A program made the position numbers and the translations under genes. Positions 1 to 38,274 of a stretch of 38,274 nt of DNA are shown here, one piece after another. The DNA comes from an uncultured Candidatus Saccharibacteria bacterium (GTDB lineage: Bacteria > Patescibacteriota > WWE3 > UBA101185 > UBA10185). How positions within the stretch are numbered: the first letter of the stretch is position 1; every line of letters starts with the position of its first letter. The stretch covers positions 1 through 38,274 of the forward strand of contig CAZHSR010000003.1 in assembly GCA_964535155.1 (NCBI GenBank). Reading direction: 5' to 3'. The notes beneath the pieces were generated by a model. That model was given only the letters and a program-made list of their open reading frames with translations, had not been told where the DNA came from and did no database searches.

Positions 1-1175
1 AATATTGTGAAAGCAGAAAACAACGCCATTGAAAGGATTAAGGCGCTCCCCCACTTTTTACCTAACTTTGCAAAAAGGGATAAATAAAAATATGTTGAAA
101 GCAAAGCTAGACCCAAAAGGGAAGGTAAAATATATCGGTCTAATTTTTTGGAAGGAAGTGTAATTTGAATAAAGTAAAAAAAGCTGAAGAGAAATGCATA
201 TAAAAAGAATTTTCTCTCTTTGGAATTATACGATTTTAAAGTAAAAAAACTTCCTAGCGTGCCTAAAAGCAAAAATGGCGAAGAACGCAGAGCTAAAACA
301 ACAAAATAATAAGAGGGACCTGGATCCATTGTAAATTTATTATAGTAAAATTGTTCATGCCCAAGATCAACTCCAATGGAAGAAACCCCTCGATAAAGCT
401 CTGACAAAGCCTTTAAGGGCATTGTCCACATTGCTGGCCAGAAAATGATAAATGTTGCCAAAAAGACTAGGAGCCATTTTGTAAGTGAAAAGAAATTTTT
501 CTGAGGGGGCTTTGGTTGGAAAAAATAATCAATAATGGTTAACAGAGCCACAAAGGGAAGCATATAAATCGCAGAAGTTTTAGTTAGGAATGCTAGGCCT
601 GCAAAAACCGCAGAAATTGCTAAACGAGAAAACTTTTTGTCTTGCAGAAAATGGTAATACCATAAAAAGGAAGCCAACATTAAGGTGGACATTAGCCCTT
701 CCAGATGGAAAACCCGTGTTAAAGCGTAATAAAAAGGCTCAAAGAATAACAAAAGGGCAAAAAATAAGCTAAATCGCTTGCCAAAATGCTCCTTTAAAAC
801 ATGAAGTGTAAAGCCTAAAGCTGTTGCTATTGTGACAACCAGGAAAAGCTTTTGAACAAAGTGAAGTTCAAAGATTGTGGAAACAGAATTATCCAAAGGT
901 GCGTGCCCTAAAAAAACCTCATAGAAGCCGTTGTAAGCTTTTACTGACCAAACTCCTACCCACATTAAAGTTACACCAGGGTGATATTTTTGAATGGTTT
1001 TCTCAAAATCCAAAGTGAAAACTCCTTGACCAAAATCATAGGTGCGTGCTTTCCATTTCCACACATCGGTATTAAAAATTTCTTGGCCTAAATAAGGCAA
1101 GCGGGTAAGAATAAAGAAAAAAATTAGCAGTAGGACCAATTGGTTCTCTCTAAAGAACTTAGCAAATTTTGGCAT
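1..1175 (-). CDS. GT-C fold membrane glycosyltransferase (ArnT/PMT-like, GT39/GT83 type). N-terminal ~391 codons only; the gene runs off the left edge.
   Basis: Absent from the supplied track because it has no in-window stop. ATG at 1175-1173. I checked the frame by hand at five points and it stays open to base 3. The translation MPKFAKFFRENQLVLLLIFFFILTRLPYLGQEIF...KYHPGVTLMWVG...PSKKLDRYILP is a paralogue of the 2684-4321 protein (LTRLPYLGQD, YYHPGVTLMW, SKKIDRYLIP). Confidence 0.7.
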   Translation of the reverse strand, partial: MPKFAKFFRENQLVLLLIFFFILTRLPYLGQEIFNTDVWKWKARTYDFGQGVFTLDFEKTIQKYHPGVTLMWVGVWSVKAYNGFYEVFLGHAPLDNSVSTIFELHFVQKLFLVVTIATALGFTLHVLKEHFGKRFSLFFALLLFFEPFYYALTRVFHLEGLMSTLMLASFLWYYHFLQDKKFSRLAISAVFAGLAFLTKTSAIYMLPFVALLTIIDYFFQPKPPQKNFFSLTKWLLVFLATFIIFWPAMWTMPLKALSELYRGVSSIGVDLGHEQFYYNKFTMDPGPSYYFVVLALRSSPFLLLGTLGSFFTLKSYNSKERKFFLYAFLFSFFYFIQITLPSKKLDRYILPSLLGLALLSTYFYLSLFAKLGKKWGSALILSMALFSAFTI

Positions 1176-1179
1176 TACT

Positions 1180-2703
1180 TTACTTTTGCAAATCATCCTG
1201 AGAAGGAATTTTATAAATACAAATTGGGTCACCTCTTCTTAGAAAATTGGAAATAATAAAATCTGGGGTATTTTGAATTTTTACTTTGTCACAAAAGGAA
1301 AATAGGACAAAGGGGTACTCAAACTTGCTTGTTTTTTCTGGAAGCTTTTTTGCTAAAGGAGGCAAGGTCAAGTCAAGGTCAGAACCGTCATAATAAATTT
1401 TGTAAGTTTTTTGCTCAAGAATTGAGAGATTATCCTGATACCATTGCAAAGCCAATATCCTGGTATCCGTTCTTGCAAAAGCAATAGAATTTTTGAGGGA
1501 CATTCCAAGGGGAACAATAAAAATTAAGGTTAAAACAAATAGGTAAGCTTTTTTGGAAAGGCTTTTGGTAATTTCTGCTGCCACCCATCCGATGGAAAGA
1601 GCAATTAAAGGGTATGCCATCATATAATAATGGCTGCGGTTTTTAGAAAATCCTGAAACATAAAAAAGAAAAGCTAGAGCTGGTGGATAAAGGAGGGTTA
1701 AGGCTTGTATTTGAAAAATGGATATTTTTTTGGAAAGGATTTTGTGGATAAATAAGACCAGTCCGAAAACAAATAGGATTACAAAAACAAAACTCCAATC
1801 CGAAGGGAATTTGTCCAAAAAAGCAGAGAAAAATTGAGAAACTTGACTGGAAAAGGATCTACTACCAACATTTGTAAACTGCCAATAGGCGCCTTTGGGA
1901 CCATCGGTGCGACTAAAGGTTTTGTAGTCTAACAGGGCAAAGGGTGTGCCCAAAAGGAAACCTATTAGGGCAAAAATGGCGCTTGTGATAGGTTTGTAGC
2001 TATTTTTAATAATTTGTGGAAATGGGGGGTTTTTTCCAAGAAAGTAAACAAAAAATGCCACTGCAACTAAAAGGGCCGAAAGACCTCCATTATATTTTGT
2101 AGAAGCTGCCAAACCAACAAAAAATCCAGCTTTTATAAAGTTTTTTAAGGAAAAATCGGTTAAGATGCAGGCCGAAAAATATAAAACCCAGGCTACTAGA
2201 AAGGTCATTGGCGCATCTGTAAGGCTGTAGTGAGAATGATGCACACTAAAAGGGAGAAGTGTCATTGATAATGCACCTAATAGTGCAATGCGTTCATTAA
2301 AAAGTTTCTTACCTGCTAAATACACGGGCAAAGCAGTTAAAGCGCCAAGTGTGGCAGTAAAAATTCGAGTGATTAAATAAAAAACTAGGGTATCGTCCCA
2401 AATTATGGGGAAAATGGCGGAGGCAAAGGATTTTAAACTTATGATTTCTAAGCCCTCTCTAAAGGCTGCAAAGCTCATATATACAAAGTAGTTTAGATAA
2501 ATATATAAATGGGGCCAGTCAAAATGCTTTGGATTAGGGAAAAATCTAACACCTAAGGCGGATCTTACGATTGTAGGCTCATCTGGGTGGAAGATATAGG
2601 GAAATCCATGTGTGATACCAAAGAGGCGGAGAAAAAGGGCTAGAAAGATTATGCTAACTATTAACTTGTTCTGCTTAAGATAGCTAAAGGCGATTTTTAA
2701 CAT
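1180..2703 (-). CDS. GT-C fold membrane glycosyltransferase (ArnT/PMT-like family)
   Basis: 507 aa, polytopic with more than 10 hydrophobic segments. Acidic first-loop motif after TM1 (FHPDEPTIVRS), typical of GT-C enzymes. Lies in tandem with two paralogues; its stop is 5 nt from the next start. Confidence 0.7.
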   Translation of the reverse strand: MLKIAFSYLKQNKLIVSIIFLALFLRLFGITHGFPYIFHPDEPTIVRSALGVRFFPNPKHFDWPHLYIYLNYFVYMSFAAFREGLEIISLKSFASAIFPIIWDDTLVFYLITRIFTATLGALTALPVYLAGKKLFNERIALLGALSMTLLPFSVHHSHYSLTDAPMTFLVAWVLYFSACILTDFSLKNFIKAGFFVGLAASTKYNGGLSALLVAVAFFVYFLGKNPPFPQIIKNSYKPITSAIFALIGFLLGTPFALLDYKTFSRTDGPKGAYWQFTNVGSRSFSSQVSQFFSAFLDKFPSDWSFVFVILFVFGLVLFIHKILSKKISIFQIQALTLLYPPALAFLFYVSGFSKNRSHYYMMAYPLIALSIGWVAAEITKSLSKKAYLFVLTLIFIVPLGMSLKNSIAFARTDTRILALQWYQDNLSILEQKTYKIYYDGSDLDLTLPPLAKKLPEKTSKFEYPFVLFSFCDKVKIQNTPDFIISNFLRRGDPICIYKIPSQDDLQK

Positions 2704-4321
2704 ATACTCTCCAATAATTTAATCCGTTTATTTTCATTGTAAAATCGAGGTCAAACTGGTCATTGAGTTCATCAGGCACTTTTTCATTTGGACCTAATAC
2801 AACAATATCATAATTGGAAGGTCCAAATTCGCGGATGTCAAAAATGTGAGAGGATTTGTAGATTCTTGACATGGGCTTTGTGTCATAAAAGCCTAATTTG
2901 GGGGATTCTGTGGATTCCTCATAGGTTCCATATTTGGAAAGAATTTGGTTTTTTAGGTTGGGAATTCCTATACCGAAAGGCTTTTGAGCCACAATATAAT
3001 GGGCATTTTCTGGGGAGCCAACAAGGGGGGTAAAATATGTAAATTGATAAGGATGAAATGCAAAATTTAAAGATAATAGAGCCATAGTAGAGAGAATTAA
3101 AAAGGGTTTTTGGTATTTTTGAGGAATTGTTTTTTCATAACCAATGAAGCTAAAAAGACAAAGGAGGGGAAAAATGGGGATTAAGTAACGATCTATTTTT
3201 TTGGAAGATATTGTCATAGTTGCCATGTAACCTAAGTAGAAAATGGTAAGGATTATCCTTAAGGCCATGGGGTTTTTGCCTTTGATGGGGAGCAAAGAAT
3301 TAAATCTGCTAAGGATTATCCTTGGGAGATCTCGGCTTTTTTCAGCAGTTAGGGCAAAAACCCCCAAGTGCCTAAGGATAATCCTTGTAAAAAGTAGAAG
3401 CCCTATAAATAAAATCGGGGAAGTTTTTAGAAAAATTAAAACAGGATAAAAAGTTAAACCCGGATCAATGGTCTCTTGGCCAAAGTAAATTTGCTCATGC
3501 CCCTTGCGAATCCCAATTCTTTCAGCCTCAGTAAAAATTTTTGTTATTGTATCAATAGGAGCCACCCATGTTGCAGGAAAGAAAACAAAAACCGCCAGAA
3601 AAAACCCCATCAGGAAAAAGAAAATTTGGCGCAAAAGTTCCTTCGGTTGGTTAAAGTAACAAAAAACTAAAAAGGCCAATATAAAGGGCAAACCTCCAAT
3701 TGAGATACTTTTAGTCAAAAATGAAAATGCCAAGAAAACGCCAGAAGCAAAAACATACCACCTTGAAAATTTTTCATTAGGAAAAGCCGAAATATAAGCC
3801 AAAACCAGCGAAATCAGCAAAAAAAGGCTCAACAGAACATCCATGTGAAGCAAGCGAGAATTCCCAATAAAAAAAGGCTCCAAACTAAAAAACCCAACCA
3901 ACAAAACAGCCTTTTTTAAATCAAAGAGCTTCTTAAAGAGCCAAATCAAACCAAGAGAAAGCATCAACTGCGCAAAAACAACAGCATATTTTGCAACCGT
4001 ATGCATCAATATAAAATTTTCTTGATTATAAACCCGCAAAGAAGGCTCAATTTGTCGCACAATCTCTATAGCTACGCCCATGATCCACATTAAAGTCACT
4101 CCAGGATGATAATACTGATAAGTCCTTTCCCATTGATGAGCCTTTAAACCGTCAATAAACTGCTCCGATCTATAATGCCAATTTACTGCATCAGGATTTA
4201 TTGAATCTTGTCCTAAATAGGGAAGGCGCGTTAACAGAAAAAGTGCAACAAAAAGTGCAACCAAAAACCAAGAAGAGTTTATTAAACGATTAAAAAGACT
4301 AGTCGCTTTTTCCAAGAGCAT
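2684..4321 (-). CDS. GT-C fold membrane glycosyltransferase (ArnT/PMT-like family) carrying palindrome cluster A in frame
   Basis: The track ORF is 2684-4381. I prefer the ATG at 4321 (MLLEKATSLFN...), just before TM1. Paralogue motifs are shared with the 1-1175 gene. The segment RIILRHLGVFALTAEKSRDLPRIILSRFNSLLPIKGKNPMALRIIL is encoded by repeat cluster A. Confidence 0.7.
   Translation of the reverse strand: MLLEKATSLFNRLINSSWFLVALFVALFLLTRLPYLGQDSINPDAVNWHYRSEQFIDGLKAHQWERTYQYYHPGVTLMWIMGVAIEIVRQIEPSLRVYNQENFILMHTVAKYAVVFAQLMLSLGLIWLFKKLFDLKKAVLLVGFFSLEPFFIGNSRLLHMDVLLSLFLLISLVLAYISAFPNEKFSRWYVFASGVFLAFSFLTKSISIGGLPFILAFLVFCYFNQPKELLRQIFFFLMGFFLAVFVFFPATWVAPIDTITKIFTEAERIGIRKGHEQIYFGQETIDPGLTFYPVLIFLKTSPILFIGLLLFTRIILRHLGVFALTAEKSRDLPRIILSRFNSLLPIKGKNPMALRIILTIFYLGYMATMTISSKKIDRYLIPIFPLLCLFSFIGYEKTIPQKYQKPFLILSTMALLSLNFAFHPYQFTYFTPLVGSPENAHYIVAQKPFGIGIPNLKNQILSKYGTYEESTESPKLGFYDTKPMSRIYKSSHIFDIREFGPSNYDIVVLGPNEKVPDELNDQFDLDFTMKINGLNYWRVYVKNRL
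3248..3386. repeat. Palindrome cluster A: 3 perfect copies of AAGGATWATCCTT with a 63-bp period, inside a CDS
   Basis: Copies at 3248-3260, 3311-3323 and 3374-3386, separated by two 50-nt spacers. Spacer ends next to the outer copies are inverted repeats of each other (3261-3281 aaggccatggggtttttgcct versus 3351-3373 agggcaaaaacccccaagtgcct). Confidence 0.9.
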
Positions 4322-5300
4322 AAAGTACCCCTCCGATGAGGCTAACCAATAATCTGGAAAAGTGATACAAAATGGAGGCACTTAAAGCCATGGAAGCTGA
4401 AACTCCGACCATGCCAAGAAAGCTCATATATAAGGCATCTTGCACGCCAAATCCGTTGAGGGAAGGGATAAAAAATCCTGCAAAAGTTATGACTGGTAAA
4501 ACGAAGAGGGCAAATGTAAAGGGCACTTCTAGACCAAGGGCTAAGAAAACAAAGTATTGGGGCAAAATGGAAACGGCTTGAATTAGGAAAGAGGTCAGAA
4601 AAGCAATGAATAAAGCTTTTTTTGCGTCTTTATAAACTAGGAGGGAGTCACGAATTTTTCTGAAGAAACCAATTCTTTTTGCGAGTAAATTTAAAGACAA
4701 GAATCCAATTATTGCGGCAATCCAAAATCCTGAGAAAAGGGAAAATTTAAATAAAAAGACCCATAAAGAGTTGGCCTGAATTTCTGGGGGCAAAATTCCT
4801 ACCCAAAAGTCCATTGTTCTAATTAAACCAAAGTAGGAAATAAGAACTAGAGAAGCCATTCCTGTAAAACGCTCCATAAAAGTTGAGGAAAATCCAACTG
4901 CGTTATTTTTTATCTTGCGACCAAGCTGGTACATTTTGTAAACATCTCCACCAACACTTGTAGGCATAAAATTGTTGAAAAAAGATCCAATAAAGTAGAG
5001 ATTAATTAAGTATTTTGTGGAAACTTCTTCGGCATCTTCGGAAAGTAAAAGCATTTTCCAGCGTACGCCACCTATAAAATAATGAATGATGATAAAAATT
5101 GGGACGAAAATGGCGTATCTATAATCTAAAAGGCGAATATTTTCTATGAGTTCTGCGGTGTCAACACGAGTGAAAATTATTAATAACAAAATGGCGCTGG
5201 TGCCTAGTTTTAGGGCCATCTTTTTCCAAGATTTGTTCTTGGTTGTAGTAGTAGTCTCTAGTGTTTTTTCCTGCTCATTCATAACAAAAGAATTATACAC
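4299..5300 (-). CDS. UPF0104 / lysyl-phosphatidylglycerol-synthase-TM-like (flippase-like) membrane protein
   Basis: 333 aa with about 8 TM segments. The motif FMPTSVGGDVYK resembles the conserved GGD/GGE loop of this family. Such genes commonly accompany GT2/GT-C genes. The start could instead be M7 (5282). Confidence 0.55.
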   Translation of the reverse strand: MYNSFVMNEQEKTLETTTTTKNKSWKKMALKLGTSAILLLIIFTRVDTAELIENIRLLDYRYAIFVPIFIIIHYFIGGVRWKMLLLSEDAEEVSTKYLINLYFIGSFFNNFMPTSVGGDVYKMYQLGRKIKNNAVGFSSTFMERFTGMASLVLISYFGLIRTMDFWVGILPPEIQANSLWVFLFKFSLFSGFWIAAIIGFLSLNLLAKRIGFFRKIRDSLLVYKDAKKALFIAFLTSFLIQAVSILPQYFVFLALGLEVPFTFALFVLPVITFAGFFIPSLNGFGVQDALYMSFLGMVGVSASMALSASILYHFSRLLVSLIGGVLYALGKSD

Positions 5301-6072
5301 TAGTAATAAAGTATCTGTTGTACTCGTCCCCTTTTGTGTTAGTGGTGTAGGATTTTAGGATTTCTAGGTGGGCGTCTTGGCAAAGCTTTGTGGCTTCTTC
5401 GGTGGAGATGTAGTGACAATAGCGAATTGCTTCGACGCCTTTTGACCAGGTTAGTAAGTAATCGTGTTCTTCTAATTCTTTTAATTCGGAAAGGTTGATA
5501 TTTTGGCTTTCCCAAGGAGCAACATTTTTGGGAAAATTTGGGGCTTTTACAAATTCCCATGTGGAGAAGACTATTTTTCCTTGAGGGGCTAACAAGGCTT
5601 TAAGGATTTTTAACAGTTCTAATCTCTTTTCATACGAAGGGATGTGATGCAGGACTCCAAAAAGGGCTATAAGGTTAAATTTTTCCTTTGTGAAAGGTTC
5701 TTGCTCGAAGGGGTTTTTTGGATCTGAGCTTAAAATATCAATGGATTTGAAATCGGAATTGGGAAGGTTTTTTTGAGCTTTTTGGAGTAGAAAATCATCA
5801 AAGTCTATGCCAAAGTAATTGGCTTGATTAAAATTAGGAATTTTTTCCTTTAAGAAGAGCCCAAATCTTCCGTTTCCGCAGCCGACATCTAAAACTTTGG
5901 GGGTTTCTTTTAGAGCCTCGTTTGAGATTCCCTCTGAAGCTGTGTCTAGAAAAGGCAAGACGCCGTTCCACCCTTCCCAATAGTATTCTCTAGTGGAATC
6001 AAAGTGAGGTGCAACTCTGGAATAAAATTCTTTATTTATATCGTTAAGGGATTTAATAAGACTTGCATTCAT
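5293..6072 (-). CDS. Class I SAM-dependent methyltransferase, Trm9-like (candidate tRNA mcm5U34 methyltransferase)
   Basis: SAM motif I VLDVGCGNGRFG. N-terminal FYSRVAPHFDSTREYYW matches the Trm9 signature (yeast Trm9 VYNEIAPHFSQTRYKPW, recalled from memory). Also FGVLHHIPSYEKRLELL and the C-terminal IRYCHY (Trm9 YRYYHLY). Divergent from elp3. Confidence 0.7.
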   Translation of the reverse strand: MNASLIKSLNDINKEFYSRVAPHFDSTREYYWEGWNGVLPFLDTASEGISNEALKETPKVLDVGCGNGRFGLFLKEKIPNFNQANYFGIDFDDFLLQKAQKNLPNSDFKSIDILSSDPKNPFEQEPFTKEKFNLIALFGVLHHIPSYEKRLELLKILKALLAPQGKIVFSTWEFVKAPNFPKNVAPWESQNINLSELKELEEHDYLLTWSKGVEAIRYCHYISTEEATKLCQDAHLEILKSYTTNTKGDEYNRYFITSV

Positions 6073-6078
6073 AGTGTC

Positions 6079-6084
6079 AGTATA
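6079..6084 (-). promoter_or_regulatory. -10 box TATACT placed for a leaderless transcript of the Trm9-like gene
   Basis: The minus strand reads TATACT-gacact-ATG, with 6 nt between the hexamer and the start at 6072. No Shine-Dalgarno sequence. Confidence 0.45.
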
Positions 6085-6096
6085 ACCTATATTCTG

Positions 6097-6239
6097 AAGG
6101 ATAATCCTTGGAGAAATCTGGAGTTCAGCTTGTCATTAAAACTAAAACGCATAGTTGCCCAAAGGATTATCCTTAACGAAACTCAAGGTTTATCCTGTAA
6201 ATAAAGCTCAAAGTCCCATTTTGTTAAAGGATTATCCTT
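6097..6239. repeat. Palindrome cluster B: 3 perfect copies with a 65-bp period in the Trm9-like/elp3 divergent intergenic region
   Basis: Copies at 6097-6109, 6162-6174 and 6227-6239, with 52-nt spacers. A degenerate copy aaggtttatcctg lies at 6185-6197. Confidence 0.9.
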
Positions 6240-6247
6240 GGTATAAT
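6239..6247 (+). promoter_or_regulatory. Extended -10 (TGgTATAAT) of elp3
   Basis: TGGTATAAT lies 9 nt upstream of the ATG at 6257. Its TG is formed by the last T of palindrome copy B3 and the G that follows it. Confidence 0.45.
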
Positions 6248-6256
6248 AGACAAAGT

Positions 6257-7942
6257 ATGTATAAAACTGAAAAATATGCTTTTGACCCTTCTAAATACGA
6301 AGAGGAACTAATTGAAATCTTCAAAGCAGTCGACCAAATAAAAACCCCCGAATGGAATGGGGCTGTATTTAGATCCATTCAAGCAAAATATCCTAAAGAT
6401 AAAAGTAAAATGTTTAGTAAAAATGACTTAATAAAAGGCTATAGATACATCTTATCCAAAGGAAAAATCAAAGGAGGAATCGCTGGTAAAGCTACTGAGT
6501 CAAAAGACCTAATCCAAAAAATCCGTATGAAACCCATTAGAACCCTTTCTGGCGTGACACCAGTTACAGTCCTAACAAAGCCATGGGCGTGTCCGGGTAA
6601 ATGCATTTATTGCCCAAATGAGCCAAACATGCCAAAAAGCTATATTCAAAGCGAACCAGGGGCACAAAGAGCTGCTTTTTTGGACTTTGATCCATATATG
6701 CAGACAGCAAAAAGAATCCAGTCACTACAGCATATTGGGCATAACACAGAAAAGGTTGAGTTAATAGTCTTGGGAGGATCTTGGTCGGTATATCCAGAAA
6801 ATTACAAAAGATGGTTTATAAAACGGTGTTTTGAGGCAATGAATAATCCAGATGAGGAAAGTCCAAATTTAGAAGAAGCGGAAACTTCTTGGGAAGATCT
6901 AGCAAAACAACAAAAAATAAATGAGACAGCAGAACATAAATGCGTGGGACTTTCTTTGGAAACGCGCCCAGATTTAATTACAGAACAAGAGGTCGTTAAA
7001 CTTAGAAGATATGGGGCAACCAAAATTCAAATTGGGATACAAAGCTTAGACGATGAGATTTTGGCAAAAAATTTACGAGGGCACACTGCTTCTACAACAA
7101 AAAAAGCCTTTGAACTTTTGAGACTCTCCGGATTTAAAATTCATGCCCATTGGATGGTAAATTTATTCGGTGCTACTCCAGAAGGCGAAATTGAGGATTT
7201 TAAAAAGCTTTGGTCATCCGATTATTGCCCAGATGAGCTAAAAATTTACCCAACTTCGGTTATTGCAAACACAAAATTAGAGGAATTGTATAAATCTGGG
7301 GAGTATGTCCCCTACTCTACTGAAAAGCTCGTGGAGATTGTGGCAAAGCTAAAAACTATGGTTCCACCTTTTTGCAGGATAACAAGAGTAATTCGCGACA
7401 TCCCTTCACAAGAGATTGTAGCCGGAAGTAAAGTTTCTAATTTGAGGCAAGATGTTAAAAGGTATCTGGAAGAAATTGGCGAAGAGTGTGAATGCATTAG
7501 GTGCCGAGAAATTAGGCAAAATGAAGTGGAAGAAAGCGATTTGATTTTAAAAGTGGACGAATATAAAACTTCGGTTTCTAATGAGTATTTTTTATCTTTT
7601 GTAACGGAAGAAAATAAAATTGCGGGATTCTTGAGGCTTTCTGTGCCATTTGCTGAAAAAAGAGAAGGGCATTTTATTGAGGAGTTAAAAGATTCAGCAA
7701 TAATTAGAGAAGTGCATGTTTATGGGAGCGTTGTTGGTATAGGGAAAGAAGAGGAAGGGAAGGCACAACATTTTGGATTGGGAAAAAAGCTGATTGAAAA
7801 GGCGGAAGAAATTACAAGGGAAAATGGGATAGAAAATCTGGCTGTTATTTCAGCTATTGGAACAAGAGAATATTACAGGAAGAGGGGTTTTGATATAGGG
7901 GATGGGGATTTGTACATGCACAAACAGAAGCTCAACGACTAG
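6257..7942 (+). CDS. elp3: Elp3-family radical SAM / GNAT acetyltransferase (tRNA U34 cm5 modification enzyme)
   Basis: Radical SAM cluster motif CPGKCIYCP. C-terminal GNAT block IREVHVYG...QHFGLGKKLIEKAEEI...ISAIGTREYYRKRGF is typical of Elp3. The track ORF starts at TTG 6155; I prefer ATG 6257 (MYKTEKY...), downstream of the -10 box. Confidence 0.85.
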   Translation: MYKTEKYAFDPSKYEEELIEIFKAVDQIKTPEWNGAVFRSIQAKYPKDKSKMFSKNDLIKGYRYILSKGKIKGGIAGKATESKDLIQKIRMKPIRTLSGVTPVTVLTKPWACPGKCIYCPNEPNMPKSYIQSEPGAQRAAFLDFDPYMQTAKRIQSLQHIGHNTEKVELIVLGGSWSVYPENYKRWFIKRCFEAMNNPDEESPNLEEAETSWEDLAKQQKINETAEHKCVGLSLETRPDLITEQEVVKLRRYGATKIQIGIQSLDDEILAKNLRGHTASTTKKAFELLRLSGFKIHAHWMVNLFGATPEGEIEDFKKLWSSDYCPDELKIYPTSVIANTKLEELYKSGEYVPYSTEKLVEIVAKLKTMVPPFCRITRVIRDIPSQEIVAGSKVSNLRQDVKRYLEEIGEECECIRCREIRQNEVEESDLILKVDEYKTSVSNEYFLSFVTEENKIAGFLRLSVPFAEKREGHFIEELKDSAIIREVHVYGSVVGIGKEEEGKAQHFGLGKKLIEKAEEITRENGIENLAVISAIGTREYYRKRGFDIGDGDLYMHKQKLND

Positions 7943-7943
7943 A

Positions 7944-8342
7944 CTAAAGAAACGAATCCAAAGAGCGATCATCAGTAACATTGGTTGTAGGTAGAGCTGC
8001 TCCCGCATCAGATATAAATTCTCGAGCTACTTCTTCTGGAACACCTTTCTGCTCACAATCGAGAATGTATCTAGCTAGGTCGTAACCATACCTTTGTACT
8101 TCTCCTAGTGAATCAGGTTCAATAGTATCTCCGCTCTTGAGAGCATCCAAATACACTCGGTACCCCTCCGTATGCATGGGCTTAACCTGAGAATCAGCCT
8201 CCGAAGAATGTATAAATTGTACACTCTGTTCCTCAAGCGCCCTAAAGGCTAAATATCTCCTAGCCAAATCATACCCACCAGAGGATAGGCTTTCATCATT
8301 AACTAATCTTCCATAAAGTTCTGCTTTTGACTTTTCATCCAT
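7944..8342 (-). CDS. Hypothetical small acidic protein with an internal GYDLAR-x-YL duplication
   Basis: 132 aa. Contains GGYDLARRYLAF and YGYDLARYILDC. Strong SD (TAGGAGtaatgtATG), unlike its leaderless neighbours. Local GC is about 42-45% by hand count on two 60-nt lines, against 18-38% for neighbouring lines. Confidence 0.5.
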   Translation of the reverse strand: MDEKSKAELYGRLVNDESLSSGGYDLARRYLAFRALEEQSVQFIHSSEADSQVKPMHTEGYRVYLDALKSGDTIEPDSLGEVQRYGYDLARYILDCEQKGVPEEVAREFISDAGAALPTTNVTDDRSLDSFL

Positions 8343-8427
8343 ACATTACTCCTATAAAACATATAATGAAGTAGATATATTGTAACCTAAGCAAGAAGAA
8401 AAACAACCTAATGTGTAATCTGGGTTC

Positions 8428-9906
8428 TCAGCTGGAACGCTTGAAAGAGCTTAAAAAACCAAAACCCCTCCTCACCAACCCCACAATCTGATCCTTAGTC
8501 ATAAAACCGCTCAACATCACTGCCTGTAAATACAGGAAACCAAAGACTACGAAAAGCACTAATTTTATCCATAAAGTCTCCAACATAAAGGGCAACGACA
8601 TAGCAATACTTTGTACCAGCAATAAAGCATGACCTCCCTCAAAAAACCCGAAATCCAAGGTGATTTTTGACAAGAAGAGCATTGCTAGAAGGCCAAAAAA
8701 ACTTCCCAGGGCAACAGAATAAGCCATACTAATCAAAGGATCCATGTGGGCGCGACTCAAAAAGAAAACTCCAACTGTAACTCCCAACATTAATCCAAAG
8801 CTTAAAATCATGGCAAAGACTTTTTTGGCAGGAATTATTACACTGGATTCAATAATGTTCATAAAGGAGTAAAAAATAAACGCAAACATTAAAGGCAAAA
8901 CCAGGGGCAAGGCTGGATGATATTTATCACTTCCCACTAAAATTGCAAAAACTTCTCTAGCCCAAAAAATTGCAAAAAAACCTGCTCCCAGAATAAAAAC
9001 ATATAATTTATTAAAATTATTCACAAATAAAGCCTTAAATTCTTCCAAATTTGTGGAATAAGTTTTAGATAAAACGGGCAAATTTACTGTTGTTACAGCA
9101 TCGGAAATGAGCATTAATTTTTTGGCATACAAAAGCCCAAACGAAAAGAACGCCACCATTTCGGCGGATAAATCCAAGCCCAACAACAAAGGCCCTGATT
9201 TTTCCCACCAAGTATAAATTATTTTCACAGCATAAATTGCCAAGCTAATAGAAAGCAAACTCTTTAATAAACGCTTTAAATCGGCAAAAGATGGCAGGCA
9301 AAATTCCTTCAAATAAGGTTTAAATGCAATAACTCCCATAACGATGGAGCTTATAAATTCAAAAGCAAATAGAGCATAAAAATATCCATTGATTTTGTAA
9401 AAATAAACCAGTGGCACATACAAAACAACACTTACCAACGCTATTCCCGCTTGATATATAAACAACTGCTTAAATCTATGCGTACCGGAAACTACTGCAT
9501 TTAAAATGCTTTGCACTGCTTCAACAACGAGACCTAAGGCGTAAATTTTTATGGGCAAAATTAAAAGTGAATTATTGTACTGACCAACCGCAATTTTCTC
9601 CGCGGAGAAAAACAAGAAAATAAAAACTGGAATTGTTACCGCGTATCTAATAAAAACTGTAGTAAAAAATATTTTAAAAATTTCTTTTGTGTCTTTTGTA
9701 GCCGAAATTTCTCTTGTAGAACCAGAAGCTAAACCTAAATGCTGATAAATTCCAAAGGCGCCTCCAATTGAGACAGCTAATTGCACAATACCCCACTCTT
9801 CCACACTTAAGACCCGAACTATAACAAAGGTTTGAACCAAGCCTAAAAGCATGGCAACCATTCTGGACATTAAACTAAATGCTTGTAATTTAACTAGGGG
9901 TTTCAT
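8428..9906 (-). CDS. MOP-superfamily polysaccharide/oligosaccharide flippase (Wzx-like)
   Basis: 492 aa with about 14 TM segments. The N-terminal pattern is typical of Polysacc_synt family proteins. Sits in the glycosylation locus. Confidence 0.65.
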   Translation of the reverse strand: MKPLVKLQAFSLMSRMVAMLLGLVQTFVIVRVLSVEEWGIVQLAVSIGGAFGIYQHLGLASGSTREISATKDTKEIFKIFFTTVFIRYAVTIPVFIFLFFSAEKIAVGQYNNSLLILPIKIYALGLVVEAVQSILNAVVSGTHRFKQLFIYQAGIALVSVVLYVPLVYFYKINGYFYALFAFEFISSIVMGVIAFKPYLKEFCLPSFADLKRLLKSLLSISLAIYAVKIIYTWWEKSGPLLLGLDLSAEMVAFFSFGLLYAKKLMLISDAVTTVNLPVLSKTYSTNLEEFKALFVNNFNKLYVFILGAGFFAIFWAREVFAILVGSDKYHPALPLVLPLMFAFIFYSFMNIIESSVIIPAKKVFAMILSFGLMLGVTVGVFFLSRAHMDPLISMAYSVALGSFFGLLAMLFLSKITLDFGFFEGGHALLLVQSIAMSLPFMLETLWIKLVLFVVFGFLYLQAVMLSGFMTKDQIVGLVRRGFGFLSSFKRSS

Positions 9907-9913
9907 ACATTTA

Positions 9914-12034
9914 TTACAATACCACTAAATCATCTATATAGAGATTTCGCGTATTTATCTTATTTGTAATGCTGACAAAAACTTTATATTCTCCTGAAGG
10001 CATAAATTCTGGGATTATTATTTCTTGAGTTTCTATATAGTTTAATTTTCCAGACCACGACTCCAACTTTCTAAGGCTTAAAGAAGCCAAACTTGCCACT
10101 TGGTATAACTCTCCAGTTTCTTCATGAACAAAGCTTGTGTATAAAACAAAGCCATTTAAGGAACGACCAGTCCTTCGGTTGAAGACGATTTCTAAAGGCA
10201 TGGAAATTCCCCTTTTGGCCTGACTTGGAACATTAAAGTCCACAACAAAAAGGGAATCCAAGAGTTCATATTCCACTTTAAAGTCGTATTCGTATCTTTC
10301 TTGGACAGGGAGGCGAGTATCTTTAGCATATTTTCCAACATTTGCGTAAACAAAAAGGTTTCCACAGCCTACGGCTAATTTATGATGATCACTTAAAAGC
10401 AGTGTTTCCACAGTATCCCCCACCATATCAATATTTACACCTAATATTCGGTTGAGCTTTTGAGCAAAGACATCCACTATTACGAAATCGGCTTCGTTAT
10501 AAAGGGCAGGAAATATTGCATAAGTTTCTCGCATGGAAAGGTGAGCTCCTAAATAATCTGGACCAGAGACAGAGGCGTTATCAGGAATTAGATGGATAAT
10601 CTTTTGGGCACATTCTCTATCTTTATTATCTAAACTGGGTAGATCCACTAGACTACCGATTTCTGCCTCATCTAAAGCTTTTTTGTTATCTATAGTGCGA
10701 GCAAAAACTTTACTAAGGAATCTTCTCTGAATTGATTGAGTTGCCCATAAATAAACAGGATTATCATAAGCAAAGCTTGTGTAAATATTGAGACCTAAAA
10801 TGAAGCCAGCAAATCCCATGGAGAGTACCTTGTAAGAAAGCTTTTTTTGCGGTCCTGCCAAAAATCCGCTTAAATATTGAATTGCAAAAATAACAGAAAT
10901 AAAAAGCACTGGTACAATCATGGAAATTCTATGATTATATATTTCAGAAGTACCTATGCCGCCAGAAGTCGTTGAATAATTTATTAGCAAATCAGGAAAT
11001 GCCATTGCAAAGGTTGCTGGCGCCAAAAACGGAAGGAACCCAACTGGCGTAAATGTCTCTGTAAAGTTTTGAGACTTCTCACCATCGAAAAAAACTTGGA
11101 CTAGTTGAACAGGTCTTGTTGCCATATTAAAGGCTACTTCCAAATATGAATCGCCAAAATCTGCATACCTTCCTAAAAAATAATTTTCTTTAGTGACTTC
11201 ATTTTCATATTCTGGATCCATTCCTATTGTATCGGCAAATTTTTTGTAACCCTCTATTCTGTAATGCGCAGAGGAAGGGATAATAATGAAAAAGGCAGTT
11301 ATAAACCAAACAATCCCCACCGAAGTAACCCACATTCCAAGCTTTCTTTGACCTCTAAAAAGCCAAATAAACAGACCATAAGGAATCATATACAGGGAAA
11401 TTTGCTCCTTCCCAGACATTGTAATAACAAGCAAAATCCAAAACCAAAGCAATCGCTTTTTTGAAAAGTTTTGTTGCTCAAAAGAAAGCTCCAAAAGGTA
11501 AAAAGCCAAAACAAAAAAGAACATGGCAGGCGTAACTCCATGAAAACCAGTTCTTGCAGTTAAATATCCAACAGCGGGATAAAACAAAAAAGCCATTCCC
11601 ACACAAAAAGCCCCAAATTTGTTTTTTAGCTTTAATTCTGCCAATTTAAACAAAAGAATGCTTGTAAAGGTCACTAAAATTACTTGAGAGAAGACTAAGG
11701 TTAAAGGGTGCTGGAAAAGGAAAAATATTGGGACAAAAAGCAAAAGAATTGGGTCAACATGGCTCATTCCCCAACGAGGCATATTTGTACCAAAATAATC
11801 AGTTACCCAAAGCAAACGACCATGTAAAGTATTCCAAACCATTTGGGTCATATTTCCTAAGTCAAATTTTCCAAAATCAAAGTTGTTATAAGAAAAAATA
11901 TTCATCTTAATGTTTATGGCAATAAAAAGGAAAGAAAATAGAATAAGAGACAGGAGCCAAAAATGTGAAGTCAAAAAGACAATGTATTTATTTTGAAAAT
12001 ATTTATTTTGTAAAATCTTATTCATAAACAACAT
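9914..12034 (-). CDS. DUF2079-like polytopic membrane protein (putative GT-C-type transferase) with a C-terminal soluble domain
   Basis: 706 aa. The N-terminal loop FDLGNMTQMVWNTLHGRLLW...MSHVDPILLL resembles the DUF2079 signature as I remember it. Confidence 0.5.
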   Translation of the reverse strand: MLFMNKILQNKYFQNKYIVFLTSHFWLLSLILFSFLFIAINIKMNIFSYNNFDFGKFDLGNMTQMVWNTLHGRLLWVTDYFGTNMPRWGMSHVDPILLLFVPIFFLFQHPLTLVFSQVILVTFTSILLFKLAELKLKNKFGAFCVGMAFLFYPAVGYLTARTGFHGVTPAMFFFVLAFYLLELSFEQQNFSKKRLLWFWILLVITMSGKEQISLYMIPYGLFIWLFRGQRKLGMWVTSVGIVWFITAFFIIIPSSAHYRIEGYKKFADTIGMDPEYENEVTKENYFLGRYADFGDSYLEVAFNMATRPVQLVQVFFDGEKSQNFTETFTPVGFLPFLAPATFAMAFPDLLINYSTTSGGIGTSEIYNHRISMIVPVLFISVIFAIQYLSGFLAGPQKKLSYKVLSMGFAGFILGLNIYTSFAYDNPVYLWATQSIQRRFLSKVFARTIDNKKALDEAEIGSLVDLPSLDNKDRECAQKIIHLIPDNASVSGPDYLGAHLSMRETYAIFPALYNEADFVIVDVFAQKLNRILGVNIDMVGDTVETLLLSDHHKLAVGCGNLFVYANVGKYAKDTRLPVQERYEYDFKVEYELLDSLFVVDFNVPSQAKRGISMPLEIVFNRRTGRSLNGFVLYTSFVHEETGELYQVASLASLSLRKLESWSGKLNYIETQEIIIPEFMPSGEYKVFVSITNKINTRNLYIDDLVVL

Positions 12035-12067
12035 CCTCTTTTTCTTCTTTTAGAATCATTGAAAACT

Positions 12068-13258
12068 TCATATATTCTTTTGAGCAAATTCATAAACTTC
12101 TTCTAACTTTTGGACTCTTGTTGACCAAGAATATTCCTGATAAACCTTGTTCCTATCAACAGAAATAGGATTACTTAACACTTTTTGAATTGACTCTGCA
12201 ATATATTCTGGATTTTGATTTTCCAAATAGGATAGGCCGGAAATCTCTTCGGTTAGTTTAAAGCCTGAAGCTAAAACTGGCACTGCACATGAAAGTGCTT
12301 CCATTACAACCTTCGGCGCCCCTTCAAATGAGGAAGGCAAAACAAAAATGTCAGCCGCCTGCATAGCAATGGGGATTTCTGGATACGGAGCATATCCTCC
12401 TTGTACAACGCGTTCTTGTAAATGATTATCTTGAATAAGTTGGTCCAGCTTTTTTAAATAATCGGGCTCTCCTGGTCCTACTAAAAGCAATTTATAAAGC
12501 GAAGGGAGATGCTTTAATGACAAAATTAACTTATCTATATTTTTCCGCTCCACCATCATCCCCACATTTAAAATAACTGTATCCGTGGGATCAAAACCTA
12601 AATCCTTACGGGTCTTTTCTTTTTCTTCTCCTCCAACAGGTTTAAACATGGCATCATTAACGCCTGACTCTATTACAAAGCACTTTTCTGATGGGGCGTT
12701 ATAATACTTTTTTGCTTCTTCAACCAAATCCTGCCCTACAAATATACAAGCATTTGAAGCTTTTATTGCCCATTTATCTGACAAAGTTGATAGGGGCCAA
12801 GATAAATATTGCGAAATAGGGTTAACTTTGCTCCCTTTTTCTAAAAGCTTTTGCTTTCGCCCTTCGGTAGTGTTATGAAAGTGCCCCACTAAAGGGATTT
12901 TCAGCTCCTGTGCATTTGGAAAAAACCTTTTTAAAAATAAGCGATATAAATATATCCAAATTGCAAAGTGCCCATGAGAATGGATTATATCCGGGCTATT
13001 TTGTCGCCTCCATTTTAAATAATAGAAAAACAAACAAACCGAAGTAGTGATCGCCAAAGTTCCTTTTAACGGCTCTCGCAAAAAGCCTATTACTTCCACT
13101 CCTTCTGGCTGAATAATTTTCCCAGAATTTGGCCACTTTCCAGCAAAAACAGTAACTTCATGTCCTTTCTTGGCTTGTGTAACAGTCAGCTCATATGGAT
13201 GAGGCGACAGTCCTGCCCAGGGCTCTGGCCAATCATAAACTATGCGCAATATTTTCAT
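12068..13258 (-). CDS. GT4 family glycosyltransferase
   Basis: 396 aa with GT-B architecture. C-terminal EGAPKVVMEALSCAVPVLAS block (E-x7-E region). ATGA overlap with the upstream gene. Confidence 0.8.
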   Translation of the reverse strand: MKILRIVYDWPEPWAGLSPHPYELTVTQAKKGHEVTVFAGKWPNSGKIIQPEGVEVIGFLREPLKGTLAITTSVCLFFYYLKWRRQNSPDIIHSHGHFAIWIYLYRLFLKRFFPNAQELKIPLVGHFHNTTEGRKQKLLEKGSKVNPISQYLSWPLSTLSDKWAIKASNACIFVGQDLVEEAKKYYNAPSEKCFVIESGVNDAMFKPVGGEEKEKTRKDLGFDPTDTVILNVGMMVERKNIDKLILSLKHLPSLYKLLLVGPGEPDYLKKLDQLIQDNHLQERVVQGGYAPYPEIPIAMQAADIFVLPSSFEGAPKVVMEALSCAVPVLASGFKLTEEISGLSYLENQNPEYIAESIQKVLSNPISVDRNKVYQEYSWSTRVQKLEEVYEFAQKNI

Positions 13259-14436
13259 TGTTTTAATACCTCTGCAAAAACTTTTTCATACTGATCTAAC
13301 ATTTTATCAAGTGTAAGGTTATTATAAGCAAATTTTCTGCTGTTTTCAGAAAAGGTTTTTCTCTTTGTGGGGCTATTAATTAGGTCTAACAATTTCTCCT
13401 TAAACTGGGCATACTCCCCCGAAGGGATTAGAAATCCAGTTTCTTCGGTTTTAACAGCATCTGAGACTCCGCCCACGCCAAAGGCAACAACTGGGAAACC
13501 TAAAAACAAGGCTTCTGCTAAAACCATTGGGAAACCTTCATATCGTCTTGTAGGAAAGGCAAATATTGCATCTTTTTGCTGATTTAGAAATTCTAAAAGT
13601 TCTAAATAAGGCTTTTTTCCATGCAAGATAAAATTGTCTTTTTGGGACTTCTCAACCAATGCTTTTAGTTCTTCTAAATAGTCTCCACCTCCAATAATGT
13701 CAAACTTGATTTCCGCAAATTCTGGTTCTTGTGAAAGCTTAAAAAGTGTATCTAGACCTTTGGATTTTGTTATTTGCCCTACATAAAGGATTTTTGGCGA
13801 ATCTGTGGGCGCATTTGATATGTTTGTAAATAAAGCAGGGTCAACTCCATTATTTACCACAGCAACTTTATCCTTTGAAACAAAGGTTTCATTTAATAGA
13901 GCCTCCTTTACTGCCGAAGAAACGGCAATAATCTTATTGGAACCATGAATAAATTGTCTTTGCCTTCCAAAAAATACTCTTAAAACAAAAATCGAGTCCT
14001 TTAATAGCCTAAAATAAGCCTTAAATCCCTTTGCTGTTTGAAAATTCGTTTGAAATTCGCCAATAATGGTCCCATGTGAAATTGAAACAATAGGAACATT
14101 GAATTCTTGGCGTTTTTGAATAATTCCCAGTCCTGCGGAGCTTTGACTTATAACTAAATCAAAGGGCTTTTCTTTATGATGTTTTGCAGAAACTCCTCTA
14201 GAAACATTAAGCCAATTATTTTTTCCAAAATGCGTTAGTTTGTAGACACAGGGAAGAAAGTGATATTTGACACTATTTTCATACTTTGTTTCAAACTTTA
14301 ATTCTTTTTGGGGCGCAAAAACCGAAATATCATGGCCTCTTCGGACTAAGCCCTCACATAAAGTCTTATTTTGAGTCTCTAAGCCACCATATCCCGTGTG
14401 AAATGTTGTGGATTTAATAAAAACTGCTATCCGCAT
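13255..14436 (-). CDS. GT4 family glycosyltransferase
   Basis: 393 aa. YGGLETQ N-terminal motif and EGFPMVLAEALFLGFPVVAF block. Confidence 0.8.
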   Translation of the reverse strand: MRIAVFIKSTTFHTGYGGLETQNKTLCEGLVRRGHDISVFAPQKELKFETKYENSVKYHFLPCVYKLTHFGKNNWLNVSRGVSAKHHKEKPFDLVISQSSAGLGIIQKRQEFNVPIVSISHGTIIGEFQTNFQTAKGFKAYFRLLKDSIFVLRVFFGRQRQFIHGSNKIIAVSSAVKEALLNETFVSKDKVAVVNNGVDPALFTNISNAPTDSPKILYVGQITKSKGLDTLFKLSQEPEFAEIKFDIIGGGDYLEELKALVEKSQKDNFILHGKKPYLELLEFLNQQKDAIFAFPTRRYEGFPMVLAEALFLGFPVVAFGVGGVSDAVKTEETGFLIPSGEYAQFKEKLLDLINSPTKRKTFSENSRKFAYNNLTLDKMLDQYEKVFAEVLKQ

Positions 14437-14440
14437 GGAT

Positions 14441-15706
14441 TCATTGTATCAAAAGCTGTTCTAATTCTTTTATGTTCTTGTCTATGTCAAACATTGCCAA
14501 AGCTTTTTGTCGCAAAATTTCACAAGGATAATCCTTGGCCGTTTTGGCACTTTGCTCTGTTGCCACAGGCAAATCCCCCATTTTTATGAAGGATAATCCT
14601 TGAAGGATTGCATCAGCCAATGCCTTTGGATCCCTTTGTGGCACTATCCAACCAGTTTTTTCGTCAACTAATTCAAGGATACTCCCTGCATCTGTTGCAA
14701 CTATTGGCTTTGCCAACATTGCTGCTTCTATTATAAAAGTGGGGATACCATCGGCGTCACCAGAATCTAGGTTTATATTTGACTGCACAACCAAATCACA
14801 GGCCTTTAAATAAGAGACAACTTCATTAAAAGGCACCCCTTCGCCTCCGCCATGTATAAAAACATTATCTTGTAGCCCTAAAGAGGCTATCTGTTGAGTA
14901 AGCTCTTGATACAAAGGACCTGGCCCTGCAATATGCAGTTCAAAATCCAAACCGTTATCCTTTAAAATTTTTGCCGCCTCAATCAAATACTTTTGCCCCT
15001 TCTTTTCTACCAAGCGAGCGCCACCATTAAACAAAAAAGGTCTTGTTCCCCTTTTCGCAGGAGGGACAGAATCAAAGGACGCCACAGAATCTATTCCATG
15101 GTATTGCAATAAAACATTTTCAGGAGCTTCAACACCAGAACGCCTAATGCAATCTTCATAAGCAAAGCGATTACAAATGGAAATGAATTTTGCGGTTGCT
15201 ACTTTGGAAGCAAAAAATTCACCTTCTACCATTACATCCTTTGCATGTGCCGAAATACTATATGGAATTTCCAGCAACTTTGACCCTATCATTGCCATTG
15301 TAGAAGGCCACGACATGAAATTTGCATGAATATGATCAGGAGAAAGTTGTTTAAATAAGTAAGCATATCCAACCGATTTGGCAAAAATAACCAATTTTTT
15401 GGCTAAAGTTTCTTCCTTTGTGGAAAGTAAAAATCTAAAAGTTTTCCCTAAAACCGAAGGTTTCCTGCTCAAAAAATAAATCCAAGCTCTAATTGCCGTT
15501 ACAAAATCCAATCTCTGATAAACAACATGAGTTGCAACATTATCAAATAATCTTCCACTAGCCTTTTCCAAAGAGAAAACAGTTATTTCTAAATTTCCTA
15601 AATCTACGAGCTTAGAAATTTCCCTCTGAATAAAAGTTTCAGTTAAACGCGGAAACTCAGGAACAAAAATAAGAATTTTCTTTTTTTTGTCCTGATTTTT
15701 CTGCAT
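14441..15706 (-). CDS. GT4 family glycosyltransferase carrying palindrome cluster C in frame near its C-terminus
   Basis: 421 aa. DGIPTFIIEAAMLAKPIVATD block. The C-terminal segment QGLSFIKMGDLPVATEQSAKTAKDYPC is encoded by the repeat cluster. Confidence 0.8.
   Translation of the reverse strand: MQKNQDKKKKILIFVPEFPRLTETFIQREISKLVDLGNLEITVFSLEKASGRLFDNVATHVVYQRLDFVTAIRAWIYFLSRKPSVLGKTFRFLLSTKEETLAKKLVIFAKSVGYAYLFKQLSPDHIHANFMSWPSTMAMIGSKLLEIPYSISAHAKDVMVEGEFFASKVATAKFISICNRFAYEDCIRRSGVEAPENVLLQYHGIDSVASFDSVPPAKRGTRPFLFNGGARLVEKKGQKYLIEAAKILKDNGLDFELHIAGPGPLYQELTQQIASLGLQDNVFIHGGGEGVPFNEVVSYLKACDLVVQSNINLDSGDADGIPTFIIEAAMLAKPIVATDAGSILELVDEKTGWIVPQRDPKALADAILQGLSFIKMGDLPVATEQSAKTAKDYPCEILRQKALAMFDIDKNIKELEQLLIQ
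14443..14451 (-). promoter_or_regulatory. Extended -10 (TGaTACAAT) placed for a leaderless start of the GT4 gene at 14436
   Basis: The minus strand reads TGATACAAT-gaatcc-ATG. It overlaps the 3' end of the upstream GT4 gene. Confidence 0.4.
14524..14601. repeat. Palindrome cluster C: 2 perfect copies 65 bp apart, inside a CDS
   Basis: AAGGATAATCCTT at 14524-14536 and 14589-14601, with a 52-nt spacer. Total length 78 bp = 26 codons. Confidence 0.9.
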
Positions 15707-15716
15707 ATCAAAAAGA

Positions 15717-17084
15717 TTATTCCTTAACTTCTTCTAAAATTGCGGAGCCACCTTCAAATTGCTTGTAGTCTCCTCCATTTGTGCGCTTACCTATTGCAAA
15801 ATACTTGATTCCAGCTTTTTCCACAGCTTCTTTATCAAGCAAATTCCTACCGTCAAAGATTACTTTCTCCTTTAACAACGATTTAACCTTATCTAGGTCT
15901 AGTTCACCAAACTGCTTCCATTCTGTAAGCAAACACAAAGCACTAGCACCTTCCATTGTGTCGTAAATGTCCTTGGCATAATAAACAGAAGTCTCCCCCA
16001 AAATTTGTTTTGCGTTTTCCTGACCGGCAGGATCAAAGACTTTAACAAGAGCACCCATTCCCCTTAGGGCCTGAACTATTTTTATAGAAACAGAAGCTCT
16101 AACATCATCTGTGTCGGATTTAAAGGATAAACCTAAACAGGCAATAGACTTTCCATTGAGATTTCTACCAAAATGACCAACAACCTTGTCCAGAAAATAA
16201 TCCATTTGTCTTTCATTTACTTCCATGACGGCACGAAGTAATTTAAAGTCATAAGCCTGATCTGTAGAAGTTTTATAAAGGGCAGCAACATCCTTTGGGA
16301 AGCAACTTCCACCATAACCAATTCCTGCATTTAAAAACTTAGGTCCAATTCTTTTGTCAAGTCCCATACCAAAGGCCACTCTGGAAATATCGGCACCAGC
16401 TCTTTCACAAATTTGGGCCATTTCATTAATAAATGAAATTTTTGTTGCCAAAAAGGAGTTAGACGCGTATTTAATCATTTCGGCAGAACGAAGATCGGTC
16501 TCTACAATAATTGTTCCTAAATGATCATATAAGCTCTTTAATGTTTCTAAAGCCTTTTCCGAATCCGACCCTATTACTACTCTATCTGTATTTCTCATAT
16601 CCTCAACCGAAGTACCTTCGCGCAAAAATTCAGGATTAGAAGCAACATCAAATCTGGCTCCTTTAGGGGCGTATTTTCTTACAATTTGTTTAACTCTTTC
16701 ATTTGTTCCCACTGGAACAGTGCTTTTAGTGACAATGACTTTGTAACCATTTAAATTTTCACCAATTTCTTTTGCAACAGCCCAAACATACGACAAATCT
16801 GCAGCTCCAGTTTTTTCGTCTTGAGGTGTACCTACACAAATAAAGACAATTTCGGCATCTTTAATGCCTTCACCAAGATTTGTTGTAAAGGAAAGTCTGC
16901 CTGATTCAATGTTAGACAAAACAACTTCGGAAAGGCCTGGCTCATAAATGGGCATAACACCTTCCTTAATTTTTTTAATTTTTTCGGCATCAATGTCAAC
17001 TCCTATGACATCGTTACCCCAATCTGCAAAAATTGCAGCACCAACTAATCCTACATATCCTGTTCCTACTACACAAAGTTTCAT
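15717..17084 (-). CDS. ugd: UDP-glucose 6-dehydrogenase
   Basis: 455 aa. N-terminal Rossmann motif VVGTGYVGLV and catalytic Cys motif GGSCFPKD. Confidence 0.9.
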   Translation of the reverse strand: MKLCVVGTGYVGLVGAAIFADWGNDVIGVDIDAEKIKKIKEGVMPIYEPGLSEVVLSNIESGRLSFTTNLGEGIKDAEIVFICVGTPQDEKTGAADLSYVWAVAKEIGENLNGYKVIVTKSTVPVGTNERVKQIVRKYAPKGARFDVASNPEFLREGTSVEDMRNTDRVVIGSDSEKALETLKSLYDHLGTIIVETDLRSAEMIKYASNSFLATKISFINEMAQICERAGADISRVAFGMGLDKRIGPKFLNAGIGYGGSCFPKDVAALYKTSTDQAYDFKLLRAVMEVNERQMDYFLDKVVGHFGRNLNGKSIACLGLSFKSDTDDVRASVSIKIVQALRGMGALVKVFDPAGQENAKQILGETSVYYAKDIYDTMEGASALCLLTEWKQFGELDLDKVKSLLKEKVIFDGRNLLDKEAVEKAGIKYFAIGKRTNGGDYKQFEGGSAILEEVKE

Positions 17085-17845
17085 ATTTTATATACTCCTC
17101 TTAAATTATTTAATCTTATCCTTAACACATCTCTAGCCATTTTTAGAGAGTCTTGCAGGGGATTTAAGCGGGTGGTTCTAACATAAGTCCATTTAACTGG
17201 AACTTCTCTTATTTTATAGCCAAGTTTTCTGGCTATAAATAAAACCTCCACATCAAAAGCTCCTAAATAAGCCTTTTGCTGAATTTCTGCGGATTCTCCA
17301 TAAATTGTCAATCGTGCAAAAGTGTTTTTTGCAGCTTCTCGCTTGAAAAGTTTAAACCCGCATTGAGAATCTTTTATACCAGGTAAAATCAATGCTTGCA
17401 CTAGAAAATTAAAGACTCTTCCCATTAGATGACGATAGAAAGGCTCATCCACTCTTTCGGCCCCATGACCTTCCCTAGAGGCTATAACTATATCATAGTC
17501 ATGCTCACGGACCCAAAGAGAAAGCTTTTTTAGCTCTTCAATAGGTGCCGACAAATCTGTATCTGCCATATAAATATATTCACCACGGGCTTCCATAACT
17601 CCCTTCCAAACAGTGGGGCCCTTCCCTTTATGAGCATTTTCTATAAGCCTAATATGATCATGATCTTTTTGATACTCTTTTATTTTTGCTACGGAATCAT
17701 CTGTACTTCCATCATCTACAACTACTATTTCAAAGGAGTCACAAAACGAAGGCATAAAATTTAGAATCTGGGTTAAAGAAGAAGTTATTTTCCCTGATTC
17801 ATTAAAACAGGGTATGACAATTGAGTATTCAATCATTTTTTCCAA
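17081..17845 (-). CDS. GT2 polyprenyl-phosphate glycosyltransferase (dolichyl-phosphate beta-glucosyltransferase / ArnC-like)
   Basis: 254 aa. SIVIPCFNE, VVDDGSTD and the DxD-type ADTDLS motif. ATGA overlap with ugd. Confidence 0.8.
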   Translation of the reverse strand: MEKMIEYSIVIPCFNESGKITSSLTQILNFMPSFCDSFEIVVVDDGSTDDSVAKIKEYQKDHDHIRLIENAHKGKGPTVWKGVMEARGEYIYMADTDLSAPIEELKKLSLWVREHDYDIVIASREGHGAERVDEPFYRHLMGRVFNFLVQALILPGIKDSQCGFKLFKREAAKNTFARLTIYGESAEIQQKAYLGAFDVEVLFIARKLGYKIREVPVKWTYVRTTRLNPLQDSLKMARDVLRIRLNNLRGVYKI

Positions 17846-18954
17846 ACTATTCTACTATAAAAAAAGAAATTCCATATTAGGCCAAGTGCAACTCCTATGA
17901 TGAAGGCAAAATTGGCTACTAATTGGGAATCGCCTAATAAGTCTAGTGTGAGGGGAATTAAAATGCTGCTTCTAAAATAGATGGGGACATAGGAAATTAA
18001 GTAGTATAAAGGGGCTTTTTTTAAAATTTTTATAGGGTCGGTGATTTTTTGTTTGTTAAAAGACCAAAAGTTATTAAAAATGTAGGTAACATTTATTGCA
18101 ATAAAGCCAGAAAGTGCACTGGATCTTGATTCTGATAAAGAGGTTGACCATAGGAAGATATTAAATAAGCCAATGTCAGTAAAAAATCCCAAGAAACCAA
18201 CTAACCCAAATTTTATAAAACTTTCTAACTCTTTTAACCTTAATGTAATAACAACTCTTAAAGAATCCATCATGTTATTTTTTTCCATTTTAGAATCGCC
18301 TCGATCCCTTAATCCAAATTCTATGGGGACTTCTTTTATGCCTGCCCCCAATCGATGCATTTTGTGCAAAAGGTCTATTTTATAGGCAAATCCTTGGGAA
18401 AGAATGCTGTCTAAATCAAGTTTGTCCACAAATCCTTTTACTCTTGAGGCTTTAAAACCAGAAGTAAAGTCATTGACATTAAATATGCCTAAAACGAGTT
18501 TAGAAAAGATGTTTCCACCTACGCTCAGAAACTTTCGTATAAATGTCCATTCTTTGGGGATACTCCCCCCCTTTACAAATCTAGAACCAATGGCGTAATC
18601 AGCACCATTTTCTATTGCTTGTAAAAGTCTAGGGACATCATTAGGGTCATGCTGAAAATCTGCGTCCATTTCTACTATTACATCCGCGTGCATCTCTTCC
18701 ATGGCGTGTTTGAAGCCATAAATATAAGCAGCACCAAGGCCTCGTTTTTCAGGCTCTAATAACAAATGCACGCTTTTATATTGATCAGAGAAATTTTGTA
18801 CAACTTCGCCCGTTCCATCGGGGGAGTTGCCGTCAACAACTAAAATATCAAATTCACCTGAAAACTCAGTCTCTAAAATAGGCACTAATACAGGAATAAG
18901 TTTTTCAATATTTTCTCTTTCATTATATGTAGGAACAACAATTACTGCCTTCAT
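17833..18954 (-). CDS. GT2 polyprenol-phosphate glycosyltransferase (Ppm1/DPM1-like) fused to a C-terminal GtrA-like 4-TM domain
   Basis: 373 aa. VVPTYNERENI, VVDGNSPDGT and EMDADFQHDP. The C-terminal FIKFGLVGFLGFFTDIGLFNIF region is GtrA-like. Confidence 0.8.
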   Translation of the reverse strand: MKAVIVVPTYNERENIEKLIPVLVPILETEFSGEFDILVVDGNSPDGTGEVVQNFSDQYKSVHLLLEPEKRGLGAAYIYGFKHAMEEMHADVIVEMDADFQHDPNDVPRLLQAIENGADYAIGSRFVKGGSIPKEWTFIRKFLSVGGNIFSKLVLGIFNVNDFTSGFKASRVKGFVDKLDLDSILSQGFAYKIDLLHKMHRLGAGIKEVPIEFGLRDRGDSKMEKNNMMDSLRVVITLRLKELESFIKFGLVGFLGFFTDIGLFNIFLWSTSLSESRSSALSGFIAINVTYIFNNFWSFNKQKITDPIKILKKAPLYYLISYVPIYFRSSILIPLTLDLLGDSQLVANFAFIIGVALGLIWNFFFYSRIVWKK

Positions 18955-18958
18955 ATTT

Positions 18959-19213
18959 TTATATCGTCACAAAAAGTATCATTAAAAGGAAGGCTACTAA
19001 ACTAAAGAGGATGTATTCAATAACAACCAATTTTGTAACCCTGTCTTCTAACGCATGATGAAATATACCCCAAAATATGTAAAAAATACATCCAGCGAGG
19101 CCAATGAAAATTTGAATGGGAGTATTAAATCTAAAAAGTACAAAGAAAGCTCCTAGTAAAGCCATTCCAGAAACTAATAGTGCATAATGTTTAAAGTGAG
19201 ATTCTTTTTTCAT
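18959..19213 (-). CDS. Small membrane protein (3 TM), unknown function
   Basis: I prefer the ATG at 19213 (MKKESHFKHY...), which forms an ATGA overlap with the stop of the upstream gene. The track ORF extends to 19243. Confidence 0.45.
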   Translation of the reverse strand: MKKESHFKHYALLVSGMALLGAFFVLFRFNTPIQIFIGLAGCIFYIFWGIFHHALEDRVTKLVVIEYILFSLVAFLLMILFVTI

Positions 19214-20235
19214 AAGATTTTTCCTGGTGACAGGACCAACCAAATACTTCCAAATACAAATAGCAAAAATAGTAAATGCGCAAAAGTATGACCTGTTACT
19301 TTTCTTATGCCTTTTTTACGGGAATACCACATATCTCCCATTAAAAGCAGAGATAAAAATGTAATAAAACTAAACCCTATGAGATTTGTAGCTCCAACTA
19401 TATCGATAAATTGCTTCGGGGGCTCTGAAGTTGAAACTACCAAGCCTGATTCTGTGCCTTCTATAGGGAGAGGCTGATCTAACTCTGACGAATTAGCAGT
19501 TCCTGCTGTGGAAGGAATTGCAGTTGCAGGAGTTTCTTGAGTTACAGGAACTTCAACAGGTCTCTCTGGAAGGGAATCAGGCTCTGCCGAACTTAAATAA
19601 GTAGGAACTCGTGGCTTCCCAAAAGTTTGAACGACTAAAGTGGTTTCATAACCATCCAAAATTCCATTTACCACGGCAAAACCAATATCCTGATAATTTG
19701 AGCCTAATAAGTTCTCTCTATGCGAAGGGGATTCATACCAAGCATCCACAACCTCTTTTGAAGAATTAAAGTTTTTTGCTAAATTTTCACCCGCATAGGA
19801 ATAGTCATAACCCGCACTAACAATGAAATCCCAAGGCTCTGTACCATCTGGGGAGACATGTGCCCAATAATTTTTTGCAAACATATCCTTGGCTTTTGCC
19901 TGAGCGGCAACAGAAAGGGAAGAATCTATTTTTAAAGGGGCTAAACCTTCCAAGGCTCTGCGGTCATTTGTATATTTTAAAAGCTCTTCAATGTAAATGT
20001 CAGAGGCATAACCTAAAATTCCTGGTAAAAATTTGGGGGCTAACTTGAAACTGGCCAAAACAATGGAGAAAAACAGAGAGTAAATAAGCAAGGCAGTGTG
20101 GGACAAAAACGGGGATCTTTGCCTTTTTTCCTCTTGTGGGAGGAATGTATGCAAAAACGAATATTTTTTAATTGCGTTTGTATCTTGGCGCCAGTCCTCA
20201 ACAATACTATTTTGGGCACTTTTATTTTTAGGCAT
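19210..20235 (-). CDS. CAP/SCP/PR1-like domain protein with TM segments and a Pro/Thr/Glu-rich linker
   Basis: CAP-domain block KNYWAHVSPDG...YAGENLAKNF...AWYESPSHRENLL...IGFAV. The track start is TTG 20271, inside the hup terminator. I prefer ATG 20235 (MPKNKSAQ). Confidence 0.7.
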   Translation of the reverse strand: MPKNKSAQNSIVEDWRQDTNAIKKYSFLHTFLPQEEKRQRSPFLSHTALLIYSLFFSIVLASFKLAPKFLPGILGYASDIYIEELLKYTNDRRALEGLAPLKIDSSLSVAAQAKAKDMFAKNYWAHVSPDGTEPWDFIVSAGYDYSYAGENLAKNFNSSKEVVDAWYESPSHRENLLGSNYQDIGFAVVNGILDGYETTLVVQTFGKPRVPTYLSSAEPDSLPERPVEVPVTQETPATAIPSTAGTANSSELDQPLPIEGTESGLVVSTSEPPKQFIDIVGATNLIGFSFITFLSLLLMGDMWYSRKKGIRKVTGHTFAHLLFLLFVFGSIWLVLSPGKIL

Positions 20236-20267
20236 TAAATTGATTATAAAGGAAGTTTCACTCCCAT

Positions 20268-20294
20268 ACAAAAACCCCGCAAAAGCGGGGCTTT
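20268..20294 (-). terminator. Rho-independent terminator downstream of hup
   Basis: The minus strand reads GCCCCGC-UUUU-GCGGGG followed by UUUUUG. The stem is at 20275-20290 and the A run is at 20270-20274 on the plus strand. Confidence 0.65.
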
Positions 20295-20315
20295 TGTATA
20301 AAAGCGAAAAAAGAA

Positions 20316-20591
20316 TTACTCCTTTACTTCGTCTTTTAATCCTTTTCCTGAACGGAAGGCTGGTGTCTTTGTGGCAGGGATTCTCATAGGAGCTCCAGTT
20401 TGAGGATTTCTACCCATTCTAGCGGCTCTACTTCTCACTTCAAATGTTCCAAAACCTGTCCAAGTAACTTTTTCACCTTTGGAAAGAGCTGAGGATACAA
20501 CATCAGCTACTGCATCAACGGCTTTCTTGGCATCAACTTTGGTTAATCCTGCCATATCAGCTACCATATCGATTAATTGTGTTTTTGTCAT
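20316..20591 (-). CDS. hup: DNA-binding protein HU
   Basis: MTKTQLIDMVA...FGTFEVRSRAARMGRNPQTGAPMRIPATKTPAFRSGKGLKD is canonical HU. The ATG at 20591 is preceded by a GGGGGTG SD. The track ORF has a spurious 17-aa extension. Confidence 0.9.
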   Translation of the reverse strand: MTKTQLIDMVADMAGLTKVDAKKAVDAVADVVSSALSKGEKVTWTGFGTFEVRSRAARMGRNPQTGAPMRIPATKTPAFRSGKGLKDEVKE

Positions 20592-20638
20592 TGTGTTAGT
20601 GCACCCCCTTTCAAAAAAACTGCCTGGCTTAATAATTT

Positions 20639-21412
20639 TCAAGAGTCAAGACGAGTTATCGTCTTTGTGACTGAATCTAATAATACACTTCTAAACGCTG
20701 TTGCGCCAGTCTTTTCCCAATCGAATTTTTGTGCCCTTGCTGTAAGGAAGGAATTTATGATTATATCAGCCTTAACCCCAAGTACTGAGTCAATATTTCC
20801 TGTCATGCCAACATCGGTTACAAACATAGTTCCGTTTAATAAAGTTCTAAAGTCACATGTTGGAATATGCGTATGAGTACCTACAATTGCGTCAACTTTT
20901 CCGTCTAAATAAAAAGCTAGAGCATTTTTTTCACTTGTGGCTTCGGCATGGAAATCTATTAAGGAAAAGACATTTTTTTCGCCTGAATATTTGGCTAAAA
21001 TTTTCTCTGCAGTCGTAAAAGGATCTTCTAAATAAGCCATTTTGGAAGAAAATGAAGTTCTACCTAATAAGTTAATTAAAAGTAGATAACCTTTATCACC
21101 AAGATCAAAAAGTTCATAACCTTTCCCTGGAGCTTCAGCAGGGTAATTTGCTGCTCTTATAACAGGTAAATCTTCAATCTCGGATTCAAAGTCTTTGTTA
21201 TGAAAAATATGATCACCACCTGTAAAGAAATTAACTCCCACATCCATCATTTCCTTTATAGTCTTTTCAGAGGCACCCCTTCCATGACAAAGATTATCTG
21301 CACAACCAACAACTACATCTATGGAATGTTCTTTAATTAATCCGGGCAAAACACTTTTAACTTTGTCTCTGCCTGGACTTCCAACTATGTCGCCAATAAA
21401 AAGTACTTTCAT
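20639..21412 (-). CDS. ymdB: YmdB-type (TIGR00282) metallophosphoesterase
   Basis: MKVLFIGDIVGSPGR, GGDHIF and GTHTHIPT motifs. Conserved synteny with rny. Confidence 0.85.
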   Translation of the reverse strand: MKVLFIGDIVGSPGRDKVKSVLPGLIKEHSIDVVVGCADNLCHGRGASEKTIKEMMDVGVNFFTGGDHIFHNKDFESEIEDLPVIRAANYPAEAPGKGYELFDLGDKGYLLLINLLGRTSFSSKMAYLEDPFTTAEKILAKYSGEKNVFSLIDFHAEATSEKNALAFYLDGKVDAIVGTHTHIPTCDFRTLLNGTMFVTDVGMTGNIDSVLGVKADIIINSFLTARAQKFDWEKTGATAFRSVLLDSVTKTITRLDS

Positions 21413-21621
21413 TTTTCTACCTTTCTAATGTGAAAATTATCTACCTCGTACATGTCTAAAATTTTGACAGGTTCCGATGCGGAAAGGATGAAAATGTAAA
21501 TCCCTCCTATTAACAAGGCCAAACCTGCAACAATAAGAAAACTCTTTAAAACAGAGCTTACTACCCTAACAACAAAGGAATAAACAAGTATTAATGCTAT
21601 TACAAGCAATATATAGTACAT
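21409..21621 (-). CDS. Small 2-TM membrane protein
   Basis: 70 aa with two hydrophobic helices. Tightly packed between rny and ymdB with an ATGA overlap. Confidence 0.4.
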   Translation of the reverse strand: MYYILLVIALILVYSFVVRVVSSVLKSFLIVAGLALLIGGIYIFILSASEPVKILDMYEVDNFHIRKVEK

Positions 21622-21622
21622 A

Positions 21623-23281
21623 TTAGCGAGCGGTTTCAGTGATCCTAGTTTCTCTTATTACAGTAACATTTACAACACCAGGATAATTTTGCTCTAATTC
21701 TATTTTACGGGCTATTTCCCTTGCTAGCAAGGCTGTGGAAGCGTCATCAACTACTTTAGGCTCTACAAAAACGCGAACCTCTCTTCCAGCGGAAATAGCG
21801 TAAGCCTTTTCAACTCCATCAAAGGTTAAAGCGGCGTCTTCTAACTCCTTCATTCGCTTGGAGAAGGACTCATAATCTTCAGATCTAGCACCTGGTCTAG
21901 CACCACTAATATGGTCTGCTAAAGCTACAAGAGCGGACTCTATAGAGCTATATTTATCACCATGATGTTCTTTTATACAGGTTAAAATCTCTTCTGAAAT
22001 ACCTTTTTCTTGCAAGTATTCAATTCCATGGTCAACATGACTTCCCTTTCCATCAGGGGATAAGACTTTTCCTATGTCATGGAGAAGACATCCCACTTTT
22101 ACGGTCTCTACATTTGCACCTAATTCTCTAGCTAAAACCATGCCTATATTTGCTACTTCTAAGGTGTGTTTAATTAGATTTTGGCCATAAGAAAAGCGAT
22201 ATTTAAATTTGCCTAAAACACTAACTATATCTTTTGGTAGATCATAAACACCTAACATGTGGCACAATTTGTCACCTTCTTTGTAAATTATGTGTTCCAT
22301 GTCTTTTTGGGTTTCTTGGACGAGGTCTTCTATTCTAACGGGCTGAATTCTGCCATCTGCTAGGAGTCGTTCCATTGCTACACGCCCAACTTCCCTTCGT
22401 ACGGGGTCAAAACATGAGATTATGATGTCTCCTGGGGATGAGTCCAGATCTAACTCCACTCCTGTTAGCTTTTCAAAAGTCATAATATTTCGTCCCTCTT
22501 TTCCAATGATTCTTCCTTTCATATCAGCTTCTGGAAGCTTAATTTTTGCAGTTGTGTGCTCAACAACATAATCTGTCGTGCCATGAGAAAGCGCATCTAA
22601 AAGTATTTCCTGAGACTTTTGATCTGCTGTCTTTTTTATATCTTCCTCTAATTGGCGAATCCTTTTTGCTTTTTCCTCTTGTAGATCCTTATCAAATCTT
22701 GATAGTAACAGCTCGCGAGCTTCTTCTCTTGTAAGTGAAGAAACCTCTTGTAGCTTTTTCTTTTGATTATCCAAAATCTGATCTATTTCTTCCTTTTTCT
22801 TTTCTATTGCCTCTTTTGTTGCGTTAATTGAGTCAGCCTTTTCTTTTAACTCTTCTTTTTGGGCATCAATTTTTGCCTCTGTTACAGCTAAATTCTTTTC
22901 AGATTCCGAAACTTCTTCGCGTATTTTTGATGCCTTTTCTGTGGCCTCATTTGTAATTTGAAGAGCTTTATCTTTTGCCTCTAATAAAATCTCCTTGGCA
23001 CGATTTTTTGCCTCTCTAACAAGCTGCAGCTCATCTATTTTGGATGAAACGGGTTCTGTTGGCGTAGTTACTGGTTCTTGTGGCAAAACTACCGGAGGTA
23101 CCTGATCCACCACTGGGGCTTCTTCTGTTACAGGCGTCTCTTCCGAAGGGATCTGCTCCCCATCCGAAGGGATCTCCGCGTCTTTAGCATCCGACTGACC
23201 AACCTTTTTACTTTGAATAGAATACGCCACACCACCGCCCACAACTGCAGAAATTAAGAGTCCTAAAAGTATAAATTCCAT
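21623..23281 (-). CDS. rny: Ribonuclease Y
   Basis: N-terminal TM, Lys/Glu-rich coiled coil, KH motif GRIIGKEGRNI and HD motif LLHDIGK. A Pro/Glu/Thr-rich stretch follows the TM segment. Confidence 0.9.
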   Translation of the reverse strand: MEFILLGLLISAVVGGGVAYSIQSKKVGQSDAKDAEIPSDGEQIPSEETPVTEEAPVVDQVPPVVLPQEPVTTPTEPVSSKIDELQLVREAKNRAKEILLEAKDKALQITNEATEKASKIREEVSESEKNLAVTEAKIDAQKEELKEKADSINATKEAIEKKKEEIDQILDNQKKKLQEVSSLTREEARELLLSRFDKDLQEEKAKRIRQLEEDIKKTADQKSQEILLDALSHGTTDYVVEHTTAKIKLPEADMKGRIIGKEGRNIMTFEKLTGVELDLDSSPGDIIISCFDPVRREVGRVAMERLLADGRIQPVRIEDLVQETQKDMEHIIYKEGDKLCHMLGVYDLPKDIVSVLGKFKYRFSYGQNLIKHTLEVANIGMVLARELGANVETVKVGCLLHDIGKVLSPDGKGSHVDHGIEYLQEKGISEEILTCIKEHHGDKYSSIESALVALADHISGARPGARSEDYESFSKRMKELEDAALTFDGVEKAYAISAGREVRVFVEPKVVDDASTALLAREIARKIELEQNYPGVVNVTVIRETRITETAR

Positions 23282-23462
23282 AAATTCCTTTCTTTTGGCT
23301 ATTTAAAGCCACAAATTCAATTAATATATTAAGAAAGAGAAAAATGGAAAGGATTAAAAAACCCGCAATTTCCCAGTATTAAGCCGTAAAGTATGATTGT
23401 AGTTATTAAAATAAATCATATTTTTTGTCCATAAAAATCCATTTTCCTCAATGGAGTCAATT

Positions 23463-23942
23463 TTAGTTTCTTTTGAGTTTTCTGTCAACAAAGGTACAAA
23501 TGGTGTTGTAATTAAACCCTCTCTGTCTTAAATAGTGAATTATTTTTGCAGGGTCATCAGAATTATATTTTTCTATATTTTTTTGTATTAAATTCTTTTC
23601 ATCTTCCAAAGAGTAGTGAAAATTAAGTGCTTTTTCGCATATCTGCTTGGGCACACCTTTTTTTCTTAAAAATTGAGTTACATAGTGAGGACCTTTTGGC
23701 TTGGATTTCTTTTTTTGCTCTTCAATATAAGAAATAGCATAGTCCAAATCATCTATGTAACCAATTTCTTGTAATCTCTTTATAGCCTCATTTGTTAAGT
23801 TCTCTTTTTCCTCCGCGGATACTTCCTCAAAGGGGTGCAAAAAGTTTAGAGACTTTTGTTTTACTTCATATTCAGTACGAGGTTTATATGAAAGGTACTT
23901 CAATATGTAATTCTGTAAGTCAACAAAAATCTCTTCGGACAT
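23463..23942 (-). CDS. recX: RecX-like regulatory protein
   Basis: 159 aa helical-repeat protein immediately downstream of recA. RecX-like segments RTEYEVKQK, IGYIDDLDYAISYI and FLRKKGVPKQI. Confidence 0.65.
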   Translation of the reverse strand: MSEEIFVDLQNYILKYLSYKPRTEYEVKQKSLNFLHPFEEVSAEEKENLTNEAIKRLQEIGYIDDLDYAISYIEEQKKKSKPKGPHYVTQFLRKKGVPKQICEKALNFHYSLEDEKNLIQKNIEKYNSDDPAKIIHYLRQRGFNYNTICTFVDRKLKRN

Positions 23943-23948
23943 TTAGCG

Positions 23949-25049
23949 TTATTCTTTATCAGGAACTGCTTCTGGAACATCCTTTGGTACTTCCGGATTC
24001 TTATTTGTTGTTCCAATTGCAAAGTTTTTATTTAGGGTATCTCGAACTTCCTTCTCTAAAGAATCCCTTATTTTTGTATTTTCCTTTAGATAAGCAATAG
24101 AATTTACGCGACCCTGACCTATTTTTTCACCCTTATAGCTATACCAAGCACCACTTTTTTCTACCAATTCCATATTTGCACCCACATCCAACAAGTTTCC
24201 TTCTCTACTAATTCCTTCGTTAAACATAATGTCAAATTCTGCGGTCTTAAAAGGAGGGGCAACCTTGTTTTTTACAACCTTAACGCGCACTCTGTTTCCC
24301 TGAAATTCATCCCCATCTTTTATGGATTCAATTCTTCGGATTTCCATTCTCACAGAGGCGTAAAATCTTAATGCCTTACCTCCACTAGTTACTTCTGGGT
24401 TTCCAAACATTACTCCTATATTGGTTCTTAACTGATTAGTAAAAATAACAGTGGTGCGGGACTTATTTACAATTGAAGTAATCCGTCTCAAAGCCTTACT
24501 CATTAATCTGGCCTGTAAAGCAATGGTTGAATCCCCTATTTCTCCTTCCAATTCTGCCTGTGGTACTAATGCCGCAACAGAGTCTATAGCTATTACATCC
24601 AAAGCGTTAGATCTAATTAAGGTTTCGGCTATTTCTAAAGCTTGTTCTCCAGTATCTGGTTGAGAAACTAAAAGCTCTTCCACATTTACTCCAGTTTTTT
24701 CAGCGTACATGGGGTCAAAAGCGTTTTCAGCATCAATTAAAGCAGCGGTTCCTCCAGCTTTTTGAGCCTCAGCAATAATATGTTGTACTAAAGTAGTCTT
24801 ACCCGAAGATTCTGGACCATAAATTTCTACAATTCTTCCTCTTGGGACGCCTCCAACTCCTAAAGCTATATCTAAAGCAATGGAACCTGTAGGGATTACA
24901 TCAATTCTCACTTTTGCCTTATCACCTAATTTCATAACTGCACCTACTCCAAAATCCTTTTCAATCTGAGACAAAGCTGACTTCAAAGCCATTTGCTTTG
25001 GATCTTTGGATTCAACTTTTTGCTCATTAATATCTTTTTGGGTTGCCAT
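23949..25049 (-). CDS. recA: Recombinase RecA
   Basis: Walker A motif GPESSGKTT plus the IDAENAFDP and FTNQLR blocks. I prefer the start at 25049 (MATQKD...) over the track start at 25112. Confidence 0.95.
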
Positions 25050-25148
25050 AATATTTTTCCTTTCAAAAAATTCTAATAAATCAATTCTATTGGAATAATC
25101 ATTTTGAATCAACGACTATATTCTAGTTTAAATAGATGTTTTTGCTAG

Positions 25149-26603
25149 TTATAGGATTTCTATTGCCATTTTAAGCCTATTTAACACTACTTCCTTGTCT
25201 ATTTTAGATAGAAAATCAAACAAAGGAGGCGTGGCTTTTTGCCCACTTACCGCCAGTCTTAGGGTCATAAATGCCTCTTTTGGGGAATATCCAAACTTGG
25301 TTAAGGCCTCATGAGAAACCTTATCTAGCTCTTCAGAATTCCAATTCTCTACATTCTCGTACAAACCGTAAAACTTTTGCAAAATCTCCGGGGTCTTTTC
25401 CTTTCCATAAGAAGTCAAATCTTCGGTTGAGATTTTTGGATCTTTAAAAAAGTACACTACCAAACTAGGAAATTCTGATAACAACTTCATTCGTTCCTTA
25501 ACTAGTTCAGTAATTTCTGCCATATACTCATCGGAAGCTTCTCCAATGCCTAAATCTACGCCAAATTCTTTAGCCCATTTTTTTACTTTTTGCCACAGCT
25601 CCACCGAAGTTAGCCCGCGAATATAATAACCATTCATCCAAAGGAGCTTTTGCCTATCAAACGCAACTAAATCAGTTTTATGCACTTTTTCCAACGAAAA
25701 ATCGGCAATAAACTCACCCAACGAGTAAATTTCCTTTTCTGTACCAGGATTCCAACCTAAAAACATTAAAAAGTTAAGTAAGGCCTCTGGCAAATAACCT
25801 TCACTAAGAAAATCTATGGCAAAAACCCCACCATGCCTCTTTGACATTTTTACATTACTACCTATTTCCTTTAAAACAGGTAAGTGAGCTACTAAAGGCA
25901 ATTCCCACCCAAAATATTTATATAACAAAACATGCTTTGGAGTAGAAGGAAGCCATTCCACGCCTCGAATAATGTGGGTAATTTCCATTAAATGGTCATC
26001 AACAACAACTCCCAAATGATATGTTGGATAACCATCGGATTTAAGAAGTACTGTATCGTCAATGTCATTGGAATTTACGCTTGTATCCCCCAAGATTTCG
26101 TCATGAAATGAAATTTCCTCATTTTCAGGAACATTTAACCTTATTACATAGGGAATTCCTGCATTCAATTTAGACTCAATCTCACTTTTAGAAAGCTTTA
26201 AGCATCTTTTATCATATTTTGTAACAGGCAAACCTTGAGATTTTTGCTCATTTCGCATAGTATCAAGCTCTTCCGAAGTACAAAAACAATAATAAGCTTT
26301 GCCTTTTGCTACCAATTCTTCGGCATACTTTTTATATAAATCTAATCTTTCAGATTGAACATAAGGGGCATGAGGACCGTCAACTTCTGGGCCTTCATCC
26401 CAGCTTAAACCATAGTCTTTAACAACTTGTAATAGCCTTTCTAAAGAGCCTTCCACATATCGATTACGGTCTGTATCTTCAATTCTTAAAACAAATTTTC
26501 CTTCTTGTTGCTTGGCAAAAGCCCAGTTATACAAAAAAGTCCGCATACTACCAATATGAAATTCACCTGTAGGGCTTGGAGCCATTCTTACTCTAACTGA
26601 CAT
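25149..26603 (-). CDS. gltX: Glutamate--tRNA ligase
   Basis: Class I HIGH-type motif PSPTGEFHIGS, the KMSKR loop, and 484 aa length. Confidence 0.95.
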   Translation of the reverse strand: MSVRVRMAPSPTGEFHIGSMRTFLYNWAFAKQQEGKFVLRIEDTDRNRYVEGSLERLLQVVKDYGLSWDEGPEVDGPHAPYVQSERLDLYKKYAEELVAKGKAYYCFCTSEELDTMRNEQKSQGLPVTKYDKRCLKLSKSEIESKLNAGIPYVIRLNVPENEEISFHDEILGDTSVNSNDIDDTVLLKSDGYPTYHLGVVVDDHLMEITHIIRGVEWLPSTPKHVLLYKYFGWELPLVAHLPVLKEIGSNVKMSKRHGGVFAIDFLSEGYLPEALLNFLMFLGWNPGTEKEIYSLGEFIADFSLEKVHKTDLVAFDRQKLLWMNGYYIRGLTSVELWQKVKKWAKEFGVDLGIGEASDEYMAEITELVKERMKLLSEFPSLVVYFFKDPKISTEDLTSYGKEKTPEILQKFYGLYENVENWNSEELDKVSHEALTKFGYSPKEAFMTLRLAVSGQKATPPLFDFLSKIDKEVVLNRLKMAIEIL

Positions 26604-26609
26604 GATGTG

Positions 26610-26615
26610 ATTTTA
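26610..26615 (-). promoter_or_regulatory. -10 box TAAAAT placed for a leaderless gltX
   Basis: The minus strand reads TAAAAT-cacatc-ATG (N6). Confidence 0.4.
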
Positions 26616-26632
26616 ACATGAAACTTTTGTAA

Positions 26633-26638
26633 TATAAT
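26633..26638 (+). promoter_or_regulatory. -10 box TATAAT placed for a leaderless start at 26646
   Basis: TATAAT-aaaagta-ATG (N7). Confidence 0.4.
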
Positions 26639-26645
26639 AAAAGTA

Positions 26646-27806
26646 ATGAGTTTAACTACAACTGCCAAAAACACCAAACTTGCCTTTTGGCTCTCAATAA
26701 TTTTTATAATCGTCTTTCTTTTGGGGAGGTACATTTTTATACCAACCTTGAAAACCGCCTATAATAGGGCTTTTCCTCCAAAAAATCCTCCAAATCCAGT
26801 ATATGGACTTTTAGATCCAATTGAATTTGAGCCGCAAAGAATCCTTAATACAACGCCTCCAAAATATACTTTATTTACAAAAGATGGAAGATTACCTGCA
26901 GATTTACCTAATAGAGCCACAGTTTATACATATGCACAACCTGCTTTTTCATATGAGGCTGGAAAAAGAGCTTCTGCTGATGCTAGTAAATTAGGGTTTT
27001 CAGATGCTACACTTTCCACAAGTTTAAAAGGCAACGAATATAGATGGGTTGACCCTGCAACAGGAGCAAGCCTTTTTGTTGACATAACAACTTCCGAATT
27101 GGAAATGAAAATTCCTGCATATTCTTTATTTGGAGCATTTAAACCAGGTTCTATAAACAGGGTAACTGGTCCCTCCACAGCTAAATCTATTTTGCAAAAT
27201 ATTGGCAGATTTTGGGATCCTTTATACACAAGCGGAACTCAAACTACAGAAATGGGAATTGTTAGAAATAATGGAATTGTTTACACAGCATTTCAAGGGG
27301 AAGCAGAAGTAGCAAGAGTTGACTTTTTTAGATCTGTTAATAATGTCCCACTTGTTGGCCCTGTTTATAAAGAGGGTTTAATTAGAATGGTGGTTGCAAT
27401 ACCAGAAAAGGACCAGGTTATAAGGAGGAGCCCTTATATTTATTACAATGTGAGGGAAATTGTGCAAAATTCTCAAGCTACTTATCCATTACTTCCTATT
27501 GCAACAGCTTGGGAAGAAGTTGCCAAAGGCGAGGGCGTAATTTCTTTTGTAAGACCAGGCACTCAAAGCGTTTTTGATGAATATAAGCCAATTAGAGTTA
27601 GTGAGGTTTTAATAACTGATATATTTTTGGCCTATTATGATGACACTAGAGAACAACCTTATTTACAACCTATTTATGTTTTTGAAGGAAGCTATACTGG
27701 ACCCGATAATTCTAAGGGGGGAATAGCTATTTATTATCCTGCAGTTTCTGGAGAATGGGTGAAGAAGGAAGAGGTTGAGACTGAGGCGATTGTGCCGGGA
27801 CAATAA
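26646..27806 (+). CDS. Hypothetical N-terminally anchored extracytoplasmic protein
   Basis: 386 aa with a single N-terminal TM (LAFWLSIIFIIVFLL). I recognise no family. Confidence 0.5.
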   Translation: MSLTTTAKNTKLAFWLSIIFIIVFLLGRYIFIPTLKTAYNRAFPPKNPPNPVYGLLDPIEFEPQRILNTTPPKYTLFTKDGRLPADLPNRATVYTYAQPAFSYEAGKRASADASKLGFSDATLSTSLKGNEYRWVDPATGASLFVDITTSELEMKIPAYSLFGAFKPGSINRVTGPSTAKSILQNIGRFWDPLYTSGTQTTEMGIVRNNGIVYTAFQGEAEVARVDFFRSVNNVPLVGPVYKEGLIRMVVAIPEKDQVIRRSPYIYYNVREIVQNSQATYPLLPIATAWEEVAKGEGVISFVRPGTQSVFDEYKPIRVSEVLITDIFLAYYDDTREQPYLQPIYVFEGSYTGPDNSKGGIAIYYPAVSGEWVKKEEVETEAIVPGQ

Positions 27807-27847
27807 TTTATTTTACAGCGGAGTTTTAAGAGCAAATCTCAAGAGCG

Positions 27848-28831
27848 CTAGTACCAAACGAAATTATTCTCCAACCAGTTAAGAATTGCCTTTGTTTCGG
27901 GGAATCTAGCCTCACTTCCCATTAGAATTATTAACAAATCCTTGTCTTCATCTGCATATTCATAAATTAAAACTTCCCTTGCCTGACTTGTTGTACCAGT
28001 TTTAATTCCTACGGATCCTGAAATTTGGGTTAAAAGCTGATTTGTTGAGTAAATTGTTCTTGGGATATTACCTGTTTCTAGGTTATAAAAAGGCTTGGCA
28101 TAAATTTCTTTAATTAAGGCATTTGCCTTTGCTCTTTGTGCCAAAATGTAAAGATCCTTTGCTGTAGACTTATGAGAATAATCAAAGCTGTCAAAGCCAA
28201 CGGGATTGGTAAAAATTGTATTTACCATGCCAAATTGAAGGGCTTTTTGGTTCATCAGTTGAACAAAAGTCTCTTCGGTTGTGGCGGTGTTAGCTAAAAT
28301 ACATGCAGCATCATTTGAAGAGGAAATCAGGGTCGCATGCAGAAGGTCTTTTACTGAAATTTCTTCGGCGAGGGTCAGGTCCAGGCGATTTCCTTCTACA
28401 TTTAGACACTTTTCTGGCGTATTAGATATGGGCAAGATTTCATCTAGGGAGTAAAGATCTAAACTCACTAATGCTGTCATAAGCTTTGTTGTTGAAGCTG
28501 GTGCCAAAATTGTGTCGGGATTCTTTTGATAAAGGATTCTTGTTGTGTTTAGATCTGCAACCAAAACCGATTTTGCTGATAAAGTAGGGAATTTTGCTTT
28601 TGTGGCGTTTGTGTTGGCGGCTCCTACTGCATGGGGGATTTTTGTCATACTTCCCAGAGTCACGGGATATAGTGTGAGGGATAATCCCTCAACCGAAAAG
28701 AGCTTCTCCCTATTGAGAAGGGTAAAAACCACAATTGCCACAAGGATTATCCTTCGCTCAATCCACACCAAGACTTTCAGTAAGGCATTAAGTGAAATTT
28801 CGTTAAGGATTATCCCTCGGACTATAGGCAT
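27848..28831 (-). CDS. D-alanyl-D-alanine carboxypeptidase (peptidase S11 / PBP5-like); the N-terminal ~55 aa are encoded by palindrome cluster D
   Basis: SxxK (ASTTKLMT), SxN (SSSNDAA) and KTG (IKTGTT) motifs. The ATG at 28831 is 3 nt after the aspS stop. The only hydrophobic anchor (RRIILVAIVVFTLL) lies within the repeat cluster. An alternative start at M62 (28648) would leave no export signal. Confidence 0.75.
   Translation of the reverse strand: MPIVRGIILNEISLNALLKVLVWIERRIILVAIVVFTLLNREKLFSVEGLSLTLYPVTLGSMTKIPHAVGAANTNATKAKFPTLSAKSVLVADLNTTRILYQKNPDTILAPASTTKLMTALVSLDLYSLDEILPISNTPEKCLNVEGNRLDLTLAEEISVKDLLHATLISSSNDAACILANTATTEETFVQLMNQKALQFGMVNTIFTNPVGFDSFDYSHKSTAKDLYILAQRAKANALIKEIYAKPFYNLETGNIPRTIYSTNQLLTQISGSVGIKTGTTSQAREVLIYEYADEDKDLLIILMGSEARFPETKAILNWLENNFVWY
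28677..28817. repeat. Palindrome cluster D: 3 copies (one perfect, two C/G variants) with periods of 65 and 63 bp
   Basis: AGGGATAATCCCT at 28677-28689, AAGGATTATCCTT at 28742-28754 and AAGGATTATCCCT at 28805-28817. The spacer module 28719-28741 agggtaaaaaccacaattgccac resembles 3351-3373 in cluster A. Confidence 0.85.
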
Positions 28832-28834
28832 TAA

Positions 28835-30124
28835 TTATGGCTTTAATCTTTTTACATCCCTTGGCAAATAGGTTGCTTCCTTTATTGTAGGCAAATCCAA
28901 GATTTTCATGACAATTCTACCTGGGCCAATTCCTGCCCCTCCATGAGGCGGACAGCCATATTTAAAGAACTCCAAATAGTCATGAATTGACTCCAAGGAT
29001 AACCCTTTGCCTTCTGCCTGAGCTTTTAACACATCCAACCGATGCTCCCTTTGCGCTCCAGTTGTAATTTCCACACCTTTATAAAGCAAATCAAAGCTCT
29101 TGGTAATTTCCGGCCTATCTTCATATCGCATATGATAAAAAGGTCGCGCGTCTTTATACCAATTTGTGACAAAGACAAAGTCATGCCCAGTTTCCTCTTT
29201 TATAATCTCGCAAATTCTTCGCTCCTCTTCCGGGCTTATGTCATGCTCTTTTTCGCTAGGCACTCCAGCTTGAGCCAGCTTTTCCTTTATTTCCACCATC
29301 TCCAACCGAGGGAATGGGCGCCCAGGCACTTCCAGATGGGGCAAAACAGTGGATTTGAGCTGTTCAAATCCAGATACAATGGCAGATTCCAAAACATCCA
29401 TAACTTCTTCGGGTCCATTTATGTAAGAAATCTCAAAGTCCCATCCAGTAAATTCGGTTAAATGCCTAGTTGTAAACGAAGGTTCTGCACGAAATACAGG
29501 TCCCGTCATAAAGACCTTTTCCAACCCAGAAGCCATAGCCATTTGCTTGTAAAACTGAGGAGATTGTGCCAAATAGGCCTTTGTCTCAAAATAACCGACC
29601 TCAAAAACATCAGCGCCAGACTCACTTGGGGCACTCATAAACGAAGGAGTATACAGCTGAACAAAATCGTTTTCCAAAAAGTATTTGCGGAAACCCTCTT
29701 CCAATTGAGTCCAAACCTTAAAAATTTGCTGCTTTTCCGGTCGACGCAAATCCAGCCAACGAAAATCCAATCGCTTTGAAACATCAACTTCCCCCCCACT
29801 TTTCTCAAAAACCACAGGAATTGCAAGTTCTGGAGCTGCTAAAGATAAAATTTCCATATCAGATACGGCAATTTCTACGCCATTAGGAGCTTGAGCTTCT
29901 TCTTTTACCAAGCCTTCCAGGGAGATAACCGATTCCAAAGTTAAATCTGCAATTTTTGGAAATGCCAAAGAGTCCGCACGAATTACAGCTTGAATTGTGC
30001 CTGTAATATCGCGAAGGTTTAAAAATTTAATCTTTCCTTGATCGCGAATACTTTCCACAAAACCAGATACTTGAGCAGTTTTGCCAATTTGAGATTTAAT
30101 TTGGCTTATTTTTGTTCTTTCCAT
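28835..30124 (-). CDS. aspS: Aspartate--tRNA ligase, archaeal/type-2 form (possibly non-discriminating)
   Basis: 429 aa. N-terminal OB anticodon-binding domain, class II motif 2 GPVFRAEPS, motif 3 GGAGIGPGR, and a C-terminal PRDVKRLKP as in archaeal-type AspRS. Confidence 0.85.
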   Translation of the reverse strand: MERTKISQIKSQIGKTAQVSGFVESIRDQGKIKFLNLRDITGTIQAVIRADSLAFPKIADLTLESVISLEGLVKEEAQAPNGVEIAVSDMEILSLAAPELAIPVVFEKSGGEVDVSKRLDFRWLDLRRPEKQQIFKVWTQLEEGFRKYFLENDFVQLYTPSFMSAPSESGADVFEVGYFETKAYLAQSPQFYKQMAMASGLEKVFMTGPVFRAEPSFTTRHLTEFTGWDFEISYINGPEEVMDVLESAIVSGFEQLKSTVLPHLEVPGRPFPRLEMVEIKEKLAQAGVPSEKEHDISPEEERRICEIIKEETGHDFVFVTNWYKDARPFYHMRYEDRPEITKSFDLLYKGVEITTGAQREHRLDVLKAQAEGKGLSLESIHDYLEFFKYGCPPHGGAGIGPGRIVMKILDLPTIKEATYLPRDVKRLKP

Positions 30125-30223
30125 ATATATTAAAGATTATAACTTTTTACTTGTTTTTTGGGGAATTTTGGCCCCATTTTTACAATGATAAGCCACAGAT
30201 TACTGAGCTTTGCAATGCAAATG

Positions 30224-30257
30224 CTAGGGTCCCTAATCTAAGGACGGTGCCACCTAG
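30224..30257 (-). promoter_or_regulatory. T-box-like antiterminator/antisequestrator candidate in the aspS leader
   Basis: The minus-strand RNA is CUAGG-UGGCACC-GUCCUUA-GAU-UAGGGAC-CCUAG. That is a 5-bp helix, a 7-nt bulge starting with UGGC, and a 7-bp helix with one G-U pair. GGUGGCACCG matches the T-box core GGUGGNACCG. Confidence 0.3.
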
Positions 30258-30280
30258 AACTTTTATCTCTTTTTAATATT

Positions 30281-30308
30281 AAAAACTCGGGAGGTGTCAC
30301 GGTCTCCG
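30281..30308 (-). other. Leader hairpin followed by a U run, with GAC-A in the loop
   Basis: The minus strand reads CGGAG-accgugacac-CUCC(C)G followed by UUUUU. It could be a terminator/attenuator or a minimal specifier hairpin. Confidence 0.3.
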
Positions 30309-30331
30309 TCATTGTTTTTGTTATTGGGGTT

Positions 30332-30359
30332 AGTATAGGGGATTTGGAGGGGTTGTCAA
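30332..30359 (-). promoter_or_regulatory. Sigma-70-type promoter TTGACA-16-TATACT directed toward aspS
   Basis: On the minus strand, TTGACA is at 30359-30354 and TATACT at 30337-30332. This would give an aspS leader of about 200 nt. Confidence 0.4.
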
Positions 30360-30407
30360 TGGAAATGAATTACCCAAACCTAAGGAATAAACTATCAGGG
30401 GGAAATT

Positions 30408-30416
30408 TGGTACAAT
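30408..30416 (+). promoter_or_regulatory. Extended -10 (TGgTACAAT) for the tRNA gene
   Basis: The hexamer ends 14 nt upstream of tRNA position 1. Confidence 0.4.
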
Positions 30417-30430
30417 AGTTGGCATGGTGA

Positions 30431-30506
30431 GGGGCGGTAGCCAAGGTGGTCACGGCACCGGTCTGAAAAACCGGCGATGTGGGTTCGACTCCCACCCTCC
30501 CCACCA
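30431..30506 (+). tRNA. tRNA-Phe (anticodon GAA), CCA encoded
   Basis: Hand-folded cloverleaf of 76 nt. Acceptor stem GGGGCGG/CCTCCCC has one C5:U68 mismatch. U8, A14, G18G19 and A21 are present. Anticodon arm CCGGT-CTGAAAA-ACCGG. 4-nt variable loop. T arm GTGGG-TTCGACT-CCCAC. Discriminator A followed by CCA. Confidence 0.85.
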
Positions 30507-30588
30507 TAGAAATATACACCCGCTTTATTCTTTCATATCAGCAATAGATTTTTCGATTTTAGATATAGTGGGTAATAAATAGTTCGAC

Positions 30589-30597
30589 TGATATAAT
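30589..30597 (+). promoter_or_regulatory. Extended -10 (TGaTATAAT), leaderless geometry
   Basis: TGATATAAT-ataaat-ATG(30604). Confidence 0.45.
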
Positions 30598-30603
30598 ATA
30601 AAT

Positions 30604-31227
30604 ATGCCAAAAATGCCACTAAACGAAAAAATAAATCCGAAGCACACCTGCTTACTCGTAATAGATATACAAGTTGATTTTGCTTCCCCAAAGGGATTAC
30701 TTGGAAAAAAGGGGAGAGATTTATCAGAAGTAGCACCCCTGTTAGAAAATTTAGAAAAGACAATCAGTACAGCAAAAGAAAAGGATGTATTAACTCTGTA
30801 TACCCAGCAAATTTACGATAGAGAAAACTTAACAGATTTACAAAAAGAGCAGTACGATTTAGATGGGAAATTAGTAACTTGTGATTTTAGCACTAATGGA
30901 TACAAATTCTATGAGATTAAACCCCCTCAAAAAGATGTGTATGTTAAATATAACTTTAATGCCTTTTCTAACCCAGACTTGGTAAACAGACTGAATAAAG
31001 AGTCCATAAAAACAATGATAATTACTGGAATGGATACAATATACTGTGTTGAAACGGCAATAAGAAATGCTTTTGATTTAGGTTACAAAGTAGTTGTACC
31101 TAAAGATTTGGTTGCAGGAAATGCAAAAAACAAAGATTTAGCTGAAAAAACTTTAGCAATGGCAGGCAGAATGGGTGTAACGACTACATCGGATGAGATT
31201 ATTAGGATATGGAGTACTGAGTACTAA
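30604..31227 (+). CDS. Isochorismatase-family cysteine hydrolase (nicotinamidase-like)
   Basis: 207 aa. Candidate catalytic D/K/C positions are in family-typical contexts: LLVIDIQVDF, VKYNFNAF and DTIYCVETAIR. Confidence 0.8.
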   Translation: MPKMPLNEKINPKHTCLLVIDIQVDFASPKGLLGKKGRDLSEVAPLLENLEKTISTAKEKDVLTLYTQQIYDRENLTDLQKEQYDLDGKLVTCDFSTNGYKFYEIKPPQKDVYVKYNFNAFSNPDLVNRLNKESIKTMIITGMDTIYCVETAIRNAFDLGYKVVVPKDLVAGNAKNKDLAEKTLAMAGRMGVTTTSDEIIRIWSTEY

Positions 31228-31267
31228 CAAGAAAAAAGTTCGCAACATCGTTCATAATACCCCACCA

Positions 31268-31273
31268 TATAAT
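31268..31273 (+). promoter_or_regulatory. -10 box TATAAT, leaderless geometry
   Basis: TATAAT-ttaagt-ATG(31280). Confidence 0.4.
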
Positions 31274-31279
31274 TTAAGT

Positions 31280-31690
31280 ATGGAAAAACATGTTATGGCT
31301 AAAATAGGACAATATGTTCTAATACTTCAAAATGGAAAAATTTTGCTTCTAAAAAGGGCTGGTTCAGATAGTTGGTCTTTACCTGGAGGTAGATTAAATG
31401 AAGAAGATACCCCAAGAGAAGCAGTAAAAAGAGAAATTGAGGAAGAAACAGGTCTGTCCATAGACAATCTTCATCCATATGAGGTACTTCTACTAAAGGA
31501 TAGATATCAAACAAAATATTCGGTTTTCTTTACCTGCAATGTAATAAATGTAAAAGAAATTATCTTAAGTGAGGAACATTCTGAATATGATTTTTTCGCG
31601 AGGGATCAACTTGAAAATTTCAAGGATATTGACGACAGTATCGAAATTAGAAATATGTTAGTGAAGTTTCTAGCTGAAAAAAGTTCATAA
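31280..31690 (+). CDS. Nudix hydrolase
   Basis: Nudix box GGRLNEEDTPREAVKREIEEETGL. The start at 31280 was chosen from the -10/N6 geometry. The track start at 31193 overlaps the previous gene. Confidence 0.85.
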   Translation: MEKHVMAKIGQYVLILQNGKILLLKRAGSDSWSLPGGRLNEEDTPREAVKREIEEETGLSIDNLHPYEVLLLKDRYQTKYSVFFTCNVINVKEIILSEEHSEYDFFARDQLENFKDIDDSIEIRNMLVKFLAEKSS

Positions 31691-31725
31691 TATCTTTCGC
31701 AAGAATCCACCATAAAAAACTGTGC

Positions 31726-31734
31726 TGTTATAAT
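31726..31734 (+). promoter_or_regulatory. Extended -10 (TGtTATAAT), leaderless geometry
   Basis: TGTTATAAT-atccac-ATG(31741). Confidence 0.45.
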
Positions 31735-31740
31735 ATCCAC

Positions 31741-32328
31741 ATGAAAGATACAATTCAAAAAGTCAATAACTCCTTTAACACACTTGTAATGTTTATCCTT
31801 TTTTCTGGAGCATTATATTTCATATATTACTCACTAGAAGAATCAAAACCTCAATATTTGTTATTTTCAGCATTGGTTTATTTATTGGGTTTGTTTGTAA
31901 GAACGCGATTTGTACGAGAAGATTATGATAGTAAATTCACAGAGACTGGTTTATTCTTTATCTCCTTCCTTCTAACGGCATATTTACTTTATATTGCAGG
32001 TATAGACCAAAACATTAAGAATTACTTACCTGATAAAATTTTAATACAATCAGGATTTGCCTTTGTATGGTTTCTTGTAATACACATCCTTTCCCAGATT
32101 AAAAATAGTTACTGGAGATTTATATCTATTTTAGTATTTGTTGGTCTTGTTTTAATAAGCGAAGTGTTTAAAGACTTTTTCAATTCTTTTTTCATGGAAA
32201 ACAAGGAGATGGCAAATTTTATAATTGGAACTCCAGTACTTTATTTGTTCATGACAGTTTTTGGGATTGACCATATTATAGCGAGAGTTTTTGGTTTGAA
32301 ATCAGACGAACTACAAAAGATAAAGTAA
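31741..32328 (+). CDS. Hypothetical polytopic membrane protein (about 6 TM)
   Basis: 195 aa and hydrophobic. I recognise no family. Confidence 0.5.
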   Translation: MKDTIQKVNNSFNTLVMFILFSGALYFIYYSLEESKPQYLLFSALVYLLGLFVRTRFVREDYDSKFTETGLFFISFLLTAYLLYIAGIDQNIKNYLPDKILIQSGFAFVWFLVIHILSQIKNSYWRFISILVFVGLVLISEVFKDFFNSFFMENKEMANFIIGTPVLYLFMTVFGIDHIIARVFGLKSDELQKIK

Positions 32329-32381
32329 GGAAAAAAACTCCAGCAAGCCCAAGTATTTGTTCGCTTTTTAAGACTTATAAT

Positions 32382-32390
32382 TGATATAAT
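32382..32390 (+). promoter_or_regulatory. Extended -10 (TGaTATAAT), leaderless geometry
   Basis: TGATATAAT-atatct-ATG(32397). Confidence 0.45.
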
Positions 32391-32396
32391 ATATCT

Positions 32397-33179
32397 ATGG
32401 ACTTAATGTATATCGATGAATCTGGGGATACTGTTCCGCTGTCCCAAAAGGGAAAGAAATTTTTAGTACTTACGGGGTGCATAATAAATGAAAGCAATGC
32501 ACTGAAAATTGAATTGCAATTTAGAGACATAAAAAAAGCGTTTTATCAAGACGAGAATATAGAAATAAAATCCAACTTCTTGCGTTATGCTAATCCAGAT
32601 CTAGAAGAAAATTCTCCACTAAAGCTAAATTCTAGGGAGAAATATAATGAGTTAGAGGAAAAAGTAACGGAGTTTCTAAAAGGAGTTGATATTGCCCTAT
32701 ATTCAGTGGTAATAGATAAAGAGGCATACTGGGATCAATACCCTTCGCAAAACCCTTATAATATCGCATATGTATTTTTGTTGGAGAGGTTTCAAAGGTA
32801 TCTAAAAGGGAAAAACTCAAACGGAATATGTGTTATCGACCCACGCGAAGGTCAAGTAGAAAAACACTACATGGGAAATGAACTTTCTAAAATACACAAC
32901 AGCATGCGATGGGAAAACACAGATTTATGGAGAAGTTGCCCGAATATAATAGAAAAACTGCTTTTTTCTCAATCCGACGCTACTATTGGGATTCAATTGG
33001 CGGACTTATTCTGTTACCCAATATTTAATGTATTTGAATATAACAAAACCAAAGAAGAGTATTGGCGATTCGCAGAGTTAAGTTATCCAAAATTAGTCAA
33101 GCACAACGGAAGAATTGATGGTATTGGTCTAAAATATTTCCCTGATAAAACGAAAAAAGACCTTCGGTTCTTCACTTAA
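32397..33179 (+). CDS. DUF3800 domain protein
   Basis: The N-terminal MYIDESGD motif and the later IQLADL block are typical of DUF3800, from memory of the family. Confidence 0.65.
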   Translation: MDLMYIDESGDTVPLSQKGKKFLVLTGCIINESNALKIELQFRDIKKAFYQDENIEIKSNFLRYANPDLEENSPLKLNSREKYNELEEKVTEFLKGVDIALYSVVIDKEAYWDQYPSQNPYNIAYVFLLERFQRYLKGKNSNGICVIDPREGQVEKHYMGNELSKIHNSMRWENTDLWRSCPNIIEKLLFSQSDATIGIQLADLFCYPIFNVFEYNKTKEEYWRFAELSYPKLVKHNGRIDGIGLKYFPDKTKKDLRFFT

Positions 33180-33301
33180 GGTCTTCTTTCGATGGGCGCG
33201 ATTACCTCGCGACCATGTAAATAATAGCAAGGCGAACAACTCATTGTCAAACAGCTTCGTTTAAAACCATGTACAAGCCTACATTTTACCCTCCCAACAA
33301 C

Positions 33302-33310
33302 TGGTATAAT
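33302..33310 (+). promoter_or_regulatory. Extended -10 (TGgTATAAT), leaderless geometry
   Basis: TGGTATAAT-aagaat-ATG(33317). Confidence 0.45.
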
Positions 33311-33316
33311 AAGAAT

Positions 33317-33655
33317 ATGGAACACAGAATTTTATTAACACAAGAAGAAGCATTTGAATTAAGCAAAGAATTAGAAATTCTTAGTGTGGGTTATGTCAAA
33401 GATGAATACACAGGGAATAACCGTATAAGAGTTGATGCCTCTGGGGATATACGCCAAAAAGATTATCCAACGCCTGTAAAAGGAACAACTGTAAGATTCT
33501 CTGCCAAGTGCAAACTCGGAAATACAGAGGATGTTTGGTTTGAGGTTAAATGGACAAAGGATAAGGTGAGATTTGAAATTGAATTTGAAGGGGAAGTACC
33601 AGAAAAATTTAAGGATAGACCTAATTTAAGGGGTTGGCAGATCTTGGAGGAATAA
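33317..33655 (+). CDS. Hypothetical small soluble protein
   Basis: 112 aa (MEHRILLTQEE...). The start was chosen from the promoter geometry; the track ORF begins at 33269. I recognise no family. Confidence 0.45.
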   Translation: MEHRILLTQEEAFELSKELEILSVGYVKDEYTGNNRIRVDASGDIRQKDYPTPVKGTTVRFSAKCKLGNTEDVWFEVKWTKDKVRFEIEFEGEVPEKFKDRPNLRGWQILEE

Positions 33656-33660
33656 AAGGA

Positions 33661-34029
33661 CTATTCCCCCTTTGGAGGAGAAAGCCGATTCTTGAAAACC
33701 TTACTCACAAACTTCACATTAACCGCCCTTTCCAAATGCTCTACTGCCAAAGTCAAACCAAATCCACCTCCTAAATAAACCAGCAAAGCAAACAGGGCAG
33801 GTAAATCGGCTACGCTTGTGCCTCCTAAATAAGGAGTGGGAAAAATTCCATGGAAAGGTTGCATCAAATAATCGGTTGTAGAGTAGAGCCAAACTACAAA
33901 AGGGGCAACAGTTGACGCACCTGAAAATTTTAAAATAAACCTAAAAATGATTAAGCCGGAAAGTGAGAGTGCAATAATAAAAGTGGTTTTTGACCAAAAT
34001 TTATTTCCCATATCAAAATTATATACCAA
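33661..34029 (-). CDS. YggT-like small membrane protein
   Basis: 122 aa with 2-3 TM segments. The pattern LMQPFHGIFPTPYLGG..VADLPALFALLVY resembles the YggT family. Weak call. Confidence 0.4.
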   Translation of the reverse strand: MVYNFDMGNKFWSKTTFIIALSLSGLIIFRFILKFSGASTVAPFVVWLYSTTDYLMQPFHGIFPTPYLGGTSVADLPALFALLVYLGGGFGLTLAVEHLERAVNVKFVSKVFKNRLSPPKGE

Positions 34030-34732
34030 ATGAGGGCGTGTGCAATAAATCGATGATTTCTTTTTGGGTTAAATAGCGAAATTCACCTTGCTTTAGATCC
34101 CCTAAACCTAAATTTCCAATTTGAACTCGCTTTAACTCAACTACGCGTAATCCAACCGCCTTGCACATTTCCCTTATTTGACGCTTTAAACCTTGATGCA
34201 AAATTATCTCAAACTCTTGCTCTCCTAAAGGCTTAATTTCCACAGGCAAAGTCTTTTCTCCATAAATTTCCACACCTTGTGCCATCTCATCCAGTTGCTT
34301 TTGACTAAACTTTTCTCTTGTCTTAACTACATACTTTTTTGGAACATGATACCTTGGATGAGTTAATTTTAAAGCAAAATCTCCATCATTTGTTAAAAGC
34401 AAAAGCCCAGTGGAATTGTAATCTAGCCTTCCAACGGGATAAACTTTTTCTGGAACTTTTATAAAGTCCAAAACAGTTTTGCGACCCCATTCATCTTCTG
34501 TTGTACTTAAAACATTTAATGGCTTATAAAATGCAATGTATCTAAAATTTAAATTTTCTGGTTGAACTTTTTTTCCTTCTACTAAAACTGCATTATTCCC
34601 AGGGTCTATTCTAACTACATCTTCAACTACGGCCCCATTTACAGAAACTAAACCTGCTTCAATCAGGTCTTTTGCTTTTCTTCTGGAGCTAATTCCGTTT
34701 TTTGATAGGAAGGAGTCTAGGCGAATTAACAT
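34019..34732 (-). CDS. Pseudouridine synthase, RsuA/RluB family
   Basis: N-terminal S4 domain (RLDSFLSKNGISSRRKAKDLIEAGLVSVNG) and catalytic motif GRLDYNSTGLLLLTNDG. Confidence 0.85.
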   Translation of the reverse strand: MLIRLDSFLSKNGISSRRKAKDLIEAGLVSVNGAVVEDVVRIDPGNNAVLVEGKKVQPENLNFRYIAFYKPLNVLSTTEDEWGRKTVLDFIKVPEKVYPVGRLDYNSTGLLLLTNDGDFALKLTHPRYHVPKKYVVKTREKFSQKQLDEMAQGVEIYGEKTLPVEIKPLGEQEFEIILHQGLKRQIREMCKAVGLRVVELKRVQIGNLGLGDLKQGEFRYLTQKEIIDLLHTPSFGI

Positions 34733-34791
34733 AATATGTATTATACAGTAAATACACGGTGTGGTTGTGCAAACACAAGGGATTAATTATA

Positions 34792-35109
34792 ATGAAAGTA
34801 ATGCAGAAAAAAACAGTGTACAAAATACTTACACCGATATTCCTTCTTCTTACTTTGATAATTATAATTCAAAAAGTCAGCATTTATGGCTGTTGCACAT
34901 GTCCTCCAGAGGGATACCGATTTGGTTTTATATCATGGGCATTAATCATGAATAGGTATATAGCACCAAACATGCTCTGTAGTGACTGCAGAGAATTTGG
35001 ATGTGCTGTCAGTAATTTTATTATACCCATTGAGACAATAATCCTTTCTCTTGTTGGCACATATAAACTCCTAAGAAAAAAGAATGAAGGCCCCGAACAG
35101 CATGACTAA
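34792..35109 (+). CDS. Small Cys-rich membrane protein, unknown function
   Basis: MKVMQKKTVYKIL..., two TM segments and a CCTCPPEG...CSDCREFGC cysteine cluster. The start is uncertain (34759, 34792 or 34801). Confidence 0.35.
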   Translation: MKVMQKKTVYKILTPIFLLLTLIIIIQKVSIYGCCTCPPEGYRFGFISWALIMNRYIAPNMLCSDCREFGCAVSNFIIPIETIILSLVGTYKLLRKKNEGPEQHD

Positions 35110-35425
35110 CCTAGCTAAACTCTCCGATTATCAAGATTACATCCAAAAAACTGCGGAAGAACGAGGCTTTGACAAGCTCTCCGCGGAGCAGCGTTGCTTA
35201 ATGCTTGGCGAAGAAGTTGGAGAGTTATTTAAAGCTGTTAGAAAGGCAAAAGGGATAGTTGTAGATACTTCCACTGGGAAAATTGAGGAAGAACTTGCAG
35301 ATGTATTTTTGCAAACTTGTGCAGTGGCAAATTATTTTGAAATAGACTTGGAAAAAGCCTTTAAAGATAAGCAGGAAAACGACAAAGGAAGATGGCAAAA
35401 ACCAAAAGGGCCAAACCAAGCTTAA
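35084..35425 (+). CDS. MazG-like nucleotide pyrophosphohydrolase domain protein
   Basis: EEVGELFKAVRK ... EELADVF is the EExxE...ExxD pattern of all-alpha NTP-PPases. Confidence 0.7.
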   Translation: MKAPNSMTNLAKLSDYQDYIQKTAEERGFDKLSAEQRCLMLGEEVGELFKAVRKAKGIVVDTSTGKIEEELADVFLQTCAVANYFEIDLEKAFKDKQENDKGRWQKPKGPNQA

Positions 35426-35426
35426 A

Positions 35427-36623
35427 TTAGCCAAACATCAAAACTTCGGGCTTAAAAATCATTAGTAAACCAATTATTAACATTAAAACTCCTCCAATTA
35501 GGCGAGAAACTCTGGTATATTTTGTTGTAACTCCAGTCATTTCCAAGGTCTTCATGGAAACAAAAAACACAAATAGGTCATCTAGCATAAAGAAAAGAAT
35601 ATAAAGTAGGATGTAAGCATAATATTTCCACATGGGAAGCTGGTTTAAAGCTAAAATTTGGGTATAAATTGCGGGAAGCCCTGCCGAACAAATCAATTCC
35701 ACAAGGTTTACCATGAAAGCTAAAACCACAATTCCCGCTAATGCCAGCCAAAAATTATTTTCCGCAATAATTGCTTTTATTCTCTGAAAAATCTTCTGCT
35801 TTTGTTCCGCGTTTGTAACTTCACAACCCGCCTCTTTATTTGTAAAAAATTCTTTTAGACTGTATCCTCCACCGATGAGTGCCACAATTCCAATGAGAAC
35901 TCGGATCCAAAGGATAAAACCTAAAAATAAGATAAGCTGTAGCCAAGCCGCCATGAAAATAAAATAGACAAATGCCGAAGCCATTATAAAAGCTACACCC
36001 AAAGTCCATCTTCGTTTCTTATTTTCCATTCCTATGAGCATGCTTATTAAAAAGAGCAAAACCCACATGGCACAAGGGTTAAATCCATCTAGGAAGCCAA
36101 GCAAAATTGAAAGTGTCGGAAGGGACAACAAATCCAGGTCAACAGATCCTAAAATTGGGACATCTACTGTATGCTCTCCTGAAGAGATTTTTGGCTCCTT
36201 TTCATTGCTTTCTGAAGAAGCTTTTCCAAGACCTGCTAGTTCGAAAACCGAATCGGGACACGCCTCCAAAGTGCATTCTTCCACGCGAGTTTCAATTTTT
36301 TGTGGCGTTATTGTGGGAGAAAAACCCGAAAAAGTTTCATCTCCTATAATCAAGAAAGGCACTCCAGAAACATCAACTCCTAATTCCCGTCCAACTTTTT
36401 GCAACAACAAAGCATTCTTACGATTTTTATAAATTTCAAACTTGTGAATTTCTAAATCTTTATATTCTTCTTGAAGTTCCTTCAAAAAAGCTTCTTCCTG
36501 AGCACAATGAGGGCAACCTTCTCCCCAAAAGAAATAGGCATTAACGGTATTTTCTGCAAAGACAGGCCTTGTGGCAAGGGCGGAAACAATAAATATTGTT
36601 AAACCTAAAAGAAGTTTTCTCAT
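35427..36623 (-). CDS. Thioredoxin-fold (CPHC) domain fused to a CcdA/DsbD-type thiol-disulfide transporter membrane domain
   Basis: Signal peptide, WGEGCPHCAQE, then a 6-TM region with FNPCAMWVL and a second Cys context (ELICSAGLP). Confidence 0.7.
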   Translation of the reverse strand: MRKLLLGLTIFIVSALATRPVFAENTVNAYFFWGEGCPHCAQEEAFLKELQEEYKDLEIHKFEIYKNRKNALLLQKVGRELGVDVSGVPFLIIGDETFSGFSPTITPQKIETRVEECTLEACPDSVFELAGLGKASSESNEKEPKISSGEHTVDVPILGSVDLDLLSLPTLSILLGFLDGFNPCAMWVLLFLISMLIGMENKKRRWTLGVAFIMASAFVYFIFMAAWLQLILFLGFILWIRVLIGIVALIGGGYSLKEFFTNKEAGCEVTNAEQKQKIFQRIKAIIAENNFWLALAGIVVLAFMVNLVELICSAGLPAIYTQILALNQLPMWKYYAYILLYILFFMLDDLFVFFVSMKTLEMTGVTTKYTRVSRLIGGVLMLIIGLLMIFKPEVLMFG

Positions 36624-36626
36624 AAA

Positions 36627-36896
36627 TTATTTATCTTTGTTTTGCGCAATTACCTCCAACAACTTTTCTTTAGAAACCTCCCCTTTTAAACGCAAAAACT
36701 CGTTCTCATTTTTATCCAAAAAGACAAAAACTGGCAAAATCTCGTCAATTCCATATTTGGCAACAGCTCCCTTATCTGTATCAAAATCAAAATACTCCGT
36801 AATTAACATTGGATATTCTCTTTCTATTTCTTGCCATCTGGGACGCATAACTAAACAGCCAGCACACCAAACAGCTCCAAATTTTAAAACTTTCAT
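36627..36896 (-). CDS. Thioredoxin-family small protein
   Basis: 89 aa with the CxxC motif FGAVWCAGC. Confidence 0.75.
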   Translation of the reverse strand: MKVLKFGAVWCAGCLVMRPRWQEIEREYPMLITEYFDFDTDKGAVAKYGIDEILPVFVFLDKNENEFLRLKGEVSKEKLLEVIAQNKDK

Positions 36897-36917
36897 AATG
36901 TCCTCCTAAATTCAAGC

Positions 36918-37196
36918 TTAATTTTTTACTATTTTTATAGCCTTACCGTAAACTAAAGCATCTGCCACTTTTTCGTACGCAGAATATAAAATCCTCTGAT
37001 AAGTGCTTTGAGAAGTATGCATTTTTTCAGCTGCTACCTCTTGATCCATATCTTGCACATGGCGCAATCTGTACGCTTCCATTTCTTCCAAACTTAATTC
37101 TACCACTTCTAGCACAGACAAGGGCACTCCTTGAGGCTTGAAATAAGTAATATTAGGTTCAAAACGAACTTTTCTTTTTAATCTAGGTCTAGACAT
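36918..37196 (-). CDS. DUF134 (UPF0251) putative DNA-binding protein
   Basis: RKVRFEPNITYFKPQGVP...LSLEEMEAYRL...QEVAAEKMHTSQSTYQRIL is the typical DUF134 pattern. Confidence 0.75.
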   Translation of the reverse strand: MSRPRLKRKVRFEPNITYFKPQGVPLSVLEVVELSLEEMEAYRLRHVQDMDQEVAAEKMHTSQSTYQRILYSAYEKVADALVYGKAIKIVKN

Positions 37197-37230
37197 AATC
37201 GGCTTAATTACTTTATCCTCAATTACATTA

Positions 37231-37353
37231 TTAAGGAATTTTTCTTCTAACTGGCATTTTATAAGTTATATTTTTATTCTTTGGGCAATTTCCCAAATTT
37301 CTACCAGTTTTTGGGCCTTTTCCATTAGGACCGGTTCCATCAAATTTTGGCAT
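37231..37353 (-). CDS. DUF5320-like small protein (40 aa), missing from the track because it is below the 60-aa cutoff
   Basis: ATG at 37353, preceded by a strong SD (AAAGGGAGGTG). The translation is MPKFDGTGPNGKGPKTGRNLGNCPKNKNITYKMPVRRKIP with a TAA stop at 37233-37231. The N-terminal MPxxDGTGPxGxGPxTGRxxGxC signature matches DUF5320, which commonly sits next to DUF134. Confidence 0.6.
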   Translation of the reverse strand: MPKFDGTGPNGKGPKTGRNLGNCPKNKNITYKMPVRRKIP

Positions 37354-37443
37354 TTATAAACACCTCCCTTTTTTAAAATTGCTAATCTATGATATGAGTG
37401 TATACCCAAAACTATATAAAACCAAATTACTTAAATTTTAGGT

Positions 37444-37449
37444 TAGAAT
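37444..37449 (+). promoter_or_regulatory. -10 box TAGAAT, leaderless geometry
   Basis: TAGAAT-taattt-ATG(37456). Confidence 0.35.
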
Positions 37450-37455
37450 TAATTT

Positions 37456-38088
37456 ATGAGATTTAAAAAACAAGAAAAACATAATTTCCTTCTTCAAAAA
37501 ATTAATCCACTAATTAAGTTCTTAATCCTTTCCGATATTCTTATTGTAGGGGCTTTAGGAATGTTTTCCCCATTTTTAGTCCTTTTTGTGGAAAAATTTG
37601 TAGAAGGAGGGGATGAATTTGTTGTAGGTATAGCACTTTCAATCTACTTGGCTTCGAGAAGTTTATTACAAATTCCCGTAGCAACATTGATAGACAGAAT
37701 CAAAGGTGAAAAAGATGATTATGCTTTTCTAGTTATTTTCAGCTTTATTGCTGCTCTTTTAAACCTTTCTCTTCTTGCCATAACTCAAGTTTGGCAATTA
37801 TTTATATTTCAATTTTTTGTTGGACTTGCCACTGCAATAACTTACCCATCTTATATGGCAATTTTTACAAGGCATATTGATAAGAACATGGAAGGGACTG
37901 AATGGGGAGTTTATTACACTTTTACTGACCTTGGAGGGGCAGTTTTAGCAACAATAGGAGGATACATAGCAAAATCTTATGGCCTACCAAATTTAATTGT
38001 TTTATCAACAGTTTTATGTCTCTTAGGGGCTAGTTTTCTAATTCCAATAAGAAGGTATCTCAAGAAACAAAGTTTATTTCCTCTATAA
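37456..38088 (+). CDS. MFS-like transporter, half-size (6 TM)
   Basis: 210 aa with 6 hydrophobic segments. LIDRIKGEKD resembles the MFS loop 2-3 motif. It is half the length of a normal MFS. Confidence 0.5.
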   Translation: MRFKKQEKHNFLLQKINPLIKFLILSDILIVGALGMFSPFLVLFVEKFVEGGDEFVVGIALSIYLASRSLLQIPVATLIDRIKGEKDDYAFLVIFSFIAALLNLSLLAITQVWQLFIFQFFVGLATAITYPSYMAIFTRHIDKNMEGTEWGVYYTFTDLGGAVLATIGGYIAKSYGLPNLIVLSTVLCLLGASFLIPIRRYLKKQSLFPL

Positions 38089-38274
38089 AAAGATCCAAAG
38101 ACCTTTTACCATTAAACTCGTTTAACTTTATAGAATAAATTACATCTATATAATCGCCTAAGTTCAAGTTTTCAAATTTTTCTCTAGAATTAAAGAAAAT
38201 TCCCTTTTGATAGTTTGTTCCATCATAAAGCTTTAGGGAAGTATGAGTTTTTTCACGGCCAACAAAGTCTATAT
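38060..38274 (-). CDS. recJ: Single-stranded-DNA exonuclease RecJ, C-terminal 71 codons only; the gene enters from the right edge
   Basis: Absent from the track because it has no start in the window. The translation ...GDYIDVIYSIKLNEFNGKRSLDLFIEEINFVS matches the conserved RecJ C-terminal tail (E. coli ...LDINEFRGNRSLQL..., from memory). The TGA stop is at 38062-38060. It overlaps the MFS 3' end by 29 nt. Confidence 0.6.
   Translation of the reverse strand, partial: IDFVGREKTHTSLKLYDGTNYQKGIFFNSREKFENLNLGDYIDVIYSIKLNEFNGKRSLDLFIEEINFVS

Follow-up and report, generated by a model that had tools for sequence, protein, structure and literature searches.

A previously undescribed family of chained palindromic repeats in uncultured WWE3 bacteria

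The 38,274-nucleotide stretch of DNA analysed here (the window) was found to possess four arrays belonging to a previously undescribed repeat family, which occurs in a limited set of uncultured bacteria from WWE3 (candidate phyla radiation). As read from the sequence, each array is a chain of one repeat unit, made up of a palindrome, a 50–52-nt interior and a second palindrome, with neighbouring units sharing the palindrome between them. The units are 76–78 bp (~77 bp) long with the 13-bp palindrome AAGGAT-N-ATCCTT at both ends, and the palindromes are chained in twos to fours (1–3 units per array). The explanation favoured here, with roughly even confidence, is that each array strings together copies of a lineage-specific, non-autonomous palindromic repeat element of the REP/BIME or RPE kind, the ends of which are bound by a putative co-evolving dimeric factor.

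Perfect copies of the palindrome (AAGGATWATCCTT) are present at nine positions in the window (3248, 3311, 3374, 6097, 6162, 6227, 14524, 14589, and 28742), with two variants at 28677 (AGGGATAATCCCT, itself a perfect palindrome) and 28805 (AAGGATTATCCCT). All eleven lie where the original prediction had placed them, and the rarity that it claimed holds when composition is corrected for, the nine perfect copies comparing with an expectation of 0.0028 exact copies in the window. When up to two mismatches are allowed, 17 matches are found compared with 2.6 ± 1.6 in shuffles. The asymmetry of the palindrome is confined to its central base. Re-measurement returned the predicted clustering into four arrays, which lie in four unrelated contexts and have periods of 63,63 / 65,65 / 65 / 65,63 bp. 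Over a set of 17 arrays, 30 of 30 periods measured 63, 64 or 65 bp. A solitary one-mismatch copy (AAGGATAACCCTT, 28995–29007; like the arrays, without assigned strand) is located in a class II tRNA-synthetase gene, where it is read as KGLSL. This copy is perfect in the related contigs L019, L020, and L021, does not carry in L020 the AAGGAC.GTCCTT switch described below, and probably stands outside the functional system.

The interiors are almost randomised, while the terminal palindrome is about 97% conserved. They are mutually homologous, with a weak dyad-symmetric consensus at fixed positions (n5-AAW..GGG.TTTT.CYTTT-n2-4-AAAGG.AAAAA.CCC). A naive pairwise test of spacer homology was underpowered. 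A Gibbs sampler, run on 30 spacers without imposing the position of the motif, identified the 16-mer AATAAAGGCAAAACCC (9.6 bits vs. 7.2–7.9 for shuffled spacers), which starts at +24 to +26 in 25 of the 30 (P about 1e-22). Composition by position, counted outward from the palindromes, is strongly non-random (p down to 1e-14) and symmetric around the interior centre. These results confirm the spacer homology, in either orientation, that had been suggested earlier. The pattern is absent from 34 outer flanks of arrays, and a matrix trained solely on interiors of candidate division WWE3 Bin_101 located the central motif at +20 to +22 in five of the seven window interiors (P 6e-5). Mirrored interior positions could pair in 256 cases vs. 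250 predicted from column composition, and this lack of excess pairing argues for sequence recognition and against a maintained interior RNA or DNA stem. Interiors of L016 and L006 are direct repeats and those of array A in the window are inverted repeats, which was counted in favor of growth by local duplication. The original prediction had also pointed to frames open in both orientations; the plus-strand ORFs concerned (3243–3449 and 28545–28871) exist, but openness in both orientations is not statistically special, with 2.65 of 6 frames open per spacer vs. 2.7–3.0 in random 51-mers from the same sequences.

Array A (3248–3386) comprises palindromes at 3248, 3311, and 3374 with two 50-nt interiors and is located within a PMT_2/GT39-like membrane glycosyltransferase gene on the minus strand (2684–4381), where it is read in frame as RIIL three times. 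In the database, the protein of this gene begins 20 codons further downstream than the ORF. The conserved internal motif lies on the minus strand in unit 1 (AAGGCAAAAACCCC, 3269–3282) and on the plus strand in unit 2 (AGGGCAAAAACCCC, 3351–3364). The interiors are mutually inverted copies (z 5.6), and the entire array folds as a single hairpin (−68 kcal/mol, z −7.6). This region encodes 47 amino acids in the window vs. 17 in the closest orthologue, L017, and an orthologous, partly decayed array with two decayed palindromes is found in L016. Array B (6097–6239; palindromes at 6097, 6162, and 6227, two 52-nt interiors) is intergenic and fills a 184-bp spacer between a divergent methyltransferase gene and an ELP3-like radical-SAM/GNAT gene, which are 23 bp apart in the syntenic relative L017. 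An extended −10-like sequence, TGGTATAAT, can be read immediately after its last palindrome.

Array C (14524–14601) is a single unit, with palindromes at 14524 and 14589 and a 52-nt interior, in the C-terminal region of a GT4 glycosyltransferase gene (Glycos_transf_1; 14441–15706, minus strand), where it is translated as QGLSF...KDYP. It is missing from most orthologues, relative to which it adds 13 amino acids. In L012, the protein of which has 70% amino acid identity, it is present at the same site and in the same frame with the palindromes AAGGACAGTCCTT and AAGGACTGTCCTT. Comparison with close orthologues, as had been proposed, identifies arrays A, B, and C as extra sequence, as is the Bin_101 rnhB array, but no target-site duplication is visible. 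The in-frame readings RIIL, GLS (as GLS[LF]), and KDYP reported earlier were recovered in arrays A, C, and D.

Array D (28677–28817; palindromes at 28677, 28742, and 28805) lies in the first 52 codons of a D-Ala-D-Ala carboxypeptidase gene (Peptidase_S11; 27848–28831, minus strand), the catalytic domain of which begins at residue 77. Its palindromes are read as RGIIL, RRIIL, and EGLSL and its interiors encode an N-terminal helix and membrane anchor, with the internal conserved motif AGGGTAAAAACCAC (28719–28732, plus strand) corresponding on the coding strand to the anchor part VVFTL. Orthologous arrays occur in L019 and in L020/L021, the latter two having periods of 63, 65, and 65 bp and being identical within the array. 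The carboxypeptidase tree shows genes with and without the array intermingled, and the sole remnant in the L022 gene is a one-mismatch relic. Together with the decayed palindromes of L016, this is read as decay where the array is not maintained. The array D interiors are collinear in alignment with the N-termini of palindrome-less orthologues; if these orthologues never had the element, the palindromes here would have arisen in place and not by insertion.

The same architecture was identified in a small number of related metagenome contigs and in Bin_101, where at least seven arrays adjoin lgt/rpiB, gyrA/rnhB, rseP, recG-like/rsmD, gatB/polA, a Laminin_G protein gene, and recJ. These are loci other than those of the window arrays, and the syntenic region of Bin_101 has no arrays at the sites occupied in the window. 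Orthologous arrays are retained between genomes at 60–70% protein identity. Within them, 38 of 44 third-codon positions in palindromes (86%) are identical vs. 48% in the rest of the host genes (P 1.4e-7), while the interiors are just 39–72% identical. This constraint at the DNA level gives quantitative support to the earlier suggestion of selection on, or homogenisation of, the 13-mer. In contigs L012 and L020, from the same sample, five of six array palindromes at two loci have become AAGGAC.GTCCTT, a concerted and symmetric change in which both halves are altered without other changes; L012 and L020, like L016 and L019, were assigned to single genomes solely by shared sample and similar coverage.

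The sequence searched for genes amounts to roughly 107 kb, comprising the 38-kb window, 21 kb of L023, and 48 kb surrounding six Bin_101 arrays. Neither a transposase nor a RAYT (Y1 transposase) nor any other dedicated gene was detected in it, and the sole recombinase is a tyrosine recombinase of the Xer type, located 1.8 kb away from one of the arrays. A trans-acting protein or transposition event was not found either. Neither recent near-identical copies nor an empty-vs.-filled polymorphic site between close strains was seen. One Rfam match, to a miRNA hairpin, was rejected as spurious (29 bits vs. a threshold of 144).

The arrays resemble Rickettsia palindromic elements (RPEs): both consist of short palindromic repeats that are non-autonomous, belong to a bacterium with a reduced genome, and lie between genes or in frame within them. 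In both, the in-gene copies add translated peptides to protein surfaces or loops, the copies are old and diverged, and no transposase is known. RPEs are 100–150 bp, with a recognisable full-length consensus, and occur singly, whereas the shorter WWE3 units are linked through common ends, keep a strict period, and have almost lost their interior sequence; they also have no sequence similarity to RPEs and belong to a different phylum. REP, BIME, and REPIN sequences share with the arrays conserved short palindromes in regular clusters, alternating orientation, and fixed-length linkers with a motif of their own, and in both REP/BIME and WWE3 conservation is much stronger in the palindrome than around it. 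The proteobacterial BIME-1 (RIP) unit consists of a REP, a central protein-binding linker, and an inverted REP. REPs co-evolve with the trans-acting RAYT and decay on its loss, and are bound by host proteins. They are imperfect palindromes of 20–40 nt, capable of forming a hairpin and strictly extragenic, whereas the WWE3 6-1-6 palindrome cannot fold on itself, arrays also lie inside ORFs, and a RAYT was not seen in the regions examined. Correia/NEMIS-type MITEs are similarly small and non-autonomous, with terminal inverted repeats, dyad symmetry of the whole element, and insertion at gene ends, where they may supply stop codons or promoters. In contrast, no target-site duplication or parent insertion sequence was found for the WWE3 elements, whose termini are perfect palindromes in their own right; their copies are neither recent nor alike in their interiors, and at orthologous sites their ends have stayed conserved over deep divergence. 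The palindromes are of the same 6-1-6 size class as the perfect or near-perfect KorB operator OB, matS, parS, and paired NrdR sites. These are recognised by dimers and lie inside or outside genes, with their DNA sequence conserved whether or not it is coding; NrdR boxes are phased by whole helical turns. Unlike the putative sites in WWE3, they are solitary or paired, have no element-like interior, and are not gained as blocks of extra DNA; canonical parS is absent from the window.

In the leading rival explanation, itself unlikely, the palindromes are host operator or nucleoid sites evolved in place for a chromosomal protein (a regulator, centromere-like protein or nucleoid organiser) and selected at six-turn intervals without any mobile or duplicative element. 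It would account for the DNA-level constraint, the strict phasing, and the concerted change in one lineage. Array D, which aligns with the N-termini of array-less orthologues almost without length change, the many arrays ending 12–70 bp upstream of a start codon, and the solitary KGLSL copy, which indicates that the palindrome can occupy native coding sequence, are also in keeping with it. However, palindrome evolution alone does not predict interior motifs at fixed positions across unrelated loci and genomes; in addition, arrays A, B, and C and the rnhB array are extra DNA, the neighbouring genes have no common functional theme, and some arrays lie inside essential-looking coding regions.

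Less probable still are site-specific recombination cassettes resembling intragenic invertons or shufflons, in which a recombinase acting at the palindromes would invert or delete 63–65-bp segments and so recode or phase-vary envelope proteins. A palindromic site would permit both inversion and deletion, both unit orientations are found within arrays, the host genes in the window are envelope-related, and in silico inversion between any two array A palindromes leaves the 565-codon ORF open, as does one inversion in array D. The remaining inversions in arrays C and D create stop codons, though, and frames open on both strands are no commoner than in random 51-mers. Orthologous C and D arrays all keep one unit orientation, and, owing to the dyad symmetry of the interiors, a comparison of the window with L016 for an inverted unit gave an ambiguous result. 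Segments of 50 nt are very short for duplex sites to synapse, many arrays are intergenic, and an invertase gene was not seen.

An RNA-level element, judged just as improbable as the cassettes, would have neighbouring palindromes pair as a 13-bp stem closing a ~50-nt loop, acting on processing, stability or translation at cistron junctions in the manner of REP stem-loops. The consensus fold is indeed this stem, array folds are more favourable than those of shuffles (z −2.5 to −7.6), many arrays lie at junctions of co-oriented genes, and neighbouring palindromes in L012 and L020 are exact reverse complements, centre base included. Yet such pairing needs complementarity alone and every copy remains self-palindromic, neighbours often have central bases that are not complementary, and imperfect copies have no consistent G-U-compatible strand. 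The interior exhibits no covariation, no Rfam family was matched apart from the spurious hairpin, and ribosomes would melt stems within ORFs. Orphan CRISPR mini-arrays or TIGR arrays, suggested by short conserved repeats alternating with length-constant, sequence-diverse interiors and by the reporting of TIGR-Tas systems from candidate phyla radiation bacteria (PMC12045711), are effectively refuted by a repeat of just 13 bp, by scattered arrays of 2–4 repeats inside ORFs, by interiors that are mutually homologous and conserved between genomes as coding sequence, by the lack of cas or Nop-domain genes and of phage matches in the regions examined, and by a TIGR unit of 36 nt (two alternating 8–12-nt repeats plus 9-nt spacers; PMC12045711) vs. 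76–78 bp here.

Among the three hypotheses of the original prediction, a coding-tolerant RPE-like element is best supported, by homologous units bounded by outer palindromes at unrelated loci, by the extra sequence of arrays A, B, and C, and by in-frame translation; a plain decaying mobile element, however, leaves unexplained the conservation of palindromes at orthologous sites and their concerted symmetric change. The core of its operator hypothesis, recognition by a dimeric protein with six-turn phasing, fits both, but no binding protein was found. The results count neither for nor against its third hypothesis, recombination or nucleoid sites. The favoured palindromic repeat element combines the two. 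Its interior may descend from a dyad-symmetric (foldback) ancestor, approximately n5-AAW-n2-GGG-n-TTTT-n-CYTTT-n2-4-AAAGG-n-AAAAA-n-CCC-..., the units of which would have been scattered to many unrelated genomic places within one WWE3 subclade. New units would be added beside an existing one, sharing one palindrome and giving arrays of 1–3 units, probably by insertion at, or duplication or template-switching across, a palindrome. Copies would survive only where they do little harm, in intergenic regions, at gene ends, where the palindrome can provide a stop codon, and in tolerant protein loops or termini, where the units would be translated and occasionally co-opted, as for the carboxypeptidase membrane anchor. 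Interiors would then decay almost to randomness, with the terminal palindromes and their 63–65-bp spacing (six helical turns) being kept. The most likely reason for this persistence would be a homodimeric DNA-binding protein that binds palindromes in pairs along the same helical face. This putative protein, which would co-evolve with its sites, may be the enzyme that mobilises the element or may belong to the host and make use of it.

The window (G+C content 36%), whose proteins give their best named matches to candidate division WWE3 (a phylum of the candidate phyla radiation), was found by pattern scan to possess nine exact copies of the 13-bp palindrome AAGGATWATCCTT, in agreement with the original prediction as to both number and coordinates. 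From base composition, 0.0028 exact copies are expected in the window. Two variant palindromes are present at 28677 (AGGGATAATCCCT, a perfect palindrome too) and 28805 (AAGGATTATCCCT), and when up to two mismatches are allowed 17 matches are found in the window compared with 2.6 ± 1.6 in dinucleotide shuffles. Perfect palindromes of the same 6-1-6 form number 23 in the window, nine of them with AAGGAT arms, and no second recurring arm was seen among the full set. The copies are grouped into four arrays (A to D) with start-to-start periods of 63 and 63, 65 and 65, 65, and 65 and 63 bp, again as predicted. The palindrome finding is real, non-random and more structured than was visible at first reading.

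Array A (3248–3386) lies within a gene for a PMT_2/GT39-like membrane glycosyltransferase (2684–4381, minus strand), and array B (6097–6239) fills the spacer between divergent genes for a methyltransferase and an ELP3-like radical-SAM/GNAT protein. Array C (14524–14601) is in a gene for a GT4 glycosyltransferase (14441–15706, minus strand), close to its 3′ end, and array D (28677–28817) takes up the first 52 codons of the gene for a Peptidase_S11 D-Ala-D-Ala carboxypeptidase (27848–28831, minus strand), a gene located directly after a class II tRNA-synthetase gene. Translation confirmed that the genic arrays A, C and D are all in frame, with the palindrome read as RIIL, GLS[LF] or KDYP according to phase. 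The last palindrome of array B is directly followed (6227–6256) by TGGTATAAT, an extended -10-like sequence lying 9 nt ahead of the ELP3-like ATG; it was missed by a consensus promoter scan because the -35 hexamer is absent. No transposase, recombinase, Cas or Nop-domain protein is among the proteins encoded by the window, and its only HTH proteins are a DUF134-like protein and HU. The small DUF134-like HTH protein (36918–37196) adjoins thioredoxin-like genes; neither it, the ELP3-like radical-SAM and GNAT protein (6257–7942) nor a DUF3800 protein (32397–33179) has an obvious link to the repeats.

An exact-pattern scan for palindrome doublets with 45–60-nt gaps, covering one genome per species over 185,579 species, identified doublets in one genome only, that of candidate division WWE3 bacterium Bin_101 (WJKK01000001.1), at six loci (L001–L006). 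A seventh, imperfect Bin_101 array was found in a further 21-kb stretch syntenic to the window, a stretch which has no arrays at the window's own sites. A metagenome scan gave two related contigs (L007 and L009) and three chance tandem repeats, and no match was obtained in the viral contigs scanned for palindrome arrays. Among contigs carrying orthologues of the host genes, orthologous arrays are present in L012, L016, L019 and L020/L021, and L013–L015, L017, L018 and L022 are array-less relatives. The 30 periods over 17 arrays, counts which are not fully independent as some arrays are orthologous, are 63 (10 times), 64 (6 times) or 65 bp (14 times) with no other values.

One Bin_101 array is inside rnhB, in one frame, between the catalytic DEAGRGP and DSKKL motifs. 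The remaining Bin_101 arrays include gene-junction positions, with three palindromes supplying or overlapping the stop codon of the upstream gene. The stop reads GGA-TAA for gatB (L005:2002–2014) and GGA-TGA for a recG-like helicase gene (L004:754–766), and at L023:5125–5137, also in Bin_101, the TAA of a hypothetical gene covers the first two palindrome bases. Genes acting on DNA make up five of the 14 neighbours of the seven Bin_101 arrays (L001–L006 and L023), namely gyrA, rnhB, recG-like, polA and recJ, an excess that looks beyond chance, whereas the window arrays instead adjoin envelope genes. With regard to an SOS-box or regulon idea, no palindrome copy was found near recA in the window. 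Variant palindromes were seen on the two metagenomic contigs, these being AAGGACAGTCCTT and CAGGACTATCCTG, each 54 bp outside a 63-bp pair (L007:1054–1240), and AAGGACTGTCCTT, just 4 nt past a standard copy (L009:2933–2965). A relative has two copies of another perfect palindrome of 13 bp, CTATTTAAAATAG, where gltX meets recA (L020:4942–4954 and 5019–5031); the copies are 77 bp apart and could represent a pair of terminators or a second family of repeats.

Pairwise local alignment of the spacers against shuffled and random-genomic controls gave a marginal signal at best, and the first impression from it, that the spacers are unrelated, was superseded by position-aware analyses. These support the predicted homology of the spacers in the form of weak but significant fixed-position motifs, with an overall interior identity of only ~35–45%. 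Going outward from the palindrome, the interior composition is strongly non-random (p-values down to 1e-14), with A at +6 to +8, a G-rich stretch at +10 to +13, T at +15 to +18 and again at +22 to +24, and C at +20. A Gibbs sampler with strand and position left free found AATAAAGGCAAAACCC, at 9.6 bits compared with 7.2–7.9 in shuffled sets, and this motif starts at +24 to +26 in 25 of the 30 interiors (P about 1e-22). With a matrix trained only on Bin_101, the central motif CTTT...AAAGG is recovered, and it is located at +20 to +22 in five of the seven window interiors (P 6e-5). None of the interior features was seen in 34 outer array flanks; the unit is therefore palindrome-interior-palindrome, 76–78 bp in length and bounded by its palindromes.

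The consensus of the interiors has dyad symmetry around its centre, and the variation in interior length (50, 51 or 52 nt) is that of the gap in the central CYTTT-n2-4-AAAGG motif. Base-pairing or covariation within the interior was rejected, as RNAalifold gives a P1:P2 stem only and mirrored pairing is at the level expected from column composition (256 pairs vs. 250 ± 12). Since mirrored pairing is not in excess, the symmetry belongs to the consensus and not to a maintained stem, and its simplest source would be an ancestral foldback sequence. Array A retains the foldback: its interiors are inverted copies of each other (z 5.6), and the whole array folds into a single hairpin (-68 kcal/mol, z -7.6). 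L016 and L006 each have two interiors in direct repeat, and arrays therefore grow by local duplication too. The proposal that the arrays are open in both orientations as a designed property did not hold, there being no enrichment over random 51-mers. A phage origin of the interiors found no match in viral contigs or a phage collection.

The idea that the element is tolerated within coding sequence is borne out by arrays A and C, which keep the frame on read-through and are not found in close orthologues. With array A, the loop between transmembrane segments has 47 residues compared with 17 in the closest orthologue (protein P0122 of L017, 65% identity), and the orthologue of this array in L016 (60% identity) has three palindromes, two of them decayed. 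At array B, the two divergent genes are separated by 184 bp in the window and by 23 bp in L017. The array C segment is absent from most GT4 orthologues; it is found at the same site and in the same frame in L012 (70% identity), with other GT4 orthologues having unrelated insertions at the same spot. This C-terminal GT4 site is a hot spot for palindrome-less, unrelated insertions of 3–28 residues, examples being L013:11100–11314 (P0003) and proteins P0019, P0020, P0006 and P0007. Translational bypassing of the 50-nt interiors was rejected, as ORFs run on unbroken through periods of 63, 64 and 65 bp and the protein downstream stays in frame, a frame that hopping over 64 or 65 nt would destroy.

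Array D, which differs from the other three, is common to the window, L019 and L020/L021; in each of L019, L020 and L021 the successive periods are 63, 65 and 65 bp (L020 and L021 are 99.7% identical and their array is identical). Its interiors encode an N-terminal helix and membrane anchor, contain the internal element motif (GGTTTTTACCC in the window and GGGTTTTTGCCTTT in L020) and by alignment are collinear with the N-termini of orthologues having relic palindromes or none. In a neighbour-joining tree, carboxypeptidase genes with and without the array are intermingled. The simplest reading is that array D is an old array which decayed in some lineages and was co-opted as a signal anchor; an origin of its palindromes in place is conceivable.

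Selection on the 13-mer, or its homogenisation, had been suggested by the original prediction and is strongly indicated by orthologous arrays, in which third-codon positions of the palindromes are identical in 38 of 44 cases compared with 48% in the remainder of the same genes (P 1.4e-7). Interior identity between orthologous arrays is 39–72%. Palindrome changes are mostly symmetric, as in AGGGAT.ATCCCT in the window and AAGGAC.GTCCTT, found seven times in L007, L009, L012 and L020. In L012 and L020, which we infer to be one genome on the basis of the same sample and similar coverage, five of the six array palindromes, at two separate loci, are the symmetric AAGGAC.GTCCTT and the sixth is half-changed; two solitary copies in these contigs keep AAGGAT.ATCCTT. 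Such concerted symmetric change is beyond neutral decay or coding selection and points to a trans-acting reader of paired sites or to a homogenising process. As a 6-1-6 palindrome is unable to self-fold and the positions that covary lie on either side of the centre, the most economical explanation is that a predicted homodimer recognises duplex DNA, an explanation also favoured because pairing between neighbouring copies would not need each copy to be self-palindromic. The period corresponds to 6.0–6.2 turns at 10.5 bp per turn in 30 of 30 cases and sets successive sites on one helix face. An unusual property is the active upkeep of the 13-bp ends and of their six-turn spacing alongside decay of the interiors.

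A solitary palindrome copy is present in the class II tRNA-synthetase gene (window 28995–29007), read KGLSL and with one synonymous mismatch; it is perfect in three relatives (L019:1808, L020:1186 and L021:1142). This copy did not undergo the AAGGAC.GTCCTT switch in the lineage where arrays 200 bp downstream did, which suggests that constraint is on paired copies only.

The family is most fittingly classed as a new variant among the small palindromic repeat elements found in bacteria, none of which is known to have been described in the phylum. A keyword literature search gave no description of such elements in Patescibacteria, nor was the 13-mer found in the literature searched. The closest kinds are Rickettsia palindromic elements (RPE), which are in-frame, translated, old copies, and REP/BIME/REPIN elements, which combine a conserved palindrome, fixed linkers and alternating orientation with co-evolution with a protein. 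The likeness to RPE is one of kind and not of the Rickettsia family, and the phylum differs: copies within ORFs keep frame and are absent from orthologues, and copies share a consensus along their length, though here a weak one of fixed-position motifs. However, the RPE-like length, single-copy arrangement and strong consensus are lacking. Clusters with fixed linkers (all periods 63–65 bp) and units in direct and inverted orientation are shared with REP/BIME. REP sequences differ in being 20–40-nt imperfect self-hairpin palindromes, whereas the palindrome here is a 13-mer of 6-1-6 form, its centre a single base, and gives no lone hairpin, and in being strictly extragenic, whereas ORFs contain arrays A, C and D as well as the rnhB array of Bin_101. 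No gene for a RAYT (Y1/HUH transposase) was detected in roughly 107 kb examined.

Conservation at the DNA level independent of coding, together with integral-turn spacing, resembles a phased operator pair with predicted dimer sites; canonical parS is absent from the window. MITEs are resembled in that identical 13-bp palindromes at both ends amount to terminal inverted repeats. Unlike MITEs, the arrays have no target-site duplication, the bases beside the outer palindromes being without consistent repeat (a AAGTAGAA repeat 5–6 bp outside array A is an isolated case), and the sequence examined revealed no transposase from a related autonomous insertion sequence. An intragenic inverton or shufflon would comprise inverted repeats, a segment in both orientations within the population and an invertase. 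Indirect tests for these were negative or ambiguous, with the unit-inversion comparison of the window and L016 being ambiguous because the interiors are dyad-symmetric.

The size of the repeats and of the arrays, their location, the homology of the interiors and the missing partner genes exclude integron attC sites, TIGR arrays and CRISPR arrays. An attC site has an R''/L''-L'/R' core (RYYYAAC ... GTTRRRY), an adjacent intI and a single-strand hairpin with extrahelical bases, whereas the ends here are AAGGATNATCCTT, the interior is without maintained pairing, arrays are inside ORFs and the sole tyrosine recombinase seen looks Xer-like. TIGR arrays have ~36-nt units with two alternating 8–12-nt repeats and 9-nt dual spacers, or else box C/D stem-loop units, and an adjoining Nop-domain tas gene (PMC12045711); the units here are 63–65 bp, without box C/D motifs or a Nop-domain protein. 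CRISPR arrays (23–50-bp repeats, unique spacers, a leader and usually cas) are dismissed on the 13-bp repeat, homologous and partly coding interiors, only 2–4 repeats per array and cas genes not being found. Rfam gave no family match for the arrays, with tRNA alone at the gathering threshold, and a miRNA-precursor match to the array A hairpin at a relaxed threshold was spurious.

The arrays consist of a homologous unit with palindromic ends, chained with shared ends and translated in frame. At least two genome lineages have units dispersed among unrelated loci, and the units form blocks of extra DNA relative to orthologues; interiors have decayed, and the ends are constrained and change in concert. 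The units may have spread by copy-insertion targeted to, or mediated by, the palindrome, and a predicted dimeric protein, either a mobilising enzyme (like RAYT for REPINs) or a host protein, would bind palindrome pairs. Loss of such a reader could have given rise to array-less lineages (L013/L017) and relics (L022, L016). No candidate mobilising or reader gene was found in the ~107 kb examined, where the sole recombinase gene encodes an Xer-like tyrosine recombinase 1.8 kb from one Bin_101 array, and the arrays compared gave no sign of a target-site duplication, a recent copy or a polymorphic site. [quoted passage not shown] A dedicated dimeric protein would read six-turn-spaced palindrome pairs and maintain or rewrite them in place (compare the symmetric T:A to C:G switch), using them either to exchange, invert or delete 64-bp coding cassettes in envelope-protein genes or as a new chromosome-organising or segregation site, with the interiors being secondary.

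Candidate phyla radiation genomes are tiny and streamlined, and their repeats, regulation and chromosome biology are almost unstudied. Here a repeat that adds 20–47 residues to glycosyltransferases, RNase HII and a penicillin-binding-type carboxypeptidase is tolerated and kept, and it can supply stop codons and possibly a membrane anchor. Decayed interiors, set against ends which are kept well past the synonymous-site background and change in concert, point to a predicted sequence-specific protein, for which the 13-mer is a direct handle. Predicted proteins of metagenome-assembled genomes are inflated and altered by the elements, which could also be used as lineage markers.

Follow-up and report, generated by a model that had tools for sequence, protein, structure and literature searches.

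The gene at positions 2684–4381 (minus strand) of the 38,274 nt stretch of DNA analysed here (the window) encodes a GT-C glycosyltransferase of the PMT_2/ArnT-like type. The open reading frame (ORF) comprises 565 residues from a GTG codon at 4381, and the gene call (P0001) comprises 545 residues from an ATG start at 4321. The protein matches the Pfam family PMT_2 (PF13231) with 29.8 bits (cut-off 26.1) and has the attributes of a GT-C enzyme, namely a PMT_2/ArnT-type multi-TM fold, an acidic motif in the first loop and a C-terminal soluble domain. The AF2 model has a pTM of 0.84; the best Foldseek matches were ArnT (5ezm/5f15), AglB, STT3 and Pmt4.

The gene contains a palindromic array, array A, in which AAGGATWATCCTT occurs at 3248, 3311 and 3374 in exact 63 bp phase (boxes, spacers and arrays are listed without a strand). 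Box 1 (3248–3260; AAGGATTATCCTT), whose minus-strand (coding) reading is RIIL, forms a perfect 6-1-6 palindrome. In spacer A1 (3261–3310; 50 nt), at a distance of 8 nt from box 1, the minus strand reads GGCAAAAACCCC and the plus strand GGGGTTTTTGCC. Box 2 (3311–3323; AAGGATTATCCTT) is the centre of a 139 nt imperfect palindrome and is followed by spacer A2 (3324–3373; 50 nt), whose plus strand shows GGCAAAAACCCC 9 nt ahead of box 3 (3374–3386; AAGGATAATCCTT). In the minus-strand ORF 2684–4381 the array is translated as FT-RIIL-RHLGVFALTAEKSRDLP-RIIL-SRFNSLLPIKGKNPMAL-RIIL-T. The preliminary description had reported three palindromes at a 21-codon phase, each read as RIIL, and both the 63 + 63 bp spacing and the frame within the ORF were confirmed. 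The array leaves the ORF unbroken, with the conserved C-terminal domain downstream still in frame. A translational bypass across the 50 nt gap between identical boxes, resembling the T4 gene 60 hop, was rejected, since the ORFs run on without a break and what is conserved downstream lies in the read-through frame, not in the box-relative frame.

The array coincides with a lengthened segment of the protein. Between the landmarks SPIL and KKIDRY we counted 69 residues (73 with SPIL), compared with 40 (44 with SPFL) in the truncated paralogue at 1–1175; the difference of 29 is that given previously. Measured against 97 homologues, the inter-landmark segment has 71 residues in the host protein versus a median of 50 (range 39–62, excluding four outliers, the host protein among them). 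The AF2 model places the insert between two TM helices, with the outer boxes overlaying the ends of these helices. The proposal of a lineage-restricted extra piece in a variable GT-C loop thus agrees with the homologue lengths, with the model and with the closest sister contig (L007), in which the insert is absent. The earlier interpretation was partly supported. The net gain in length is about 21–29 residues, fewer than the 47 codons that the module spans. Nor is the insert unique to this genome, since L008 has a decayed homologue of it, with three boxes, at the same codon. No boxes were found in the long loop of P0013/L019. When the insert peptide was searched with phmmer against 1.84 billion representative proteins, the sole hit was P0361, which is a CRISPR array in translation.

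Four arrays built from one unit

Four arrays (A–D) lie within the window, and three of them (A, C and D) overlap ORFs, with boxes read as RIIL, GLS or KDYP according to frame. Array B (6097–6239; three boxes, 65 + 65 bp) is intergenic, flanked by a methyltransferase gene (minus strand) and an Elp3-like gene (plus strand). Each of its six frames is interrupted by stop codons, and its last box adjoins GGTATAAT. Array C (14524–14601; two boxes, 65 bp apart) lies in frame towards the 3′ end of the gene for a GT1 glycosyltransferase (14441–15706, minus strand), where the boxes read GLS and KDYP. Array D (28677–28817) consists of the boxes AGGGATAATCCCT, AAGGATTATCCTT and AAGGATTATCCCT, spaced by 65 and 63 bp, and codes for the membrane-anchor region at the N-terminus of a D-Ala-D-Ala carboxypeptidase (27848–28831, minus strand). 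A solo near-box, AAGGATAACCCTT (28995–29007), is present at the 3′ end of an AsnRS/AspRS gene and is kept in L012, L013 and L020; its translation is KGLSLD, so it may be maintained by the protein sequence.

The analysis covered no more than 16 arrays in all. The unit has a 13 bp perfect palindromic box (AAGGAT-W-ATCCTT) at each end and a weakly conserved spacer of 50–52 bp between the boxes, giving a period of 63–65 bp, or about six helical turns. Arrays contain two to five boxes and the modules measure 76–206 bp. Units occur in direct or inverted orientation, and also both ways relative to transcription. An A-tract resembling GGCAAAAACCCC often lies 8–10 nt from the box. Spacer similarity exceeded the 99th percentile of shuffled sequences in six of 136 spacer pairs. 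Within the window AAGGATWATCCTT occurs 11 times with at most one mismatch (0.23 expected; none of 100 shuffles reached 11), and seven pairs of boxes are 61–67 bp apart (mean 0.2 and maximum 3 in shuffles).

The imperfect terminal inverted repeats described previously for array A are present (arms 3248–3277 and 3357–3386, 30 nt, 83% complementary), but their interpretation as a transposon boundary has to be qualified. They result from two homologous 63 bp units opposed around the central box, in which spacer A2 is an inverted homologue of A1. The corresponding units of L008 run in the same direction, as direct repeats, so inverted repeats alone mark no transposon boundary. The reported likeness between the peptides of arrays A and D is real though weak, both arrays belonging to the same dispersed family, but it resides in the DNA: spacer A2 is homologous to spacer D1, with a score of 22 (99th percentile of shuffles, 19). 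With all three frames in use among the boxes, and with boxes present in non-coding DNA too, the peptide similarity is a by-product of DNA homology. Since one box reads RIIL, GLS or KDYP by frame and array B is non-coding, the repeat itself appears to act at the DNA level.

Related genomes and orthologous sites

The exact two-box pattern was found in only one of 185,579 species genomes, that of the WWE3 MAG WJKK01, and besides this in two metagenome contigs that are plausibly related. WJKK01 has six array loci at genes differing from those in the window, including one in-frame unit (J2) inside RNase HII; the WJKK orthologues of the proteins hosting arrays A, C and D contain no box peptides. A further match to the search pattern, L011 (61% GC), was discarded as an unrelated simple 63 bp tandem duplication. 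Neither box variant was found on the viral contigs searched, and a phage origin was rejected on this ground. The same arrays recur in independent assemblies from different samples. No description of CPR repeats of this type was found in the literature consulted, and the 13-mer had no match there.

Presence and absence were compared in closely related sequences. L007 and L017, which are syntenic with the window over about 40 kb, contain no boxes, and arrays A and B are absent from them. The intergenic region holding array B measures 185 nt in the window versus about 41 nt in L007. This 'empty' site in L007 holds a near-box, AAGGCATTATCTTG, so that loss leaving a solo box is as possible as gain of the array. 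Filled and empty sites between related genomes, together with dispersed copies, are as expected for MITEs.

The positions of arrays C and D, their 63/65 bp spacing and their palindromic boxes are kept in L012, L013 and L016 (for array D, L012 and L013 share the site with the window), while fourfold-degenerate sites among these species are only 35–46% identical, i.e. saturated. The N-terminal region at the D locus has the same length in box-less orthologues, and D is therefore no simple recent insertion; it is a long-standing array maintained at an orthologous position.

The boxes also change symmetrically. In the ERZ1742330 contigs, all five array boxes (at two loci) outside an imperfect first box are changed to AAGGACWGTCCTT and read AAGGAC-W-GTCCTT, with T:A replaced by C:G at positions 6 and 8; in one box this amounts to a synonymous double change, TTA to CTG. 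In L013 the peptide is altered (RIIL to RTVL, KDYP to KDSP) and the palindrome is kept. Box decay was seen in L008, L015 and L020.

Alternative explanations

The boxes might be a host cis-element: sites set in phase, as operators or for architecture, and bound by a dimeric protein of the host (for instance a repressor, a nucleoid-associated protein or a segregation protein), with the six-turn spacing serving cooperative binding or looping, host selection maintaining the sites, and mobility incidental or ancient. We consider this rather unlikely, although several observations are consistent with it. Boxes are kept at orthologous sites despite saturated synonymous divergence, they changed in a concerted, symmetric manner at the two ERZ1742330 loci, and the centre base of perfect boxes is always A or T. 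The 63–65 bp spacing is constant among lineages only about 50% identical in protein, and an A-tract motif has a fixed offset, lying 29–31 nt after the box in 15 of 26 units, distant WJKK units included. An extended −10-like sequence, TGGTATAAT, directly adjoins the last box both of array B and in L010, in a divergent intergenic region; however, the consensus promoter scan called no promoter at the array B box junction. The genes concerned form no coherent regulon (GT-C, GT1, DD-carboxypeptidase, RNase HII, Lgt/RpiB, RecG/RsmD, GatB/PolA and a site upstream of rplJ). Moreover, two arrays lie deep within ORFs, the sister lineage has no arrays, those of WJKK are at wholly different loci, and array A is decaying in L008. 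A likeness of TTATCC and GATAAT within the box to DnaA-box and Fur-box sequences was dismissed on symmetry and flanks, which do not fit.

An RNA-level element, in which the boxes of a transcript would pair mutually or in a long hairpin and control mRNA processing, stability or translation, is improbable. The 147 nt segment of array A does fold far beyond shuffles on both strands (z = −7.6 for the plus strand and −6.5 for the minus strand), symmetric changes preserve self-complementarity (in AGGGATAATCCCT at 28677 of the window and in the AAGGACWGTCCTT boxes), and spacer folding is marginally stronger than in shuffled sequences (mean z = −0.8 for 26 units). Palindromes pair trivially, however: outside array A the predicted fold is almost entirely box–box pairing, with z of about −3, and the 26 spacers have no common secondary-structure shape, only a weak folding tendency. 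The centre bases of neighbouring boxes are complementary in ten of 24 pairs, which is about chance. Independent compensatory evolution would not predict that five boxes, spread over two loci, carry one and the same substitution at one position, nor does the occurrence of units in both orientations relative to transcription suit an RNA. Rfam matched none of the arrays and returned only a tRNA (30431–30503), so a known RNA family was discarded; a terminator or promoter role for array A was also discarded, the scan of this array having yielded no matches and no terminator-like site.

Very little speaks for a protein-level repeat in which RIIL and the 21-residue period were selected, for example as a membrane-interface motif, with the DNA palindrome as a side effect. 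RIIL would suit the cytoplasmic end of a TM helix, and RRIIL is conserved in several carboxypeptidase orthologues, but the occurrence of the same 13-mer in three frames and in non-coding DNA effectively refutes this explanation. The peptide changes in L013 while the palindrome stays, the synonymous TTA to CTG change included, and the only phmmer hit among the 1.84 billion representatives was the translated CRISPR artefact. Chance, low complexity, assembly artefact or a CRISPR-like array, suggested by the regular repeat–spacer layout and variable spacers, can practically be dismissed, given the shuffle controls, the recurrence in independent assemblies from different samples, and repeats of only 13 nt (CRISPR repeats have 23–50 nt, with unrelated spacers, in non-coding DNA near cas genes) that lie in conserved ORFs, with mutually homologous spacers and no cas genes or domains.

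Known repeats and the proposed element

Several known systems were compared with the arrays. Rickettsia palindromic elements (RPEs) are in-frame palindromic repeats in housekeeping genes (Ogata et al. 2000, summarised in PMC10969869). Like these, the present arrays are short (about 100–150 bp) dispersed palindromic repeats of a reduced genome that are translated in frame, in loops or surface segments of unrelated housekeeping proteins; the host ORF is preserved in GT-C, GT1, DD-carboxypeptidase and RNase HII. RPEs, in contrast, encode a conserved peptide per family, whereas the window repeat has no intrinsic ORF: a family-specific peptide was looked for and not found, with three box frames in use, array B closed in six frames and the insert peptide without homologues. 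The window family further consists of strictly phased 13 bp perfect palindromes in variable unit number and orientation, and its host phylum is Patescibacteria (WWE3), a distinction drawn from descriptions of RPEs.

REP/BIME/REPIN sequences with their RAYT enzymes are also short palindromes clustered in variable numbers and in both orientations. They share vertical inheritance, long persistence and compensatory changes that preserve the palindrome, and a master sequence that is long conserved and decays in lineages presumed to lack the trans-acting enzyme; REPINs decay once the cognate transposase is lost (bioRxiv 10.1101/2021.07.10.451892). Unlike the boxes, which are 13 nt, perfect and without GTAG, REPs are 20–40 nt imperfect palindromes with a 5′ GTAG. 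They are almost exclusively extragenic, whereas arrays A, C and D and the WJKK unit J2 lie inside ORFs; the window family has a fixed 63–65 bp period, and no RAYT/Y1 transposase was present in the sequence examined.

Pneumococcal BOX elements and modular MITEs (Correia/NEMIS, ERIC, RUP) are likewise modular, with variable internal units and hairpin folding, lack a transposase of their own and occur occasionally in genes or near promoters. BOX has distinct A, B and C modules, whereas all units here are bounded by one palindromic box; Correia-type MITEs have 26 bp TIRs and a TA duplication, whereas no duplication is visible here. The modules are of MITE size (under about 300–500 bp), with no transposase coding capacity and no transposase domain in or beside them. 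Each is bounded by a box at both ends, as MITEs are by terminal inverted repeats; because the box itself is palindromic, terminal inverted and direct repeats are indistinguishable.

The sites of matS/MatP, parS/ParB, Noc and SlmA are short perfect palindromes, often genic, that are read by a dimeric protein, matS being a 6-1-6 13-mer. The boxes resemble them as dispersed 13–16 bp palindromes conserved at the DNA level; those sites, however, stand singly and not in 64 bp phased arrays whose spacers are homologous, are not known to differ by insertion from one sister genome to another, and have unrelated sequences.

No transposase and no obvious DNA-binding candidate was found in the window or beside the six WJKK arrays, and a transposase/HTH search of unannotated window ORFs and of the ORFs beside the WJKK arrays gave nothing; no Y1_Tnp match was obtained among the ORFs scanned. 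No autonomous element with the same ends as the modules was found in the contigs examined. By direct reading, no target-site duplication was discernible at ten arrays; given the near-box in L007 and a half-box flanking array C, the box itself could be the duplicated target.

The arrays constitute a small family of phased palindromic repeats for which we found no earlier description. It is dispersed at differing loci in each lineage and is present or absent between sister genomes; its arrays occupy intergenic DNA as well as reading frames, and within the latter they stay open and in frame. On balance, array A is probably one copy of such a clade-restricted modular family, REP/MITE-like and tolerated in reading frames as RPEs are, with boxes read by a putative trans-acting protein. 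The family would have spread as a non-autonomous REP/MITE-like element inserting near box-like DNA, and arrays would grow and shrink through duplication or deletion between boxes. The boxes would be the functional part, recognized by a putative protein encoded elsewhere, perhaps a twofold-symmetric DNA binder or a hairpin-specific enzyme; such recognition would explain why palindromes persist at orthologous sites and change in concert in one lineage. Genic copies would survive only where the peptide is tolerated, RIIL at the end of a TM helix and GLS and KDYP in loops.

Selfish-element models alone do not account for intact old copies at fixed loci. More tentatively, the arrays may possibly be an undescribed, vertically persistent cis/trans system of a CPR lineage. 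Boxes would then be kept intact, even inside essential reading frames and past synonymous saturation, in co-evolution with a putative lineage-specific reader that is symmetric or hairpin-specific. This would be either a gene-dwelling REPIN/RAYT-like 'domesticated replicator' or a set of new chromosome-organizing sites spread by a mobile module.

In-frame repeats in housekeeping genes are best known from Rickettsia, and the family found here, of different structure and in an ultra-small genome of the Patescibacteria, is a recurrence of this phenomenon among reduced genomes. For CPR proteins it is a further source of lineage-specific insertions. What is unusual is the evidence that the boxes have long been constrained at the nucleic acid level, comprising orthologous positions, preserved spacing and, in one lineage, concerted symmetric substitutions. 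In practice, the arrays can mislead gene callers and yield spurious 'RIIL' motifs, and they could serve as subclade markers. The proposed reading predicts a box-reading protein whose presence would track box integrity and whose DNA-reading residues would differ in the lineage with AAGGACWGTCCTT.

Phased palindromic boxes in the window

The window holds 11 copies of a 13-nt palindromic box (core GGATWATCC; T-type form AAGGAT-W-ATCCTT), where 0.2–0.3 copies are expected. All 11 copies sit in four arrays with a spacing of 63–65 bp, and seven phased pairs were counted compared with 0.2 in shuffled sequences. Array A lies inside a GT-C glycosyltransferase gene (minus-strand ORF 2684–4381), with box starts at 3248, 3311 and 3374. 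The boxes at 3248–3260 and 3311–3323 are the perfect palindrome AAGGATTATCCTT, and the third (3374–3386), also a perfect 13-mer, is AAGGATAATCCTT. They are translated as FT-RIIL-RHLGVFALTAEKSRDLP-RIIL-SRFNSLLPIKGKNPMAL-RIIL-T and lie exactly 63 bp apart, which bears out the preliminary description of three palindromes read three times as RIIL. Since either strand of the box is translated as RIIL, an open 68-aa ORF opposite the array (3243–3449, plus strand) has three copies of RIIL as well; this ORF looks spurious.

Array B (box starts 6097, 6162 and 6227) is intergenic, array C (14524 and 14589) is inside a GT1 gene and array D (28677, 28742 and 28805) is inside a DD-carboxypeptidase gene. 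RIIL is read from the array A boxes and the first two of array D, GLS from the first box of array C and the third of array D, and KDYP from the second box of array C. Array B is non-coding, with all six frames closed. Since the position of a box decides its reading frame, and since array B is closed in all six, the repeat unit (box–spacer–box) is a DNA feature and not a protein motif.

The spacers are weakly but significantly related, with 6/136 pairs above the 99th percentile of shuffles. These pairs include the two array A spacers in inverted orientation (A1/A2) and A2 with the first array D spacer (A2/D1); the resemblance of clusters A and D noted previously is retained as a weak one between spacers, but not as homology at the peptide level. 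A GGCAAAAACCCC-like A-tract, 29–31 nt after one box and 8–10 nt before the next, was found in 15/26 units from all sources. Arrays A and D each have two units pointing towards one another across the central box, and this arrangement produces what had been taken for terminal inverted repeats. The outer boxes of array A and their adjoining spacer do form 30-nt arms that are 83% complementary, but the units are direct in related contig L008 and in one array (J3) of the WWE3 MAG WJKK01. The 147-nt array A segment folds with z = −7.6 (plus strand) and −6.5 (minus strand). A tRNA gene at 30431–30503 (plus strand) is the sole Rfam match in the window.

On the coding strand, the left flank of array C (14602–14612) has the ancestral codons GCA ATC CTT (A-I-L), which together with the first C box form AATCCTT-C-AAGGATT, a 7-1-7 palindrome of permuted half-sites that may hint at a half-site target.

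The array A insert in the GT-C protein

The host of array A scores above the Pfam cut-off for PMT_2, and its homologues come from candidate division WWE3. The best PDB matches of its AF2 model (pLDDT 78, pTM 0.84) are ArnT, AglB, STT3 and Pmt4. It is the third of three tandem minus-strand paralogues (1–1175, 1180–2703 and 2684–4381), whose order and overlapping starts are the same in sister contig L007; only the third copy in the window carries an array.

The comparison with the truncated paralogue at 1–1175 made in the preliminary description was correct: 69 residues separate the landmarks in the host and 40 in the paralogue, a difference of 29. The landmarks are separated by a median of 50 residues (range 39–62) in 97 homologues, four outliers excepted (P0003, 81; P0013, 73; P0021, 73; array A host, 71). 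The net gain, ∼21 residues relative to the median and 29 relative to the paralogue, falls short of the module's 47 codons, since the outer boxes coincide with the ends of the helices on either side.

When 22 homologues are aligned, the insert maps to a variable region flanked by two TM helices, where P0002, the closest sister protein (65% identity), lacks any insert. The insertion is not unique to the genome of the window: P0003, encoded on L008, carries an insert of three boxes at the identical codon with 63/63 spacing, its boxes decayed to AGGGTCTATCCTT, AAGGATGATCCTT and AAGGATACTCCTT. In the AF2 model (P0001 numbering) a helix (302–328) runs into the insert and is followed by a short helix (332–343), a loop (344–353) and the next TM helix (354–371), in agreement with the proposed loop location; pLDDT is 54–64 over residues 321–350. 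From helix parity and K/R richness we infer that the loop is putatively cytoplasmic. The conserved C-terminal domain stays in frame past the array, which is therefore read through. Arrays are tolerated and kept open inside reading frames.

The sole phmmer match of the insert peptide, P0361 (167 aa), is built of FQSTLPIKGET repeats; it was rejected as a homologue because it is evidently a CRISPR array that was wrongly annotated as a gene and translated.

Distribution and history of the arrays

The exact two-box pattern was searched for in 185,579 species (one genome per species) and was present in just one of them, at six loci of WWE3 MAG WJKK01000001 (864 kb); a metagenome scan gave two plausible relatives, L009 and L010. 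These counts are lower bounds because the exact T-type box was used. The other match of the metagenome scan, high-GC contig L011 (AACY020535665.1, 61% GC), is unrelated, a simple 63-bp tandem duplication that happens to contain AAGGATTATCCTT, and none of the viral contigs scanned matched. L010 has a T-type and a C-type box (AAGGAC-W-GTCCTT) 4 nt apart.

The WJKK arrays have the same box and the same 63–65 bp period at loci other than those of the window. Five are intergenic (Lgt/RpiB, M50 peptidase/YqeY, RecG/RsmD, GatB/PolA and upstream of rplJ) and the sixth forms an in-frame part of the RNase HII gene, in the stretch that separates the DEAGRG strand from the DSKKL helix. Its two-box unit (WJKK01000001, 2684–2760) reads …ALNKAHL-EGLSLWLERLETVTKANSDEKSRIILN-PRNYD… and divides the Pfam RNase_HII match in two. 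The WJKK orthologues of the array A, C and D host proteins have no box peptides. The family is modular and dispersed, is confined to one clade and is a repeat at the DNA level.

No box is present anywhere in sister contigs L007 and L017, which together give ∼40 kb of synteny with the window. The array B intergenic region is 185 nt in the window versus ∼41 nt in these contigs, and removal of 6097–6239 makes the window collinear with L007. Array B separates the TATAAT box of an Elp3-like gene from the upstream promoter DNA seen in L007, creating the junction TGGTATAAT. The gene itself (6258–7942, plus strand) is of the bacterial type, with radical SAM, Radical_SAM_C and GNAT domains. At the empty site L007 has a near-box, AAGGCATTATCTTG (∼5496–5520), directly before its ATATAAT, in the position of the third B box of the window relative to GTATAAT. 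This near-box may be the footprint of a solo box or else a favoured target, so array gain beside box-like DNA and array loss with one box left behind are both possible. The family is polymorphic among lineages through insertion or deletion.

Array D is not a recent insertion. Its positions are also boxed in L012 and L013/L014 (carboxypeptidase identity to the window ∼67 and ∼61%, respectively) with spacing 63/65/65, and these contigs keep a fourth box that is lost in the window. Box-less orthologues have an N-terminal region of equal length; one near-box remains in L015 and relics such as AAGGAGATCCTT in L020. Array C recurs in L016 with the same 65-bp spacing. Fourfold degenerate sites are only 35–46% identical between these species, essentially saturated, despite which 14/21 orthologous boxes are still perfect palindromes. 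Box-bearing contigs are closer to the window at these sites (0.41–0.46) than box-less contigs (0.27–0.35). The boxes are constrained as palindromes.

L013 and L016 share a source sample (ERZ1742330) and plausibly come from one population. Their array boxes, an imperfect first box aside, are all C-type (5/5; L013 1446, 1511 and 1576, L016 1209 and 1274), with T:A replaced symmetrically by C:G at positions 6 and 8. For one box the result is a synonymous double change (TTA to CTG); in others the peptide is altered (RIIL to RTVL, KDYP to KDSP). The window box at 28677 (AGGGATAATCCCT) is a further symmetric double change. By our own arithmetic, a symmetry-restoring second substitution has a chance of ∼1 in 33 and two independent events one of roughly 10^-3.

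Solo T-type boxes in the ERZ1742330 contigs are otherwise explained, in one case by conservation of the coding motif KGLSLD and in another by tandem duplication of 12 nt. The duplication (TCTGGGAAGGAT/TCTGGAAAGGAT; L016 640–680, GT1 gene) gives SGKDSGKD and creates a solo perfect box, AAGGATAATCCTT, with no counterpart in the window and L017. The motif is encoded by a near-box at 28995–29007, at the 3' end of an AsnRS/AspRS gene (counterparts at L012 1808, L013 1186 and L020 232). This solo (near-)box is kept in four species within a conserved part of the enzyme, and the protein sequence may hold it in place.

Nature of the element

That separate loci changed identically and in concert speaks for a shared reader or for conversion and against independent compensatory evolution. 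Box centres are always A or T and are complementary between neighbours in only 10/24 cases, which argues against selected box–box duplexes. The boxes are putative recognition sites of a trans-acting protein which, given their symmetry, may be a dimer that binds duplex DNA or else an enzyme recognizing a hairpin or cruciform.

The main alternative, that the boxes are host cis-elements (phased operator or architectural sites), would account for box conservation, the six-turn phasing, the A-tract and the promoter-proximal arrays (B and L010), but is at odds with the mid-ORF arrays and the absence of a coherent gene set. The most economical model is a REP/MITE-like non-autonomous element, whose cognate enzyme would be encoded elsewhere and whose in-gene copies would behave like Rickettsia palindromic elements (RPEs). 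The scan of window ORFs and ORFs beside the WJKK arrays revealed neither a transposase nor a DNA-binding candidate, and no target-site duplication was discernible at the 10 arrays read; the mechanism is therefore one that we infer.

The family resembles MITEs in size, ends, copy number and empty sites, but shows no demonstrable duplication or autonomous partner in the sequences examined. With REP/BIME/REPIN sequences it shares clustering, persistence and decay, but not extragenic location or REP sequence features; box decay in L008, L015 and L020 parallels the decay of REPINs after RAYT loss (bioRxiv 10.1101/2021.07.10.451892). Like RPEs, which are in frame, translated and found in loops (PMC10969869), it occurs in frame, translated and in loops, but without a family-specific encoded peptide of the RPE type. 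The 13-mer itself did not occur in the literature searched. An in-frame case in the CPR is of moderate interest, and would be more so if a co-evolving box reader were confirmed.

Follow-up and report, generated by a model that had tools for sequence, protein, structure and literature searches.

Phased 13-bp palindromes between divergent promoters of a WWE3 bacterium: a candidate docking array from a dispersed family

Three copies of a perfect 13-bp palindrome (cluster B) separate a methyltransferase gene from elp3 in the window, by which we mean the whole 38 274-nt stretch of WWE3 DNA that was analysed. We give an about even chance to the explanation that cluster B belongs to a family of phased palindrome arrays, dispersed and confined to WWE3 (Katanobacteria, CPR), each array serving as a platform for a putative dimeric protein that binds DNA and acts structurally or globally. 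An array of this kind consists of two to four copies, mostly three, set 63–65 bp apart from centre to centre, with a three-copy array spanning about 143 bp. This spacing amounts to about six helical turns, so that all copies lie on the same face of the helix. The features of the window that bear on this explanation are collected in Table 1.

Table 1. Palindromes, arrays, promoter elements, and genes discussed in the text (window coordinates)
Feature	Position	Strand	Description
Array A	3248–3386	.	Three perfect palindromes (3248, 3311, 3374); period 63; inside PMT_2-like glycosyltransferase gene
Methyltransferase gene	5293–6072	−	Class I SAM-dependent; divergent pairing with elp3 kept in relatives
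Methyltransferase −10	6079–6084	−	TATACT; 6 nt before ATG (6072–6070)
Palindrome B1	6097–6109	.	AAGGATAATCCTT; spans about −25 to −37 of methyltransferase promoter
Motif M, spacer B1–B2	6121–6132	−	Weak copy; minus strand CAAGCTGAACTC; consensus AARGSAAAAnCC
Palindrome B2	6162–6174	.	AAGGATTATCCTT; 65 bp from B1
Motif M, spacer B2–B3	6187–6198	−	Minus strand ACAGGATAAACC
Palindrome B3	6227–6239	.	AAGGATTATCCTT; 65 bp from B2; final T is the T of the elp3 extended −10
elp3 extended −10	6239–6247	+	TGGTATAAT; 9 nt before ATG 6257; leaderless-type promoter
elp3 (radical SAM/GNAT)	6257–7942	+	TIGR01211 match, 507 bits (cutoff 350)
Array C	14524–14601	.	Two perfect palindromes; period 65; inside GT1 glycosyltransferase gene
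Array D	28677–29007	.	Copies at 28677 (AGGGATAATCCCT), 28742, 28805, 28995

Cluster B and its two promoters

The palindrome AAGGAT-N-ATCCTT is perfect at 6097, 6162, and 6227, with a period of exactly 65 bp, and all three copies fall within the 184-bp gap that runs from the methyltransferase CAT start (6070–6072, minus strand) to the elp3 ATG (6257). An earlier note on this DNA had described just this arrangement, three perfect copies at a 65-bp period in a 184-bp divergent gap, and we confirm it; the note's view that the copies are non-coding is likewise supported. B3 abuts the elp3 −10 as the note had claimed, T6239 being the T of TGGTATAAT (6239–6247), and B1 does lie 12 nt from the methyltransferase TATACT (6084 to 6079). 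Motif M of the spacer between B2 and B3 overlaps a palindrome-like sequence, AAGGTTTATCCTG, with two mismatches (6185–6197).

We place the elp3 start at 6257 and not at the TTG at 6155, given 99% coverage against homologues of 545–554 aa; the conserved N-terminus MYKTEKY also backs this choice. The methyltransferase had been called Trm9-like, a label not supported by searches of PDB and NCBIfam, which gave no match identifying Trm9 and leave a generic class I SAM methyltransferase. Both genes have leaderless promoters, as is usual in this genome, where a −10 box ends 5–11 nt before the start codon in 14 of 34 genes, as compared to 4.3% of random positions. Both −10 boxes are in all likelihood genuine: six relatives retain the TGnTATAAT of elp3, 6–9 nt ahead of the start codon, and one relative (L010) has the identical TATACT, 6 nt, and ATG at the methyltransferase gene. 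With the boxes real and the promoters leaderless, a protein bound at B1 would cover −25 to −37 of one promoter and a protein bound at B3 about −15 to −27 of the other, and would therefore occupy repressor-like positions, as the earlier note had proposed. In such leaderless promoters a protein bound beside the −10 box would also cover the region where translation starts.

Upstream of elp3 in six relatives (L010/L011, L015, L012, L013, L019, and L020) there is no palindrome with at most one mismatch, only about 75 nt being readable in L013 because of an N run. The recurrence upstream of elp3 that the earlier note had suggested looking for in related genomes thus came out negative in 6/6 (L013 in part), and the proposed tie between the palindrome and control of a tRNA-modification gene pair is not supported. 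The pairing of the methyltransferase gene with elp3, and their promoters, exist in the relatives without the array. In the closest relative, L010, the two −10 boxes are 14 nt apart, as compared to 157 nt here, and the difference, 143 bp, matches the length of the array; this comparison indicates that array B is extra DNA splitting two ancestrally back-to-back promoters. L010 carries decayed palindrome-like remnants at the B3 position and at both C-copy positions. An array between gatB and polA in other WWE3 DNA is absent in three relatives with 74–85% PolA identity, the gap measuring 210 bp with the array as compared to 23–101 bp in the relatives. Array positions turn over rapidly, which a selfish repeat would show likewise.

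Arrays in coding DNA and in other WWE3 genomes

The window contains 11 palindrome copies with at most one mismatch, as compared to 0.23 expected, and none of 100 shuffles reached 11; chance origin is rejected on these counts. No other 12/13-bp palindrome recurs in the window, where AAGGAT-N-ATCCTT has nine perfect copies. Three of the four window arrays (A, C, and D) are in coding DNA. Array A lies within a 32-aa insertion or variable loop of the PMT_2-like protein; each of its palindromes is read as RIIL, and one of its two spacers is an inverted copy of the other. Array C, in a variable linker that is extra relative to relatives, uses two reading frames (KDYP and GLS). Array D, with spacings of 65, 63, and 190 bp (the last about 3 × 63), extends over the N-terminal part of a D-Ala-D-Ala carboxypeptidase gene and the C-terminal part of aspS. 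Among intragenic copies five encode RIIL, three GLS, and one KDYP; this use of all three frames indicates that the constraint on the intragenic palindrome is at the DNA level. A tandem or peptide repeat was rejected, since TRF gave no 63–65-bp tandem array and the palindrome occurs in three frames and in non-coding DNA.

At least six arrays adjoin unrelated genes in the distant WWE3 genome WJKK01, whose Elp3 is only 64% identical to that of the window and whose GC content is 41–44%, as compared to 36.5% here. The WJKK01 loci hold 15 copies of the palindrome, the sole recurrent 12/13-bp palindrome there, and the identical 13-mer and spacing are also found in two metagenome contigs. Neighbours of arrays in other WWE3 DNA (lgt/rpiB, rnhB, rseP/rpsU, recG/rsmD, gatB/polA, rplJ, and pyk) have no common functional theme; the array beside pyk (L008) lies in the divergent promoter gap between that gene and a Zn-ribbon gene. 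The earlier note had considered an operator array the most economical reading of cluster B, which is not supported, the palindrome at 63–65-bp spacing being also intragenic and beside unrelated genes.

Among the matches listed in the genome and metagenome scans, which supply a set of about 20 units, each of the 20 intervals between adjacent copies, in 12 arrays, measures 63, 64, or 65 bp. The arrays end sharply and most often hold three copies (8 of the 12 arrays). Sequence changes in variant copies (AGGGATAATCCCT, AAGGACNGTCCTT, and single T>C substitutions) preserve the symmetry or are compatible with wobble pairing. Density is uneven: the window has 4 arrays in its 38 kb, WJKK01 at least 6 in 864 kb, and other relatives 0 in about 150 kb, an unevenness not obviously expected of a core housekeeping function. 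A GC-rich marine contig (L009) was discarded, its pattern match being due to an unrelated 63-bp repeat. The WJKK01 arrays are spread over their contig; GC skew of the WJKK01 pieces tracks gene strand and is thus uninformative for placing origin or terminus. The window itself has a dif-like sequence (34726–34744, 1 mismatch) and an atypical GC-skew switch near 8 kb.

Spacers are 50–52 bp long, and alignment scores between spacers of different arrays are at background (mean −7.4, sd 5.4). Within arrays the spacers retain traces of duplication, with high alignment scores and, by our own count, identity at 27 of 52 positions in array B and 31 of 52 in L6. Spacers have diverged to 52–60% identity or to randomness, while the palindromes are still 12/12. 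Zero changes in 36 palindrome positions, at an estimated 0.6–0.8 substitutions per neutral site since duplication, is not a neutral outcome; palindromes intact amid drifted spacers point to selection on the sites, not on the whole element. The spacers also share an A-tract, motif M (AARGSAAAAnCC), with an EM motif-search score of 199.6, as compared to 166–180 in 12 shuffles. At 14 of 19 spacer sites (3–6 in shuffles) its distance to the following palindrome lies within one 3-nt range; it ends about 10–12 bp from one flanking palindrome, and its orientation flips within arrays.

Competing explanations and known systems

A dedicated operator, by which a local transcription factor on B1–B3 would co-regulate the divergent methyltransferase and elp3 genes and control tRNA wobble modification, is improbable in our judgement, even though B1 and B3 overlap core regions of two well-supported leaderless promoters, a second array (L008) likewise occupies a divergent promoter gap, and palindromic 6-1-6 sites are typical of dimeric regulators. 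What counts against it is that three of the four window arrays are coding, that arrays elsewhere flank unrelated genes with no coherent regulon, that six relatives keep the elp3 −10 without the palindrome (L013 partly readable, owing to its N run), that gene pairing and promoters function there without the array, and that no regulator gene is nearby. In classical systems with several operators across divergent promoters, looping repressors and three-site activators of the NorR kind among them, the operators are confined to and conserved with their regulon. Cluster B resembles them in having several identical, helically phased palindromes across divergent promoters, overlapping core elements, but the WWE3 sites are missing at orthologous promoters and do occur within coding sequence. 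The central 13 bp of the Fur box, AATGATAATCATT, agree with the palindrome at 11 of 13 positions; a Fur-box reading seems unlikely, and the neighbouring genes are not metal-related.

Action at the level of nucleic-acid structure, as hairpins or cruciforms or by pairing between copies in RNA or single-stranded DNA (e.g. terminators, processing sites, or recombination structures), seems very improbable. Array A, through its inverted spacers, does fold into a long imperfect hairpin (−33.5 kcal/mol, z −6.6), the variant copies are compatible with pairing, and a second, related palindrome family in the same genomes, GGACWGTCC, forms pairs that resemble terminator hairpins. However, a hairpin with a stem of 6 bp cannot close over a loop of 1 nt, and the remaining arrays (z −0.65 to −2.8; −4.6 for L003, from palindrome–palindrome pairing) fold no better than expected beyond such trivial pairing. 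The arrays have no Rfam match at the gathering threshold or at E ≤ 1, they are found within ORFs and with either orientation to transcription, and strict 63–65-bp spacing with unconstrained spacers would be left unexplained. A degenerate or miniature CRISPR-like array would account for clustered, regularly interspaced short palindromes with unique spacers of constant length (50–52 bp), yet the repeat is only 13 bp, as compared to about 23–55 bp in the non-coding, leader-bearing CRISPR arrays, and is present only 2–4 times per array, the spacers share a positioned motif with orientation flipping within arrays, and the window has no cas genes. Translation of arrays inside intact ORFs, together with the repeat length, effectively refutes this reading, which we regard as next to impossible.

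A selfish or mobile repeat (MITE, REP/BIME, or RPE-like), with a transposase, RAYT-type protein, or recombinase recognizing the palindromes and spreading ~64-bp units that are merely tolerated, is rather unlikely. It would fit the lineage-specific extra DNA (143 bp relative to L010, the 32-aa PMT_2 insert, the GT1 linker, and the gatB–polA gap), palindromes at both array ends like terminal inverted repeats, the quick positional turnover, and the presence of the GGACWGTCC family. Against it, arrays within a genome lack full-length similarity, so that recent transposition is not indicated; a full-length mobile element was rejected because spacers do not align from one array to another. Perfect palindromes amid randomized spacers are not what element-level selection predicts for old individual copies. 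There is no target-site duplication, neither at array B (flanks …ATTCTG and GGTATAAT…) nor at other arrays, whose flanks show no direct repeat; the window has no transposase, and no RAYT transposase was seen in the scanned 8–22-kb pieces of WWE3 genomes. REP sequences are usually restricted to one species, whereas the 13-mer and its spacing are common to genomes whose Elp3 proteins are 64% identical. A scan of viral contigs was empty, which also led us to reject phage origin.

Enterobacterial REP/BIME elements share with the WWE3 arrays the form of dispersed short palindromes, often clustered with fixed spacing and with a motif between them, unrelated to neighbouring gene function. REPs are imperfect, about 35 bp (20–40), strictly extragenic, tied to RAYT, and bound by host proteins, with conserved linker motifs, and BIME-1 has an IHF site (an architectural-protein motif) between its palindromes; the WWE3 palindrome is instead a perfect 13-mer, most window arrays are intragenic, and spacers share only motif M. 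Rickettsia palindromic elements are found as in-frame insertions at permissive loops and between genes. The WWE3 arrays are also extra DNA relative to orthologues, tolerated in frame, but RPE copies are homologous over their full length, whereas WWE3 arrays share only the 13-mers and one short motif.

Closer in size is matS, the 13-bp palindrome GTGACRNYGTCAC bound as single sites by MatP in the Ter macrodomain of E. coli. Like matS, the WWE3 palindrome has a free central base and is scattered regardless of gene function, also inside genes, and the role proposed here is structural; unlike matS, it has a different sequence and forms phased triplets, the WJKK01 arrays are dispersed, and MatP is known only from some gamma-proteobacteria. 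The KorB operators (OB) of plasmid RK2 are 13-bp 6-1-6 palindromes that occur as single sites at promoters, far from them, or inside genes, and KorB and ParB–parS exemplify one protein that is both structural and repressive. The WWE3 sites differ in forming six-turn-phased arrays with no ParB-like gene linked. A search of about 180 kb of WWE3 DNA gave no canonical parS (16-bp TGTTNCACGTGAAACA-type, at most two mismatches), and the palindrome is unrelated to parS in sequence.

A proposed phased platform for a putative dimeric protein

In the explanation we prefer, the phased platform, every palindrome would bind a dimer of one conserved putative site-specific protein. Six-turn phasing and the bend-prone A-tract would, on geometry, let dimers contact one another through wrapped or looped DNA to form a three-dimer particle. 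Binding may be cooperative, with at least two sites needed, a requirement that would account for the near absence of solitary palindromes. The proposed role is genome-wide and position-tolerant, perhaps chromosome organization, anchoring, global silencing, or insulation; arrays would then accumulate where extra DNA is tolerated, i.e. in intergenic gaps and variable protein loops. They probably arose when a ~64-bp unit was duplicated locally, in direct or inverted orientation, followed by spacer drift under selection on palindrome and spacing, a course that is partly documented. Array B would be an insertion between back-to-back leaderless promoters, and its occupancy should occlude both, B3 within the elp3 spacer and extended −10 and B1 over the methyltransferase −35 region. 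Such promoter occlusion would be a by-product of the landing place and not the reason for the family. Being genome-wide, strictly spaced, and also intragenic, the family looks like a set of docking sites for a putative DNA-organizing protein, not a private switch of one gene pair.

No recurrent candidate gene for the binder was found beside arrays in the neighbourhoods scanned, and the scanned window ORFs encode no sequence-specific DNA-binding domain except HU; the gene for the binder may lie elsewhere. In the literature we found no paper with the 13-mer as a binding site and none on WWE3 palindromes; matches to the 13-mer were primers.

CPR bacteria are uncultured, with tiny genomes and few recognizable regulators, and almost nothing is known of their chromosome organization and regulation. 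The arrays supply a defined and strongly selected DNA signal, common to distant WWE3 genomes and tolerated also within genes: a perfect 13-bp palindrome, 63–65-bp phasing, a modal triplet, and a positioned A-tract. For annotation, such arrays should not be read as local operators, and the 13-mer can be used as bait for the putative binder. More tentatively, and with some doubt, we suggest that WWE3 may possess a hitherto undescribed system in which three dimers of a conserved sequence-specific protein, on ~143 bp with six-turn-phased palindromes and a positioned A-tract, form positioned particles of nucleosome size that organize, anchor, or insulate the chromosome and could be planted anywhere, including within genes.

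Cluster B and the methyltransferase–elp3 promoters

Cluster B reads as the earlier note had described it: three perfect copies of AAGGAT-W-ATCCTT, at a period of exactly 65 bp, fill the 184-bp gap between the methyltransferase start on the minus strand and the elp3 ATG. Over the whole window, 11 palindrome copies with at most one mismatch are found as compared to 0.23 expected, a number that none of 100 shuffles reached. Judged by its domains and its TIGR01211 score (507 bits, where 350 is the cutoff), the identity of Elp3 is secure, and homologue lengths and N-terminal conservation support the start at 6257. The methyltransferase had been called Trm9-like, an identity that its domain and profile matches do not bear out, as they show a generic class I SAM enzyme only. 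The divergent pairing recurs among relatives. The methyltransferase partner is absent from the WWE3 genome WJKK01 (L012 8975–11659) and truncated to 123 aa, adjoining a run of N, in another relative (L013 7893–8264); not all WWE3 genomes, therefore, have the pair. For the ORF downstream of elp3 (132 aa, conserved and acidic), neither Pfam nor NCBIfam gives a match, and two relatives (L010 and L011) have a 134-aa ORF in the corresponding position, likewise without a Pfam hit.

In 14 of 34 window genes, as compared to 4.3% of random positions, a −10 hexamer matching TATAAT at five or more of six positions ends 5–11 nt ahead of the start codon. Because these hexamers lie immediately upstream of start codons, the first genes are predicted to give leaderless or near-leaderless mRNAs, and their promoter architecture is, as read from the DNA, of leaderless type; Shine-Dalgarno-like sequences occur chiefly ahead of internal operon genes. 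Both promoters at cluster B fit this genome-wide −10 pattern, that of elp3 with TGGTATAAT followed by 9 nt and ATG, and that of the methyltransferase with TATACT followed by 6 nt and ATG. The elp3 box is kept in six relatives and the methyltransferase arrangement is retained in L010, the closest relative. B3 lies at about −15 to −27 of the elp3 promoter and B1 at about −25 to −37 of the methyltransferase promoter; from the −10 conservation and these site positions, the proposed placement of both on core promoter regions holds.

Features of the window and of related loci (window coordinates unless a locus is named)
Feature	Location	Strand	Description
B1	6097-6109		AAGGATAATCCTT
B2, B3	6162-6174, 6227-6239		AAGGATTATCCTT
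Methyltransferase gene	5293-6072	-	generic class I SAM enzyme
elp3	6257-7942	+	radical SAM, Radical_SAM_C, GNAT domains
Array A	3248, 3311, 3374		period 63; within PMT_2-like glycosyltransferase gene
Array C	14524, 14589		period 65; within GT1 glycosyltransferase gene
Array D	28677, 28742, 28805, 28995		spacings 65, 63, 190 bp; D-Ala-D-Ala carboxypeptidase gene and aspS
-10 just before first genes (examples)	26630-26645, 30588-30603, 31725-31740, 32381-32396, 34733-34750		
elp3 -10 box	L010, L015		TTGATATAAT
elp3 -10 box	L019		CTGATATAAT
elp3 -10 box	L020		TTGATAAAAT
elp3 -10 box	L013		CTGATAGAAT
Decayed look-alike of B3	L010 7441-7454		AAGGCATTATCTT
Decayed look-alikes of array C copies	L010 18213-18480		AAGGAATTTGTTG, AAAGAATTTATTG
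RRGGAC-W-GTCCYY sites	L001 2215-2243, 2378-2406; L003 1055-1083; L007 1054-1066; L008 2950-2962		second palindrome
132-aa ORF	7944-8342	-	conserved, acidic
tRNA-Phe (GAA)	30431-30506		in 480-bp gap after aspS
dif-like sequence	34726-34744 (extended form ~34716-34744)	-	ATAATACATATTATGTTAA

Distribution and spacing of the arrays

All window copies with at most one mismatch belong to arrays. Those in coding DNA translate as RIIL (five), GLS (three) or KDYP (one), which is to say in all three frames, so the palindrome is maintained at the level of DNA. A search for two copies 46–56 nt apart covered 185,579 species-representative genomes; among the matches listed, a single genome, the WWE3 MAG WJKK01000001.1 (864 kb), has such loci, at least six of them, with two or three copies each, 63–65 bp apart. 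Given its GC content (41–44%, compared to 36.5% in the window) and an Elp3 identity of only 64%, WJKK01 is a distant relative that shares both motif and spacing with the window. Among the matches listed from a metagenome scan are two further CPR-like contigs with palindromes in the same arrangement. We rejected a marine contig of 61% GC (L009 1280–1383), which fits the two-copy pattern solely because a 63-bp direct repeat in it happens to include the 13-mer and which is unrelated to the WWE3 arrays.

Within 12 arrays, neighbouring intervals are 63, 64 or 65 bp in 20 of 20 cases; array ends are sharp, and eight of the arrays have exactly three copies. The sole isolated copy seen, in the fetched locus L001, has one mismatch and is without a partner at an in-phase distance. 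No functional theme unites the genes that lie beside arrays in WJKK01 and the metagenome contigs (lgt/rpiB, rnhB, rseP/rpsU, recG/rsmD, gatB/polA, rplJ, and pyk), and in the neighbourhoods scanned we found no gene recurring beside arrays as a candidate binder. We found no mention of the motif in the literature.

A second palindrome, RRGGAC-W-GTCCYY, set apart from the main one by symmetric T>C / A>G substitution, has no copy in the window. WJKK01 has it in pairs, 16 bp apart, which form terminator-like hairpins directly after a stop codon; in two metagenome contigs, single copies adjoin the main arrays.

Top-strand GC skew in the window is +0.04 to +0.18 left of ~8 kb and negative to the right, an atypical switch, given that genes to either side of it all run on the minus strand. 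In three relatives (L010, L012, and L013), the syntenic stretches have skew that is mostly negative or close to zero and rises, if at all, only locally at elp3. Arrays in WJKK01 are scattered over the contig, and the skew of the fetched pieces of that genome tracks gene strand. The dif-like sequence has one mismatch to the XerCD dif core pattern and shares bases with both the −10 and the start codon of a gene resembling those for pseudouridine synthases. It may be a marker of the replication terminus, or simply a palindrome that arose by chance in an AT-rich promoter. The tRNA-Phe gene is the only RNA gene detected in the window.

Array history and constraint

Recurrence upstream of elp3 in related genomes, a point raised in the earlier note, did not materialize: six relatives keep the gene order around elp3 (PMT_2-like, LPG_synthase_TM, methyltransferase, elp3, Polysacc_synt, DUF2079, and GT genes), and their elp3 loci (in L013, the readable ~75 nt upstream of elp3) hold no palindrome copy with at most one mismatch. 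In L010, whose Elp3 is 77% identical, 14 nt separate the −10 boxes of the two genes, as compared to 157 nt in the window; the difference, 143 bases, is the length of array B (6097–6239). Array A sits in a loop 32 aa longer than its L010 counterpart, array C is placed in a variable linker, and a WJKK01 array fills a 210-bp gatB–polA gap that in relatives (PolA identity 74–85%) is 23–101 bp and without palindrome. L010 has decayed look-alikes beside the elp3 −10, at the place homologous to B3, and in its GT1 gene, homologous to both array C copies; this suggests that palindrome-like sites in the L010 lineage lost constraint.

Alignment finds no similarity between spacers of different arrays. Neighbouring spacers are identical at 27 of 52 positions in array B and 31 of 52 in array L6 by manual count, in agreement with within-array alignment scores of +6 and +11 (background −7.4 ± 5.4). 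In array A the spacers are inverted copies of each other. The middle palindrome of this array (3248–3386) is the centre of an imperfect inverted repeat of 139 nt, which lies inside an intact ORF and folds into a long hairpin (−33.5 kcal/mol as DNA; z −6.6). From this retained or inverted similarity, we infer that an array grows when a unit of ~64 bp is duplicated locally, in direct or inverted orientation, and that the copies diverge afterwards. Spacer identity of 52–60% corresponds to ~0.6–0.8 substitutions per neutral site, yet despite this drift the palindromes stay 12/12 and the spacing within ±1 bp, which we take as strong evidence of purifying selection on the sites and their phasing.

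An unconstrained EM motif search of 19 spacers returned a second, A-tract-like element, AARGSAAAAnCC (score 199.6, compared to 166–180 in 12 shuffles). In either orientation it ends ~10–12 nt before one flanking palindrome, its centre ~22–23 bp from the nearer palindrome and ~42 bp, or four turns, from the farther one; 14 of 19 sites fall in a 3-nt positional window, as compared to 3–6 in shuffles.

Interpretation of the arrays

The arrays fit a selected platform for cooperative binding by a dimeric protein, given the perfect 6-1-6 palindrome, obligatory multiplicity, six-turn phasing, modal ~143-bp triplet, and positioned bendable tract, together with conservation across distant genomes and indifference to local gene function. 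Such a protein would bind the palindromes, oligomerise, and wrap the DNA. At cluster B, the complex would cover both leaderless promoters, probably repressing both; since six relatives run the same promoters without an array, we would regard this coverage as a side effect confined to the locus. Thus, where the earlier note saw an operator array controlling a tRNA wobble-modification gene pair, the promoter overlap is real, whereas a regulon-specific role is at odds with arrays in coding DNA, unrelated neighbours, and absence in relatives.

The main rival, a selfish repeat of REP/BIME, MITE, or RPE type, would explain the insertion-like distribution and account for positional turnover. We nonetheless consider it unlikely, at perhaps one chance in several, because it leaves unexplained both the perfect sites amid randomised spacers and one 13-mer common to very distant genomes, while full-length homology between copies and target-site duplications are missing. 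Geometry and coding location tell strongly against structure-based and CRISPR-like readings. A possible lead is the resemblance of the palindrome, at 11 of 13 positions, to the middle of the E. coli Fur box. Nearest in kind to the platform reading are dispersed protein-binding palindromes (REP/BIME, matS, and KorB sites); the WWE3 arrays differ from all of these in how long the site is, in their obligatory triplet at six-turn spacing, and in being tolerated within coding DNA. On these sequence comparisons, we prefer to describe cluster B as a member of a family of phased palindrome arrays in WWE3 genomes that is under strong constraint and has not been described before.

Follow-up and report, generated by a model that had tools for sequence, protein, structure and literature searches.

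The gene of an S11 DD-carboxypeptidase in an uncultured bacterium of the WWE3 lineage opens with three copies of a short palindrome, which are read in frame at the position of its predicted N-terminal membrane anchor. This arrangement raises the question of whether the anchor was built from a repeat element, as had been proposed in a sequence-only reading of the locus, or whether the palindromes overlie a protein segment older than themselves. The locus was analyzed within a window of 38,274 nt, which is the whole stretch of DNA under consideration, and was compared with related loci designated here by L numbers. The features of the window are listed in Table 1.

Table 1. Palindrome arrays, single palindromes and genes in the window.
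Feature	Position	Strand	Description
Array A	3248..3386		Three palindromes (3248/3311/3374), 63/63 bp, all read RIIL, inside GT39/PMT_2 gene
Array B	6097..6239		Three palindromes (6097/6162/6227), 65/65 bp; fill the divergent gap between a methyltransferase and a radical-SAM/GNAT gene
Array C	14524..14687		Two perfect palindromes 65 bp apart (14524/14589) and a 2-mismatch copy 86 bp further (14675)
S11 DD-carboxypeptidase gene	27848..28831	-	327 aa; Pfam Peptidase_S11 PF00768, 151 bits
Palindrome D3	28677..28689	-	AGGGATTATCCCT, codons 48-52, EGLSL; conserved in L001 and L002
Hydrophobic anchor segment	28712..28756	-	RRIILVAIVVFTLLN, codons 26-40; holds module TGGTTTTTACC 11 nt after D2
Palindrome D2	28742..28754	-	AAGGATAATCCTT, codons 26-30, RRIIL
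Palindrome D1	28805..28817	-	AGGGATAATCCTT, codons 5-9, RGIIL; orthologous copy in L001 and L002
aspS	28835..30124	-	Upstream gene; stop 3 nt before peptidase start
aspS near-palindrome	28995..29007		AAGGATAACCCTT, read KGLSL

The palindromes of array D have the form AAGGAT(A/T)ATCCTT and extend over codons 5-52 of the peptidase ORF at spacings of 63 and 65 bp. Their number, periods, codon range and readings agree with those given in the sequence-only reading, as do the A-to-G changes that it described as compensated or partial in two copies: D3 (28677) bears a symmetric A>G / T>C change and remains perfectly palindromic, and D1 (28805) carries a change of this type on one side only. The central T of D3 (coding strand) avoids a TAA stop in the EGLSL frame. 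D2 encodes the positive residues and the beginning of the hydrophobic segment; L001 conserves it, L002 has AAGGACAGTCCTT (RRTVL) in its place and L004 keeps a 1-mismatch remnant. In L001 and L002 the site of the aspS near-palindrome is occupied by a perfect copy, AAGGATTATCCTT, located 177 nt ahead of the start of the peptidase gene.

The peptidase motifs S113-T-T-K116 (SxxK), S171 (SxN, read in an SSSND stretch) and K277-T-G279 (KTG) are invariant in 18 orthologues, and the homologues (n=1254) are mostly from WWE3/Patescibacteria. The gene order aspS-dacA-hypothetical-gltX recurs in L002 and L055 and partly in L001, L003, L053 and L054. The N-terminal extension of the peptidase is coding, in line with the earlier claim that the cluster is translated rather than intergenic. 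All seven orthologues compared at the DNA level begin with ATG, 3-30 nt past the aspS stop, and the extension frame is open in seven lineages, with indels solely in multiples of three. At the position of M62 (28648), four aligned orthologues have ATA, ATA, CTT and CTA (I/L), and no internal start is common to the peptidase orthologues compared. Changes in the extension are most frequent at third codon positions (22 vs 17 and 11), a weak signal when taken alone. The signal-anchor was assigned from hydropathy values. As had been stated before, the sole hydrophobic segment lies in the extension, with a Kyte-Doolittle maximum of 2.05 in a 15-residue window vs 0.76 from M62 onward, and a protein starting at M62 would carry no export or anchor signal. 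The predicted anchor consists of ERR followed by IILVAIVVFTLL and reaches 2.15 in a 19-residue window.

These observations on the extension weigh against a start at M62, with the array as promoter or leader and the long ORF as an artefact of a stop-free repeat. Such an arrangement would be compatible with the scarcity of stop codons in the palindrome, through which accidental ORFs can run, with the position of most arrays elsewhere between genes, and with a TATAT-like box after D3 and a GGGAAG before M62. Many N-terminal REPs may also fall outside the real coding region (PMC3733652). However, a search of the - strand of array D for sigma-70-like promoters gave no site above chance, and a promoter or leader of this type ahead of M62 was rejected on this basis. 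We consider an intergenic cluster extremely unlikely. One terminator-like hairpin was seen in the D2-D3 spacer (28720..28703); by eye it is not kept in L001, and a terminator reading was rejected.

Comparison of the N-termini of orthologous S11 peptidases, a check put forward together with the original proposal, contradicts the view that the anchor was built or exapted from the element. The orthologues in L053, L054 and L055 are free of palindromes and L004 keeps its single remnant, and in each of these four the N-terminal anchor is colinear and of equal length, with residue homology recognisable in the spacers. The palindrome-free orthologues with colinear anchors are at 50-61% identity, and their spacer 1 is clearly homologous (NEISLNALLKVLVWIE vs RELVLDSLLDFLVFLE). 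The F-VE(S) motif, which follows the transmembrane segment and lies under D3, is common to distant Patescibacteria orthologues, and peptidases of this family generally have N-terminal anchors. Since colinear anchors occur where palindromes are absent and F-VE(S) extends to distant Patescibacteria, the predicted anchor is, as judged from these alignments, ancestral and older than the palindromes, which overlie it.

The remaining similarities between array D and other arrays have to be weighed with the opposite history in mind, namely that a mobile palindromic element at the peptidase 5' end was exapted as an anchor, that the anchors of the clade descend from it and that the palindromes decayed in some lineages. 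The resemblance that had been reported between the D2 spacer and cluster A does exist, but it is weak (p 0.02 and 0.004 in global alignments, without correction) and rests on a shared module, in which a palindrome is followed after ~10 nt by GGGTTTTTGCC (six flanks, offsets 10-12). Apart from orthologous spacers and this weak extended module, spacer homology between arrays is absent. The offset of the module in D2 and its flank equals that in arrays A and C and in L002, which favours exaptation, as do the L004 remnant, where a palindrome has decayed and the protein persists, and the recurrence of RIIL-type hydrophobic readings in GT39, the tail of the RAYT-like protein described below and rnhB. 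Against the colinear, same-length anchors of palindrome-free orthologues, we regard exaptation as highly unlikely. The start of the transmembrane segment (RRIIL and VVF), which carries the extended module, may at most have been remodelled.

Array D is one of four arrays in the window. Family matches with up to two mismatches number 14 in the window vs 1.2 expected, none of 100 shuffles reaches 14, and 10 of the 23 perfect 6-1-6 palindromes belong to this family; a chance origin is ruled out by the shuffles and the sharp spacing distribution. The repeat unit, AAGGAY-W-RTCCTT, is perfectly palindromic over 13 bp, and 2-4 copies of it make up an array, phase-locked at 63-65 bp and sometimes at 84-87 bp. 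In 42 metagenome loci, retrieved with a gap tolerance of 46-56, the spacings concentrate on two values, 63 with 12 cases and 65 with 23, and 64 is avoided. Five of the six reading frames through the palindrome contain no stop codon, and in its C/G variant all six are open; in-frame readings are RIIL, GLSL and KDYP. Arrays lie within 200 nt of a gene boundary in 88% of cases vs 48% for random positions (p 2e-8). When 49 arrays were compared with long ORFs, 30 were outside or straddling, 15 were no further than 300 nt from an ORF end and 4 were internal.

The intragenic arrays differ in whether a change in protein length goes with them. Array A coincides with an extra segment of ~32 aa in GT39 relative to the closest orthologue, P0242, and RNase HII (rnhB) in L006 has ~41 extra residues relative to E. 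coli RNase HII, which hold both palindromes. These length differences in GT39 and RNase HII are insert-like, whereas the peptidase and the GT1 glycosyltransferase, which contains array C in its last ~85 codons, show no length change.

Other known types of element were also considered. The repeat of 13 nt, the 2-4 units and the absence of cas domains among the genes of the window do not fit a CRISPR-like mini-array, and an Rfam search of the window returned tRNA-Phe only, which speaks against a known RNA family. The hairpin of a single 13-bp palindrome is trivial. Neighbouring copies fold only palindrome-to-palindrome with unpaired interiors (Z-scores -0.3 to -5.1), a pairing that is automatic for a self-complementary unit, and a long REPIN-type hairpin is doubtful. 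The spacing list, read by eye, gave no consistent pattern of central-base complementarity between neighbouring copies. Conservation is confined to the 13 bp: flank profiles of the WWE3 palindromes reach at most 0.5 bit per position and contain no GTAG/CGTC tag.

The palindromes are conserved at the DNA level. Orthologous intragenic copies persist down to 60-70% protein identity, and palindromes and their spacing are kept while spacers diverge fast and amino acids change. Orthologous copies of array C in L020 and L049 contain compensatory substitutions that alter amino acids (KDYP>KDCP and QGLSF>QGQSF), and the peptidase shows RRIIL>RRTVL; dyad symmetry is kept in each case. Selection for palindromy, which had been suggested for array D, is supported by symmetric variants that recur across lineages and by complementarity of position pair 6/8 in 107 sites vs 63 expected. 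An intra-palindrome hairpin as the cause of this covariation is impossible, because only one base separates positions 6 and 8; a dimer that recognises double-stranded DNA is a better fit than a single-strand hairpin.

A candidate partner of the repeats was found outside the 38-kb window, which contains no homologue of it. The gene at 6909..7607(-) of L019 encodes a RAYT-like protein that matches Pfam Y1_Tnp with 35.4 bits (cut-off 23). H106-F107-H108, Y166 and N170-P171 are invariant in the 20 members of this family, and the Tyr aligns with the YIYINP region of 4ER8. The only NCBIfam match of all 20 members is the REP-associated tyrosine transposase NF047646, with a best score of 49 bits against an equivalog cut-off of 80. 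The top PDB match of the L019 protein is TnpA-REP 4ER8, and the profile search (TnpA-REP E 0.0029 vs ISDra2 TnpA E 0.005) does not separate these families.

The RAYT-like gene is linked to the palindromes by position. In L019, L021 and L033, palindromes lie within ~60 nt on both sides of it. As a test of prediction, L056 and L058 were retrieved solely on protein homology, and both are also flanked on both sides, L056 by the variant CAGGACWGTCCTG and L058 by AAGGATAATCCTT. The gene is thus flanked on both sides in five WWE3-type contigs with lineage-specific palindrome variants, and is itself partly encoded by its flanking arrays. The order rplJ-rplL-RAYT-like gene-glgA is common to L019 and L056. 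Two more distant candidate phyla radiation homologues, in L059 and L060, are flanked by repeats of their own. One of the two, a Berkelbacteria homologue, has AAAGGCCWGGCCTTT on its flanks, and the L059 flanks are direct copies of a 25-nt repeat with GTAG on the other strand, the only place where GTAG was seen. No palindrome flanks the RAYT-like gene of L040.

These results suggest that array D probably belongs to a lineage-wide REP-like repeat family associated with a RAYT-like Y1/HUH (IS200-like) gene in WWE3, and that it overlies a pre-existing translated anchor. The RAYT-like protein would recognise the palindromes and spread or maintain them, either by cutting and joining single-stranded DNA, the mechanism of REP/RAYT systems, or through dimer binding; this role in palindrome handling is a predicted activity. 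Copies would be kept intact by RAYT-like maintenance or by some host function. Most arrays are at gene boundaries, and because the palindrome is stop-free in most frames, arrays can also sit in frame in tolerant parts of proteins. In the peptidase, the array shapes some anchor residues (RGIIL, RRIIL, EGLSL) and did not create the anchor.

The system resembles REP/BIME elements and their RAYT genes (TnpA-REP, REPtrons, REPINs) in that a Y1/HUH gene at one syntenic locus is flanked on both sides by the dispersed palindrome of the genome, and in that the repeat differs between lineages in step with the gene. The repeats are likewise mostly intergenic, often in regularly spaced clusters, with occasional in-frame intragenic copies (PMC3733652, PMC3116915). 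However, the 13-bp repeat lacks classical REP features, which counts against a REP reading. REPs are imperfect GC-rich hairpins of 20-40 nt with a 5' GTAG/CGTC guide tetranucleotide; the unit here is a perfect 6-1-6 palindrome, and no such tetranucleotide is conserved in the WWE3 lineages. The WWE3 arrays also differ from REPs in their fixed 63/65-bp phase, with spacers that show no sequence relationship to one another, and in the survival of copies at orthologous sites within genes. The scores of the RAYT-like proteins fall short of the curated RAYT cut-off. A further difference is the host, which belongs to the candidate phyla radiation; our literature search found no description of such a system in these bacteria. 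Fixed-length transposition fails to explain the peptidase and GT1, since their arrays lie in colinear native codons.

Two other kinds of repeat are comparable in part. Centromere repeats of plasmids such as sopC, and the KorB OB sites, are 13-bp 6-1-6 palindromes or regularly spaced repeats with short inverted repeats, bound by dimeric proteins and sometimes located inside genes. Their likeness to the arrays is one of form only: the sequences are not similar, and the arrays have no linked ParB/KorB-type gene and are dispersed on a chromosome. Rickettsia palindromic elements (RPE) and intragenic REPs lie in frame in functional genes, in which 20-80 residues, often in loops or at N-termini, are added or recoded; intragenic REPs encode 20-82 aa, many at ORF N-termini (PMC3733652). 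The arrays in GT39 and RNase HII resemble such RPE-type repeats. RPEs, however, are single units of 100-150 bp without sequence relation to the WWE3 palindromes, and the peptidase and GT1 differ from them, as the palindromes cover ancestral codons without insertion.

The fixed spacing could also indicate a host function. It is possible, though doubtful, that the arrays are phase-locked protein-binding platforms for a domesticated RAYT-like protein or another dimer, kept by selection at gene boundaries. In a stricter version, which we consider unlikely, they are phased operator arrays that arose by point mutation and bind a homodimer, either a domesticated RAYT-like protein or an unrelated regulator, on one helix face; those at gene boundaries would serve the host as regulatory or architectural platforms. 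Spacings of 63-65 and 84-87 bp correspond to approximately 6 and 8 helical turns and differ by 21 bp, and this version would accommodate the overlay of native coding sequence in the peptidase and GT1, the retention of palindromes and spacing over diverging spacers, the symmetric covariation around a single central base, the clustering at gene boundaries and array B, in which one palindrome abuts TATAAT, 9 nt before ATG. Yet neither array B nor array D has a sigma-70-like promoter above chance, and helical phasing does not predict a bimodal 63/65 distribution that avoids 64. The insertion polymorphisms in GT39 and rnhB and the shared extended module point to copying, and the sole consistently linked gene belongs to a transposase family rather than to known regulators. 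The neighbours of the arrays are functionally unrelated (rpiB, rsmD, gatB, rnhB, dacA, glycosyltransferases), and a coherent regulon was rejected.

For the peptidase, the analysis fixes the start of a cell-wall enzyme and points to its anchoring in the membrane, in an uncultivated lineage where automatic annotation could be doubted. It also carries a warning for annotation: because ORFs can run through stop-free repeats, each N-terminus in such a position needs support from orthologues. A REP-like family with a RAYT-like gene would widen the range of REP/RAYT-type systems to include the candidate phyla radiation, in the unusual guise of a minimal perfect palindrome with fixed spacing. If the arrays are instead protein-binding platforms, a DNA signal would be written over coding sequence where a compact genome has no intergenic space, and would outrank amino-acid identity (Y>C, L>Q, II>TV) as a second, DNA-level code in candidate phyla radiation genes. 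Collectively, the locus provides a clean natural case of an intragenic DNA motif whose sequence is kept more strictly than that of the encoded protein, in which selfish-passenger and host-serving repeats may be tested against each other.

Within the window, 14 sites match the AAGGAY-W-RTCCTT palindrome family (13 bp, 6-1-6) with at most two mismatches, against 1.2 expected and with none of the shuffles as high. The family also supplies 10 of the 23 perfect 6-1-6 palindromes in the window. These palindromes form four arrays of three copies apiece, designated A to D, in a region of cell-envelope and housekeeping genes with a G+C content of about 36%. Genes around the arrays were assigned by Pfam, and homologue names point to candidate division WWE3. 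The cumulative GC skew switches sign near 8 kb of the window and partly tracks gene orientation.

Positions of the palindrome copies and arrays in the window and at related loci
Feature	Locus	Position	Reading or gene context	Sequence
D1	window (- strand)	28817-28805	codons 5-9, RGIIL	AGGGATAATCCTT
D2	window (- strand)	28754-28742	codons 26-30, RRIIL	AAGGATAATCCTT
D3	window (- strand)	28689-28677	codons 48-52, EGLSL	AGGGATTATCCCT
Array A	window	3248-3386	within GT39/PMT_2 gene (2684..4321/4381, - strand)	
Array B	window	6097-6239	divergent intergenic gap	
Array C	window	14524-14687	GT1 glycosyltransferase gene, 3' end	
Array C pair	window	14524-14601		
Array C pair	L020	2598/2663		
Array C pair	L049	3781/3846		
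Tail array	L019	6898-7040	C-terminal tail of RAYT-like gene	
Tail array	L056	8255-8458	C-terminal tail of RAYT-like gene	
Tail array	L058	753-895	C-terminal tail of RAYT-like gene	

The S11 DD-carboxypeptidase ORF (27848..28831, - strand) starts 3 nt past the stop of aspS (28835..30124) and carries array D in its N-terminal codons, with spacings of 63 and 65 bp. Coordinates and sequence thus confirm what the sequence-only reading had observed; its interpretation is supported in part. A further copy lies within aspS (28995-29007, read KGLSL); it deviates at one base in the window and at none in two orthologues (L001 1808; L002 1186), 177 nt ahead of the peptidase start. The coding spacer between D2 and D3 contains a terminator-like hairpin, CTTCTC-AATAGG-GAGAAG (28703-28720, - strand), followed by a T-rich tail; by eye it is absent from L001 and is probably due to chance. 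Between the peptidase gene and gltX lies a 386-aa ORF (26646-27806, +) without a Pfam match. It looks like a conserved gene without known function, since a gene of similar size without domain matches occupies the same position and orientation in L002, L004, L054, and L055.

As far as comparison can tell, the N-terminal extension of the peptidase is translated. Among 1254 homologues, the closest (60-65% identity, 314-319 aa) align across 97-99% of the 327 residues. The alignment gives a common N-terminal architecture of an amphipathic helix, E-R/K-R, a hydrophobic stretch, LNR/F-VE, and a linker. In the DNA of six orthologues, from which starts were read, an ATG lies 3-30 nt past the aspS stop in every case. 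The codon aligned to the alternative internal start M62 (28648) is ATA, ATA, CTT, or CTA in the four aligned orthologues, and no internal start common to the orthologues was found. Indels within the extension come in multiples of three, and substitutions are most frequent at third codon positions, the latter a weak signal if taken alone. The best 15-residue Kyte-Doolittle window scores 2.05 in the extension versus 0.76 from M62 onward, where this scale gives no hydrophobic segment. The argument that a start at M62 was implausible, as it would cost the enzyme its anchor, is supported. A separate promoter, which would have spoken against that argument, was sought inside array D, and no sigma-70-like site was found on the - strand.

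The earlier proposal that the anchor was built from the palindromic element does not hold. Three orthologues (L053, L054, and L055, with 61, 51, and 50% identity) are free of palindromes, and in L004 (60%) the sole remnant is D2 with one mismatch; all four have colinear anchors of equal length. The array D spacers are visibly homologous to the corresponding segments of palindrome-free orthologues (e.g., NEISLNALLKVLVWIE versus RELVLDSLLDFLVFLE), and the F-VE(S) motif beneath D3 also occurs in distant Patescibacteria sequences. On these comparisons, the anchor is ancestral and the palindromes overlie it. D2 and the next ~24 nt do resemble the module of arrays A, C, and L002, consisting of a palindrome, ~10 nt, and GGGTTTTTGCC (six flanks, offsets 10-12). 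The proposed homology between the D2 spacer and array A stands to the extent of this resemblance, with pairwise p values of 0.004-0.02, uncorrected. The repeat module may have locally remodelled the start of the transmembrane segment.

The palindromes are kept as DNA while the encoded residues change. In L001 (65% identity) the copies occupy the same codons, and there is a fourth one. They are likewise in place in L002 (60%), mostly as AAGGAC-W-GTCCTT, a symmetric change in both half-sites that turns RRIIL into RRTVL. Both array C palindromes persist 65 bp apart in GT1 orthologues with 70-72% identity, where double substitutions alter residues (KDYP>KDCP, QGLSF>QGQSF) and the 17-codon spacer has diverged fast and almost completely. 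The symmetric change noticed in the window thus recurs elsewhere. Over 127 arrayed sites, positions 6/8 are C/G in 61, T/A in 46, and hybrid in 17; complementary pairs number 107, against 63 expected for independent positions, an excess that partly reflects between-genome differences. Pairing of 6/8 within one hairpin is ruled out, as the pair flanks a single central base, so that the symmetry suggests either a reader acting as a dimer or copying from masters that were themselves symmetric. In-frame arrays are tolerated because the palindrome has few stop codons: one of six frames contains one (GGA-TAA) if the central base is A, and none in the C/G variant.

Two other proteins bear on copying. 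The three array A copies all read RIIL, 21 codons apart, and the window GT39 protein exceeds its closest orthologue, P0242, by ~32 residues exactly there; P0243 shares the insert in an even longer, repeat-like form (RMIL, RILL). By alignment the insertion appears to be polymorphic, and it falls between two transmembrane helices. In WJKK01000001.1 (L006), RNase HII (2545..3324) has ~41 extra residues containing both palindromes (2684-2760, read EGLSL and SRIIL). The insert, judged against solved structures, lies between the GRGPLAGP and DSKKL blocks, which align with E. coli RNase HII.

A scan of one genome per species (185,579 species) for two palindromes 46-56 nt apart retrieved only the 864-kb WWE3 MAG WJKK01. 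Five of its six dispersed arrays fill gaps between co-directional genes, and the sixth is the in-frame RNase HII array. A metagenome scan allowing both variants retrieved 42 loci, with sharp spacing peaks at 63 (12 cases) and 65 (23 cases) and a second class at 84-87; across arrays, 64 is almost absent. Spacers resemble one another in a symmetric A/T-tract composition profile and have no common sequence. The 49 arrays divide into 30 outside or straddling long ORFs, 15 no more than 300 nt from an ORF end, and four internal ones; a gene boundary is at most 200 nt away for 88% of them, versus 48% of random positions (p 2e-8). Locus L036 carries AAGGACTGTCCTT four times at 31-nt spacing and twice at 26 nt (3702-3807, 14239-14277), unlike the 63-65-bp arrays.

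A 232-aa gene lies between two arrays in L019. Its product matches Pfam Y1_Tnp; its only NCBIfam match is REP-associated tyrosine transposase (49 bits, below the cut-off of 80), and its only PDB match is TnpA-REP (4ER8). This RAYT-like family has 3129 members (E <= 1e-5), whose names point to several candidate phyla radiation groups. Homologues in L021 and L033 likewise lie between palindromes. Flanking was then put to the test as a prediction on two closer homologues chosen by protein sequence alone, and both are flanked, by CAGGACWGTCCTG, another symmetric variant (L056), and by AAGGATAATCCTT, the window's type (L058). The gene order rplJ-rplL-RAYT-like gene-glgA is common to L019 and L056, consistent with vertical descent at a single locus. 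About 4 kb from the L056 gene, a reverse transcriptase gene (RVT_1) and a bAvd gene (2016-3750), a pair typical of diversity-generating retroelements, are directly followed by palindrome copies at 3816 and 3898. Among distant homologues, a Berkelbacteria gene (L060, JANLHU010000067.1) is flanked by AAAGGCCWGGCCTTT (3001-3015, 3729-3743, and 5848-5862), which shares the 6-1-6 form and outer AAGG..CCTT arms with the WWE3 repeat; its downstream copy forms a hairpin with 19-bp arms. The other has direct copies of a 25-nt repeat on its flanks, with GTAG on the opposite strand. Within the closest subfamily, an array encodes the protein's C-terminal tail: KDYPYS, 65 nt on TR(I/T)(I/V)L, and 65 nt on a third copy spanning or abutting the stop codon. 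The K(D/E)YPYS motif conserved in the family is a copy of the palindrome in its own right, and this coding motif may be where the repeat came from.

We favour the reading of a REP-like repeat family that has a RAYT-like partner. From the association, we infer that the RAYT-like protein would recognise, cleave, and spread the palindromes, or bind the arrays. Intragenic REPs encoding 20-82 residues, many at ORF N-termini, and REP arrays beside exopolysaccharide gene clusters have been described (PMC3733652). Classical REPs are much longer and less perfect than the WWE3 unit, which lacks the guide tetranucleotide. Neighbouring copies in pairs fold solely by palindrome-to-palindrome pairing, and in the peptidase and GT1 the phase-locked array overlies native codons without length change. 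These features, with the 63/65 spacing that avoids 64, fit the favoured reading poorly and leave some weight to a rival in which the arrays would act as selected, helically phased binding platforms, an explanation we consider unlikely. We found no paper in the literature on a REP/RAYT-type system in this lineage. Judged from sequence comparison, the palindrome system would be a variant of the REP/RAYT type, apparently new for this lineage.
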